Shown here: piece by piece, positions 1 to 64,000 of the stretch | Layout: each line of letters opens with the position of its first letter | Position numbering within the stretch: position 1 is the first letter of the stretch | Assembly (NCBI GenBank): GCA_043228905.1 | Contig: JBHGNT010000003.1 | Coordinates: 8,432,001-8,496,000 of the forward strand | DNA from: Azolla caroliniana | Lineage: Eukaryota > Plantae > Polypodiophyta | DNA: 64,000 nt | Direction: 5' to 3' | Made by a program: the position numbers and the translations under genes | Notes under the pieces: generated by a model | Databases searched by the model: none | Seen by the model: only the letters and a program-made list of their open reading frames with translations | What the model was told of the DNA's origin: nothing

Positions 1-282
1 CAACTCAACCTTTGGCCAATCTTATTGCCATCTTTGAAGTTCACATAGAAGCTCTATACATTATGTACTGTTTAAAGAACTTGTTGGATTGCTTATTGAT
101 TCTCAGAAAAAAACCTTCATGGTTCATTTGGATTGGCATGACACCATCCTGCATGTTGCCCTCAATTTGATCATAGTCAGTAAAATAAAAACAAAAAACC
201 AATTCCAAATACCATGTTAATCCATCTTACATGTACTCCATGGTTTATTTGGAATTGGATCGGCCACACGTTTTGGTAATGT

Positions 283-4112
<3,830 letters not shown>

Positions 4113-4609
4113 TATTAATGGTGATGGATGAGATGAAGGTAAAAACGTTATATGTTAAAATAAATACTCAAAGTAAGCCCAAAACAGAACAATTGAAGAA
4201 ACCCTAAAAAAATCTGATTAAAAAAAAAACACACTATACAAGAGAGGAAGAAGATGATCACAAAGTTCAGGCAGCCCAAGAGATTGAGTTGAGAGGGATG
4301 ATCAGAGATTGTGTAAGAGATGGACATATATACAAAATACAGAGAGAGAGAGAGACACGTTCTTGTTCATGAGAGATTCTGGTCAAATGCAAGAAGACCT
4401 TGGAATGATTTTTAAAATTTTGTTTCATGTGAGAAAATGTGGAGTGGAGGAAGGTTTTGGTAGAACAAGTCTTTCATGATGAATCATGGGCACTAGTAGT
4501 ATGATAGATCATAAGTAGTATATTAATATAATTTACAGACTTAGTCAAGATGGGCTTTAGGTGGGATGGTGTCCATTTCTCGAGCTCCTCGTTCTGGACA
4601 TAATCCAAT

Positions 4610-5187
4610 TAGGAATCGGCAATGGCTCGGCTCAAGCCTGAACTGAACCGTTAAACCGTTTAAATATGGTTTGTCAGTTCGGTTTGGTTCGGTTCGGTTT
4701 AAGCTTAAGCTTTTCATAACCTGTTTGAGCTTGGTTTGGGATGGCTCAACCCAACTGAACCAATTTAGGCCAAACTCGTTAAGGCTTAATCGTTTTTAAA
4801 TGGTTTGTCGGTTTGGTAGTTCGGTTCGGTTTAGGCTTGAGCTTTTCATAACCGGTTTGAGCTCGGTTTCGGATGGCTCAACCCAATTGAACTAGTTTGG
4901 GCCAAACAGTTTCAGGCTTAATTGTTTTTAAATGGTTTGTCAGTTTGGCAGTTTGGTTTGGTTTGGTTTAGGCTTGACTTTTCATAACTAGTTTGAGCTC
5001 GATTTGGGATGGCTCAACCCAACTGAACCAAATTGGGCCAAGCTGGTTAAGGCTTAATTGGTTCATAAACCAGTTTTAGCTTAACCGGTTAGCCTTAACC
5101 AGTTTAGGAATCGGTTCGGTTCAAGTTTTGAAACTCCCAAACCGGTTTGGTTTGGACAAGCTGAAATCGAACCACTGACGATTCTTC
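4610..5187. mobile_element. MITE-like non-autonomous DNA transposon (hAT-like) ~500 bp upstream of the CDPK ATG
   Basis: Imperfect TIRs: TAGGAATCGGCAATGGCTCGG versus the reverse complement of the right end, AAGAATCGTCAGTGGTTCGA. Three internal ~132-bp units rich in GGTTCGGTT/AACCG. No clean TSD found. Confidence 0.6.
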
Positions 5188-6495
5188 GACATAAACTTGG
5201 TGTCGCAAATCTCACACCTCTTATTGGCTCTTTACTGTCGTTTCATGGATAGTGTTGAGATCTTTTGATAACATTGTATACGAGAATAGGAGGAGAGAGT
5301 GCCACTCCATTCCATGCACAATCCAAACCCATGAGTATTGATGTGTCGATACATGTGTCAATCAATGGGAGTGCATGGAAGTTTATAGGGAATGTGTCAT
5401 AACTTGGCTATCCGACTGTAAAACACAGTTGACAGTTTTCCTCCAACCCACATGTATTGGGAGTAGACCAGAAGGTAAAACACAACCCCTCCCACCCAAA
5501 AGAAAACTTTTTCTTTATTTCGGCAAATGGTTCTGATTTTGATTAGTAGGAGATATAACACTTTTTACAAGGTCTTGTTTGTGACTCAAATGGAATGCAA
5601 CCTATAAATAAGGTAGCAATATCATCATCACCATATCCTCATCATCTTAATCGTAATCATATGAACATTTCAATCATGTCGTGGAAATAAGAAGAGAATA
5701 TTTAATTAATCTTAAAAAGCTATTTGTTGGTTAGAATGGTTAACAAAGTCAAAACAAATTGGATTTCCTAGTGTACATGGGTTGTCTCTTTAAACATTAA
5801 TGGTCAAGAACTCTTAGATATCACATGTAAAAAAAGATTTGATTACTAGTATAATATTGCCATTCCAAGGGCCATGACTCGAATTCTTAGTTATAGTATA
5901 ACTTCCCTGTTTAAAGTTAACTTTCAAGTTATTCTAAATATGTTTTTATGTGGCATAAAAAATATTGCGTTATCTCCTTTTAAGTAGTGTTCAAATATTG
6001 TTGGTGTGATGCTATCGATAGGTAGCTCCCAAGCCAAGTTTCACTATTAGTAAAATAGAATTGCAACACAAAACTACTGCCTTTCTTGGCTAACATCAAC
6101 AACTACCATAAAAAACAATAGAAAATTTTTGACAGCTTAATTTCGCTTATTATGCCTTGGTGGAATGTCAATGCAAATTGCAATATATGTGAGGGTATTT
6201 GCATGGTAGCAAATTGCAATATATCTTCCCAATGGTCTTGTAATTTATGTTAACATTTGATGTCCGTCTAATAATATGTTTTCAAGAATTAGCTATTAGA
6301 TTCCTTCTATTCATTAATTAATGAGCTTTATGATGATCCGTTTTCTTATGTGTTTTAATATTTCCAAGTTGTGTTCTTTCGTACAATCTTGAATATATAA
6401 TTAGAGTATGATTGGTAGGATCTTAATTAACATTAAGCATAATTAAAGAGGAAAATAAGGAAGAAAGAGTGTTAATCCACCCAACCACCCCATAA

Positions 6496-6812
6496 TGAAG
6501 GTGAGATACGGATCCAAGTACCCCCCGATATTATACCACCATGTACGGACAAGGATCGTACCTTGGGTTTGAAGGAGGCACACATGTATGAAGCTAGAGC
6601 TTTGCCACACTATTAGAGTCTCTATCTCAAGACAATAAAGAAAAGTGATGCCCCTTCATGAAGGTAGCTAGCCTTCTTATATAGGTTCAAACCATAGGCA
6701 CTTGTGTATGTTTCATAGTTGGTTGTTTTTTTATTAAGACATAGCCAAAGTGATGAAACACTCTAAAGTCATCTCCCACCATAGGATTGAGATAACTCAA
6801 TCCTCACCTTCA
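6496..6812 (-). mobile_element. Probable solo or orphan LTR (317 bp)
   Basis: 10-bp inverted ends TGAAGGTGAG...CTCACCTTCA (TG..CA) and an internal minus-strand TATA (CCTATATAAG). Flanks CATAA and TCCTT do not match as a TSD. Confidence 0.5.
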
Positions 6813-7936
6813 TCCTTACAAATCTGCCCACAACCACAATTATAGTTTTGCTCGTAACAATGTCACAATGAAATTCTTTCTTAGACATTTGTTTGAAACC
6901 TACCGAACAATATTTCAAAATATATTGAACAATATTCTATGACCATTGTGTTTACATTGAAATGCCTTTGGTAGGTGTGGCTTCATAGATTAGGTTCAAA
7001 ATAAGTGAGTTGTGATAAATTAATTGCAACAAACCTTCGATGCATTATATATTTTCACTTGAGCTTTAGGTCCAAATGGGTTCGTACATAATTTATTAAC
7101 ATTAGATTTTCACGTAATACATGTGAAGTGAGTAGAGACTCTTGATGTTCAAGAACTTTACTAATGAATGTTGCAACAAAAAGTGTACACAGTGACAGTG
7201 AGAAATTCGTGCAAGGATTGGGTTTGTTCAAAGATGTGTGGAAAGCATAATTGAATATCATCAAAGCAAAGGATTGTATCAAAGTGTGATGCTCAAACTC
7301 CTATTCGAACAAAGTGTGCATAGTTGATTACTCTCATAACTAGTGCCCAACGCCTCGTCTTGCAGCACAATGCATTTGAGCTAAATCACATGGAAGCAAT
7401 GGTTTGAATGAGCGACAACTAGATGGTGTGTGCAGTTTCCCAGTTCAACGAAGAATATGGTTTTGTAGCTAGGTGCAACATTTGTAGTTTAATGCATGAA
7501 GTGTGAGCCAACACATTTTCCCCATGTCATGCTACATTAGCATTGCATAAATGCCCCATACTTCCACACCATAGAGAAGCACGAGCGTCACCAAAGTGTT
7601 GAAAAGTTATTCCTTGAGGAGACAACACTTAATTTCTCCATGAGAAAGAGAAAGAAGTCCGAAGAAGGTAGATTAAATAGTCTCGATCGATCTCAACACA
7701 CATTCATATTCCGTGGAATTTACATTGAAACCCTAGCTTTTGTCCTCATCCAAAGTGTCTCAAGATTCTCTTCTCCATTTATCGCTACCCTTGGTCAAAT
7801 TCCCAATTAAATCTTCTTACTTCTTTTTTTGGACTACACAATTGTTGGGTGTGAGTGGAAGTAAAATGGAAAGCAACTGTATGTGAAAGCCCACCTTTGA
7901 ACTCGACGAAGAATAGTGAGATTGAGAATTGTTTGA

Positions 7937-8479
7937 TTTTGATGTATGATCACATCAACATGTGCCATACATCTACCAAATTTGATTATTTTTTTTCTAG
8001 TTCTAGATATGACTTGTTTTTCCTTTTATACCAATTTTAATATACTATTGATGATTGCTTAATTCCATTGTGGCGGTTATGTAATGTCTAGTGTTCACAT
8101 TATAGTAACCAAGAAGTATCCTCTTGAAGTTCATTAATTGAATTGGTAATACCCCTAGATCTTCTAGGGAGATTTTGTAATGGGACATTCCCATGTTAAT
8201 CAATGTTCGATTTTGATGTACATTCATATCAACATGCGCCAAACATCTACCAAATTTGATTGTTTTCTTCTAATTCTAGACATATTAACCTATTTTTCCT
8301 TTTTATACTAATTTTAATATACCATTGATGATTGCTTAATTCCATTGTGGTAGTTATGTAATGTCTAGTGTTCACATTATTAGTAACCAAGAAGTATCCT
8401 CTTGAAGTTCATTAATTGATTTGGCCATACCCCTAGATGTTCTAGGGGGATTTTGTAATGGGACATTCCCATGTTAATC
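7937..8479. repeat. Tandem duplication of a ~275-bp unit, possibly the U3 of a decayed LTR (TATA-like GTATAAATAGG at 8511)
   Basis: TTTTGATGTA...GGGACATTCCCATGTTAATC occurs at 7937-8201 and 8211-8479. Confidence 0.75.
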
Positions 8480-10210
8480 CCTAACTCTATATGCTGTTTA
8501 TCGAGTTTTAGTATAAATAGGGTTTTGGAGACCAATTGGATACTTTGTATGTTTGAACTCTCCTCCTAAGGGATTAACTTCAAAGAAGAAGTGAAATCCC
8601 TTGACCTCCTATTGAGCTTGCCAGCGAGCTGGGAGGTTTTCTACACGACATTTGCCAACAACTATCCAAATTTCAATTTGGATGAGACAATCAGACAAGT
8701 CCTCACTGAGGATGTTAGGTGAAAATCCATAGGGCTCACCATCAACGAGTCGGTAGAAGCCCACCACTTGACCGAGTCGATCGACAGATTCAGTCGGTTG
8801 AGAGAACAAGCCCATAGAACAGATCGGAACACCAATTGGTCAAAAACGAGGGGAGATTGATAACGGTCGAACTCAAGAATGAGTTGATTAGGTGAATTCT
8901 GCACCCACTGCAGAAAAGCCGGTCACAACATTTCCGACTGTTGGTCAATCAAGAGGAAAGAGAGAGGTCGGCGATCCGACTCGAACCACTCTCCCGTCGA
9001 CAACCAAGGCAATGTTGCTGACACCCGATCGGGAGAAATCCTCTCCTTAGAGGACTCAATGATCGGAGAAATCCTCTATAGTGTGCAAGACGCACATACG
9101 TGGTTGCTGGATTTCGGTGCTACATTCCACGTTGTCGTGCCTTTCGGCTCCGGATCGTTTGCGTGAGTCGGGTGGGAACCATTGGGGTTTTGGACTAGGA
9201 AGAGGAGAGTTTTAAGGCTAATAAGAATATAAATATGTTGTAAGAAAGAGTTATAGCAAACTCGTGAATCCCATGAGTGTATTGTATTAGATTAATCAAT
9301 ATGAATATAAGAATATAAACTTCGGTTGAAAGAGAATGATATAGAATTCTCGTGAATCCCACGAGTATAGTTTATTAATTGGTGTTTTTTAGAAACATAT
9401 CTAGTTTCCAAATATTTTTCACACACAATTACATTGTGCTCCCCATCCTTATGTAGTGATGAGGAAGTCTTAGTAATCCATGCTTTTTCTCTAACTATAG
9501 ACCCCATGCTTTTCCTATAGATAGACTATATGCTTTATCTAAAGTGATCATGCTTTTTTCTAACTTGTGCGTTTTTTATCATGCACGCTAGATGTGTATG
9601 TGTAGCTTTTTCTTTTGTTATGCGTTTTTCTAATGTTTATCCTAGCGTGAATTTACCTTTCTACGTGGGACATCTATGCTTTAACACTAATGAAATGCTA
9701 GTGTAATGGTAAGACATTACATTATTAACATGGAGGTGCAAGGTTTGAATCTTGCCCTATGCATGTTCCATTTATTTTGCTATTTTCTTCTATTTCTTCA
9801 TTTTTTATTGAATCTAATACTATATACGTTTTTCACGTAGTGTACAAAATACACTACGACACTCGCCCCCTCCAAACCCGCACATCCTCCGGTATGTGCC
9901 GAAGTTGTTGGTGTTTGTTAGTCTCCTCCGTCCGGTCTCTACCCGATTGGTTTCGTTGCCGGCTCGTAGTACCCTCGACTTCTCTTGTTATGTTGACTTT
10001 GTCTCTCCATTTGGAGCACATCCATTCTTTCCACCCGAACCATTGTCGACATCCGATCCACCATAGTCTTCGTTCGCTTTTTGCATGGCCCGCTTGGTCC
10101 TTGTCATCCGCGGTAGTATCTTTTCTTGCCCTCTTTCTTTTCTTCATCAATCTCGACTTCTTTTCGGATTTTCGGTTTAGTCGGATTAGCTTACTTCCGA
10201 TTCGGTCTCG

Positions 10211-11884
10211 TCAGATCGTCTTTCGTTTAGTTCGGCTTCCTTTCCGATTTGTATTCGGTCGATCCGGACTCGGTTGATCGGTTTTTACCGATTCAGTGCT
10301 CTTTCGGGTCGGTTTCTTTTCTTTTCTTTTCGTCCGGATTTGCTTTCTTTTCTTCGTTTTCACCTGCCTTGTCCGGTTCGACTTTCGGCACTTCTTTCCG
10401 TTGTTCGCCACGTAGGTCCTCCGATATGTGCTCGTTGTTCGGTCCTCGTGTGGTTGTAATGCATGCTTCTTTTCTCGCCGTAGCGCGTGCTTCATTATTC
10501 GCCATAACACGCGTTTCTTTATTCGCCGTAGAGCGTGCTCTGTATTACGCGCTTCTCCCGTCGTAGACCCGACCTCCGCATTGTCGCACTTTCTTTTAGA
10601 TTGGAATTTCGGATGGATCATTTTCCATCCGAACCGACTTCCGACTTTACCTTCCTCGCCGCCATCTCCCGTCTCTCCGGTCTCACATTGGTTCTCGGAC
10701 ACAACCGCCGAAGTCTCTAGATATTGTTGGCATGAATCCTCGGTATTACCTTCTTTCGTAGTTTCACCCTTAGCATTCTTCTCGGCTATCTCTTCATCGT
10801 ATTCGTCGGCTTCGACATTCGTTTTCTCTCCGCCACCTTCCGTCTCTTCGGTCTCACGTTGCCTTTCGATCGCAACCGCCGGAGTCTCTGGAATCAATGG
10901 TGGGGAAGTCTCGATATGGCAATCCGCCATTGATTCGTCCATAGCCACCTCCGATTCGATTTCGTCTTTTGTGGCTACCTCCTTAATCACATCCGCTTCA
11001 CACTCTTTATCTGCATCAATTATGCAAACATCTATTATGCTTACCCCTTTTTGACCCGATGTCTCGAGCACTTGTATCCCGAAATTTCCTTCTACACTTG
11101 AATTATCGGCCTTATCCTTCGCCATCGTTCTTTCACAAGACGAGTGGGTGTCTTGTTCCACTCTTTCTCCCGTGGTACCATCATGTTGTATTTCGGCCTT
11201 CATATTGGCTTCATCGTTTTTCCTCAATCGACCATCCTTCATGGGCCATGTCGTTGTTGACGAGATTCTCAGCTTCCTTTCATCATGTCTTCGGCATACC
11301 CTTTCGACTTTAGCCCAATCCTCGGTAAGGCCGTTCGCACCGTCATCATCTTCGAGTTCGATCCCAATGTCCATCCTTTCTTTCGGATCGATCGATCTTA
11401 CGAACATTAAGACTTTATCTCCTCCCACCAATCTTCGTTCCCGCTCCGAGAGTCGAGCAAAACGATGCTCGAACTCTAGGAACGCTTGCGTTGCACTTCG
11501 GTGAGTCTTCTCCGACGCCACCCATTCGTCGAATTCTCGTCGATCTCGTCCCGTCCATCTCTCATAGTCATATGCCTCCCGTAAAGCTTCTTCAAAGGAC
11601 TCCCATGTCGAGTTTTGTTCTTGTATCTTGTGGATTCTCTCTTGTAGTTCGTCCGAGGCCACCCGACTAAAGGATATCACTTGCAATCCTTCCGGTATCC
11701 GATATTGCATCATCTCCGCCTTATATTCACGTAGGTAGCGTGACACACCCTTACCGTTGAATTCCCCGTTTCGTCGCAGAAGCCGCTCTACTGCCGCCTT
11801 CATCTCCGACATCGCACGTTGTTCTTGTTGCATCCGCTCAAACATTATCATCATCATGTTCATCGCCTCTTGTTGATTCTCCAT
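10211..11884 (-). CDS. Intact ORF of element A: gag N-terminal domain fused to acidic then basic low-complexity tail
   Basis: N-terminus FNGKGVSRYLREY..FSRVA..WESFEEAL..KVLMFVRSID aligns with the gags of B and C. No stops over ~557 codons. Confidence 0.8.
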   Translation of the reverse strand: MENQQEAMNMMMIMFERMQQEQRAMSEMKAAVERLLRRNGEFNGKGVSRYLREYKAEMMQYRIPEGLQVISFSRVASDELQERIHKIQEQNSTWESFEEALREAYDYERWTGRDRREFDEWVASEKTHRSATQAFLEFEHRFARLSERERRLVGGDKVLMFVRSIDPKERMDIGIELEDDDGANGLTEDWAKVERVCRRHDERKLRISSTTTWPMKDGRLRKNDEANMKAEIQHDGTTGERVEQDTHSSCERTMAKDKADNSSVEGNFGIQVLETSGQKGVSIIDVCIIDADKECEADVIKEVATKDEIESEVAMDESMADCHIETSPPLIPETPAVAIERQRETEETEGGGEKTNVEADEYDEEIAEKNAKGETTKEGNTEDSCQQYLETSAVVSENQCETGETGDGGEEGKVGSRFGWKMIHPKFQSKRKCDNAEVGSTTGEARNTEHALRRIKKRVLWRIMKHALRREKKHALQPHEDRTTSTYRRTYVANNGKKCRKSNRTRQVKTKKRKQIRTKRKEKKPTRKSTESVKTDQPSPDRPNTNRKGSRTKRKTI

Positions 11885-12480
11885 CTCCTTGCCACCCGCC
11901 TTCACGTCGGGTTCACCAACTGTGTCGTGCCTTTCCGCTCCGGATCGTTTGCGTGAGTCGGGTGGGAACCATTGGGGTTTTGGACTAGGAAGAGGAGAGT
12001 TTTAAGGCTAATAAGAATATAAATATGTTGTAAGAAAGAGTTATAGCAAACTCGTGAATCCCACGAGTGTATTGTATTAGATTAATCAATATGAATATAA
12101 GAATATAAACTTCGGTTGAAAGAGAATGATATAGAATTCTCGTGAATCCCACGAGTATAGTTTATTAATTGGTGTTTTTTAGAAACATATCTAGTTTCCA
12201 AATATTTTTCACACACAATTACATTGTGCTCCCCATCCTTATGTAGTGATGAGGAAGTCTTAGTAATCCATGCTTTTTCTCTAACTATAGACCCCATGCT
12301 TTTCCTATAGATAGACTATATGCTTTATCTAAAGTGATCATGCTTTTTTCTAACTTGTGCGTTTTTTATCATGCACGCTAGATGTGTATGTGTAGCTTTT
12401 TCTTTTGTTATGCGTTTTTCTAATGTTTATCCTAGCGTGAATTTACCTTTCTACGTGGGACATCTATGCTTTAACACTAA

Positions 12481-12553
12481 TGAAATGCTAGTGTAATGGT
12501 AAGACATTACATTATTAACATGGAGGTGCAAGGTTCGAATCTTGCCCTATGCA
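12481..12553 (+). ncRNA. tRNA-like / Pol III A+B box module in element A LTR (second copy at 9691-9763)
   Basis: A box TAGTGTAATGG with D-stem GTGT/ACAT; T arm GCAAG-GTTCGAAT-CTTGC; downstream TTTT. The acceptor stem is poor, so this is not a canonical tRNA. Confidence 0.6.
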
Positions 12554-14684
12554 TGTTCCATTTATTTTGCTATTTTCTTCTATTTCTTCATTTTTTATTG
12601 AATCTAATACTATATACGTTTTTCACGTAGTGTACAAAATACACTACGACAACGTGACCCCTAACATCGAATGGTTTTCGAACTATTCGGCTGGCGCCAG
12701 CGGCACAGTCCGACTAGGCAATGGGCAGGAATGCAAAATCGCCGGAGTAGGCGAAGTACCAATTCAATTATCGAATGGCAACACAATTGTCCTATACCAA
12801 GTTCGGCATGCACGTGCACTAAAAAGGAGTATGGTCTCCATTAGCATGTTAGCCGAAGACGGGTTCAAAATGACTCTTAGTGAGTCGACATGAATGATCA
12901 CGAGGGAACCTAAAGATCGGAAATGGACACAAGTACAATAACTTGTATCCACTGATGGCAATCAATCCAGAAGGGGGCGTGGATGTAGCCAAAACGACTG
13001 ACCCGAACTTATGGCATGGCCGACTCGGCCATATGTCTCAAGCCGGACTAGACCGACGAATGGTGGTCGGCTACGTCCTGAAACTCCTGGCGAAGATTAA
13101 CTTCTATGAGCATTGTCACAACGGGAAATAGAACCGAAGTCCGCACTTTCTCCACTACGAGACGGTACAACAACCCCTAGAGCCCGTCCACACAGAAATA
13201 TGTGCGCATATGCCTGAGAGATCCCTAGGTGGCTCCCAGTACTTCATCACATTCGTAAATGATTGTACACGGAAAGTCTGGGCCTATTCGATTAGGTCGA
13301 AAGATGAAGCGCTCGAGGTCTTCACTCGGTGGATAGCTGAAGTGGAGAACTAGTTGGGACACAGAGTGAAGACACTCCAATCTGACAATGGAGGAGAATA
13401 CACCTCCCGAGCCTTCAAATAGTACCTATCCGACAAAGGGATCCGGCATCAAAAGATCGTTCCATACACACCCATGCAGAATGGAGTGGTAGAACAGATC
13501 AACCGAACGATCCAAGAGAGGGTGACGACAATGCTCCAACAAACCAGGCTGAAGCTGGAGTTCTGTGCTGAAGCATTGGAGACGGCAATATACCTGATAA
13601 ATCTATCACCGTCGAAAGCAATCAGGTTTGAAGTGCCATAGGCACTATGGTCATGCAAACACCCGACCTACGATAGGCTCCGTATATTCGGATGCGAAGC
13701 CTACACATTCATCCCCTGGGAGAAAAGAACCAAGTTGGCACCCCATGCAACAAAATGCCTATTTCTCGATTATGGAATCGTTGGGGAATTCGGCCACCAA
13801 CTATGGGACCCAGAGAACCGGAACTGATCCGGAGTAGTGATGTAATCTTCAATGAAGAATCTATTCTCTCTGAGAGGAACCCGCAGAAAATAGTTGGTAA
13901 AAAGGTATCCTTCAAAGTTGATGAAGATAAGGACCAACCCACCGGGCTGAATCAGAGATTCGACAAACAGTCGAACTCGACCAAGCCGACAACACACTAG
14001 CCGACTCCGAATCGTCAAAAATTGGATTCGACAAAGAGATTGGCAAACCAAGGCAAAACATACACACCCACAAAGGCTAAAGCGAAAACCCAAACCGAGT
14101 TGGCTAAGTCTCCTATCTCCAAGTCAATCAATCCCGAAGCAGTAGAGGATGACGTGACATCGCCGACCTCCTATTACAGGGACGAGTCATCTAACAGGAC
14201 TCCTGACATAAGTGGTTCAACAAATTCCAATCGAAGGATACAGACCGATCAATACAACACTCGGGAGATCTAGACGAGTTCGGAGGTCGATGGAGTTCTA
14301 TCAATCGGGCCTCGACTACATCAACTACACCGATGCAGGCGAACCAAGCACATATGAAGAAGCCATAGTCACACCAGATGCTGACACATGGATACAAGCC
14401 ATGAAATCCAAGATGGACTTGATTCATCAGAATCAGACATGGGAGCTGGTTGAACGACCAACTGGAAGGAAGTTGCTACCCTGCCAATAGGTCTTCAGGT
14501 ACAAATATGTATCTGATTTAGAAAAGCCCAAATACAAAGCTCGGCTCATCGCGAAAGGATTCAAACAAGAACATGGGGTCGATTATGACAAGATATTCGC
14601 ACTAGTAGTCAAGATGACCACCCTTCGGTTCCTACTTGGGGTCGTGGCAACAAAAGCCCTAGAGCTCGAGCAAGTGGACGTAAA

Positions 14685-16746
14685 TGTCACATTCTAGACT
14701 TGAACCTTTGATTTTTAACACACACAATACATTGTGCTGTGTTAACCATATGGAAACTCTTGTCAACTATCCACATTCGATTGTGAACTTATATATATTG
14801 TAGAGTCTAGTGTATAGTACATTCGAGAATATTCTAGTCGTTAGTATATTCTAGAATTATTCTTTGGTATATTCTAAACGGGTATATTCTCGATTATATT
14901 CTCGAGATATTTCTTGAGTATATTCTAGAGATATTCAATCTCGGAAATTGTATAAATACTTGTAACATCCTTGGTTCCTTTTAGGGGATTCAGCACGAGT
15001 CATTGACACATCAATCTAATATTCTCGTTTTGCCTCATCTTTGTCTCTTGGATCATTATTTTTGTCTTCATGCCCTCATGTCGCTCACAACATCTAGCTC
15101 CAAGTTCATCCGTCGCTCATAGCCCCATCATCTGTGCTCCGTCCTAGTTTGCGCTTGGTGTGTCCGTGACAGTTGGAATCCCTTCCAACTGGGAGCACCA
15201 CCCGTCTTTGTCATCACCTTTGCTTCTAGAATTTCCATCATCATCGTCCTTGCTTCCGAAGCTACCATCATCAACATCCTTGTCTTCGATATCATCATTT
15301 TCAGCACCTCTTCGCCCAACCATCGTTGTCATCAACACTACTTGTCATCATTTTAAGGTATCATTTTGCATCACCTTCCCAATTCTGGTGGGGGTCACAA
15401 CCGCTCACTTTCCTGGTGGGGATCGGATCATTTCTTGCTTGCACTGCATTTTCGTTATAGTCCAAGTCTCGCGCCACTTTCTATTGGCGAGGACCGATTT
15501 CGATCGCTCACCTTCTAATTTCGGTAGGGGTCGCAACCGCTCACTTTCTTGGTGAGGATCACGTGGGTTTCTCGTTAGCGCTACTGTTTGTGCCGTGTCT
15601 TGGGTCAACCTCAACTATTTACCCTCTCATAATAGAAGAAGTCGAGTTGGCCGCTTCACTTGCACTCCTTCGCTCGTTGTTGTTCCAGTTCTCAGTGAGG
15701 GCCACATGGCCGCTCACGCCCATTGGTGTTCGTGTTCCAAGTCTCGGCGAGGACCGACGTGGTCTCCCATGCCCGTTGGTGTTCGTATTCCCTATGAGGA
15801 CCGCCCATGATCTCTCACTCCAACTATTGTTTGTGTTCCAGATCCTGGAGAGAACCGACATGGTTGCTCATGCTTGCTGTTCATGTTCCAGTTTCCGGTG
15901 AGGACCACACATGGTCACTCATGCCCGTTGGGGGTCGTGTTCCAACTCTCGGCGAGGACCGACATGGTCTCTCATGCCCGTTGGTGTTCGTGTTCCCTGT
16001 GAGGACCACACATGGTCACTCACGCCTGTTGGTATTCGTGGTATTTGTGTTCTAGTTCCTGACGAGGACCGCACATCGTCGCTCATGCCAGTTGGTGTTC
16101 AGTACCTCGTCTTCTGGAAGGGTTACTCCTTGTCTAGGATTTACAAAATACTTTGGAGGTGGTCTAAGATTTTCATCAATAGTATCCCGTTAAGCCAACC
16201 ATCGGTTTGGGAAAACAACGTAAGAGGGGGGATAATGTCACATTCTAGACTCAAACGTCTGATTTTTAACACACACAATACATTGTATTGTGTTAACCAT
16301 ATGGAAACTCTTGTGAACTATCCACATTCGATTGTGAACTTATATATATTGTAGAGTCTAGTGTGTAGTACATTCGAGAATATTCTAGTCGTTAGTATAT
16401 TCTAGAATTATTCTTTGGTATATTCTAAACGGGTATATTCTCGATTATATTCTCGAGATATTTCTTGAGTATATTCTAGAGATATTCAATCTCGGAAATT
16501 GTATAAATACTTGTAACATCCTTGGTCCCTTTCGGGGATTCAACACCAGTGATTGACACATCAATCTAGTATTCTCGTTTCACCTCATCGTTGTCTCCTT
16601 GATCATTATTTTTGTCTTCATGCCCCTCATGTCGCTCACAACATCTAGAGTTACTAGGCTCATCACATCTATCTCCAAGTTTATCCGTCGCTCGTAGCCC
16701 CATCATCTATGCTCTGTCCTAGTCTGCACTTGGTGTGTCCGTGATA
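14685..16746 (+). mobile_element. Element D: non-coding LTR element (TRIM/LARD-like); LTRs 14685-15171 and 16236-16746
   Basis: TSD GTAAA; PPT AAGAGGGGGG; TGTCAC..GTGACA ends. The internal ~1.06 kb has no retroelement ORF. Host RT frame DVK|LTF is restored on removal. Confidence 0.9.
15695..16101. repeat. Degenerate ~50-56-bp tandem array inside element D
   Basis: About 8 copies of GAGGACC(G)ACATGGTC.CTCATGCCCGTTGGTGTTCGTGTTCC. Confidence 0.85.
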
Positions 16747-18581
16747 GTAAAGTTGACATTCCTCCATGGAGACCTAGAAGAAGACATCTACATGTCTCAA
16801 CCGGTAGGCTTCTTAGCGACGGGGGGGGGAGAGTCACCTCGTATGTTGACTAAAGAAAAGCCTAAACGGCTTATAACAAGCGCCAAGGACTCCTACATCC
16901 GACAACTCGGCTACAACCAGTCCGACTCTGACCCATATTTATATACTTGGCAACTGGCTGACAAGTCCCTATACGTTAACGACATGCTGATATCAGGGAG
17001 CAATCAAGCCGAAATCGGATGACGAAAACTCTTCGGCTCTCCTAGTCTGACTACATCTAAAAGGTGCTTAGACGCTTTAATATGGAGAACGCGAAGCATG
17101 CACCAACACTACTTCCGACAATGATCCGACTATCGAATAGAGAATCTCCTTCAATGGATAAGGAGAGAGAGCTCAATGGAAAGATACCCTATCCATCGGC
17201 CGTAGGAAGTATCATGTACGCTATGGTGGCGACTCGACCCGATCTTGCATATGCCGTAGAGGTTGTTAGCCGGTACATGTCGAACCCATGACGGAAGCTT
17301 TGGGAGGTTGTCAAACACATATTCAGGTACCTAAGAGGGGCTGAAGATGCACAACTAACTTTTGGATTGACAAACTCGATCGAAGTCGAAGGGTACACTG
17401 ACTATGACTATGCCGGGAATTCGAACAATCGGAAGTTGACATCGGGCTACATCTTCACCTATGGTGGCAGTGCCATATCATGGAGGTTGAAACTTCAAGA
17501 GTGCATGACCCTTTCAACCATAGAGGCCGAGTACATAGCAACATCGAAGGCAACGAAGGAAGCGATCTGGCTGCATCGACTACATGCCGACTTCTTAGCA
17601 ACAAACCAAATCGACCGACCAACGCTGGCCATCTATTGTGATTCACAGAGTGCAATACACCTCATCAATAATACTGTTTATCATGCAAAGACAAAGCATA
17701 TTGAGGTAAGGTATCATCACATCCGGGAGCTAGTAACAGAAAAGAAGCTTGAATTCCGGAAGATTGACACCAACGCGAACATCGCCGATTGCTTGACGAC
17801 GCCACTCCTAGAACATCACTTCAGAGCATTAAGGACAAAGATGGGATTACGACAAGCGACAGAGCAGAAGAGTGCTAAATGAGGAGCATTAGGTAAGTCG
17901 AATACCTACCCGATCAGACGAACTGACAAGGCAAAGTCAAAAAAATCGGAGGCTGAAGACGCAACACTGAGTGAGGACACCGACTGGAGAGAAAATGATC
18001 AAAGGGCCAACGAACTTGAGATAGATCGAGGACCTAGCGAGGAGCGCAGGAGCAAGCTCTAGTAGGAGTCAGGAGAACACTTCGAATTGAACACAATTCG
18101 ACTTAGACTAGTCATTGTGACTGACTTAGACAAGCCAACCTAGATGACTAGGCGAATAAGGCTAGATACCAACTTTACCGCTGCTGGCTCGACTATATGC
18201 CAACTGACTTGTAACCATAACCTTAGTTTAAAACTGTAATCTAGGTTTACGATGGAGATAACCCCTTACCATTGTATGTAGAAAGAGTAGTCCTTTTACG
18301 GGGGAGTTTGTTGGCATAAAAGGCCGACTCCTTCCACCTTGTACCCTAGTGTGAACACGTCTTGAAGTTAGGGCTTGAGTATATAACCTCAACCCTAACA
18401 TTGTAACTATAATGATGTTGTATCTTGAGTCTTGTAGAGAGAGTTACAGAATAACAAGAACTTCCATTGAAGCTTCGATATCTGTCGATCTACTGTTTTC
18501 TTCTCGTGTTGCATATATGTGTCGTTTGTTGTTCACATGCTTACAGGTCCTCACACGTTCTTCCATGTATATCTGTTCACA

Positions 18582-21490
18582 TTGGCATCATGGTATTCCT
18601 TACCAACTCCGACTCCAACCCCCGATAATTCTGACCATCCAATCACTGAGGATCAGGCCAGTGAACCCGAAATGATTCAGGTAGAAGAAGAGGAAGAAGA
18701 GTTCGACACTCTGGAAGAGAGTCCGATTTCATTTCGGCTGAGTGGGATGAATGAAAGACTGAGTCGGATGATGAGCCAATGAGTAGTGGAGACTAGGCTG
18801 TGCTCTCCCCGAGCAAGGAACCGAGGAGATGGTTCACGTTGAAGGAAAAAGGGAAGAAGAAAATGCTGGAGTACGACACAAACAAGGAATAGTTGGATCC
18901 GAGTAAATCCGACTCCGGAAAGCATGAAGACGGACCTTCTGAAACGAAGTCCACGTCGGCCAAGAGGGCCCTAAAATTGACAAACGATAAGTTATGCCGA
19001 TCGACCCACCAAAAGAATCCCGTGAAGTGGTATGGTTATAACGAATACATGGCGCATCATTATGCATACATGATGAAAGTGGTGGAAGTGTGTGAGCTAG
19101 AGAGCTATGCAGAAGCGGCAAAAGATGCAAATTGGTGTGCCGCAATGTGGGAAGAGATGCGAGTGCTAATGGAGAACGAGACTTGGGACTTGGTTGATGC
19201 CCCCAAGGGCGTGAAGCCGATCAGATGTAAGTGGGTGTACAAGATCAAGTACAACGCCGACGGCTCCGTCAACTTGTGCAAGGCCTGGTTAGTGGCCAAG
19301 GGCTATGTTCAGCAACACGACATCAACTACGATGAGACGTTTGTGCCAGTCGCAAAGATGACGACCGTTGGTGTCTGGCTTGTGGTCGCCATGGCAAAGG
19401 GTTGGCATTTGCACTAGATGGATGTGAAGAACGCGTTCATGCAAGGAGAACTTGAGGAACATGTATACATGGGGCAACCACCCGGATTTCACTCTGGATT
19501 GAATTCATCGGCAATATGTTGATTGAAGAAGTTCCTTTACGGATTAAAGCAAGCCTCGCGTGCTGTGAATGCGAAGATCACATAACATCTATGTCGGATA
19601 GGGTTTGCTACATCCAAGTCAGACTCTTCACCTTCATTTGGCAAGGTTGGAATGGGCCGGCAAGTCTCTTACTTTATGTTGATGGTTTAGTCATCACCGA
19701 CATCGACCTAGAAATTGGCCCCGTAAAGTCTCAACTTGCGACATCATTTGAGATGAAGGACTTGGGGACCTTCACTACTTCCCCGGGATTGAAGTGATCC
19801 ACACCCCCGACAACATATTGTTGTCACAGAGACACTATGAGTTGAATATGTTGTTCAAGTTCAGCATGACGGATGTCCGACTAGTCTCAACACCCCTTGA
19901 CTAGAATCAGAAGCTACGTCCCGACTCCAGACCGGCCTGCAACGAGAAATGGTTCCGAAAAATTGTCGGAAGCCTTATATATCTCACTATCACCCGACCC
20001 GACATCAGCTATCCGGTCGGAGTGATCAGTCAGTTTATGTAGCGCCCAACCGTTGAGCACCTTTAGTGCGCGCATCGACTACTACGATACGTGAGTGGCA
20101 CGAAGGATTGGGAACCATTGTACCAACATGGTGTAATCGAACAATAGTCAGTTATACTGATTCCGACTGGGCCGGTGATGCGTCGGATTTTCGGTCAACA
20201 TTCAGCTTCATGATTTCTCTTGATAGCGCGATTGTTGCATGGAGCAGCAAGAAGAAGCTGCCATTAGCTATGTCGAGCACTGAGGCTGAGTACCAAGGAG
20301 CTACTGTCATGACCTGTGAAGCCATATGGCTTCGGCAGCTGCTGCAAGACCTCCAGATCGAAGTACCGATTCCGATCCCGATCTACTACGACAACATCAA
20401 CAACATGCAATTGGCCAAGAACCCTGTGTTCCATCCTCGCAAAAAGCACATAGAAGTGCATTATCACTTTGTGCGCGAGCGGGTCCTAAGTGGTGAAGTC
20501 AAACTTCAATATGTTCAAACGGATTGGTAGGTTGCCGACATCTTCACCAAGCCACTCGGATTGGACAAGTTGCAACACTTTTGGGAGATGCTTGGGCTAC
20601 AACATCTCAACGTGCCACACTTGAGGGGGAGAACCGGAACAGGAATCGGGAGAACAGGTAAAGGCACCGCAGTTCGAGAAAAGAAGAATGAAACCAAAAT
20701 AGGGGGAGACAAGGAGAAAAAGGGAGCCGAATCGACTGAAGAAGTCGGCACATCCGATAAAGTCGGAATGAGCGGTGCTGGTAGCAGAGTAAAGAAGGAC
20801 ATAGCTGACCGGAAGAAGGCCAAGAATCGAACATGGTTTGATGTTGTGAAGGGCCCGAAGACAAAGGATGAATTGAAGACAACCAATTCGAACAAGAGTG
20901 GGAACGAATCGTAGGCAGCTGATTTAGTCAGAATGTTCGATTCGGAGGAGCCGAATCACTTAAAGGACAAGCGGACAAGAAGGCAGCGAAAGTCGACACT
21001 GACACGGAGGAACCAATGGGTCGAAAAGCGCCGAAGTCACAACAACAAAGAAGCTGAGATGGGCCTAATGAGCAGACAAGCCGACTTAGAAGGTCGAGGT
21101 GCGCCGGACAGGACGAGTCGTGGAAAGCAAGATCGGACAAGACGAGGAGCTCGAGCAAGGTGTGAAGACACCAGTAGAAGTCGGAAGCAAGGACTGACAA
21201 AGTTAGACACCATGATCTGACCTGAAGTTGAGCTTGAGGAGGAGTGTTGAGCGGACAAGCTCAACATGATCCGGATCGGCGGAATAAGCCAAGAGTTGGA
21301 TCAGTGTCCGAAACAAAGGGCCGGATCGGTGTCCGAAACGGAGAGCCAGATCGGTGTCCAGATCTGAGTGTAATAGGTAGGCCGTTAGAGGCCTACGGTC
21401 CTAGCCTAGTACATAGGCATATTTTTGGGAGTTAGTATCAATCGCTCAGTACGAGCATTGAAGTACTTGTCAGTACTTCTGTCAGTCCTT
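18582..21490 (+). mobile_element. Copia-2 3' half (RT, RNase H, 3' extension; truncated 3' LTR from 21245)
   Basis: ENETWDLV..CKWVYKIKYNADGS; LLYVD; YTDSDWAGD; KHIEVHYHFVRE; PPT TTGAGGAGGAG followed by TGTTGAGC. Confidence 0.85.
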
Positions 21491-21599
21491 TTAAGGACTC
21501 GTATAAAAAGTGCAATGATGCACATTTGTATGTACAAAGTTCATAGAGTATTTTGAAAATAGAGTTTGTTGCTCTGCTCTTTTTGTCTCTCCCACGTGC

Positions 21600-22868
21600 T
21601 CTGTATGTGTGTGTTTCAAGCTTTCCATTAAACCTTAGTTCTGTTTTCTATTGCTATCGGGTTGAGCCGGTTGTGTCTACAAGCTTCCACACGCTATTTT
21701 CACAATGAGGTATCTTGTTGTGCAACATACTTCTTTGCATTATCTATATGCTTCTTTTTGTCTTTTAATGTTTGCATCCAAAAGATCCTCTGTTCATCTA
21801 CTAACTCATTATGCACTTGGTTTTTAGTCTCAATTGGAATTTGTTTTGCACCATAAACCATAGTAGATGGTATATGAAGCAAGAATTTGCAACTGCCTTG
21901 AGGCTCCCATTGTGGGGAAGAGGAATATTTCTTTACATGCGACAATGTACAACCGCTTATATCATTTTTCTTTATCAAGAAAACGTGGTTAAAGCTTATA
22001 TTGCTTAATTGGGCTAAAACTTAAGATTTCCCTCACCACAATTTGATATATATTTCTTAAAGTCATATATCTCTTTCCATTAAACCTTAGTTCTGTTTTC
22101 TATTGCTATCGGGTTGAGCCGGTTGTGTCTACAAGCTTCCACACACTATTTTCACAATGAGGTATCTTGTTGTGCAACATACTTCTTTGCATTATCTATA
22201 TGCTTCTTTTTGTCTTTCCCTCTGTATGTGTGTGTTTCAAGCTTTCCATTAAACCTTAGTTCTGTTTTCTATTGCTATAAGGTTGAGCCGGTTGTGTCTA
22301 CAAGCTTCCACACGCTATTTTCACAATGAGGTATCTTGTTGTGCAACATACTTCTTTGCATTATCTATATGCTTCTTTTTGTCTTTCCCTCTGTATGTGT
22401 GTGTTTCAAGCTTTCCATTAAACCTTAGTTCTGTTTTCTATTGCTATAAGGTTGAGCCGGTTGTGTCTACAAGCTTCCACACGCTATTTTCACAATGAGG
22501 TATCTTGTTGTGCAACATACTTCTTTGCATTATCTATATGCTTCTTTTTGTCTTTTAATGTTTGCATCCAAAAGATCCTCTGTTCATCTACTAACTCATT
22601 ATGCACTTGGTTTTTAGTCTCAATTGGAATTTGTTTTGCACCATAAACCATAGTAGATGGTATATGAAGCAAGAATTTGCAACTGCCTTGAGGCTCCCAT
22701 TGTGGGGAAGAGGAATATTTCTTTACATGCGACAATGTACAACCGCTTATATAATTTTTCTTTATCAAGAAAACGTGGTTAAAGCTTATATTGCTTAATT
22801 GGGCTAAAACTTAAGATTTCCCTCACCACAATTTGATATATATTTCTTAAAGTCATATATCTCTTTCA
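21600..22868. repeat. Near-identical complex tandem duplication X-Y-X'-X-X-Y (X ~169 bp, Y ~310 bp)
   Basis: Near-identical ORF translations at 21662/22114/22283/22452 and 21700/22490; only a few SNPs between copies. Confidence 0.9.
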
Positions 22869-24400
22869 AGTGGAACACTTTCGGATGACAGTGGCGTATA
22901 TGCGTCACATATGATGTCAAATAACTTCAGCAATGTGAAAGCATCATGTTTCGAGACAATTGTCTTTAGAATGTAGTAAACATCTGATCAATATGGTCAT
23001 GTGTGTGACAAACCAAAAGGAAGTTAACTTTCACTTTCCTAAACACTCCCTGCTCCACCAACATACTCAAATATCTGAAGACAGTTGAATTCTTATTCTC
23101 CCTCGTAGTATTATCTAGCTTAATGTCGACAACAAGGGGCAACGTGTGCCCCCATCACATCAAAACCCTCTAAATCACTGTAACTATTAAGTTGGGGTCA
23201 TTTTGGACATTCGGGTAAGTGATGAAGTCATGAGTTTTCTTACCCACCAAGTGCATTTGAACAAGACATTCGTCACTAACGTCTTTAGGAAGTGTCAAAA
23301 AATGAGGTAGACATGTCGTCTTTTCATCCATAGCATCGATCATTAAACACATGTATTGTTCTAGTTTCTTCAATGACTTCTCTCTATGGTGCATCACTTT
23401 ATTTCGTTCCAATGCTTGCGCTTTACGATGGTCCTGTAACAACTTCTTATTGATTCTCTTTTTCTTTGTTGTTTTTGCACCTTTAGCCATGTTCTTGAGG
23501 TTTGCGCATATTGAGCAATACCCCATTCTAACTTTTCGAGGTTATATAATTTAACGTTATTGTGCTGTCCACAATCTAGTTACCTATCTATAGGTGGTGT
23601 ATTTATCATTTGACATATTCATTTCTGATTTGTAGACATCGTATACTTCTCGCCGTGTGTAATTATTTGAGAGATGCTATCTACCTGTAGCTGGCATTAC
23701 TTCACTATTTATCTTGAAGTAGTTCTTCATCAAACCAACAACATGTCTTCTAGTTGCACTTTTCATACTTGGAATGTTGTCGTTATTAATAAATAGATCA
23801 CCATGGAGAACTCATTGTTGTACTCTATGTAATCTCATATTATTAACACATAATGAAATTTTAAATGGAACTTTGCAACATTGTTGTGTATCGAAGATAT
23901 AATACTCAAAAGAGATTGAGATGTCTGTTGATATGTTGGAAATCATCTGCATGTGTGATTATAGATAAGTGTCTCGCTCATCACCAATGAGTGAAAAATA
24001 GTAACACCTCAATGCACGTAACTTATACTTTCCAATCATGGACATGCACCCACATGCACAACATAATTTGTTGACATCTAATGTGAGTTGTTTGTTTGAT
24101 GTTACTAGGTCGTACCTATCTTGACGTATTTGACGTGTAACCCTCCTTAAATGCATGAAAATTGACAACTAGATGTCTTCTACACATACATTTGTAACCT
24201 CATTTAACTCGTCCATGTGGATATGTGCACGACCTTGGCCATCTGTGGTAGCCTGATTGGCATGCCCTTCATTGAGTGTATCCACATTGTAGTCGTACTC
24301 TTCAACGGAGAACTCGTGGTTTAGCTCGATACTTTTTGCTGACTGAGGAGATGATAGGCCTACGCAATATTCCTCAATAGAAAATAGTGAACATGTTGAC
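21700..24400 (-). pseudogene. Decayed DDE transposase, Sola/DUF7869-like
   Basis: Fragments CCACGC..RCYYFSL..ERDTYL; GYCSIC..HRKAQ; LMIDAMDE..LPHF; LDNTTRENKNS..FRKVKVNFLLVCHTHDHIDQMF. Family assignment is from recalled motifs. Confidence 0.6.
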
Positions 24401-25054
24401 ATAGAATTTTCGTCAACAGAAAATGGTGAGGCCTGACTCGTGTCTCCTTCAATAGTCGTTTCTCTGAAATCACATTCTCTTGTTCAAATGAGGTCCGACT
24501 TGCCTAATATAAGAGACCATGCTTATATTAAACGTGCATTTAAACTAGTAATTAAGTTCATGTGCCTCTAACTTAACTAACACCTCTTATAATTAACACT
24601 AACTATAACTAAAACTAATGATAAATATAACTAACACTACATGTAACTAACCAAAACTATAACTTAGTAACCCTAACTAATCATACTATCCCTAACTAAA
24701 CGCTTGTGCCCTATAAATAAAAGGGACCTTTCTTTTACACAGAGCATAGAGCAGAGCGTGAACATAGAGCACAAAGCACAGAGCAAACCATAGAGTGTGG
24801 AGTAGAGCACAGAGACAAGAAGAGAACACATAGCACAGAGCGAGGAGATCGACCAATGTCAACACAACACATAGTAGCCAAAAACCCCACATTACATGAA
24901 GGAAGCAGACAATACGACAACAATGTCAAGCAAGAGGACTGAGCGTACGGATTCTAGGTGAGTCCATGGCCAACTGTATGGACATCTTAGACCATACTGC
25001 CCCTAACTCACTTAAACATGACAAGGAACAACCAAATTTGGCCCATAGAGATAG

Positions 25055-25215
25055 AACTCGATACCTTGTATTGATTTGAAGTTACTCTTAGTCGATACAA
25101 AGTATCAAGTTTTTTACACATCTCTACCAACTCGATACAAAGTATCGAGTTGGTTTCGTAAACATGATTTTATACTAAAACTTCATACTTTGTGTCGAGT
25201 TTTTTACACTCCTAA
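25055..25215. repeat. Palindromic subterminal repeats, likely an end of the Sola-like element
   Basis: Perfect hairpin ACTCGATAC-AAA-GTATCGAGT at 25130-25150, plus related copies near 25057, 25092 and 25185. Confidence 0.6.
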
Positions 25216-25240
25216 ATTGTACTAAAAATTGATAATGTAT

Positions 25241-25670
25241 CGACTTGTCTTCTGATGATCAACACATCTTGCATCATCTCCTTCCACAAGGCAAAGTTTT
25301 TGTCATCAAACTTTCTGATCTCAACTCTTGTACCGGATGTTGAAGACATGTTCTGTAGGAAGTAAGATTTGATTGACCTGGTCTTTTCTTTCAAATGTGG
25401 GGTTTCCTCTTCTTGACTTTTCTGCCATTCGTCGCCGCCGAACAATAGGTCTCTCTGATACCAGTTGTGAACAGATATACGTGGAAGAACGTGTGAGGAC
25501 CTATAAGTATGTGAACAACAAACAACACAAGTATGCAACACGAGAAGAAAACAATAGATCGACATAGATCGAAGCTTCAATGGAAGTTCTTGTTATTCTG
25601 TAACTCTCTCTCTACAAGACTCAAGGTACAAGAGGATTATAGTTACAACGTTAGGGTTGAGCTTATATTG
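25241..25670 (-). mobile_element. 5' fragment of a Copia-1-family element: partial LTR 25466-25670, tRNA-iMet PBS, gag N-terminus
   Basis: The LTR is the reverse complement of 18381-18581 (~92% identical by eye); PBS TGGTATCAGAG; MSSTSGTRVEIRKFDDKNFALWKEMMQDVL. Confidence 0.88.
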
Positions 25671-25799
25671 CCTAACCCCCCCCCCCCCCCCCTAAAAAAA
25701 GGCATAGTTACTCTTCCTTCTTTCTCTTTCTTCTTCCTCAAGTTTCCAATCAATACTGTGGATTCCTTTTTCTTTTACATGATGTCTTAGGCAATGGGG

Positions 25800-26023
25800 A
25801 GGGTCGGTGGTGGCTGCTGGGTGCCGCCACTGGAGGAGGAGGACTTGAAAGTGACTTTTCCCCCATAGTAGCACTTGAAAGTGACTATTCTATTGTCACT
25901 ATGCTTATCCACCACAACAATTATATTTTGAGCACGGAAATGATCCTTGATAAAACTGATTAGAGCCCCTCTCTCAGTGAAGGTTCTATTGATAATTGAA
26001 GCTGAAGACGGTTGGGGAGACAT
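25800..26023 (-). pseudogene. Possible MULE/FAR1-type transposase N-terminal fragment
   Basis: FTERGALISFIK..NIIVVVDKHSDNRIVTFKCYYGGK resembles the MULE N-terminal DNA-binding pattern. Confidence 0.4.
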
Positions 26024-26029
26024 GTTGTG

Positions 26030-26250
26030 AAGCCAAAATGGGGGATTAGCAAAACTACCAGAAATTTGGGGGGCAAAATAGCCAAAATGTTGAGAAGTAC
26101 CAGAAATTTGGGGGGCAAAATAACCAAAATGTTGAGGACTACCAAAAATTTGGGGGGCAAAATAGCCAAATTGTTGAGAACGACCAGAAAATTGAGGGGC
26201 AAAATAGCCAAAATGTTGAGAACTACTAGAAATTTGGGGGGCAAAATGGA
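26030..26250. repeat. 42-bp minisatellite (~5 copies), followed by poly-G tracts
   Basis: Unit ACCAGAAATTTGGGGGGCAAAATAGCCAAAATGTTGAGAACT. Confidence 0.9.
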
Positions 26251-28114
26251 GGGGACAACGATGTGTTGAGCTACGAAGTGAGAGCTATAAAAGAGCTATC
26301 AAAATGTTTTTTTTTTGGTGAGGGAGAGAGAGCTATCAAAATGTTTTTTTTTGGGTGAGGGAGGGGGAGGGGAACAAAAATGGGTTTGGGGGGGCCAAAA
26401 TGGGGGAAGAACTATCAGAGATTTTTTTTCTTTGTGGGGGGAGGGGGGGGGGGGGGGGGGTTGGTTTAGCCAAAATAGCCAACATATATTTCCCCACTTG
26501 ATTGAGCCTTGCACCTGGCATAATTGCAACAAACGGCCAACCCCCCTGCCATATTCGATGGGATGCTAGGCAATCCCATAGAGCGTGTCGTATTGATTCT
26601 ACTGCAGTTGGACACTCTACACAATTAGGAGAGCTAAGGTGCCCACGTTTCCATGCTCCCACCTAGTGACTTATGTATTAATAGCCATTGGAACATGGTA
26701 ATTCGCCTTGCGTGTTGTTCTTTCCAAATTTTTTGCCAAAACTTGGTGATAATTGTGTGAGGAACTTGATATGTGTGCCTGACCTTTGCAGCAGCCGACT
26801 CTCGGGCAGTTTGAGCAGCTAGCATGTGGCAACCCAATCTAGTTGTGAATTGGAAGAAAGGGATGGGTTTGCTTCCTTGCTCTGCATAAGGATCACACCA
26901 TGTCCATTGTAAAGGGTCCCAACTGACCTTACGTAGCCATGTGTTTTCATGAGTACATATGTGCCAATCGGGTTGTACTTTGATCGGATCAGGATCTACA
27001 ATCCATTTAAGACCAGTATACGCGAGTACTCGAATTGCGTTATTCTGTGTTGGTGTCTTAGTGGCGCGCAATTCAGAGCCTTCGATCCTGTCTGGTGATC
27101 CCCTACCTCTCGGGATCAAAGATCCCTCCTCGTAGCCTATCCAGTTCTCCATTGTCGTCCTATGAGTAGCGGCTTCCATAAACAACAGAGCGTTATTGAT
27201 TTCCGATCTCATAGTCCATCCGCCCCGGATGCCATGGAGTATGTTGGCTTGATCTTGTAGTGGCAATGACATAAACCGTGTCCAACATTCTATACTTTTT
27301 CCCGGACCTTCTGCAATGTATCCCCATGACAACCCCTTACTTGACCCAAGTAATTGATTTGATTCATCCTTGATACATGGGTTCCGTAGGATACGTTGAC
27401 TGAGCCAGGCAGGTTCGGAACTCGGTTGATCGCACTTGAGCCCTCGTCTAATGTCACACCATGCCTTCCACATGGATGCACTGAATCTATCCTCCAATTG
27501 GCGGGAGAAACTAGGTTTGAGATCCATCTTTAGAATCCATCCCATTTGGGGGGCCCAATTAACCCCTTTTCCTTGCCTAAAGTAAGCAAAACGTAACCGC
27601 AATAGCATTTTCCAACAGTCATTTCCTGGTTGGAGTCCTCCCACCACAAATTTGGCAAGTACAACTTTTGATTGTGAGAGGGGATCAACCAGACCCAACT
27701 CCCCTCTCGACTTAGGTGCTGTGAGTATAGGCCATGCCACCTTGGCGCGAGTTACATGATCTTCCTTACCAAACCAAATGTAGTTGTGTACTAGTCGTCG
27801 AATCTGATGTATACTGTCCTTGGAGATTGTCCAACATGATCGACTGTACCATGCCGTTGCGAGTAGTACTTGGTTTGCCACTATGATGCGACCCGCTAGC
27901 GACAGTTTTTTCGAACTCCAATGTATCAACTTTTGTCGAATGGAATGGATAACGGGTGCAATCATAGTCTCCAGCGGTGTCAGAGTAGTTGTGGTTCGTG
28001 CGGCGAAGTCGCGGGGACTAAGGTTAAGGGGAGTTCAAGAAACTTAACTTTTAATAAGGCTTGTATGGTGATGATAGAATGTTAAGGATAGTAAGATGAA
28101 GAGTTACGAGTAAT

Positions 28115-28180
<66 letters not shown>

Positions 28181-28336
28181 CATAGATAAAAGATAGAGAC
28201 AATGTATGATTCAAGAAAGAAGATTGAGACAAAGTATGATTCTAGAAACAAGAGTATATGATATAAACATGATGTATATTAAAAACATAATATTTTACCA
28301 ACTTTACAATCCTTGATCGTAAGATGAATCTTTTCA

Positions 28337-28405
28337 ATACCGACCCTTGATTTGAACCCACGACTTCCACTTTGAAACGCGAGGCTCTTCACCGAATAAG
28401 ATATC
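28337..28405 (-). ncRNA. Further tRNA-like module in C LTR, sense orientation (copy at 47968-48037)
   Basis: D arm TCTT-ATTCGGTG-AAGA and B box GGGTTCAAATC at tRNA-like spacing. Confidence 0.5.
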
Positions 28406-28672
28406 TTCAACAGTTGCTTAGATTCCTTTTTCTCCCACTTTCTCTTGATTGATTTCTTGTTTTCCTTGCCCCTCTTTATATAGGTGTTGCCATGCATATG
28501 GTAATGTATGGGAGCATGGCATGCATGCAATGCATGAGTTACATCTAATGCATGATCGCCATTTGGCGCACATGTATTGCACGTGATGCATGGTAGCCAT
28601 CATGCTCACTTGAGCTCCCATGTATGAAAATAGATATAGGATAAGCATAATGATGAAAATGCATTCTAAAAT

Positions 28673-28873
28673 AACTAACCTAGGTTAGTGGTGTATACTT
28701 TGTGTTTGGCATACAAGGTTGAGAGTTCAAGTCTCTCAATTTTACTTAATACAATATATAGCTTCATTCTTATATCATGAAGCACATTTATTACATACTT
28801 TTACAAATAAATAGCCTAGCTTAGTGGTATGTACATTGTACTTCGTATATAAGGATATGGGTTCAAGTCTCTC
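28673..28873 (+). ncRNA. Two tandem tRNA-like/Pol III modules in C 3' LTR (single copy at 48308-48372 in the 5' LTR)
   Basis: A box TAGCTTAGTGG (TAGGTTAGTGG at 28681); anticodon-like arms TTGTG-TTTGGCA-TACAA and TTGTA-CTTCGTA-TATAA; T arm GAGAG-TTCAAGT-CTCTC; TTTT immediately after unit 1. Confidence 0.65.
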
Positions 28874-29031
28874 AAATATTATTAAATACAACATTTAAGT
28901 TCATTTTTATATCGTGAAGCACATTCTTCACGACACCCACCCCCTCTGAACTTGCACATTGGTTGTGCAGAGTTCATCCAACACTTCTTCCGATTCTTTT
29001 AGTTCTTCTACTTCTTCATAAAATTCGGGCT

Positions 29032-30117
29032 CTAATGACTCCTTTTAAATATTTTAATCCTTTTTCCTGCAATTGGGATACGAATTTCTGTCCCATCTAA
29101 TTCATTGAGGAAATATGTGGCTTTATTTGTTATTTTCCTAACTTCATAAGGTCCAAACCATCTTTTTGCAATCTTCCGGATAGTACTGTATTGATTATCT
29201 AGGCTACTATCATATACTAATACCCAATCTCCCTCTTGCACCTTTCTTGGTCGTATTCTTTTCATCTTGTCAAATCTGTCCTTATTCTTGATTCTTGCCT
29301 CTTTCAGTCTAGTAGCTGCTTTTTCTATGTCTTTTGTCCTTGATTGAAGTTGTCGTATTCGAACCGCAAGTAAATCTTCCCTACTCATTTCCAATTCCCA
29401 AGGCAACACAACCCATGTAGTTATCTTTTCTTCAATTGGCATTATTGGCTTCTGTCTTGTGATTAATTCTGCAGGCATATATCCAGTAATAGTACTGTGA
29501 GTTGTCCTATTAGCCCATAGTGCATAGGGTAAGGTTTTTGGCCAATCACTAACTTGTCCTCTACATGCCTTTGCCAAAGCTTTGACTATTGGCGCATGTC
29601 CCCTTTCTACCTTTCCATTAGCTTCTGGATTGTACGCCGTTGTCAAAGAAAGCCGAATTCCTATTTTGTCGAAAAAATCTTGAGCTTCCGCAGAATTGAG
29701 TTCTCCCCTATCTGCCACTATCTTCCCAATACATCCATATCTACAAACAATGTCCTCCAAGATGAATTGACATACTCCTAATGTCCCTTTTGTTCGCAAT
29801 GAATGGCCTTCCACTTGATTTGTTAGATCTTCTCTAGCAAGAACCAAGTATCTCTTTTGTCCTACTCCAAGTGACATTGTTACCAAATCTATCATCCACT
29901 TGTAATGCACCCTTGGTGAGTATGTTGGGTTTAACTCATCACAAAATTTTATATTTGAATAATATTGACAAGTGGGGCAAGTTTCCACATACTTCTTTAT
30001 TTCCTCATAGTATCGAGGCCACCAAAACCGTTCTTTAATCTTACTGAAAGTGGCCCACACTCGATGACCATCCCATTCTTTGTCATGCAACACTCTCATT
30101 ACCTCCTTTCTTTGCAC
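29032..30117 (-). CDS. Integrase of element C
   Basis: H..GH..CPTC zinc finger; ADRGE; NGKVERGH; WFGPY. No chromodomain. Confidence 0.85.
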   Translation of the reverse strand: MQRKEVMRVLHDKEWDGHRVWATFSKIKERFWWPRYYEEIKKYVETCPTCQYYSNIKFCDELNPTYSPRVHYKWMIDLVTMSLGVGQKRYLVLAREDLTNQVEGHSLRTKGTLGVCQFILEDIVCRYGCIGKIVADRGELNSAEAQDFFDKIGIRLSLTTAYNPEANGKVERGHAPIVKALAKACRGQVSDWPKTLPYALWANRTTHSTITGYMPAELITRQKPIMPIEEKITTWVVLPWELEMSREDLLAVRIRQLQSRTKDIEKAATRLKEARIKNKDRFDKMKRIRPRKVQEGDWVLVYDSSLDNQYSTIRKIAKRWFGPYEVRKITNKATYFLNELDGTEIRIPIAGKRIKIFKRSH

Positions 30118-31112
30118 TTCAGAATCTATTACTCTTTGTGGGTTTCCAGTCTTGGTATTTGGATGTCGTCATAGATATCCTTCATGCAAGAAGAACTTAT
30201 GGGTTAGCGACGAATTGACGGCAACCACTTTCATCCAATTCCTCATTCTTCTCTTCCTCCTTGCATCCCTTAATCGGAACATCATCTTAAAAAGGCATTG
30301 TAATATGAGGAATAAAATCACAAAGTACCTTGTTCATTCCATTCATCATATGTGCCACTGAGTTGGTCGCTCCTTGCGGCAAGGTACACATCCGTACTAA
30401 CCCTATATGTTACGGGCATGACCATTTAATATCTCGTGGTGAGAATTTACCGTAGTATTCTATACACGTGGATAAGTATGAGGGTTAAATGAGAGTGTAA
30501 AGAAGGGGAGGATTACTTTTAATCCTCGGGATTGAGACAACCCATTAGGTCAAGTGTGAACTTGCCTGGGGGCCTTGGGTATCGCTATAAATAAGAGGCC
30601 TAGCTACCCTCATTTGATGATCTTTTTGACTACATCGAGACTCTGCTCTTGTGATGGGTCAACTCTTGTAGTGAGCGCGCCAGCACCAGGTACGACTTGA
30701 TGCCACGGCGGTGGTATGGGACGCCGATCGAGGCTCGAGTCCGTCTCGATCCCTTCGCTCAGGGGTGGTCGGGTGGATCAACACCCTTCTTTCTCTTTCT
30801 CCTTTCTATCTATCATTTGTTTATCCTTATCTTAAGCTTACTTTAGTACTTAGATCTCTAATATTTGGTATCAGATTTATGTACTAATGTTTCTTTGTTT
30901 TTCATTTGTCCTTTGATTGATGCTGATCGATCGATGTGCGGTCGGCCTTGATCCAGACAACGATCAACAAAGAACTTCGGTAACTCTATCCATAATTTTT
31001 CTTTCTATTCTCTCTTCTCCTATCTAATCATGTGTTTAGTTTATATGTCATTTTTTTTCATTAAGTCAATGATGTTGTAGTGGTCTTTAATTGATTATCT
31101 AAAACGTTTACA

Positions 31113-31374
31113 TATGTGCATGAGGTCAATACCTCGTTTGACATATTAATAATATGTGATGAGTGTTGTATGCGTACGAGGTTAATACCTCAATTACGTA
31201 TTACGTTCACGAACATATGTTACGTTTGCGTATGAGTTTAATACCTTGATTTGTTGTAAACAATATGCGGTTGGTCTCGTATGCGTAAGAGGTCAATACC
31301 TCAATTGCGTATTACGATGATCTCTTATTTGTGGATGTTTCGTGTGCGTATAGGTATATACCTCGATTACGTAT
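31113..31374 (+). repeat. Array of 5 palindromic repeats with non-identical spacers in the leader of E
   Basis: Consensus TGCGTAnGAGGTYAATACCTCRATT; cores at ~31122, 31178, 31234, 31289, 31351; period ~55-62 bp. Confidence 0.8.
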
Positions 31375-33923
31375 CTCTATCACATCATTTGTGGCTATTT
31401 AATATAACGATATGTTAATATAGGCATATGTGGTCACGTATATACGTATTTGATCGTATATATGTGATAAGTAAACATATGTGTATATTCATTATTACGT
31501 GATTATATCGAAAGTTGTCCTTGTCGGGAAAAGGATGTTGGTGGCCGTCCTCACATTTTTGTGAGAATGGCGTTGTCACCATCCCTTTTTCAACAATTTT
31601 TTATTGTTGACAACCCCGTTGATGACCTCGATTTCGTTACGTAAAGAAACGCCTATAGCCATAACAATGTTGAGTACGTAGGGCTTGACCTATTTCAAGT
31701 GAGGTCGCTCCAATGACACACGTATCCAACATCCCTCCCTCGTTACATGGATACGATGCCACCATGAGCTCGTTCTTACGAGAGGCATTCGTAATGACGT
31801 GACCATGTGATGGGCCACGTGAGCCTACTACGAAACGAGGGCTCATTTGGCTTGACCATTAGGTTGCACTTTGGCGTATGCCATCGTAATTATGAGACTT
31901 GAGGTTAGGTAACGTACCAACATAGTTTTGGTAAATGAGGGTGAAATAAGGACCCTTGACATATATGTTCTTTTAGAAAAAACATATATGATGTCGCATA
32001 TCTCTTATACGCATCAAACATTAAGCATTCAAGAAGAGCAACTTACTTGGTTGGCTCAAGTGTTTAATGTATTTGTTCTCGAGGTCTCGAGTTCAAATAT
32101 GACCAAGACCATACAACATCCTTGATACATATGACTATAACACATGTTTAGACTTAAGGTCTAAGTGCACCTCGGGGTCCTCGTAATAAGACTTAAAGAG
32201 CTGAAACCACATATGTGGGCACCGAAACATAGTTTATTGTTAACATTTTTTTCGTGTATAAACTATTTATGACGCGAACATACATGGTTGAGCCTCGGGG
32301 AGCCACCATGAAAAAATCGATATAGAGATCAAGGAAAGACATTTATTTGTCACCCCCATGGTTTTTAAAACACCTTTGTGTTACCATAGTAACCTGATCT
32401 TGAACCTCATCTCATACGTCTAGAGGGGTATTAACGTGAGATCACGATATCGATTAATGTTTGCCCATGATATGTTTACATCACGACATGATGTTATGAC
32501 TATCTCTCTGACCTTATCCTATTTCTTTTCCAAAAATAATCTTTAATGGCTCAAATTAACGACCCGATGTCATCCGCTCAAGCGGAAGGAACTCAAGGGA
32601 ATCCTCCTGGACAAATGTCCACTGAGATGTATTTGGCACAAATAACCCAATACCTTAGTTTCACCGCTCAACAGATGACCGAACTTCGGCAATCTCAGAG
32701 TGCTCTTGAGGCACGTGTCATTAGTCTACAACGTGAGACTAATAGACCTGATGAGCGACAAGGTGAACCATCATTTGTCGTTAAGCCATTTACGGGAGAC
32801 AAAAAGGAAAGAACCGAAGAAGCAATCTGCACATGGCTAGGACGATGGGAGTATCATTTTGAGCTCTATCCCACGCCAGATAGTATGAAGATTGCATATG
32901 TCGGCCGAGAACTCGGGGGTAAGTCCGCCGCCTGGTGGCGTGGGCTCCATACTATGGGGAAATTGCCCGATACCTGGACATATTTTGTCACGGTTTTTAA
33001 GGGCCAATTTTTGCAACCTCCCTCTCAAACCGAGGCAGCACAAGCTTTAATGAACCTCTCTAGCAGGAAATTTTCCTCTCTAGAAGAATATGTTCACCAT
33101 GCTAGAACCCAAATCCAAAAATCGGGTCTAGAAGGGGACAATTGGTTGATAGCTTGTTTTGTCAATGGCATCCCCAATTCGGACTATCACTGGATAGTGC
33201 ACGATAAGGATCCAAAATCCTTCGAAGAGGCCGTTGAAATAGTTCTTCGCTATCAACGCACTTCGAAGAAGGACCACAACAAACCCAACGAAGCGCCCAG
33301 GACTAAGCAGTCGCAATTTGTTGGGAAACGCAAGACACCCAACGAATTCCTGGATCGCGATTGTAAGCGACAACATCCTTTTTGCGTATTCTGCAAAAAG
33401 AAGGGTCATACAAAAGATCAATGTCGAAAGCTCCAACGAAAAGAGCACGACAACAAAGCTAAAGCTGCAGACCATAAAGGTCAGATTCCTAATGTCCTTC
33501 AGGTCTATACACATCATTTAAGTAATTGTCAATGTTCTTTCCCTCACTATGTATTGGGTCCCAATGATTTAGTACGTGCAAACGGGTATATCAATGGATC
33601 TCCCGTACAATTTTTATTTGATTCGGGAAGCTCACACAATTTTGTGAATGATCGTTTGGTTCAGATATGGGGAATCCAACCCACTGTAAGTGACCACACC
33701 TACACGGTGCACTTGGCTGATGGAAGAGTACAATACATCAACGGGGCGATTCATTCATTAGGAATTTCTATTGATACTTATATAGCGGAAGTAGACTTCC
33801 ATGTAATGAATCTTTGTACCACCGATGTAATACTGGGTTATCCCTGGTTTTATAATAAAAAATCTTCTTTATTTATTGACTGGGTTCGCCATTCCATTTC
33901 TTTTGTACTGAACGATTGTACGC

Positions 33924-36900
33924 TGTCGTGAAGAAAACCGTCCCCTGGCGCAATTGGTGAATAGCGCACATGAACCGGCCCTTCACGTGTGCGTGCTCTT
34001 AATGTATATAATAGAGAATTAGGTACAGAGAGAGATCCGGGGTAGTTAGATTCGGTAGGTAGGAAGTAAATGAGGGGAGACAGCTCCCTTCTTGACGCTA
34101 TAAAGGAGAGGCAGACGCAGGGAGAAGGGGATCGCACATTGAGGAGGACGAAGTGCTGTCGGACCGGAACCGAACGCTTCTCCTCTGTCTGTTCTCTGTT
34201 ACTCTTCTCTGTAGGTTTCGGGAGGCTCACATTGCTTCGAGGAACGCCCGTGTGCTTCCGGCAACACCTCCATCCTATCCCCATTTTGTGCGCAGACGAA
34301 CAGGCGTCGACATCTGTTCGCCGGCCTGTTCGGTTGTAGCTGTCGCGTGCTCTGCTGTGTACTTGTTATTCGTTAATATACAAACACTTGTCTCTCCCTG
34401 TCTCTGTGTCCATTCGCGTCTTCTGTGTTGACGGGCCACGCCCCTGTGTTTCTTTGCTCATACGTGACCGGGCGTCTCTCTCCTTCTCTTTCCCCTTCTA
34501 TCACCTGCTCTTCGGTTCAGGACCCCGGTGGTCCCGCCTTGTTTCTCCACGCACGCGCGTAACAACACGACATATTTGGTGAACCCGACGTGAAACAGGC
34601 GGCAGAGGAGCAGAAGATGAGGGGGTCGGATCTTGCAGAGGCCATGGCTTCGGCCGTGGACCGGATAGTGAGCGCGCGCGAGGGCACCGGCGCCCTTGAC
34701 AGGGCTATTGAGGCGATCGTTGGTACGATCGGCCGGTTCAGTGGAAAGGATGCCACAAGTTATTTGGCGTCCTACCGGGCGGAGATGTTGATGAGGGATA
34801 TTCCGGAAGAGAGGCGTCTTACCGGATTCCCTCGAGTGGCGATGCCGGGCATCCATGCGGAGGTGCTCGAGGTCCGGGCGGAGAGCCGGACCTGGGAAGA
34901 GTTCGAAGGACGGATCCTAGAGAAATACGGGCTGGATGACGCGCTTCGACTTTCGAAGTGGAGCTTCATGGAGTGGGTGGAGTCCCCCAACAAAGGAAGA
35001 AATGTGTCGGTACTCCTCTGGGAGTTTGAGGAACGCTTTGCGCGCCTTTCGGCGCTCGATCGAACTGTTCTGGACACAAGTCGTGTCCTACTGTTTGTCA
35101 AATCCGTTGACACACGGGATCGGGGGCAAGTTGGCTCCTTACTAGAAACCGAAGACGGGCTGACGACCGACTGGGCCGCGGTAAAGAAAGTCTGCGGCCG
35201 TTTTGACAAACGGTGGGAGTGGGCTGATACAGAGGCGACCGAGGCGGGACCTATCGCAACAAGGAAGCTCGAACCGATACCGCAGGCACGAAGGGAAGAG
35301 ACCCGGGAGTGGCTCGAAACTGGTTCGTCTTTGACCGGCGTGACCAGAGGTTCGTCCGGGAGAACAGCTCTGGAGGAGTTGACACGAGCGGTAAAGGATC
35401 TCTAGATCGCCCAAGCTTGGAGGGAAGGCGGCGATCAGGCTCGTGACCGACGGCCTTTGGCAGGAAGTAGGTGCATGTGGTGCGACAAGGTCGGCCACAT
35501 TCGGAAAGACTGCGGGGACTTTATGGAGGCTTTGAGAAGCCGAGTAGTGTACCTGTGGGAGGGTCAGGTGCACGCCAGCGATACCCGGAGGGCCCTGAAC
35601 CGAAACGACGGGAGAGGAGGAATGAAAAGGCTGATGGAAGAGGCGGCAGCCCGGCACGCCGAGACCATCCACTACTCAGCGTCAGGCGGTATTCGGGTCG
35701 GGGGCAGCGGGGCCCGGAAGGAGAGCAAAACCGAGTTCTGGCCGACGGTGCTGGAAGGCCTTGCTGGTGCCCGGCTGAAGAGAGACGAGGCGGACCGCGC
35801 GGAGAAGCGGGTCCAGGAGGTAACGGGGTGGAGTGACCCGGTCGAAGAAAAGACGGGTTTCGTCGAAGCAGCTTGCCAGAACTACGAGGCTCTGGTTGAA
35901 GACAAACGGGTAGGTAAAAACGGAGGGGCCGGACCCTCACAGAGATACGAAACCCGATTCGAGCCGAAACGGAACGAGGTCGGTGAGTCCAGTGCCCGAG
36001 ATAACCACAAGAAGGGCGGATACCGGTTGGGCACGGAGATCGAAAGGACCACGAACCTATGAAAGGTCCTAGAAGAATGAATCCTCGACAGCAAGGTGGA
36101 ACTGTCGTTGCGAGAGGTGCTCGGGATAGCCAAGAAGGAGTTCCACGACTCCATCGTGGACTTGGTGAAGAGGAAGAGGCTGTCGACGGAGGTAGAACCG
36201 GACAGGCCGGTGGAAGTGCGGACGACGCACATAGAGGACATGGCGCTGGAAGACGAGTGGGCGGAGAGCCACTATTCGAGGCCACACTGGGCCCGAGCGA
36301 CCACGGAAACCCCGGTGAAAATCGGAGATGTTCAGGAACCGGTGGTGGCACTGGTGGACCACGGTTCGGAAATAAACCTGATGTCCATGGACTTCTACAA
36401 AAAGGGGAAATGGCCGATCAACACTAAGCACGGGTGGAAGATACAGGCGGCGACGCGCGCCACCGAGGAACTACACGGGGCCTGCCCAAACGTAGGAGTC
36501 AAGATCGGCGACGTCGAAATAGACCAGCACTTCTTTGTGCAGGAAACGTCCTCGCACCCGGTCATTCTAGGGGAACCGTACATTACGGCGGCGTGAATGG
36601 AGACCAATGTGCTGGACAAGGGGTCGGCTTACGCGAGGGTTAAGAGCCAGGACGGGCGTCATTCGGTCCAGTTCTTGACGGTACGACCCAACCACGAGCG
36701 AAACCGCGAGTCCCTCGGTGCCGAGAACCGAGAGGATTTTTAGAGAGGGCTGCTGAGGCGTGGGGCCGCGACAGTCCCGACACTCCGGGAAAACCCCACA
36801 AATGTACGATAAAAGCAAAATTGAAGAATCCTTGTACCATAAGTAGGAAGTTTTGTTTCTCCGACAACGGAGGGTGTACGATAGTCGGCGTCGTAGGCCG

Positions 36901-39900
36901 AGAAAAGACAAGGGCGAAAGAGCGACTTCGGGCGTGCGGAGTTCTCGGGCCCAGCGAGGAAATCAATGGAGCCGTGGAGGCGGTCTCCTTCGACGATACC
37001 TTGGGAATACTGCGAGAGGTGGTCGGAGAGGGCCTTAAAGAGGACCAGACGATACCAGTTTGTTCAGAAGAGATGTATGAAGTCATGGCGGACTTCAGTT
37101 GAGGGCTCGAGTCGGATCGGACGGCCCGGGTTAACACGAAGTACAAGACTGTGGACCGGAAGGTAAGGCCAGTCGCGGCACCCTTACCGGAGGGCAGCGA
37201 GTTGCGAATCGAGGGGGTCGCGTCGGACCCCAGTTTACGTGATCCGGCCTGCATAGGACACACCTTCACCGATAGAACGCTACGGGAGCTCAAAATCAGT
37301 GGGGGCGGGTTCCTACTGCCGGCGGAAGAAGACCGGTTTCGGAGAATGCTCGGAAGGCACGAGAAAGCCTTCGCATTCTCGCCGGAAGAAATCGGGTGCG
37401 TAGACCCGACAGTCGTGAAGCCGATGGTGATATTCACGGTACCGCATGTACCATGGAATCTCAAGCCAATTTCGGTAACGAGAGCTCACATCCCGGAGCT
37501 GATGGAGCTATTGAGGCAGAAAGTCAATATGGGCATCCTCGAACCGTCGAGTGCCCCGTACTCGAACTGGTGGTTTACTGTACCGAAGAAGAACGGGACG
37601 TTGCGCTTCATTCAAGACCTGCAGCCGGTCAACAGAGTGACCATTCGGAACGCAGGAATCGGACCAACGATAGACGAGTTCGCGGAGGCCTTCGCCGGAA
37701 GGTCGATCTACTTGATTGGTGATCTGTACTCGGGGTACGATCAGTTCCAACTAGCCGCAGAGAGCAGAGACATTACGACGATGCGGACTCCTCTCGGCCT
37801 AGTGCGGATGTGCACCCTGCCGCAAGGAGGGACGAACTCGGTGGCCCACATGGTGAATGCGATGAACAAAGTGCTAAGGGATTGTATCCCGGACATCACC
37901 ATGCCATTCTTGGACGACATCCCGGTCAAGGGATGTCCGGTGGAGGAAAAGGACGAAACGATCGGACCGGACGGATGCCGGAAATTCGTGACGACACACA
38001 TTGACGACTGCGAGAGGGTGTTGCACAGACTAGAGGACGCGAGGCTCACCTTCTCCGGGGAGAAATCGGCCTTCGGGCAATCGGAGATCATGGTCGTCGG
38101 ACATCTATGTGGGGCGTATGGCCGGAAACCGTCTCCGGCCAAGGTAGAAGCCATCTCCGCTATGAAGCCCGACTGTAACTCGGTCACGGAGGTACGGAGG
38201 TTCTTGGGAGCATGCGCGTTCTACCACATATGGATCCCGCATTACGCCCACATTGCCGAGCTGCTATACGGGTTGCTGAAAAAGGGGCAAAAATTCGAGT
38301 GGCGAGTCGAGCATACGGAGGCAGTTCGAAAAATGAAGGAGGCTCTTGCTGCAGCTCCGGTGCTCCGGAAGGCTGTCTACGAGAAAGGCAACCCCGTCTA
38401 CATAACGGTAGATACTAGTCCGACCGGGATCGGTTGGGTCGTCAACCAAGAAGATGAGGACGGTATTCGGTTCCCAATCCGGTTCGGCGCGAAGGTCCTC
38501 AGTGAGTGACAGCGAGGATACGCCCAGGTTAAACGCGAACTCTGGGGTATCGTTTCGGCGGTAAAGGCCGATAAAGACTATCTGATCGGGACAGAGGTAA
38601 TTATCGAGACGGACTGCCTGCCGATCCTCGCCATGGTTTCCAGATGCGCAACCCCGGACCTGGCAATGCTCAGGTGGATAGCGTACATCAAGTCCCTGGA
38701 TCCGGAAATACGACATATTTCCGGGAAGGACAATGACATGGCCGACATGCTTTCAAGGGCGCGATTTGATGACGAGGGCGGCATGGTTTCGGAGGACGAG
38801 GAAGTCGGCGTAGACTTCTTCGAGGCGGCTTACGCAACAATCGAGGGGGAAAGCACTCCGGTGCTTAACGATTTCGACGAGACCAAGTACGACGAGGAGT
38901 GGCTGCAGATTGGGGGATTCTTAAGGACAATGGTGCCGGACGCATCGTGGACCAGGGACGAGGCCAATCGGATCCAGAAGAAAGCGTACCGATTCTTTCT
39001 CCGGGACGGATACTTGTGGAAGCACCCGAAGAAGAGGAACGGCATCCCGCCCCGAGTAGTGGCGACGAAGGAGGAACAGGAGGAATTACTGAAGGCCTAC
39101 CACGACAACCCCTGGGCTGGGCACCGTGGGACGTGGGCCACGTTCGAGAAGCTAAAGGGGAAGTACTGGTGGCCGGGACTGTACTGGGACGTGCATCGGT
39201 TCGTGACAACTTGTGAGAGTTGTCAGATGCACTCCATAATCCGACATCGGGACGAGCTTCACCCAACTTACCCTCCGGCCATCCACTTCAAATGGATGGT
39301 AGATTTGGTGACGATGCCGATGGGCGTAGGGCAGATGTTATATCTGGTGCTGGCCCGGGAGGATCTGACAAACCAGGTGGAAGGCCGAGCCTTGCAGAAC
39401 AAAACGACCGCGGCCGTGTGTCGGTTCCTGATCGAGGACGTGATATGCCGGTACGGATGCGTTGGAAAGATCGTGGCTGACCGCGGGGAGTTGGACGCCG
39501 AAGAGGCCGAGGAGCTGTTCAACCGGTTAGGGGTCAAGCTCTCGCTCACCACAACGTACAATCCAGAGGCAAACGGGAAGGTAGAGCGCAAGCACGGGCT
39601 AATCGTCAAAGCACTAGTCCGGGCGTGCGAAGGACAGGTCGGGAACTGGCCACGACTGTTACCCTATGCCTTGTGGGCGGACCGGACAACGCACAGTTCG
39701 GTAACCGGGTTCATGCCGTCGGAACTCATGTTCGGACAGAAGCCGATCATGACGATGGAACGGACGATCTCCTCCTGGGCGACAGTAGACTGGAGTGACG
39801 AAATAAGTCGGGAAGAACTGCTAGCTGCGCGTATACGGCAGCTCGAGCGGAGGCCAGGGGACGTGGAACGAGCGGCGGAGAGACTTCGGGCGGCGAGGAT

Positions 39901-40954
39901 GAAGAACAAAGCCCGGTTCGACCGGACGCACCGGCTCCGACCAAAGAAAATTGAGGAAGGCGACTGGGTGCTAGTCTACGACAGCAGCCTCGACAACCAA
40001 CACCGAGCAACACGGAAGTTCGCGAAGCGGTGGTTCGGGCCTTACGTGGTAACGAGAGCCAACGACAACGGGACGTATCACTTGGCGGAACTCGACGGTA
40101 CGAGGATGGCGACACCAGTGGCGGGAAAGCGGATCAAAGCGTTCAAGAAGCGCCATGACGGCGAACCGGACCTACGAGGCCTGGACAGTGAAGACGAACA
40201 GTCCGAAACGGAGGGCGAACCGATGGACGGAACCCCGACCGGTTTTCTCCAACCAGAAACTAATTTTGGTGCATACTGGTGGATGTGCGGTTAGGTGGGG
40301 GCGGATGTCGTGAAGAAAACCGTCCCCTGGCGCAATCGGTGAATAGCGCACATGAACCGGCCCTTCACGTGTGAGCACTCTTAATGTATATAATAGAGAA
40401 TTAGGTACAGAGAGAGATCCGGGGTAGTTAGATTCGGTAGGTAGGAAGTAAATGAGGGGAGACAGCTCCCTTCTTGACGCTATAAAGGAGCGGCAGACGC
40501 AGGGAGAAGGGGATCGCGCATTGAGGAGGACGAAGTGCTGTCGGACCGGAACCAAACGCTTCTCCTCTGTCTGTTCTCTGTTACTCTTCTCTGCAGGTTT
40601 CGGGAGGCTCGCGTTGCTTCGAGGAACGCCCGTGTGCTTCCGGCAACACCTCCATCCTATCCCCATTTTGTGCGCAGACGAACAGGCGTCGACATCTGTT
40701 CGCCGGCCTGTTCGGTTGTAGCTGTCGCGTGCTCTGCTGTGTACTTGTTATTCGTTAATATACAAACACTTGTCTCTCCCTGTCTCTGTGTCCATTCGTG
40801 TCTTCTGTGTTGACGGGCCACGCCCCTGTGTTTCTTTGCTCATACGTGACCGGGTGTCTCTCTCCTTCTCTTTCCCCTTCTATCACCTGCTCTTCGGTTC
40901 AGGACCCCGGTGGTCCCGCCTTGTTTCTCCACGCACGCGCGTAACAATGCGACA
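33924..40954 (+). mobile_element. Element B: full-length gypsy of the tRNA-Trp/Phygy-like lineage; LTRs 33924-34572 and 40306-40954
   Basis: 649-bp LTRs (~14 differences); TSD ACGC; PBS TGGTGAACCCGACGTGA at 34577; PPT AGGTGGGGGCGGA. Gag-PR 34617-36743 and pol to 40294 (FLDD, VDTSP, ADRGE, WFGPY) with a few in-frame stops. Confidence 0.95.
36734..36799 (+). promoter_or_regulatory. Putative -1 ribosomal frameshift signal and pseudoknot (homologue in C at 45414-45476, minus strand)
   Basis: G_GAT_TTT-TAG ends gag-PR, and the pol frame is -1 in both B and C. Downstream stem GGGCTG/CAGTCC with loop GTGGGG pairing CCCCAC. Confidence 0.7.
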
Positions 40955-43900
40955 ACGCATTTTATTCAATGTGTAAAAAAACAATCCCTCTCAATTGTTT
41001 CCTCGTGTCCATCAATATCCGAGTTGTCTTGTTCTACGTTATTTTATTGTGTACTTGATTCGGACATTCACGTTTACAATATCGATAATGTCCCGGTTCA
41101 ATTAACATATTTTGAACAACAACAACTTGATGAAATCTTAAATGATTTTCATTATGTTTTTCCAAGTGAACTACCTGATGGGTTACCTCCTAAACGAAAT
41201 ATAGACCATCGTATAGATATTGAACCTGGTGTTGCACCAATAAGTATACCTCCGTATCGCTTAAGTCGATCCGAAGAAGATGTGGTATCTAAGCAACTCA
41301 AGGACTATTTACGAATGGGTTATATACGTTATAGTAAATCTCCATGGGGTTCACCAGTTCTCTTGGTTAAAAAGAAAGAGGGCACATGGCATATGTGTAT
41401 TAATTACTGACGCTTGAATAAACTGACGATCAAGAATTCGTACCCATTGCCCCGGGCTGACGATCTAATTGACCGTCTCCAAGGAGCTCGGTATTTTACG
41501 AAACTTGATCTCTGTACTGGCTACCATCAAATACGAATAAGTGAGGACGATGTTCCTAAAACGGCATTTCGTACGCGCTATGGCCATTACGAGTTTTTGG
41601 TTATGCCTTTTGGTTTGACCAATGCTCCGGCTACTTTTCAACAAGAAATGAATGACATTTTCCGAGAACAACTTGGAAAATTTGTCGTTATTTTCTTGGA
41701 TGATATTTTAGTTTATAGCCGTACATTACAAGAACATGCTAGACATGTCCGCTTTGTTTTACAAACATTGCGTGACAAACAGTTTTATGCAAAGATCTCA
41801 AAATGTGAGTTCTTCAAGAAATCAATTACTTATCTAGGACATCTCATAACCGAACGAGGAGTTGAAATTGATCCTTCTCGCATTGAGAAAATCAAGCTTT
41901 GGCCCACTCTTCGGAATATTCGAGAAGTTCGATCATTCCTTGGTTTTGTCGGGTTTTTGCGAAAGTCTCTTCGTAATTACTCCCAATTGACGACGCCGTT
42001 TACTGATCTTTTAAAAGGTCAAACGCGTAAGTCTACAAAACCTATTGTGTGGAATGCTACACTAGAGCTCGCCTTTAAGGAACTCAAGGACTTGGTTTGC
42101 AAGGCTCCTTCACTTCTTTTACCTGATCCTTCAAAACCTTTTGAGGTTGAAACCGATGCAAGCGATTATGCTATAGGTGCTGTCTTGTATCAAGATGGTA
42201 AACCAATAGCATTCGAGAGTAAGAAACTTGATTCTGCTCAATGTCGGTATACCGTTCAAGAAAAGGAATTATTTGCAGTTATACATGCGCTCAAAACATG
42301 GCGCCATTATCTTTATGGAAATCGCTTTGTGGTAACTACGGACCACGAGTCCTTGAAATATTTTTGTGACCAACAAAACCTGAAAGGTCATAAGGTACGA
42401 TGGGCTGATCTCATCCAGGACTTTGATTTTTCCATACGATATCATAAAGGTTCCATGAACACTGTCGCTGATGCAGTAAGTCGCATCCGTGAAGTTAACA
42501 TGCTTAGCTTCACTGAAATAACATCAGATCTTTATGATCACCTTCGAGGAAAGTATCCTGATGACAGTTATTTTGCAAAATACTGGGCAAGAGTTGAGTC
42601 TAGAACAGACACCACCACATCCTCGAAGGAATACTTCCACATTGCTAACGGTTTGCTCTACCGTAATGGGAAGGTTTGTGTTCCAGATTTACCCGAGGTA
42701 AAAAAGAGGATTCTTTTTGAATGCCATGATGCACCCTCAACAGGGCACCCTGGAATACATCATACACTCGTTCTCATCTCCACTCAATTTTATTGGCCTA
42801 AGATGCGTCCTGACATACATAGCTATGTGACTAAATGTCACCAGTGTCAAGTTAACAAAGCCAAGCGACTTAAAGCCGCCGCAGGACTTTTACATACCTT
42901 GGACATCCCCAATAATAAGTGGGAAAGTATATCCATGGATTTTATTGTTAGCCTTCCTTGCACCCAAAAAGGTCATGATGCCATCTGGGTTGTCGTTGAT
43001 CGACTAACTAAAATGGCCAGATTTATTGCTACTAAAACCATGGTAACAGCTCCTGAATTGGCTTACCAATTCGTTGACGAATTGTTTCGTTTTTATGGGT
43101 TACCGATGGATATCGTGAGTGATCGAGATCCAAAGTTTACTAGTGACTTCTGGATGCAAGTCTTTAAGAAGTTAGAAACTACGTTGAGCATGAGCTCCAC
43201 GGATCATCCTCAATCCGATGGACAGACAGAACGAGTAAATCAAATTATTGAGGACAGGCTTCGAGCATACGTTGGTGCAAAACCAACAAAATGGGAACGT
43301 TATCTCCCAATTTTGGAGTTTGCTTATAACAGTTCCAAGCATACGTCAATGGGATATAGTCCTTTTATGTTGATGTATGGTTTTCAGGCATGAGCCCCGA
43401 TTGATGTTAATATACATCATGATGAGTTGCGAAGTACGCAAATCTTTCTTCGGGATATGCAAGATATGTTGCATATTGCATGAGATAATATAAAAACAGC
43501 TCAAGATAGAGCGCGTTTTTATGCCGATCATCATAGGCAACCTCGTGTATTCAACCCTGGACAGAAGGTATTTTTACGTGTACCTCACAATTCTAAGACA
43601 TTGTCTACGGGTAAGTGCGCTAAGTTAGCCCCACGGTTTTGTGGACCTTTTACAGTCCTCAACCGCATTGGGTCATCAGCCTATCGTCTTGCTCTTCCCG
43701 ATGGTGTTGGAATTTATCCAGTCTTCCATGTGAGTCGTCTAAAAGAACTTCTAGGTTCGGGCGACAATACAGTTACAACTGAAACTCTGGTTACTTCTGA
43801 AGAATTATCTTCTAAACCACATGTACCAGAAAGAATTCTCGATGTTAAAACAAAAAAATTACGTACTAAAGAAATCCGAGAATTTAAAATAAAATGGATG

Positions 43901-45466
43901 GATAAATCAATAAAAGATGCCACATGGGAACGCGAAAATACTCTTAGAACTAATTTCCCTAACTTTCCATTGCAAGTGTGCAATGTTTTAAAGAGGGGGA
44001 GTATGTTACGGGCATGACCATTTAATATCCCGTGGTGAGAATTTACCGTAGTATTCTATACACATGGATAAGTATGAGGGTTAAACGAGAGTGTAAAGAA
44101 GGGGAGGATTACTTTTAATCCTCGGGATTGAGACAACCCATTAGGTTAAGTGTGAACTTGCCTAAGGGCCTTGGGTATCGCTATAAATAAGAGGCCTAGC
44201 TACCCTCATTTGATGATCTTTTTGACTACATCAAGACTCTGCTCTTGTGGCGGGTCAACTCTTGTAGTGAGCGCGCCAGCACCAGGTATGACTCGACGCC
44301 ACGACGGTGGTATGGAACGCCGATCGAGGCTCGAGTCCGTCTCGATCCCTTCGCTCGGGGGTGGTCGGGTGGATCGGCACCCTTCTTTCTCTTTCTCCTT
44401 TCTATCTATCATTTGTTTATCCTTATCTTAAGCTTACTTTAGTACTTAGATCTCTAATACTATAGGTGTCTTGATAGAAGTTATATCTCGATTTTTGATA
44501 GCAAGTTGAAATTGATCATACCCGGAATAAAGGTCTGCCACTGAATATATAGCTCTTCCTGCAAACATCTCAACAAACTCATCCACAATTGGCCCTACTC
44601 CCGAGTTTTGGATTGTTACCTTATTCACGGGTTGCATATCTTGGATAAATCGGAATCGACCATCTTTCTTTAACACAGTGAACCATCGACTCGAGTAAGG
44701 AGCGTTTGATGGTTCCAAGATACCCATCCTTATCTTTTCTTTTAGAAGTTCTAATAGTTGAGGGATTCTAGCCCTAGGCATGGGTATTGGCTTAAAGTTC
44801 CATGGAATATGAGGAATAGTGAATATAACCATGGGCTCTACAATTTCTGGATCCACACACCCAATTTCCTCAGGTTGGAATGCGAACGCCTTTCCATGCC
44901 TTTTTAACATCTCCCTGAATTGCTTTTCTTCAGAAGGTAATAGGAAGTCACCCCCTCCTATTTTCATCCCTTGTATTGTTTCCGAAGTAAACACATGTCC
45001 CACCTTTCGTGGGTCTCTAATCATTGGCTCTGTGGCTGCTTCTTTGATTGCTTTTTCACCCTTGGAAGTGGAGCAGCAATAGGAAGAACCTTCTTCTCCA
45101 CAGTCTTGTACTTTATTAGTACATGTGCTTCATGATCCTTTCGAGCAACTTCTTCAATGACCTCGTACATCTTGATTGAATGGACAGGAACTTGGATTTC
45201 ATTGTCTTCTTCCATTGCTTCCAAATGAGTTATTGTATCTTCAAAACTTAATTCTTCAAACATATCTTGAATTTCTTCATCACCATCTATTAATCCAGAA
45301 CACTTAAAGTACTCGAAAGCATTTTGTATTTTATTATTATTTACTTTTAGTATAAAAGTAGCACCATTAGATGAGATTGTACAAGGAATATCTTTATTTA
45401 CATTATTATTCATGGGGTTTTCTTTTATGTTCAGGCTATCACAACCCCTACCTGTAAAATCCCTAT

Positions 45467-47581
45467 CTAAAAATCCTGGGAAAACTCTTCATCCATCTCT
45501 TGAATTGGATGTTCCCTCAAGCATTCTTTGTTTCTTTCATGGTTGGGCCTCACAGTTAAGAATTGGACAGTCTTTCTTCCATCTTGACTCTTGATTCTCG
45601 CGAAAGCCGAACCATCATCAATAACCTTTGTTTCCATCCTCACTACGGTGATGTAGGGCTGACCAAGGATGATGGGGTAGGTTGATCGATCTTGCACAAA
45701 GAAATTTTGATTCACTGACACATCACCAATTGTTACCTTCACACTAGGACATGCTCCATATAGATCCTTCGTAGTCTCTGTGGCGGCTCTTATTTTCCAC
45801 CCATGATTCTTGTCGATCGGCCACCGTCCTCGAGCGTAAAATTCCGATGACATCATGTTAATTTCGGATCCACGATCGATCAAAGCAATACATGGAAGTT
45901 GTTGCTCCCCAATTTTTGCAGGTGCCTCCGTTGTTGCTCGAGCCCAATGGTCCCTTGTATAGTGACTCCTATCCCCTTCATGGACGCCGACATCATTCTG
46001 GTTTTTTACACTTGCAGCATTGATGGTGCCACCATACAAATCTTGGAGTGCTGTTGCACACCCTCCTGTAATTTCCTCCGTCACCTGTGTCTTCCTTCTA
46101 ATAATATCTATGATAACTTCATGAAATTCTTTCTTTGCTATACCCAACACTTCTCTTAAAGTAATTTCTACCTTACTATTTAGTATTCTTGTTTCTAGTA
46201 CCTTTTTTATATCCGTCGTCGTTTCTATGTCTGAGGCAAGCTTGAAAGATGGGCATGTCTTTCCTTTTACTTTATCAGCTTCCTTCGGCTCAGTAGCACC
46301 CTTTTCCATCTCCCTTCTCTTCTGTTCTCGTGTCTCATGTCTCTTTGTCGGATCAGCTTCCTCAGCTCTCTTCCGCTTCTCTTCCACTACCACATCTTGT
46401 GCATTCACTTGGGCGAATGCTGATAGTGCGTCTACTAGATCATTCCATCCAGTGAAGTTTTGTATTTCATCTCCCGCTCTTTTTAATTCATCCACTCGAA
46501 CCTTCCCTTTTCTTGCATAATCCATCACATCTTGCCAAAATCCAGATCCATCATATGCGTCTTCTACGCGCAACCCTAAGGTTGCCACGGATTGTATCGC
46601 TTGAGTCGTTTCTCTCTCGGCATCTTCCATTAGCTTTTTCATTCCTCCTCGCCCGAAGTTGAGTTGAAGTGGTTGTTGAGTCTCTGTTGAGTGAATCTTG
46701 CCCTCTTGATAGTAGATTTTATTATGATTAAGAGCATCCCTATCCTCTTGACAATCTTTCTTCTGGTGGTCAATACTATCACACCACACACACCTTCGGA
46801 CCATTCCACCTCCCTGCCTTGATGAAATCGAGCTTTGTCCCGATTCTAGTTTCGTCACTTTGATCGACAAGTCTTTCATGCCTTTCACCAATTCGTGTAA
46901 GAGTGATTCTTCTACTTTCTTCTCTCCCGACTCGTTCCCTGTTTCTTCATCATTTCTGTCGGGCAACTTCATAAACCATAACTTTCTTTTGTAGAAATGG
47001 GCGCACGTCCTTTTTACCTCCTCCCAGTCTTCGATAAGTCCACTTGGACTATTCTGATCTTCTAAAAGCATTCCCAAGTCCTTCCTGTCTTTAATATTAG
47101 TAGCTTGTAGAAGCAATATGACTTTATTTGGCACTATTATATTTCTATCTCTAACATTTAGTTGCTCAAATCTTTCAGAAAACTCTTTTAATACTTCCAA
47201 AACACTTAAATGTTTATCAGACTCTACCCAATCCATCAAAGCTTTCCTTGTCATCCTTGACATATCGTTGAGGTTGTATTCATTCAATAATGCTCTTTCG
47301 AAAGTCACCCATGTATGATGCTCTCTCTGTAGCTCCTGGACCCTTTCTTGTAGCCCAATCGCAACGACTCGACTAAAGCTATTAATTTTTGCAGCTTCGT
47401 CGACACTGCATTTAAGCATTTCTTCAATATAAATCTTCAAAAATCTTGTTAAATTTATACCTTCGAAGATTCCTACTCGTGCGAGAATATTGTTGACGGC
47501 TTTGTCGATGCTTGCCATCATCCCTTGTTCCCGCATCACTCGTTCCATCATCGTACACATAAGCCTCATTTGCTCCTCCAT
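45467..47581 (-). CDS. Gag-protease ORF of element C
   Basis: 704 aa open; CVWCDSIDHQKKDC knuckle; protease ALIDRGSEIN..ILGQPY; ends SQDF-stop at GGATTTTTAG. Confidence 0.85.
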   Translation of the reverse strand: MEEQMRLMCTMMERVMREQGMMASIDKAVNNILARVGIFEGINLTRFLKIYIEEMLKCSVDEAAKINSFSRVVAIGLQERVQELQREHHTWVTFERALLNEYNLNDMSRMTRKALMDWVESDKHLSVLEVLKEFSERFEQLNVRDRNIIVPNKVILLLQATNIKDRKDLGMLLEDQNSPSGLIEDWEEVKRTCAHFYKRKLWFMKLPDRNDEETGNESGEKKVEESLLHELVKGMKDLSIKVTKLESGQSSISSRQGGGMVRRCVWCDSIDHQKKDCQEDRDALNHNKIYYQEGKIHSTETQQPLQLNFGRGGMKKLMEDAERETTQAIQSVATLGLRVEDAYDGSGFWQDVMDYARKGKVRVDELKRAGDEIQNFTGWNDLVDALSAFAQVNAQDVVVEEKRKRAEEADPTKRHETREQKRREMEKGATEPKEADKVKGKTCPSFKLASDIETTTDIKKVLETRILNSKVEITLREVLGIAKKEFHEVIIDIIRRKTQVTEEITGGCATALQDLYGGTINAASVKNQNDVGVHEGDRSHYTRDHWARATTEAPAKIGEQQLPCIALIDRGSEINMMSSEFYARGRWPIDKNHGWKIRAATETTKDLYGACPSVKVTIGDVSVNQNFFVQDRSTYPIILGQPYITVVRMETKVIDDGSAFARIKSQDGRKTVQFLTVRPNHERNKECLREHPIQEMDEEFSQDF

Positions 47582-47758
47582 TTGTCCTCGTCGCCGCCTT
47601 CACGTCGGGTTCACCAAATGTGTTGGAGTAGTTGTGGTTTGTGCGGCAAAGTCGCGAGGACTAAGGTTAAGGGGACTTCAAGAAACTTAACTTTTAATAA
47701 GGCTTGTATGGTGATGATAGAATGGTTAAGGATAGTAAGACGAAGAGTTACGAGTAAT

Positions 47759-47808
<50 letters not shown>

Positions 47809-50800
47809 CGAGCATAGATAAAAGATAGAGACAATGTATGATTCAAGAAAGAAGATTGAGACAAAGTATGATTCTAGAAACAAGAGTATATGATATAAAC
47901 ATGATGTATATTAAAAATATAATATTTTACCAACTTTACAATCCTTGATCGTAAGATGAATATTTTCAATACCGACCCTTGATTTGAACCCACGACTTCC
48001 ACTTTGAAACGCGAGGCTCTTCATCAAATAAGATATCTTCAACAGTTGCTTAGATTCCTTTTTCTCCCACTTTCTCTTGATTGATTTCTTGTTTTCCTTG
48101 CCCCTCTTTATATAGGTGTTGCCATGCATATGGTAATGTATTATGGGAGCATGGCATGCATGCAATGCATGAGTTACATCTAATGCATGATCGCCATTTG
48201 GCGCACATGTATTGCACGTGATGCATGGTAGCCATCATGCTCACTTGAGCTCCCATGTATGAAAATAGATATGGGATAAGTATAATGATAAAAATGCATT
48301 CTACAATAACTAACCTAGCTTAGTGGTGTATACTTTGTGTTTGGCATACAAGGTTGAGAGTTCAAGTCTCTCAATTTTACTTAATACAATATATAGCTTC
48401 ATTCTTATATCGTGAAGCACATTCTTCACGACAGCGGTATGTTGAAACCAATTTGAAACCCCAAATATTTGGTGCTTGCTCCTTGGTTGATCCATTTGAA
48501 AGCGGGATGTGGATGCCACGCAGGATGAGTTTCATGAGAAAGCCATATTGCACATGATTTGTGCCAATTGTCATAGCATTGGATCTCTTGCAAAATACGG
48601 CTAACCCACTTTCGAGCTTTTGTAGGGTTTCCAAGTCCCCTTGCAGGTAGACCGCTGTGTCATCTGCAAATTCTATATCCAGGATGCTTTGATGAGAATG
48701 AAGCACGACAAGACCATGTAGGTTGAGATGTTGTGAGTTGAGAAAGCAAGGGAGTGCTTCGGCGTATAATAGAAATAATGATGGAGCTAGTGGGCATCCC
48801 TGTCGTACAGATCGGGATATTTGGAAAAAAGGGCCCCTTTCACCTGCCAATGAAACGCAACTACTGCCGTTCCTATAAAGTCCTGCAATGCCTTTGATCC
48901 ATGTCTCTTGAAATCCGAGTTTCCCCAACACACTTTCAAGAAAATTTCAGCAAACCCTATCATATGTTTTCTCAAAATCTAGTAGCACCACCACTACCTT
49001 GTTGTTGGTACGTTTGGCAAGGGCTACTACTTCCCAGAATGAGAAGAGGTTGTCTAGGATGCTCCGATTTCTAACAAAACCTGTCTGGGATGGATGAATG
49101 AGTTGAGGGAGAAGAGATGTTAACCGGTGTGCCATGATTTTTGCGAGCAACTTATAAACAGTATTGAGAAGAGTTATGGGCCGCCACTTACTAATGTCGT
49201 TGGCACTGCCACCACTTTTAGGAATGAGATGTATCATCCCTTGTCCAAATTCCTCCGGCATGTTTCCAAACGTGATGATCTCCTCATATGCCTGGAGGAG
49301 GTCTTCTTTAATAGTGCCCCAAAGGCATGTGAAAAAGTGAGGAGTGAGGCCGTCGATTCCGGGGAAACTATCTACATCCAAATCAGAGAGGGCTTCCCAT
49401 ATCTTGATGGTTGATAGGGGACGCACGAGCCATGCATTCATTTCCATCGTGACTTTCTTGGGTATGCTTTGGAGGATAATATCTTCTTTTATGTCTTCCC
49501 CTGTGGCCATAGTATCTTCAGTAAGTAGGTGCTTATAGTAACCTGTGGCAATATTCCTCATTTCATCGCCATCCTCAATGGTCGTTCCATCCGCTCGGTT
49601 GAGGCTGCACATCATTGTTCTAGCGTGCCTCGGGCATTTGGAGCGGAAGAATTCCTTCGTGGTTTTGTCTCCTACTCTAATCCATTGTGCCATGCTTCCA
49701 TGGAACTCCATGTCGTATATTTCCTTTTCCGCCATGCTGAGTTCATGTTTGGCCATGGAAACTTGTCCTGCAGTCTAAGGACATGACGAGTATGTCTGTT
49801 GGAGTCGTTGTAAGGCTATTAGGCCCCGTTTTGTCCTTTGTCGCTTTTCTTGAGCATCCTTGCTTCTGGTCTTGACAAACTCATGTAGGAGAGTTGAAGC
49901 TCTTGTTAATTTAGCTAGAAGTTTGTCAGATGCTGATGAGACATTGACGGGTAAGGACCATTGGTTGGAGAGTTGTTCCTTCCCCTCTATAACTGTGTAG
50001 ATAATGTGCGGGATGCGAGGTTGGAAAGGGCCCCATTTCAGTGCAATTGGAAATGACCAACTACCGGGTAATGGTCAAAGAAAGTCATGCCTGGAGTTAT
50101 GCGACACCACCCTCCCTTCGCTTCTAGAGCCTCGCCCACATAAATGCGGTCAATGCGAGAAAGGGTGGGTTCACTATTCCGCCCGTCTGATCGGGAGAAT
50201 AAGAGAGAGTCCCTTTTTCGTTGGAAGTTGTCAGAATGCCAGATGTCTCGCAGGTTAAGGTGTACACATAGCTTCTCCCATTGTTTATGTTCCCTTCCTT
50301 GTAGAACTATGGGGTTGTTGTTGGAGCTATCGTGAATGGATTCAATCATATTGAAATCCCCTCCAATGCACCACTCTTCCACACCCGCTACTTGTAGGCG
50401 GATGCGTTCCCAGAATGTTTCCCTTTCTGTTCTGCTATTTGGAGCATAAACATTCATGAAATTCCAACGTTGCCCTTGGATGGCCAACGTGCAAAAATGT
50501 GCCCTACCAGGTATAAGTGATTCCTGGTGTATGAGGCCTTGGGCTAGATGTTCACGAATTAGAGTGCAAATGCCACCATGATTTCCATCCTCCCCTATTG
50601 TTGGCTCCCAAATTGTTCGCCATGATCATGGTAAAAGATCTCCGACTTCCTTTAAAGGAGTACTATCAAGGTGATGTTCTTGCAACATGATGATGTTAGC
50701 ATCACCCCCTAATATATATTCCTCAAGATCTCTTCTCAATTTCCATCTGTGTTGTTGGTCTAGTTGACTCCTGAGCCCTTAAACATTCCATGTTACAATC

Positions 50801-52724
50801 TTCATAATCATGGAATGGAGTGGGAGATTTGTGCCTAATGCTTTGCACAACATACTGTGAGTGGGGAGCACTCACCATTTAGATAGCCAGTCATTTCCAT
50901 TGATGGAATGATGGTCCACATCCATGAGTGGAGTTTGTGGGCTATCTTGTGAGCTTCAATCGCCCCTTCATGCTTCTCATAGAAATAGAAAAAGCTTGGA
51001 GTTAGTTGGGTGTCTATGATAGTTCACAGGTGGATGTGGCAGAGATGAGGTTCCTCTTCATCCATGGTGCACCAGAATTTAGTGTTATGCCAATGTTGCT
51101 TTAGTTCGTTCATGAGGTCTTCATCACTGATTTTTGCTACAAAGCATACTGCTTGGCTACATAGTGTATCTTTAATCTTGGATTTCGACCAATCTTCCTG
51201 TGTCGGAAGCAAGAGTGGAAAGGAGATTGAGGTCGTCAAAACTCCTTTATTGTGTACTGCTGATACATGTACCCTTATTTTTTCCACTGTCTTGTGCCCA
51301 ATACCTAGCCATTTCAAGGCGTTTTACGGGTGTGGTTCAAGGTCTTGGCTAGAGGAATCACACTCATTGTTGTCCGGGAAGACTATGATATGAGGCGTGA
51401 CATTCAGACTTCTGCCTTGGTTTGTTGCTTCTGCATTGGGTGCCGTTCCACTCAAGCTCTGTGTTAAGGTCTTAACATGACTTATCCTTCTTCGCTTCCC
51501 TGTTTTGTAAGCTTTAACGAGAACTTTCTCTTGTGTGCTTGGTATCACCTTAGGCCGTTCCTGGGGGCTTCAGAAAGAACTAGGGGAATTCTCGTCCATG
51601 GGGGTGAGCTCTTGTAGTAGATCAAATCGATTGGGGCTCATGGGCGATGGAGGATTTTGTACTTGTGGAGTTTTCCGAAGGACATGGGTTTTTCCCACCA
51701 CTCGCCATTCCATCACAGCCTTATCGGGTCATGGTGGGGGAGGCTTCTGATGTCCTATGTTGTCCCGACCTTCCAGATTCTCCTTCATAGGATCTTTAAT
51801 ACGTCTTGTGGGGTAGTGCTTTTTTAAATGACCAAGTTTTTTGCATGCAAAACATTGCCGCGGTGCGCCAATCACTTCAATGCGTTGTTCAATATGCATT
51901 CCATTTTTCCCGGGAATGAGGATCTTGGAGGGAAGTTTGTTGATGTCCTGCACCAATAGGTAGATAGAGGGAGGGCCCAGGTGCTTCTTTAGCCTATCCG
52001 CTAGTGTTAGTTCCTCGTCCAACATCATGCCAAAGGAATTGCCAATAGTAGGAAGTAACATGTTGTATTCTAAGGATAATCCAGGAAACAACATTGTTAC
52101 CTTTTTCATGGAATTCTCATGTTGCGCTGCCTTCTCTAGGTTAAAACCACGTGTCCATTTACGCATGAATAACCAAGTATTTCGGACCTGACAGGGAGAC
52201 ATGGTTATGAGGTTCACTACGGACACCTTGTCCTCCAGAATGATTTGATAGAAGCCTTTACCAAGCGGTTGGACTTCTTTTATTCCACCTACTTGTGAAT
52301 GAAATTTGCCTTGCAACATATCTCACAATAGTCCTCTATTTGGCCGTGATCCCACCACGCGACATATGACCGTTATGTGCTCGAGTCGACCTATCTCCTA
52401 CTCAAGTAGAAGCTTTTCGTCGGTATTGAAACTAATCTCAACAGGACACCCTGTATTTGGATTGTTTTGATCTTGCATTTGGTCTTTATCGATCGAGGGG
52501 CCTGTTTGAGATATGTGTTCGGTAGTGCCGATGTATGGTGTTTCCATGATTGAAGAAATCTTCCAAAGTTGTGTTGGGGGGAAGGGGGCTCTCACTCTTT
52601 TTTCCTTTTTTCCTCTCTTTTCTTTTTTCCTGTTTTTTATGTATTTATTTATTATTATTTGTTTTTTAGTAGGGGTAATAATCAAAATTTGGGTGGGGGG
52701 GTGTAGTATTTAAAAATATGGTGG

Positions 52725-52936
52725 GTTGGGTCCCACTCTTCGAATTGGGGGGGGGGGGGGGGGGTAGGTCCCCCTTTTTTCCTTGTTTTTTCCCTTATTT
52801 CTTAAGTATTTATTTAATATTATTTATCTTGTGGGAGTAATAATCAAAATTTTGGGGGGGTCCCACTCGTTGAACTAGGGTCCACTTGTCGAACTTTAGT
52901 GGGGCCCACTCGTCGAACGTTAGTGACGGCCCACTC
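52725..52936. repeat. Cluster of GGGTCCCACTCGTCGAAC-like motifs and G runs, possibly DNA-transposon subterminal repeats
   Basis: About 5 degenerate copies at the LINE 5' flank. Confidence 0.5.
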
Positions 52937-53439
52937 CGGGGGGAACCCTAGTTTGGCAAAGAAGAATCGGCGGCGATTGTGGCATCTACCGACTGTTCAA
53001 CGGTGACAGAGGTGCAGTGGCAAGACTTGCAGAGAGAGTGTGGTGGTCTGTGTGCCCCACGTCTGGCTTCCGCTCTGCACTGGCAGGTAGAAGCAAGTCA
53101 GCCAGCGCGCTTTAGCTCTTGCTCCGCTGCCCGCTCCTGCTCCGTTCTTCTCTCCTGCTCCGCTGAATGATTTGTATATAGGTCACACGAGAGACAAAAA
53201 TCCAAATATGTATTACCATATGTAAATACGTACATAGACATACATAAATACAATACATACTACATATATAAATAATGCATACATATCTAGATATATATAA
53301 ATGCATACATTCTACATACATATTAGAATAAGCCATATATATTGACATACATATATATACATAATACACACATAAAAATTACATATTACATATATACATA
53401 CACATTCTTACAAACATATTTTATATATTACATATTACA

Positions 53440-56400
53440 TGTTATAGAATGGAGTGATTAAGTAAGATCAAAGTGTGATTAGATATTAATCAAGATCACA
53501 ATACAATATCTAGATAGAGCTCATAGGCTATGCTCATCTCTATATCTTCAAAATGATTGAGATACATAAGTTTTATGACTCACAAGATGATGAGATGCAT
53601 GCATACTATTTACATCATGAAGTCTTCTTAACTAGAGTTTAAGACTAAGATAAGTATAGCATAACTCATGTTATGCATGAGTTCATAACCCCTCATCTCA
53701 TCATCATTGGTTTAGCTCATCAGCTCTGATAATCTTTTGAGTCCAAGAGAAGGAATGTTTAGCCAATGTTTTGATGCAGGTAAACTTTTGGTAAAAATAT
53801 CTGCCAAGTTCTTGCTTGATTGAATAGGTTGTATGTTGATATAATTATCATTAAGCTCACGAGTAAAGAAAAACTTGGGAGAAATATGTTTGATTCGATC
53901 GCCTTTAATAAAGCCTTTCTTGAATTGATCAATACAAGTACAATTATCTTCATAGATAACTGTTGGTAATGATGGGCCGATAAAACCACAAGAACTTTCA
54001 ATATGCCCAATTAAGTGTTGTAGCCATAGGCATTCTCGGCTTGCTTCATGTAGTGCCAATATCTCAGCATGATTTGAAAATGTTGCAGCCAATGTTTGCT
54101 TTGTTGATCGCCAAGAGATCGCTGTGCCACCAACAAGGAAAACATATCCTGTTTGTGATCTACCAACGTGAGGGTCAGATAAAAACCCAATGTTAGAATA
54201 ACCGGTCAATTGACCGTGCATAGAATCACTGGTAAAGAAAAGACCCATATCTTGAGTGCCTCGTAAATATCGGAAAATCTGCTTAATTCCAATCCAGTGT
54301 CTTCTGGTAGGATCGTGACTATATCGAGCCAACAAATTGTCCCAAGTACATAAGAGCACCAACAACAGACATGTAAGGATACTGTGGTCCCAATGCAGAC
54401 TTGTTAGAAGATCTTGGCCGAAATGGGTCACGAGAAGGATCCAGAGAGCGCACAACCATAGGAGTTCTAATAGAATGATCTTGATCCATAGAAAACCGTT
54501 TTAATATTTTATGGATATAAGAGCTCTGATGAAGAAGAATTCCATTAGATAGGTGCTCGATCTGAAGACCCAAACAGAATGTAGTTAAACCGAGGTCTTT
54601 CATTTCAAATTGGCATCTAAGCATAGCAACAACATCTTCAATAGCATTGGATGTTCCAATAATATTGAGATCATCAACATAAATAGCGATGATGACAAAT
54701 TCTTTGAGATAATGCTTGATAAATATCATCATTCTTAAATCCATGAGAAAGAAGATATTGAGAAAGATGTTGATACCACATACGACCGGCTTGTTTAAGT
54801 CCATAAAGTGACTTACATAACTTGATCGATGGATTGAGAAATTTTCCAAGCTGCGTAGATTTGCAAAGATGTTCAGGTATCTTCATGTATATATCTTTAT
54901 CCAAATCACCATAAAGATAGGTTGTAACCACATCCATGAGATGCATATGAAGACTTTGCTGAATAGTGAAATGAATCAACCAACGAAAACTCGTTGCATC
55001 CATAATTGGAGAATATGTATCGGTATAATCAATACCAAATCGTTGCGTGAAACCTTGAGCAACAAACCTTGCCTTATAACGGATAACTTCTCCTTTATCA
55101 TTATGCTTCTGCACAAAAACCCAATGATAGCCAACAGGTGTATGACCAATAGGTGTCTCTTGAATTTTACCAAAAACTCCTCGTTTGAGAAGACTATTTA
55201 GCTTAGTTTGAATAGCTTCTATTTACCAAAAACTCCTCGTTTGAGAAGACCTTCATATTGAAAGTGTCAACAAAAGCATCTGGTGCATTGTTGGCAATAC
55301 TTTGTAGATGTAATATTCGTTGAACTTCTTTGTCCCCCTCTCTAATATAAGGATCTGGTGGCACTGGTTTATCCTTGGGCCAATTAAACATTAGACTTTG
55401 ATCAATCTTTCTTGATGTTTCTCTTTTCTAGTTATCTTCCCCTAAAATCGGGAAAGTTGATTCATCAAATTGGCAATTGGCAAAGCGAGTTGTAAATAAA
55501 TCGCCAATTGTAGGTTCGAGATAGCGGATGATTGAAGGAGAGTTGAATCCCACATAAATTCCGAGACGACATTGAGGACCAAGTTTCCTATGGTAATGTG
55601 GAGAAATAGGAACATAAACTGCACAACCAAATACTCGTAAATGAGAAACAGAAGGTGGAAAACCTGTCATGAGTTGATGGGGAGAGTAAACATGATATGA
55701 TGATGGCCGTAGTCGGAGAAGTTGCGATGCATGAAGTACTGCATGTCCCCATGTTGAACTAGGCAAATTTGATTTGAGAAGAATTGGCCACACAATTACT
55801 TGAATTTGTTTAATCAAAGATTCAGCCATACCATTTTGAGTGTGAACATGAGGAGTTGAAACTTCAAAATTAATACCGATAGATTTGCAAAAGCGAATAA
55901 AGGTTGTTGACGTAAACTCGTCAGCGTTGTCCATCCGAATCAACTTAATTGGAAAATCTGGAAATTGAGCGCACAACTTGATGATAAGGATGAGGAGTCG
56001 AGGAAACACCATATTGCGAGTAGAAAGAAGTGTGACATGAGAAAAACGTGATGAAGCATCTTTAACTCCCATGAAGTAATAAAATGGTCCAGAAGGAGGG
56101 TGTATTGGTCCATGGATATCACCATGTATACGCTCCAAAAAGTTTGGTGACTCATACGGTTCCTTGTGCAAGGAAGGACGAATCACCAACTTTCCTTGTG
56201 CGCATGAAACACAAAAACGAGTTTGAACTCGATTCAAGTATTCCAACTTTAAAGGTAGATCTTGAACATTATTGATCATTCTCCTAATCATTGTATGGCC
56301 AGGATGACCTAGTCTATCATGCCGAAGATCCATTATATCAGTATTGACATTCGAAGAAATATTGGAGTAGTGGGCAAATGAAAGCCATGCGGATCTTCGG

Positions 56401-58176
56401 GGCTTTAAGGTTGAAACAATACAATTGATTTGGTAAGACTTCTAACTCATCAATAACTTGGGTAGTATTTGATAGGTGCTTGACTACTCGCATTGTCTCT
56501 TTCCCATCTTGTTCCCATGTCATGAGGTGGTGTCCATTGCATCGCACACTTGCAAATGCAAGAAGATTTCTCAGTGAGGTAGGCGCATAGATAGCATCAT
56601 GTATTTCTAAGCAAACACCACTTGGAAGTTGGATACTAGCGGATACTGGCCTCTTCCTTGTCCAATACAAGAACCAACAATAGTCTTGATGTCGAAAGGG
56701 GCTTGATCTTTAATATGATGAAAGAATTCTTTATGACATAGAATAGTGTGTGTTGAGGCACAATCAATAAGACAAAGAAAACAGCTTGTATGTAAATCAA
56801 TCATATGAGCTTCAAACATGTTGGCTTCGGGCTCAAATTCCAAAGGATGATCCATAAAACTATATTCCAAGATTGGAATTGATGGTGAGATCGTTGATGA
56901 TTCTACTACCATATTAGCCTCTGGTTTTGTATCTCAACCTTGCTTGCCATACTTCTAGTAAAGATCAACATGAAACTTAGAAGTTTGGCAAGTATTTGCC
57001 CAATGCCCTCGTAAACCATATCAAAGACATGAATTCGATGAAGGCTTATCTTGACTTGACTTTGATTGATGATACATTGACTTGACTTGATTACTTGTGT
57101 GATATTGTTTCCTTTATTGATTTCTTCCTCTTCCTCTTCCTTGACTCTGTGTATATGGATGTTGGTGACGATGTTGTCGTCTAGAATAATTACTCTCGAC
57201 ATGTGTCAAATCCTTGAATTGTAGAGAAGCCGTAGGTTGACTTATTGGATGAAGTTTGTCGTTCTTGATGAGAACTTGGTGGTGTTGCTCAGCGACAAGA
57301 AGTGCAGATAAAAGTTCAGCATAGGTTTTAAAATCACGATTATGATATTGTTCGAAAAGATTAAAATTTGAGGGATGAAAAGTAGTTAACGTTTTGTTGA
57401 TTAGATTCGCGTCTTGAACAAGGTTATCATGACCACAAAATTTAAGTTTAGAAACGATACCAAATACTGATGAATTATATTCAACAATTGTCTTGAAATC
57501 CTGAAAACGAAGTTGATTCCATTCATGCAAAGTGTTGGGGCCAAGAACAGTTCGTTGATGATCAAAGCGGGCTTTGAGTTGCTTCTACAGAGTTGATGGA
57601 TTCTTGATGGAGAAGTATTGATTTTGAAGGCTTAGATCAAGGTGATGAAGAATGAAAATGAATGCTTCCGCTCCCATCTTCCTAGTATTTGAGTTCTCCG
57701 CATCATTAAAATGATCACTTATCGTATGAAGGATATCTTTTGCCGTGAGATGGCCTTCGACATGAACCATCCAAGTCATATAATTGGACCCATCCAATGC
57801 ATGTGGCGGGAATAAGCATTTCTCTATTTGTAGAGCTTGAGAAGTCATGCTAATGGTAACAATAAGGTAGATTTATATAAGAGAATAATTAATTACTATA
57901 ATAGAGGCTAATCATGCTGATAACAAGTTATAGAATAGAGTGATTAAGTAAGATCAAAGAGTGATTAGATATTAATCAAGATCACAATACAATATCTAGA
58001 TAGAGCTCATAGGCTATGCTCATCTCTATATCTTCAAAATGATTGAGATACATAAGTTTTATGACTCACAAGATGATGAGATGCATGCATACTATTTACA
58101 TCATGAAGTCTTCTTAACTAGAGTTTAAGACTAAGATAAGTATAGCATAACTCATGTTATGCATGAGTTCATAACA
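53440..58176 (-). mobile_element. Bianca-clade Ty1/Copia, degenerate; LTRs 57926-58176 and 53440-53690
   Basis: ~251-bp LTRs; TSD TTACA; PBS TGTTATCAGCA (half-tRNA-iMet type); protease IDCASTHTIL; integrase HDRLGHPG, RMDNA; RT YVDD; RNase H YEDN..GFIKGDRIKHISPKFFF. Confidence 0.9.
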
Positions 58177-58597
58177 TTACACACATATATTATTATACAC
58201 ACAAATCACAATTATATACAAAAACACATTGTGGTGTGCATGTGTGCATTTCACAATATATACATACCAAACACAAAAAATTTACATACATAAATAAATT
58301 ACATATTATATATACACATACACATACACATAAATATATAAGATTACATATTATATGTATTACAAATCTACATACATACAAACAAGTTTAATATATTACA
58401 CACACACACACACACAAATAAATTACATACTACATATCATATAATCCATCCATATTATATGATATACAAATTTACATACACATACATACATACATAGATA
58501 CATTACATATATACATATGTACATACATATTCCACATATCACCATATATATAGGTTATATGAAACCATACAAACTACAATATTTACAATATATATAT

Positions 58598-61500
58598 TGT
58601 CATGTGTGGGGGGGGACCACACTAGATGGTTTGGTCCCAAGAGGAACCAACAAACTTGTAACTAACTAGGGGTAGAGCCAAGAAAGGTGGGAAACCTTAT
58701 AAAGAGAGATGCCTACCAAGAGAGATAGGGGTCGGTAATTGAGCACATTACATTGGTGGAAATAACGGCCATTTTTAGATCAACCACCGTTGCACACCCA
58801 CTGATCATCACACAGAAGCAACCCACCGATCATCACACACAAGTATCCCACTGATCATCACACAAAGGCAGCCGCTGAGCCCACAAGAAACCAACCGAGA
58901 AGACGCGAATTCAAGAGAGCATCAACTACACAAAGATGCAGACATTAGATTTCAACAACAAAATGAGTATGCAACCAGAGTTCGTGGAACAAACCTCTCC
59001 AAGCAATGCAATCGAGCAAATGCTTCAAGCTATGTTAGCAATGATGATGCAGGTAAACCACACAAATCAAACAATAATGAATTGGTTAACTAATCAATCA
59101 CAACAAACAGGAAACAACATGGAGAAACAGAAGGACTCCCGAATTAGACCACAATCATTTTCCAACCTGCCAACAGAAGACGTATTGGCTTGGCTAGATC
59201 ACTTTGATAATATCGCTGGCTATCATCAATGGAGTGATGACAGAAAAGCCCTAGAACTGCGCATGTATTGGAAAATGTTGTAGCAACCTGGTTTATTCAA
59301 CAACCAAAAGAAGTAAAACAAGATTGGTCATACCTGCGCGAACAACTGGTACAACACTTCGCCAATAACGATATAACACAAACAGCCCTGCAACAATTAG
59401 GTAACATGCGTCAACGAACACATGAACTAGTAGCACATTTTGCAGTAAGATTAAAACAACTCTTACTTCGAGTCGATCCAAACATGAAAGAGACTATGAA
59501 GCTATATTTCTTGCTGCCTAGGCTGAGACATGACATCTATAGGAGAGTAAAAGATCAAGGGCTGACAACCTTCCAAATGGCCGTACAAATTGCCCAACGT
59601 ATCGAAGCACCTGATTATATGGAATTGCCGCAGGCACCTACAATGCCACAACAAAACAATCAGAAACATCAAGTCGAATCCACAACATGCCCGATGGATA
59701 TTAACATCCAAAATGCACAAATTAATGCTAAGAAGCAACTCCCAAGTCGAGACACTCAAGGACGCCCCCATTGTTTTTATTGCAATAATTATGGTCATGT
59801 TAAGAAATATTGCAGGAAATTCGCCGCATCTAGACACCATCAAAACGCATAAATCCAGTTGGCCGATTCCACATCTCTGGTCGACATACAGGAAAACATC
59901 AATGTGGGATGTCGAAGGAAGAGCAACTCTTGCACTTCCAAGCCGCTACATCTTCCAGCCGAATAGTCTGCTCCACAATAGCATGCATTCAGAATACATC
60001 ACATGAAGCATTACTATATTCAGGTAGCACAATCTCTTCAATTAATTTAGATATAGTTAATCAATTGCACTTACCAACATCCTCTGCACCACTAATCCAT
60101 TTAATTTTTGGCGACAAGCAAAAACTCTATAAATCATTCACACACGCACATTGCACTTTCACACTAGCACAACATACTTTCGTCCATTCATTCTATGTCC
60201 TACCAAAACAACTCTTTCCTTTAACATTAGGATGTGATTGGTTTGTTAAGCATTGGGCCCAATTGCATTTTGACACACAGACATTAGTTCTTCCACATCT
60301 TAGGCCTTGCACCACAATTCCCCTTCTTAACACACCTCATACTAGCACACAGATCATGCATACTCAAATCCAAATAGAACCAGCACAATCACGTTTGTCC
60401 GATCTCCGTCGCCTACTCGGGAAGTTCCCGAAAATCTTTATGAAGACAGAAAAGACAACTCAAGTAACTTTACAAGTGCAGCACACCATACCCACAACAA
60501 ACTCTCCTCCGGTGCGAATGGCAACTAGAAGGCGGTCACCACTTGATCCTCAACGGATAAACACTGCAGTCCAGGAAATGCTCCAAAAGGATATTATTGA
60601 GCCGTCTAGCAATGAATGGGTATCAGAATCTCATCTAGTCAGAAAAGATGACGGTACATTCAAATTTTGCATTGATTTCAGATTACTAAATAAAATTACA
60701 AAGCATGACAGGTATCCATTACCGCGCATCGATGATTTAATCGACCAACTCGGTAAGTCAAGATGCTTTACATCTTTAGATCTGGCCTCAGGGTATTGGC
60801 AAATACCCCTATGACCTGAAGATAAACACAAGACAACTTTTAGAACACAACATGGCTTATGCCAATTTAAGAGAATGCCCTTCGGATTATCAGATGCAGG
60901 CAACACATTCCAAAGAATGGCGAACACCATTTTTCAAGACCTAATCCATAAAGGTGTCATACTAGTCTATCTCGACGATATACTGATACACACTGCTGAC
61001 TGGTCGCAACATATTCAAGTTCTACAAGAAGTCCTCCTACGCATCCAAAAATATAACCTACAACTACAATGTAAGAAGTGCAAATGGGGAGCAACGGAAT
61101 TACGATTTTTAGGATTCATGATATCCTCAAAAGGCATCCAACTTGACCCTGCTAAGATTCGAGCCATTGCGGATTATCCAACGCCAAGCGGCATCAAGTC
61201 CCTACAAAGCTTCCTTGACCTTGTGAACTTTTCACTACGGTTTATTCCTAACCTAGCCATGGTCACAACTCCCTTAAGATTACTATTGAAAAAAGGATCA
61301 AAATATTAGTGGTCACGAGATTGTATGCAAAGTTTTGAGAAACTCAAAAGATTAATCAAGGATGCGGGAACCTTGGCATTCCCAGACTTCAGCAAAGTCT
61401 TCCGCCTTCAAACAGATGCTTCCAATTATGGAATCGGGGCTGTGCTCCTGCAACAAGATGACAACGACGACTGGTAGCCGATAGCATACATCAGTAGAGC

Positions 61501-63457
61501 ATTGACGAAATCAGAGCAAAACTACTCTATGACAGAAAAAGAGTTCTTGGCAATTGTTTGGGCATTCCAGAAGTTCCACCCTTACCTGCATGGAACATCC
61601 GTCCAAGTAGAAACGGATCACCAACCATTGGTATCACTCATCCAAAAAACTCACCCACCGGGAAGACTACTACGATGGGCACTCACTTTGCAAGAATACA
61701 GTTTTACAATGATTTATCGGAGAGGAGCATCCAACACGGTTGTTGATGCTTTATCTCGGATGGAGTACCATGCCGCACAATGGGCGGAGGATTCTAATGT
61801 CCTCCCATTTCAGCCACAACAAATAGCACAAATGCAACAGCAAGACCCTGTGATCAAGGACCTCATCTTGCGAATACAAAATAGCCATGACAAGTAGGTA
61901 TACCGTCATTTTGTTTTAATTGACAACATACTCCATTTGTTAGTCAAGGCCTCCCTCCACGTCTATATTTATCGGAGTCATTACGAGCAACTTATCTCAA
62001 ATTCTATCATAATCATCGGTTGACAGGTCATTTTGGTTTCCATAAGCTCCTCCATCGCATTCGGTCAATGTATTATTGGTCAAAATTAAGACAGTCTATC
62101 TCTACATTCCTACAAACATGCCCCACATGTCAGATCGTAAAAAACCCACAGTCCACATATGGTACCTTGACACCCATTGAAGTCAAGGAACCTTTTGAGA
62201 TGGTGGGATGGGACCTCATGGGCCCGTTCCCAACATCAATACAAGGAAACAAATAGGTTTTGGTAATTACAGAATACTTGACATGTTGGTACCGGATGCA
62301 ACAGCAAATACAGTCGCCAACGCCCGTCTACAAAGGGTGATTTTTCCTCACGGATGCCCTCACCAAATTCTTTCAGATCAAGGATCACAGTTCCGAAGCG
62401 AAGTGATGCAAGTTCTCATGTAGAGTTTGGGAATGAAGCAGTTGTTTACATCGCCATATCATCCCCAGACTAACGGCCTCACGGAGAGAATGAATAAAAC
62501 CATTAAACAAACTATTGCCGCCTATGTTGATCCTTTACATCAATCATGGGATCAAGTATTGTCGTTCGCGGTACACGCATACAACACCTCGGTACAAGAA
62601 TCCACCAAGGTGAGTCCATTCAGGGCATTGTATGGCCGTGATCCTCATCTCCCACCAGACCCACACACCATAAAAGTCAACCCACATCATAGTGATGCCA
62701 CTTCGTGGTGGTTATACCTACAATCAAAGATGCCTCTTCTCTGATAAGCCATTCAATATAATTTGAGTAAAGCCTAACAACGACAAAAGAAATACTTCGA
62801 CAAATCACATAGGCCAACCACACTCAACATCGACGAATATGTTAGAGTCTATTACCCAGTACGGAAAAAGGGTCTTTGTGAATCATTCATGCACAGATGG
62901 TTAGGACCATACAAGATCATAACACGCATCGGCTCGAACACTTACCAGTTGCGCCGAGTCAATAAATCGACGGAAACAGTCGCACATGTCTCGTGGATTA
63001 GGCGCATACCTCCACCAACTGAGAATCTCCACCCCGACGACACCGGTGAGGACGCCACGGGTCTGTCGCAGCCATCGACACACTTGGATGTATCCACAGT
63101 CGAGGCGCAGGCGTATCCTCCACTCCGCATCAGACCATAGCCGCCCACAATCGTCACAACATCAACAGTGTCACAATCAACATCCCTGATAGGCATTGCA
63201 CAGTGACTTTCGTAGTTAAAAACCCTCGCTGCACAATAAAGAAAAGAAAAGCAAAGGAATAAGTGACTAGGTTTTAATATGTAATTTTTTTCTAAAAGGG
63301 GGAGGTGTCATGTGTGGGGGACCACACTAGATAGTTTGGTCCCAAGAGGAACCAATAAACTTGTAACTAACTAGGGGTAGAGCCAAGAAAGGTGGGAAAC
63401 CTTATAAAGAGAGATTCCTACCAAGAGAGATAGGGGTCGGTAATTGAGCACATTACA
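58598..63457 (+). mobile_element. Element F: short-LTR Ty3/Gypsy without chromodomain; LTRs 58598-58752 and 63306-63457
   Basis: 152-155-bp LTRs; PBS TGGTGGAAATAAC (tRNA-Ala-like); PPT AAAAGGGGGAGG; TSD ATAT (ambiguous inside TA repeat). Gag CFYCNNYGHVKKYC; RT YLDD; RNase H TDAS; integrase SDQG, PQTNGLTER, GPY. Many stops. Confidence 0.92.
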
Positions 63458-64000
63458 ATATATATATATATATATACATCCATACACACACATTGGATAT
63501 ATGTATACTTACACATACATCGGATATATACATGTATATTATATGCATATTACAAACATACATCCATATACGAGCTATACACATACTAAACATTAAAATA
63601 CACAGAAAATATAGATACATAAATACATTACATATATACACATACATACATACATACATTCATATATTCATTCATACATTGTTACACGTATATATGTACA
63701 TATGCCTACAATGTCTTACATATAAATTTTATAAGCACACACACATACATACATTACATGCAAGCATACACATACATACATTACATGTATGCATACACAT
63801 ACATATATTACATGCATGCATACACATACATACATTCCATAGATATGTACATATATATCACCACATACACACACACACATAGTCATACACACAACAATAG
63901 TACATATATACATACACATACATACATTAGATATATACATACATATTACAAGCACACATCTATACACATTGAATCATGTACATTGGCATACGCGTATACG

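What the first reader, a model, noticed from the sequence alone, without database searches (positions are those of the whole stretch)
9129..48437. All three tRNA-Trp-primed elements have 4-bp TSDs centred on CpG, inside other transposons' coding DNA
Seen: TSDs aCGt (9129/12652), aCGc (33920/40955) and gCGg (27974/48434), each confirmed by restoring the host reading frame (Copia protease, chromovirus protease, LINE RT). D, E and Bianca have 5-bp AT-rich TSDs, and CpG is scarce in these hosts. The integrases of B and C lack a chromodomain. Inference: an integrase with NCGN specificity, possibly recognising methylated CpG, which would steer insertions into silenced TEs. Only three insertions support this.
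Basis: partly seen in the sequence, partly recalled or inferred. Interest (0 to 1): 0.8.

Follow-up and report, generated by a model that had tools for sequence, protein, structure and literature searches.

The report
Phygy-like retrotransposons insert at CpG
Three related plant jumping genes each sit in a four-base duplicated site with CG in the middle, and their relatives do the same, which matches a habit already published for the Phygy group; their integrase likely reads the CG sequence itself, and a role for DNA methylation is untested.

Summary
Elements A (9133-12651), B (33924-40954) and C (27978-48433) have 4-bp duplications ACGT, ACGC and GCGG and one shared 17-nt primer-binding site. 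The CG centre is family-wide: 23 of 29 flank junctions in related contigs have it, 5 more have TG/CA, and public runs show the same at B's LTR end. But it is published. Neumann et al. 2019 list Phygy elements as 4-bp NCGN TSD (186 elements, 100%), tRNA-Trp primer 81%, no extra domain. B meets each tested feature; a tree with Phygy references could not be built. Best reading: a sequence-reading integrase that kinks target DNA at a central CG. Methyl-CpG sensing is neither shown nor excluded. This scan noted NCGN sites before in another, probably fungal, genome.

The parts
9133..12651 (-). Element A: 3,519-bp non-autonomous LTR element, gag-like ORF only (10214-12001), LTRs 9133-9861 and 11923-12651, 99.6% identical
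9129..9132 (+). TSD ACGT of A, left copy
12652..12655 (+). TSD ACGT of A, right copy
11902..11918 (-). Primer-binding site of A (tRNA-Trp type, label recalled), 4 nt from the LTR
9059..12890 (+). Host of A: Copia protease region, interrupted after the WLLDFGATFH motif
33924..40954 (+). Element B: 7,031-bp Ty3/gypsy element, gag-PR-RT-RH-INT with in-frame stops, LTRs 33924-34572 and 40306-40954, 97.8% identical
33920..33923 (+). TSD ACGC of B, left copy; uninterrupted host copies carry it once
40955..40958 (+). TSD ACGC of B, right copy
34577..34593 (+). Primer-binding site of B
39047..40189 (+). Integrase of B: zinc finger, DDE core with D-R-G-E-L motif, SH3-like GPY/F domain, no chromodomain
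30408..44459 (+). Chromovirus, host of B and itself inserted in the RT of C; 5-bp TSD CTATA; chromodomain in 43484-44014
27978..48433 (-). Element C: about 6.4 kb of own DNA, gag-PR 45470-47599, RT split by the chromovirus, about 330 codons of RT/RH missing, INT 29041-30204; LTRs 47621-48433 (5') and 27978-28935 (3')
27974..27977 (+). TSD GCGG of C (CCGC in element sense), left copy
48434..48437 (+). TSD GCGG of C, right copy
47600..47616 (-). Primer-binding site of C
26339..52322 (-). Host of C: LINE (endonuclease, RT, zf-RVT), interrupted near the end of RT

Best explanation
A, B and C are Ty3/gypsy-type retrotransposons of one chromodomain-less lineage, most likely the Phygy clade, that leave 4-bp duplications centred on CG, and their integrase likely selects the CG by reading the DNA sequence itself, with no need for methylation. 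Shown: the duplications, the shared primer site and LTR ends, the family-wide CG centre, the domain layout. Inferred: the intasome cuts with a 4-base stagger and kinks the target at its central step, as foamy-virus integrase does; CG is a flexible pyrimidine-purine step, and lineage-specific residues (a conserved Glu at the position of foamy-virus Ala188, and a conserved S-S-L-D/E-x-Q-H-x-x-x-R-K loop in the C-terminal domain) would narrow the choice to CG. A lacks pol and would be moved in trans by a B- or C-like element. Insertions pile up in other transposons mainly because those hold most of the DNA and most CpGs, and because insertions there are tolerated. TG/CA-centred sites are likely old CG sites that decayed by methyl-C deamination after insertion.
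For: TSDs, PBS and ends. Related contigs: 23 of 29 flank junctions are NCGN against 4.8% CG in the flanks, p about 1e-25 (23 of 31, p 2e-24, with the two dropped rows kept); 5 of the 6 others are TG/CA, p 3e-4. CG is kept in CG-poor flanks too (3-7 CG per 400 nt at L009, L010, L032, L037, L071). Public runs at B's 3' LTR end: at least 135 of 249 partly laid contigs follow the reference to +3 or +4 and then diverge into varied flanks (39/80, 30/57, 25/44, 41/68). Published Phygy profile matches. Integrase is an ordinary foamy-virus/Ty3-like protein. Position 148 is E or D in 42 of 45 aligned rows and aligns to Ala188; Ala188/Arg329 base contacts, central YR bending and T/A avoidance at the TSD edges are described in PMC4422553 (passages), and here position 4 is never A (0 of 29) and position 1 is T in 2 of 29. 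Sequence-driven CG-rich targets exist elsewhere: ZAM integrase made in bacteria binds a CGCGCG oligonucleotide; Ginger1 makes CCGG/CCGT TSDs. Transposons hold 71% of the window's available CpGs, so 3 of 3 has p about 0.36.
Against: No labelled Phygy sequence could be placed in the tree, so clade membership rests on features. B (7.0 kb) and C (about 7.4 kb with its deletion counted) are below the published Phygy range of 7.7-10 kb. The metagenome junctions are one-sided, and the two ends of L065 disagree (CTGT, ACGT). In one search, 51 rows were hidden, two runs are one sample, and a tolerated mismatch at +1 or +2 cannot be ruled out. The residues named contact bases beside, not at, the centre in foamy virus; their role here is a guess. 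Nothing here separates methylated from unmethylated targets.
Confidence: 0.72

Rival explanations
1. The integrase reads or is strongly helped by 5-methyl-CpG at the target centre, which steers new copies into silenced transposons in place of a chromodomain.
For: Transposon CpGs in this genome look methylated: 7 of 14 LTR differences in B and 9 of 17 in the chromovirus are CpG transitions. 13 of 29 flanks resemble transposon parts of the window, 6 of them the same lineage. Phygy-into-Tcn1 nests were the commonest repeated nests in Physcomitrella (PMC6911290 passages), and Phygy is among families enriched at centromeres of a liverwort (PMC12885004 passages). C methylation created strong retroviral integration sites in vitro (cited in PMC11054761, passage).
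Against: No methyl-reader domain. Nesting is explained by density. CpG is not scarce in two hosts. Decay to TG/CA shows methylation after insertion, not before. ZAM shows CG-rich specificity on synthetic DNA.
Confidence: 0.2
2. The integrase only wants a bendable pyrimidine-purine step (CG, TG or CA), and CG is just the most common outcome.
For: 5 of 29 sites are TG or CA centred; 4-bp retroviral integrases favour central YR steps.
Against: TG plus CA are about three times as common as CG in the flanks (13.7% against 4.8%) yet give 5 sites against 23, and TA gives none. Published Phygy TSDs are listed as NCGN.
Confidence: 0.05
3. The elements belong to TatI (also 4-bp TSD and tRNA-Trp primer) or to an unnamed sister lineage with the same targeting.
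For: TatI shares TSD length and primer type; no Phygy reference was in my tree; sizes are below the Phygy range.
Against: TatI always carries an extra archaeal-type RNase H; none was found in B or in two intact relatives. NCGN is reported for Phygy only.
Confidence: 0.1

Closest known systems
Phygy clade, non-chromovirus Ty3/gypsy (Neumann et al. 2019, PMC6317226; passages, section 9 and supplementary file 5 read)
   Same: 4-bp TSD with NCGN (186 elements, 100% 4 bp), tRNA-Trp primer site (81%), no chromodomain, no extra RNase H, coding region filling the internal part.
   Different: Described from Physcomitrella only, 7.7-10 kb; here 7.0 kb (B), about 6.4 kb with a deletion (C) and a 3.5-kb gag-only element (A), in another plant, with named relatives in Riccia and Adiantum. 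The paper gives no mechanism in the parts read. Its element table and FASTA were too large to read.
TatI (same paper)
   Same: 4-bp TSD, tRNA-Trp primer.
   Different: Has an archaeal-type RNase H (100%); no NCGN noted; no such domain found here.
Ginger1 DNA transposons (PMC2836005, passages)
   Same: Gypsy-like integrase with GPY/F motif; 4-bp TSD centred on CG (CCGG 75%, CCGT/ACGG 24%).
   Different: DNA transposon with inverted repeats, no RT; narrower outer bases than here.
ZAM of Drosophila (PMC2527525, passages)
   Same: LTR element whose integrase binds a CG-rich target directly.
   Different: Errantivirus; longer CGCGCg consensus and a second binding site nearby.
Prototype foamy virus intasome (PMC4422553, passages; PDB hits)
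   Same: 4-bp stagger, central YR step, T/A avoided at the edges, same fold.
   Different: Weak preference only; Ala where this lineage has Glu.

Membership tests
Phygy | RT/RH/INT fall in the Phygy clade of the REXdb tree | not testable with these tools
   Reference FASTA too large to read. My integrase tree groups B and C with Riccia elements (95/93), far from the window's chromovirus, but holds no labelled Phygy.
Phygy | Ty3/gypsy order PR-RT-RH-INT | tested here: met
   B; C partly deleted; A has no pol
Phygy | No chromodomain | tested here: met
   No Chromo hit after the SH3-like domain in B, C, P0246, P0290, while the window's chromovirus gives one; model ends after the SH3-like domain
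Phygy | No archaeal-type RNase H | tested here: met
   No such Pfam hit in B, P0246 or P0290; not testable in C, where the region is deleted
Phygy | 4-bp TSD of form NCGN | tested here: met
   3 of 3 in the window; 23 of 29 related junctions
Phygy | Primer site for tRNA-Trp | tested here: inconclusive
   One 17-nt site in all three and in 121 related loci; the Trp label is recalled, no matching tRNA gene found
TatI | Archaeal-type RNase H in the polyprotein | tested here: not met
Chromovirus | Chromodomain at the integrase C-terminus | tested here: not met
Methyl-CpG-guided integrase (no described family) | Preference for methylated over unmethylated CpG | not testable with these tools
   No methylation data or genome available

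The most novel reading that the evidence does not exclude
Phygy-type integrases read 5-methyl-CpG at the kinked centre of the target, so a chromodomain-less retrotransposon finds silenced transposon DNA through the methyl mark itself, using the conserved Glu of the core and the C-terminal S-S-L-x-x-Q-H...R-K loop. I found no such mechanism for an LTR retrotransposon in searches (listings only).
Probability: 0.2. Interest if true: 0.62.

Novelty: new member of a known kind. Interest (0 to 1): 0.2.

Why it matters
The pattern itself is known, so the finding mainly shows that the Phygy NCGN rule holds in another non-seed-plant-like genome, across several diverged families and a gag-only passenger, and it refines the outer bases (position 4 never A, position 1 rarely T). 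Phygy is the one plant LTR lineage reported with a sequence-specific target, and its mechanism is unstudied in what I read. The conserved residues named here give a direct mutagenesis test. If methylation were read, it would be a second route, beside chromodomains, by which retrotransposons avoid genes.

Tried and rejected
No whole genome is held for the window, so no genome-wide TSD logo. The primer-site pattern found nothing in viral contigs. Searches for a tRNA gene matching the primer site failed (the 3 hits are not tRNAs). The kinase at 3447-4154 is a plant calcium-dependent kinase but did not fix the host group. A first attempt to call LTR starts from terminal inverted repeats alone was too noisy and was replaced by homology to known LTR ends. 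My first LINE translation used the wrong upstream frame and was corrected. A link to yeast Ylt1, recalled, was not supported or denied by what I read. Rows dropped before counts: L008 (same contig as L009), L007 (primer-site remnant) and L053 (purine-tract remnant); 6 window junctions were left out of the 29. Only 80 of 121 loci had full flanks fetched, and about 150 stretches exist. Three homologues with short matches were left out of the tree (P0337, P0028; and none beyond 27 chosen ids were tried). Rejected: nesting as evidence of targeting (p about 0.36, with hand-drawn transposon spans); CpG scarcity; a palindrome beyond the TSD (Phygy shows none, PMC6911290 table).

Full report
Observation. 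A is 9133-12651 on the minus strand, B 33924-40954 on the plus strand, C 27978-48433 on the minus strand. All share the 17-nt primer site four bases from the 5' LTR and a G-rich tract before the 3' LTR. The nest is LINE, then C, then a chromovirus inside C's RT, then B inside the chromovirus just after its protease core; A sits in a Copia protease. Frames on the two sides of each insertion agree with one 4-bp duplication. For B, public contigs join the two flanks over a single ACGC. Three CG centres have a chance of about 5e-5 at local CpG frequency, or 0.015 if any shared dinucleotide is accepted after the fact.

CpG is not scarce next to A and B (observed/expected 0.97 each; 0.60 for C). The Gypsy at 58598-63457 has an even-length duplication in an (AT)n run, not 5 bp; three other elements do have 5-bp AT-rich TSDs. 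None of the three elements is intact: B has in-frame stops, C lacks about 330 codons of RT/RH, A has only a gag-like ORF about 35% identical to the Gag of B and C.

More insertions. A scan of metagenome contigs with the primer-site pattern gave 121 loci of about 150, many 70-88% identical to A, B or C. Using LTR ends defined by the primer site or purine tract, I found 31 other LTR ends in 120 loci; 23 have NCGN beside them. Two are not host flanks; of the 29 left, 23 are CG, 4 TG, 1 CA, 1 CT, against 4.8% CG in the flanks (p about 1e-25). Position 1 is A 14, C 10, G 3, T 2; position 4 is T 13, C 9, G 7, never A. These are one-sided junctions, and L065's ends disagree. Laying four runs on B's 3' junction, at least 135 of 249 partly laid contigs follow the reference to +3 or +4 (through the CG) and then diverge into varied flanks; those that stop at the LTR end mostly read as primer sites; 51 rows were hidden and two runs are one sample.

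What is known. Neumann et al. 2019 (PMC6317226; passages, section 9, supplementary file 5) state that Phygy elements have an insertion preference for NCGN and list 186 elements, 4-bp TSD 100% (NCGN), tRNA-Trp 81%, 7.7-10 kb, no extra domain. A search for NCGN with retrotransposon gave 3 papers, only this one on the subject (listing). PMC6911290 (passages) reports GC-rich centres for 4-bp TSDs and Phygy nested in Tcn1. TatI also has 4-bp TSDs and a Trp primer but carries an extra RNase H, which B and two intact relatives lack. Named relatives of B's Pol are from Riccia and Adiantum; an integrase tree groups B and C with Riccia elements and apart from the chromovirus, with no labelled Phygy in it. 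The paper's element table and FASTA could not be read; they would settle membership and might hold outer-base counts. The Trp label is recalled (searches found no tRNA gene).

Mechanism. B's integrase matches Ty3 and foamy-virus integrases by sequence and fold, with zinc finger, core, a long helix and an SH3-like domain and nothing after it (pLDDT 76.5). In foamy virus the 4-bp target is bent at a central pyrimidine-purine step and Ala188 and Arg329 touch bases (PMC4422553, passages). Here the Ala188 position is Glu or Asp in 42 of 45 rows, and the C-terminal loop has conserved Ser, Leu, Gln, His, Arg, Lys. I infer that these narrow a general YR preference to CG; this is untested. ZAM (PMC2527525, passages) and Ginger1 (PMC2836005, passages) show that Gypsy-type integrases can pick CG-rich targets by sequence.

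Methylation. For: LTR pairs differ mostly at CpG and CHG, so transposons here look methylated; methylation made strong sites for a retroviral integrase in vitro (cited in PMC11054761, passage); 13 of 29 flanks are transposon-like; Phygy is among centromere-enriched families in a liverwort (PMC12885004, passages). Against or neutral: transposons hold 61% of the bases and 71% of the CpGs open to insertion in this window, so 3 of 3 has p about 0.36; decayed TG/CA sites show methylation after insertion only; no reader domain exists. Searches (listings) and passages of a 2025 review (PMC12477314) showed no methyl-CpG-reading LTR integrase. I put this reading at 0.2.

Earlier notes of this scan: e1-10582392 describes NCGN sites in another, probably fungal, genome and pointed me to Ginger1; e1-10618240 files other elements of this genome near Phygy. 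Neither counts as evidence.

Verdict. Real, family-wide and already published as the Phygy signature. New members of a known kind; interest 0.2, with an open and easily tested question about methylation.

Noticed in passing
window:11919-11922, 34573-34576, 47617-47620: Four bases, not the usual two (recalled), separate the LTR from the primer site in all three elements, and four bases follow the G-run before the 3' LTR. The integrase may trim four-base ends.
   Followed up: no
window:58598-63457: 4.86-kb Gypsy with 155-bp LTRs, a different primer site, no chromodomain hit, in an (AT)n run with an even-length duplication; size and a 4-bp TSD would fit Selgy as tabulated.
   Followed up: partly
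window:28681-28737, 48304-48384, 12490-12550: tRNA-like A-box/B-box stretches lie antisense near the 5' end of the LTRs of C (duplicated in its 3' LTR) and A; Rfam tRNA match in C is weak (24.2 bits, E 1.2). Recalls Helenus LTRs (PMC10886601, passages).
   Followed up: partly
window:18381-18590 and 25456-25668: 210-bp inverted repeat, 91% alike, enclosing Copia RT fragments and a 169-bp tandem array.
   Followed up: no
window:14685-16746: 2.06-kb non-coding LTR element with 5-bp TSD GTAAA inside the Copia host.
   Followed up: partly
window:1648-4154: Exons of a plant calcium-dependent protein kinase on the minus strand; CpG observed/expected 0.45 in 1-7900.
   Followed up: partly
L009:186-11295; L076:220 and 1003: L009 holds a tandem three-LTR array with two primer sites; L076 holds two elements of the lineage head to head about 780 bp apart.
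   Followed up: no
window:39590-39592: B's integrase has Lys two residues after the catalytic Glu where 43 of 44 aligned rows have Gly, one more sign that B is decayed.
   Followed up: no

Follow-up and report, generated by a model that had tools for sequence, protein, structure and literature searches.

The window analysed here, a 64,000-nucleotide stretch of the Azolla caroliniana genome, is occupied by a nest of retrotransposons, in which self-comparison and Pfam searches revealed an L1-type LINE split by an element designated C. The nest is four levels deep (window 26634-52322): the LINE contains C, C contains a chromodomain-bearing Gypsy element (LTRs 30406-30863 and 44002-44459), and the latter in turn contains element B (5' LTR 33924..34572, +), which is of the same lineage as C. 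Element C lies on the minus strand, with a 3' LTR of 958 nt (27978-28935) and a 5' LTR at 47621-48433 that are 97.9% identical when gaps are excluded, flanked by a 4-bp target duplication at 27974-27977 and 48434-48437. Its interior is interrupted by nested elements and carries, all on the minus strand, a primer-binding site (47599..47616), a gag-protease ORF (45467..47599; 710 aa, DUF4100), the integrase part of pol (29032..30168), and a polypurine tract (28936..28948) whose motif recurs in related loci. Element A (9133-12651; 3' LTR 9133-9861, 5' LTR 11923-12651) is a non-autonomous relative, 3.5 kb in length. The named proteins nearest to those of the window's elements come from Riccia and Adiantum, and two scans of viral contigs yielded no relative. 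Both LTRs of C include a (TG)n(AG)n microsatellite (window 28104-28178), and at 3444-4154 (-) the window holds an exon of a calcium-dependent protein kinase-like gene, for which a kinase search matched plant CDPKs only; these protein matches are in keeping with a non-seed land plant as the likely host.

All three elements A, B and C have a 4-bp target duplication with a central CG (NCGN), and they share a primer-binding site, also present in many related loci, which we take to be of the tRNA-Trp type. Pfam searches found no chromodomain in B or C, and the coding region fills their interiors. Phygy, a clade of non-chromovirus Ty3/gypsy elements, is described as having a 4-bp NCGN target duplication, a compact interior and, in 81% of cases, a tRNA-Trp primer site, which is the dominant Phygy primer type in REXdb (Neumann 2019, PMC6317226). 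Since the duplication and primer site agree with that description, we file A, B and C as putatively Phygy-type, a placement made by features, as the integrase tree described below comprises window and locus sequences alone. The portions of the Phygy description available to us differ in leaving LTR-borne Pol III boxes unmentioned.

A sequence-only reading of this DNA had proposed that the LTR of C carries three tRNA-like units, two in antisense tandem and one in sense, and all three are found in the 3' LTR, the A box of the third being weak. The tandem, tRNA-derived units 1 (28674..28745, +; A box from 28681, B box 28724-28734) and 2 (28810..28881, +; A box from 28817, B box 28860-28870) are antisense to the element and 136 nt apart, each with an A-to-B spacing of 43, and are accompanied by a T4 run at 28740-28743 and a T5 run at 28904-28908, respectively. 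Unit 3 (28337..28410, -) is in sense and has a good B box (28358-28348), its boxes spanning 28403-28348 (-) at a spacing of 45. Between antisense units 1 and 2 and sense unit 3 stands the predicted Pol II TATA box of this LTR (28474..28483, -), downstream of a CATG-rich U3 stretch and 5' of unit 3. The 5' LTR of C keeps only one of the two tandem units (A box 48316; a 137-nt gap relative to the 3' LTR) and a sense unit (about 48034). Locus L001, the closest relative of C (92% integrase identity), has two units at the spacing seen in the 3' LTR of C; two tandem units are therefore likely to be the older state. Similar motifs had been claimed for the LTRs of A and B. The claim holds for A, with an antisense module in both the 3' LTR (9692..9763, +; A box 9699) and the 5' LTR (12482..12553, +; A box 12489), and falls for B, where an A-box-like word at about 33946 lacks a B box at tRNA spacing and is absent from 14 other LTR starts in B's clade; a unit in B was rejected on both counts. 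In a separate small LTR element (window 14683-16748) we observed an antisense B-box-like word (14694-14709), for which no A box stood out clearly; the first LTR of this element is followed by an unusual stretch that resembles a tRNA end.

Relatives of these elements were retrieved from metagenomes by integrase alignment, and the best 80 of 233 confirmed loci form the sample used below; most of them have the same polypurine tract and LTR start as the window elements. In this sample, A and B boxes at a spacing of 43 or 44 gave 31 matches in 89 LTR-bearing regions (58,559 nt, near-identical copies included) and none in 209,313 nt of coding interior, with a mean of 0.2 and a maximum of 2 in 50 shuffles, while all other spacings from 36 to 63 together gave 15 matches in the LTR regions; because the units are related, these counts are not independent. 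Many families of coding plant retrotransposons keep A and B boxes at exact tRNA spacing, usually antisense (18 of 25 non-redundant units), with the fold decayed. The units are covered, at a depth comparable to that of other LTR parts, by contigs from four public DNA runs that represent three studies and three organism codes, and one-unit variants are present among these contigs.

The distribution of the units is nonetheless uneven, and the idea that they mark the whole tRNA-Trp-primed lineage does not survive: of 24 Phygy LTR clusters in the 80 loci, seven have strong units, two have weak ones only and 15 have none (B's clade among them, and three of the 15 being short or partial), and worn relics also occur beside Copia sequence. 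The unit is therefore dispensable. In a quick integrase tree of the window and the 80 loci, unit-bearing rows are dispersed over many clades, and the 19-row clade of B lacks the unit except for a C-like inserted piece in L071; the tree has SH-aLRT support only, and so we claim no order of gains and losses. One unit type, that of A, is common to distant clades, and a chimeric LTR in L005 (7143-7330) has a C/L001-like LTR start inside it at position 128, which is missing from its sister LTRs in L015 (3') and L019; these two observations indicate that exchange of U3 contributes to the spread of the units. Tandem partial duplications of the half of the unit containing the variable loop and B box were seen at L004:3284-3397 and L042:4248-4333.

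What is kept within the units is the boxes and their immediate tRNA context. In 17 non-redundant units, tRNA positions 44-47 (variable loop), which played no part in the first scans, are 88-100% conserved and position 33 is T in 76%, with a pairwise identity of 37% in the anticodon arm; that the boxes, positions 44-47 and T33 stand out supports a tRNA ancestry. Among 48 pairs of homologous units, identity is 0.93 at the 11 core box positions and 0.91 at positions 44-47, compared with 0.63 in the spacer, 0.64-0.66 in the flanks, and a random baseline of 0.43-0.45. A search with flanks only returned 40 sites; nine that were judged by eye to be non-syntenic or in the wrong register were set aside, and 26 of the remaining 31 keep at least 10 of the 11 core bases, as do 19 of 2000 random sites. 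Part of the box conservation in these two tests is circular: the boxes served to find the units, and both tests were seeded by unit-bearing LTRs. In contigs of related organisms aligned to unit 2, 21 of the 32 spacer positions and 4 of the 22 in the boxes carry variants, three of the four being degenerate positions; the flanks of these contigs lack variants altogether, owing to an end effect, and the contrast is therefore one of boxes and spacer only.

The fold, by contrast, has not been kept. The sequence-only reading had relied on a 5-bp anticodon-like stem in both tandem units of C, and this stem does pair 5/5 in each, with differences that are one-sided wobble changes; no cloverleaf stem covaries, and across families none beats cross-module or shuffle nulls, so the argument from the stem fails. 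Of the cells examined for pairing, 54.2% pair in the units and 55.9% in shuffles, RNAalifold found no pair on the units, and the anticodon-like stem of C is fully paired only in three C-type units (3 of 25, against 1.8 expected). Columns 28 and 40 pair in 18 of 21 rows, which we attribute to chance, 13 pairs having been compared. Neither the cloverleaf nor the anticodon stem was accepted as a conserved feature. Nor do the units appear to be functional tRNA genes, as no paired cloverleaf was detected in the stem tests or by two search programs: ARAGORN found no tRNA gene in the window or in 60 of the 80 loci, an Rfam scan of 12 module-bearing loci with E up to 10 gave no tRNA match, and unit 1 scores 24.2 bits against the Rfam tRNA family RF00005, below its gathering score of 29. 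A 5S rRNA-derived domain likewise had no Rfam match in the window. Plant tRNA genes are characterized by upstream CAA and TATA signals (PMC3082873); neither is enriched before the units, with CAA at 5 of 23 (mean 3.8) and TATA at 11 of 23 (mean 6.7, maximum 13).

With the boxes and their spacing kept and the fold not, the pattern suggests that what matters is the DNA itself, as a site for TFIIIC, and not an RNA made from it. The position of the units is consistent with such a role: in all 11 LTRs for which strong antisense units and a TATA-like box were both found, the units are upstream of the box, at about 150-240 nt for the nearest one, and some families have an extra sense unit downstream. 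Our preferred reading, to which we give somewhat less than an even chance, is that the A and B boxes of several Phygy-type families are selected as TFIIIC sites that keep the element's own Pol II promoter open and shield it against silent chromatin in the flanks. A tRNA, or the head of a tRNA-derived SINE, would have entered U3 once or several times, and would then have been copied into both LTRs in each round of replication. TFIIIC would bind the unit and TFIIIB would load upstream of it; where the unit is antisense, upstream means towards the TATA box, some 150-240 nt away. The unit in the 5' LTR would thus stand between host flank and promoter, pointing outward, and might act as a barrier, a block to read-through or a nucleosome-phasing site; any Pol III RNA made would be incidental and short, about 75-110 nt in the case of C. 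The U3 cassette may further duplicate in tandem and move between families by recombination. In yeast it is established that Pol III complexes act as barriers and roadblocks and in the phasing of nucleosomes, and tRNA genes there are able to repress Pol II promoters in their vicinity as well (PMC4228148). We put forward more tentatively, and as a rather doubtful generalization, that autonomous LTR retrotransposons of more than one superfamily in plants have captured tRNA promoters, use them through TFIIIC as portable, outward insulators that bracket the Pol II promoter and permit activity within silenced nests, and spread them by exchange of U3.

The alternative that deserves most attention is that the units are passenger SINE heads in U3, hitchhiking with successful U3 types, whose boxes seem conserved because only the survivors are detected; we regard this as unlikely, though by no means negligible. 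It would account for the patchy distribution, for the exchange of U3 between families exemplified by L005, for the damaged copies in L025, L071 and unit 3 of C, and for the relics beside Copia sequence and in host flank, and a SINE origin has been proposed for Helenus elements (Kojima 2024, PMC10886601). Against it, the boxes persist while spacer and flanks drift within one insertion, the place and spacing of the units are fixed, no A-rich tail was seen after the units by eye, and neither the remainder of the 64-kb window nor 157 kb of DNA from the other loci contains a strong free-standing unit. The earlier claim that the units are built in rather than random SINE insertions is borne out as far as their occurrence in the LTRs of many related families and of high-copy relatives goes. 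Units in many families, at high copy, with boxes kept amid drift, do not form the pattern of a few random SINE insertions. Unit-free sister LTRs do not align at the unit site.

When 498,882 nt were scanned with a sequence model, all strong units fell within Phygy LTRs or LTR fragments; outside these, the scan detected three worn relics, two of them beside Copia RNase H sequence. The first (L051:1205-1253, +; 17.5 bits, E 0.0015) is antisense, upstream of a TATA-like box, and about 45-95 nt inside an apparent Copia 3' LTR (RNase H end, purine tract, TG); the second (L045:12016-12072, -) has a good B box and a poor A box directly after a Copia RNase H fragment; and the third (L003:7735-7776, +) is a truncated, module-like stretch in host flank, 540 nt past an LTR.

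It might also be the product that matters, if the units were genuine Pol III genes and their short RNAs worked against silencing, for instance by an antisense or decoy action; we consider this improbable. T4 runs are depleted within spacers (1 of 25 units, 5.0 expected, P 0.02) and enriched within 45 nt downstream (15 of 25, 7.8 expected), a pattern that we count for the preferred reading as well, although the DNA downstream is T-rich and the T4 counts are therefore inflated. Eight of 25 units fold better than their shuffles (z below -2), common variants in the anticodon-like stem of C's family preserve pairing (A>G at 28840, 28849 and 28851, T>C at 28850; a post hoc observation, partly on unit-1 contigs), and the Pol III miRNA cassettes of foamy-virus LTRs offer a precedent (PMC3993851). 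Yet neither sequence nor structure is common across families, and spacers differ at the same LTR site of near-identical elements (L020 and L022). A third possibility, to which we assign a small probability, is that the boxes now serve as sites for Pol II factors or as nucleosome-excluding sequence, without TFIIIC; the fixed place upstream of the TATA box and the absence of the plant Pol III upstream signature would fit, whereas the retention of both boxes at the exact 43/44 spacing in either orientation would not. We think it very improbable that Pol III-targeting retrotransposons use the units as landing pads, or that Pol III makes a genomic RNA from the sense unit in the manner of Helenus. 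For sense units situated downstream of the TATA box, the next T4 is indeed 62-110 nt off or missing, but most units are antisense, the elements measure 7 kb or more, no insertion lies just upstream of any unit in the window, and Phygy itself targets NCGN (PMC6317226).

As far as we found in print, an LTR built around tRNA boxes has been described only for tiny, non-coding elements. The logic suggested for C by the sequence-only reading, that of Cassandra with a tRNA in place of 5S, is already on record as Helenus (TRIMp3), though for non-autonomous elements only. Helenus TRIMs resemble the present case in having tRNA-derived LTR sequence that is conserved around boxes A and B, is not a functional tRNA, and is predicted to function in Pol III transcription; they differ in being non-coding and 311-1263 bp long, with a box thought to make genomic RNA (Kojima 2024, PMC10886601). 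The units described here belong to gag-pol-coding Gypsy elements, number one to three per LTR, are mostly antisense and lie beside a TATA box; as to the small size (up to about 1.3 kb) and non-autonomy of Helenus, C encodes gag and pol, and A is non-autonomous at 3.5 kb. Because the units occur in coding elements, their boxes cannot simply be making genomic RNA, and the antisense orientation of 18 of 25 also argues against a Helenus-like role. Kojima reports one plant Helenus family only, in Selaginella, holds that autonomous partners should not share Helenus-type LTR sequence, and remarks that 'not a few' Repbase LTRs contain tRNA-like parts, his analysis being confined to TRIMs (PMC10886601). 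Our finding extends the TRIMp3 idea to coding elements.

Other systems are alike in part. Cassandra TRIMs have an internal Pol III promoter in plant LTRs, as here, whereas their boxes A and C are 5S-derived, the elements are non-autonomous, and transcription has been shown (PMC7215508). The LTRs of simian foamy virus carry A/B-box Pol III units with terminators in an autonomous retroelement, but yield miRNAs from conserved hairpins (PMC3993851); our units have tRNA spacing and no structure common across families. The tDNA and ETC boundary or roadblock sites of S. cerevisiae provide the product-independent action of TFIIIC beside Pol II promoters that we propose, although they are host loci and not part of a mobile LTR (PMC4228148). 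The available parts of PMC7466625 and PMC13570524 contain nothing on such LTR units, and in the mainly open-access literature that was searched we found no report of Pol III boxes in the LTRs of Phygy or of any other autonomous plant element.

These LTRs bear on the question of whether TFIIIC or tRNA-gene barriers exist in plants, for which a review, in the portions available, states that no counterpart of yeast or animal barrier elements has been reported (PMC9540200). Should the broader reading of a portable insulator in more than one superfamily be true, no TFIIIC barrier would have been shown in plants before, and the units would represent a new anti-silencing strategy. Such LTRs come in thousands of natural copies, some with a compact two-box site beside a Pol II promoter and some lacking it, and the question of plant barriers becomes tractable by a few point mutations in a moss. 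At a practical level, unit-bearing LTRs can inflate counts of tRNA pseudogenes or SINEs.
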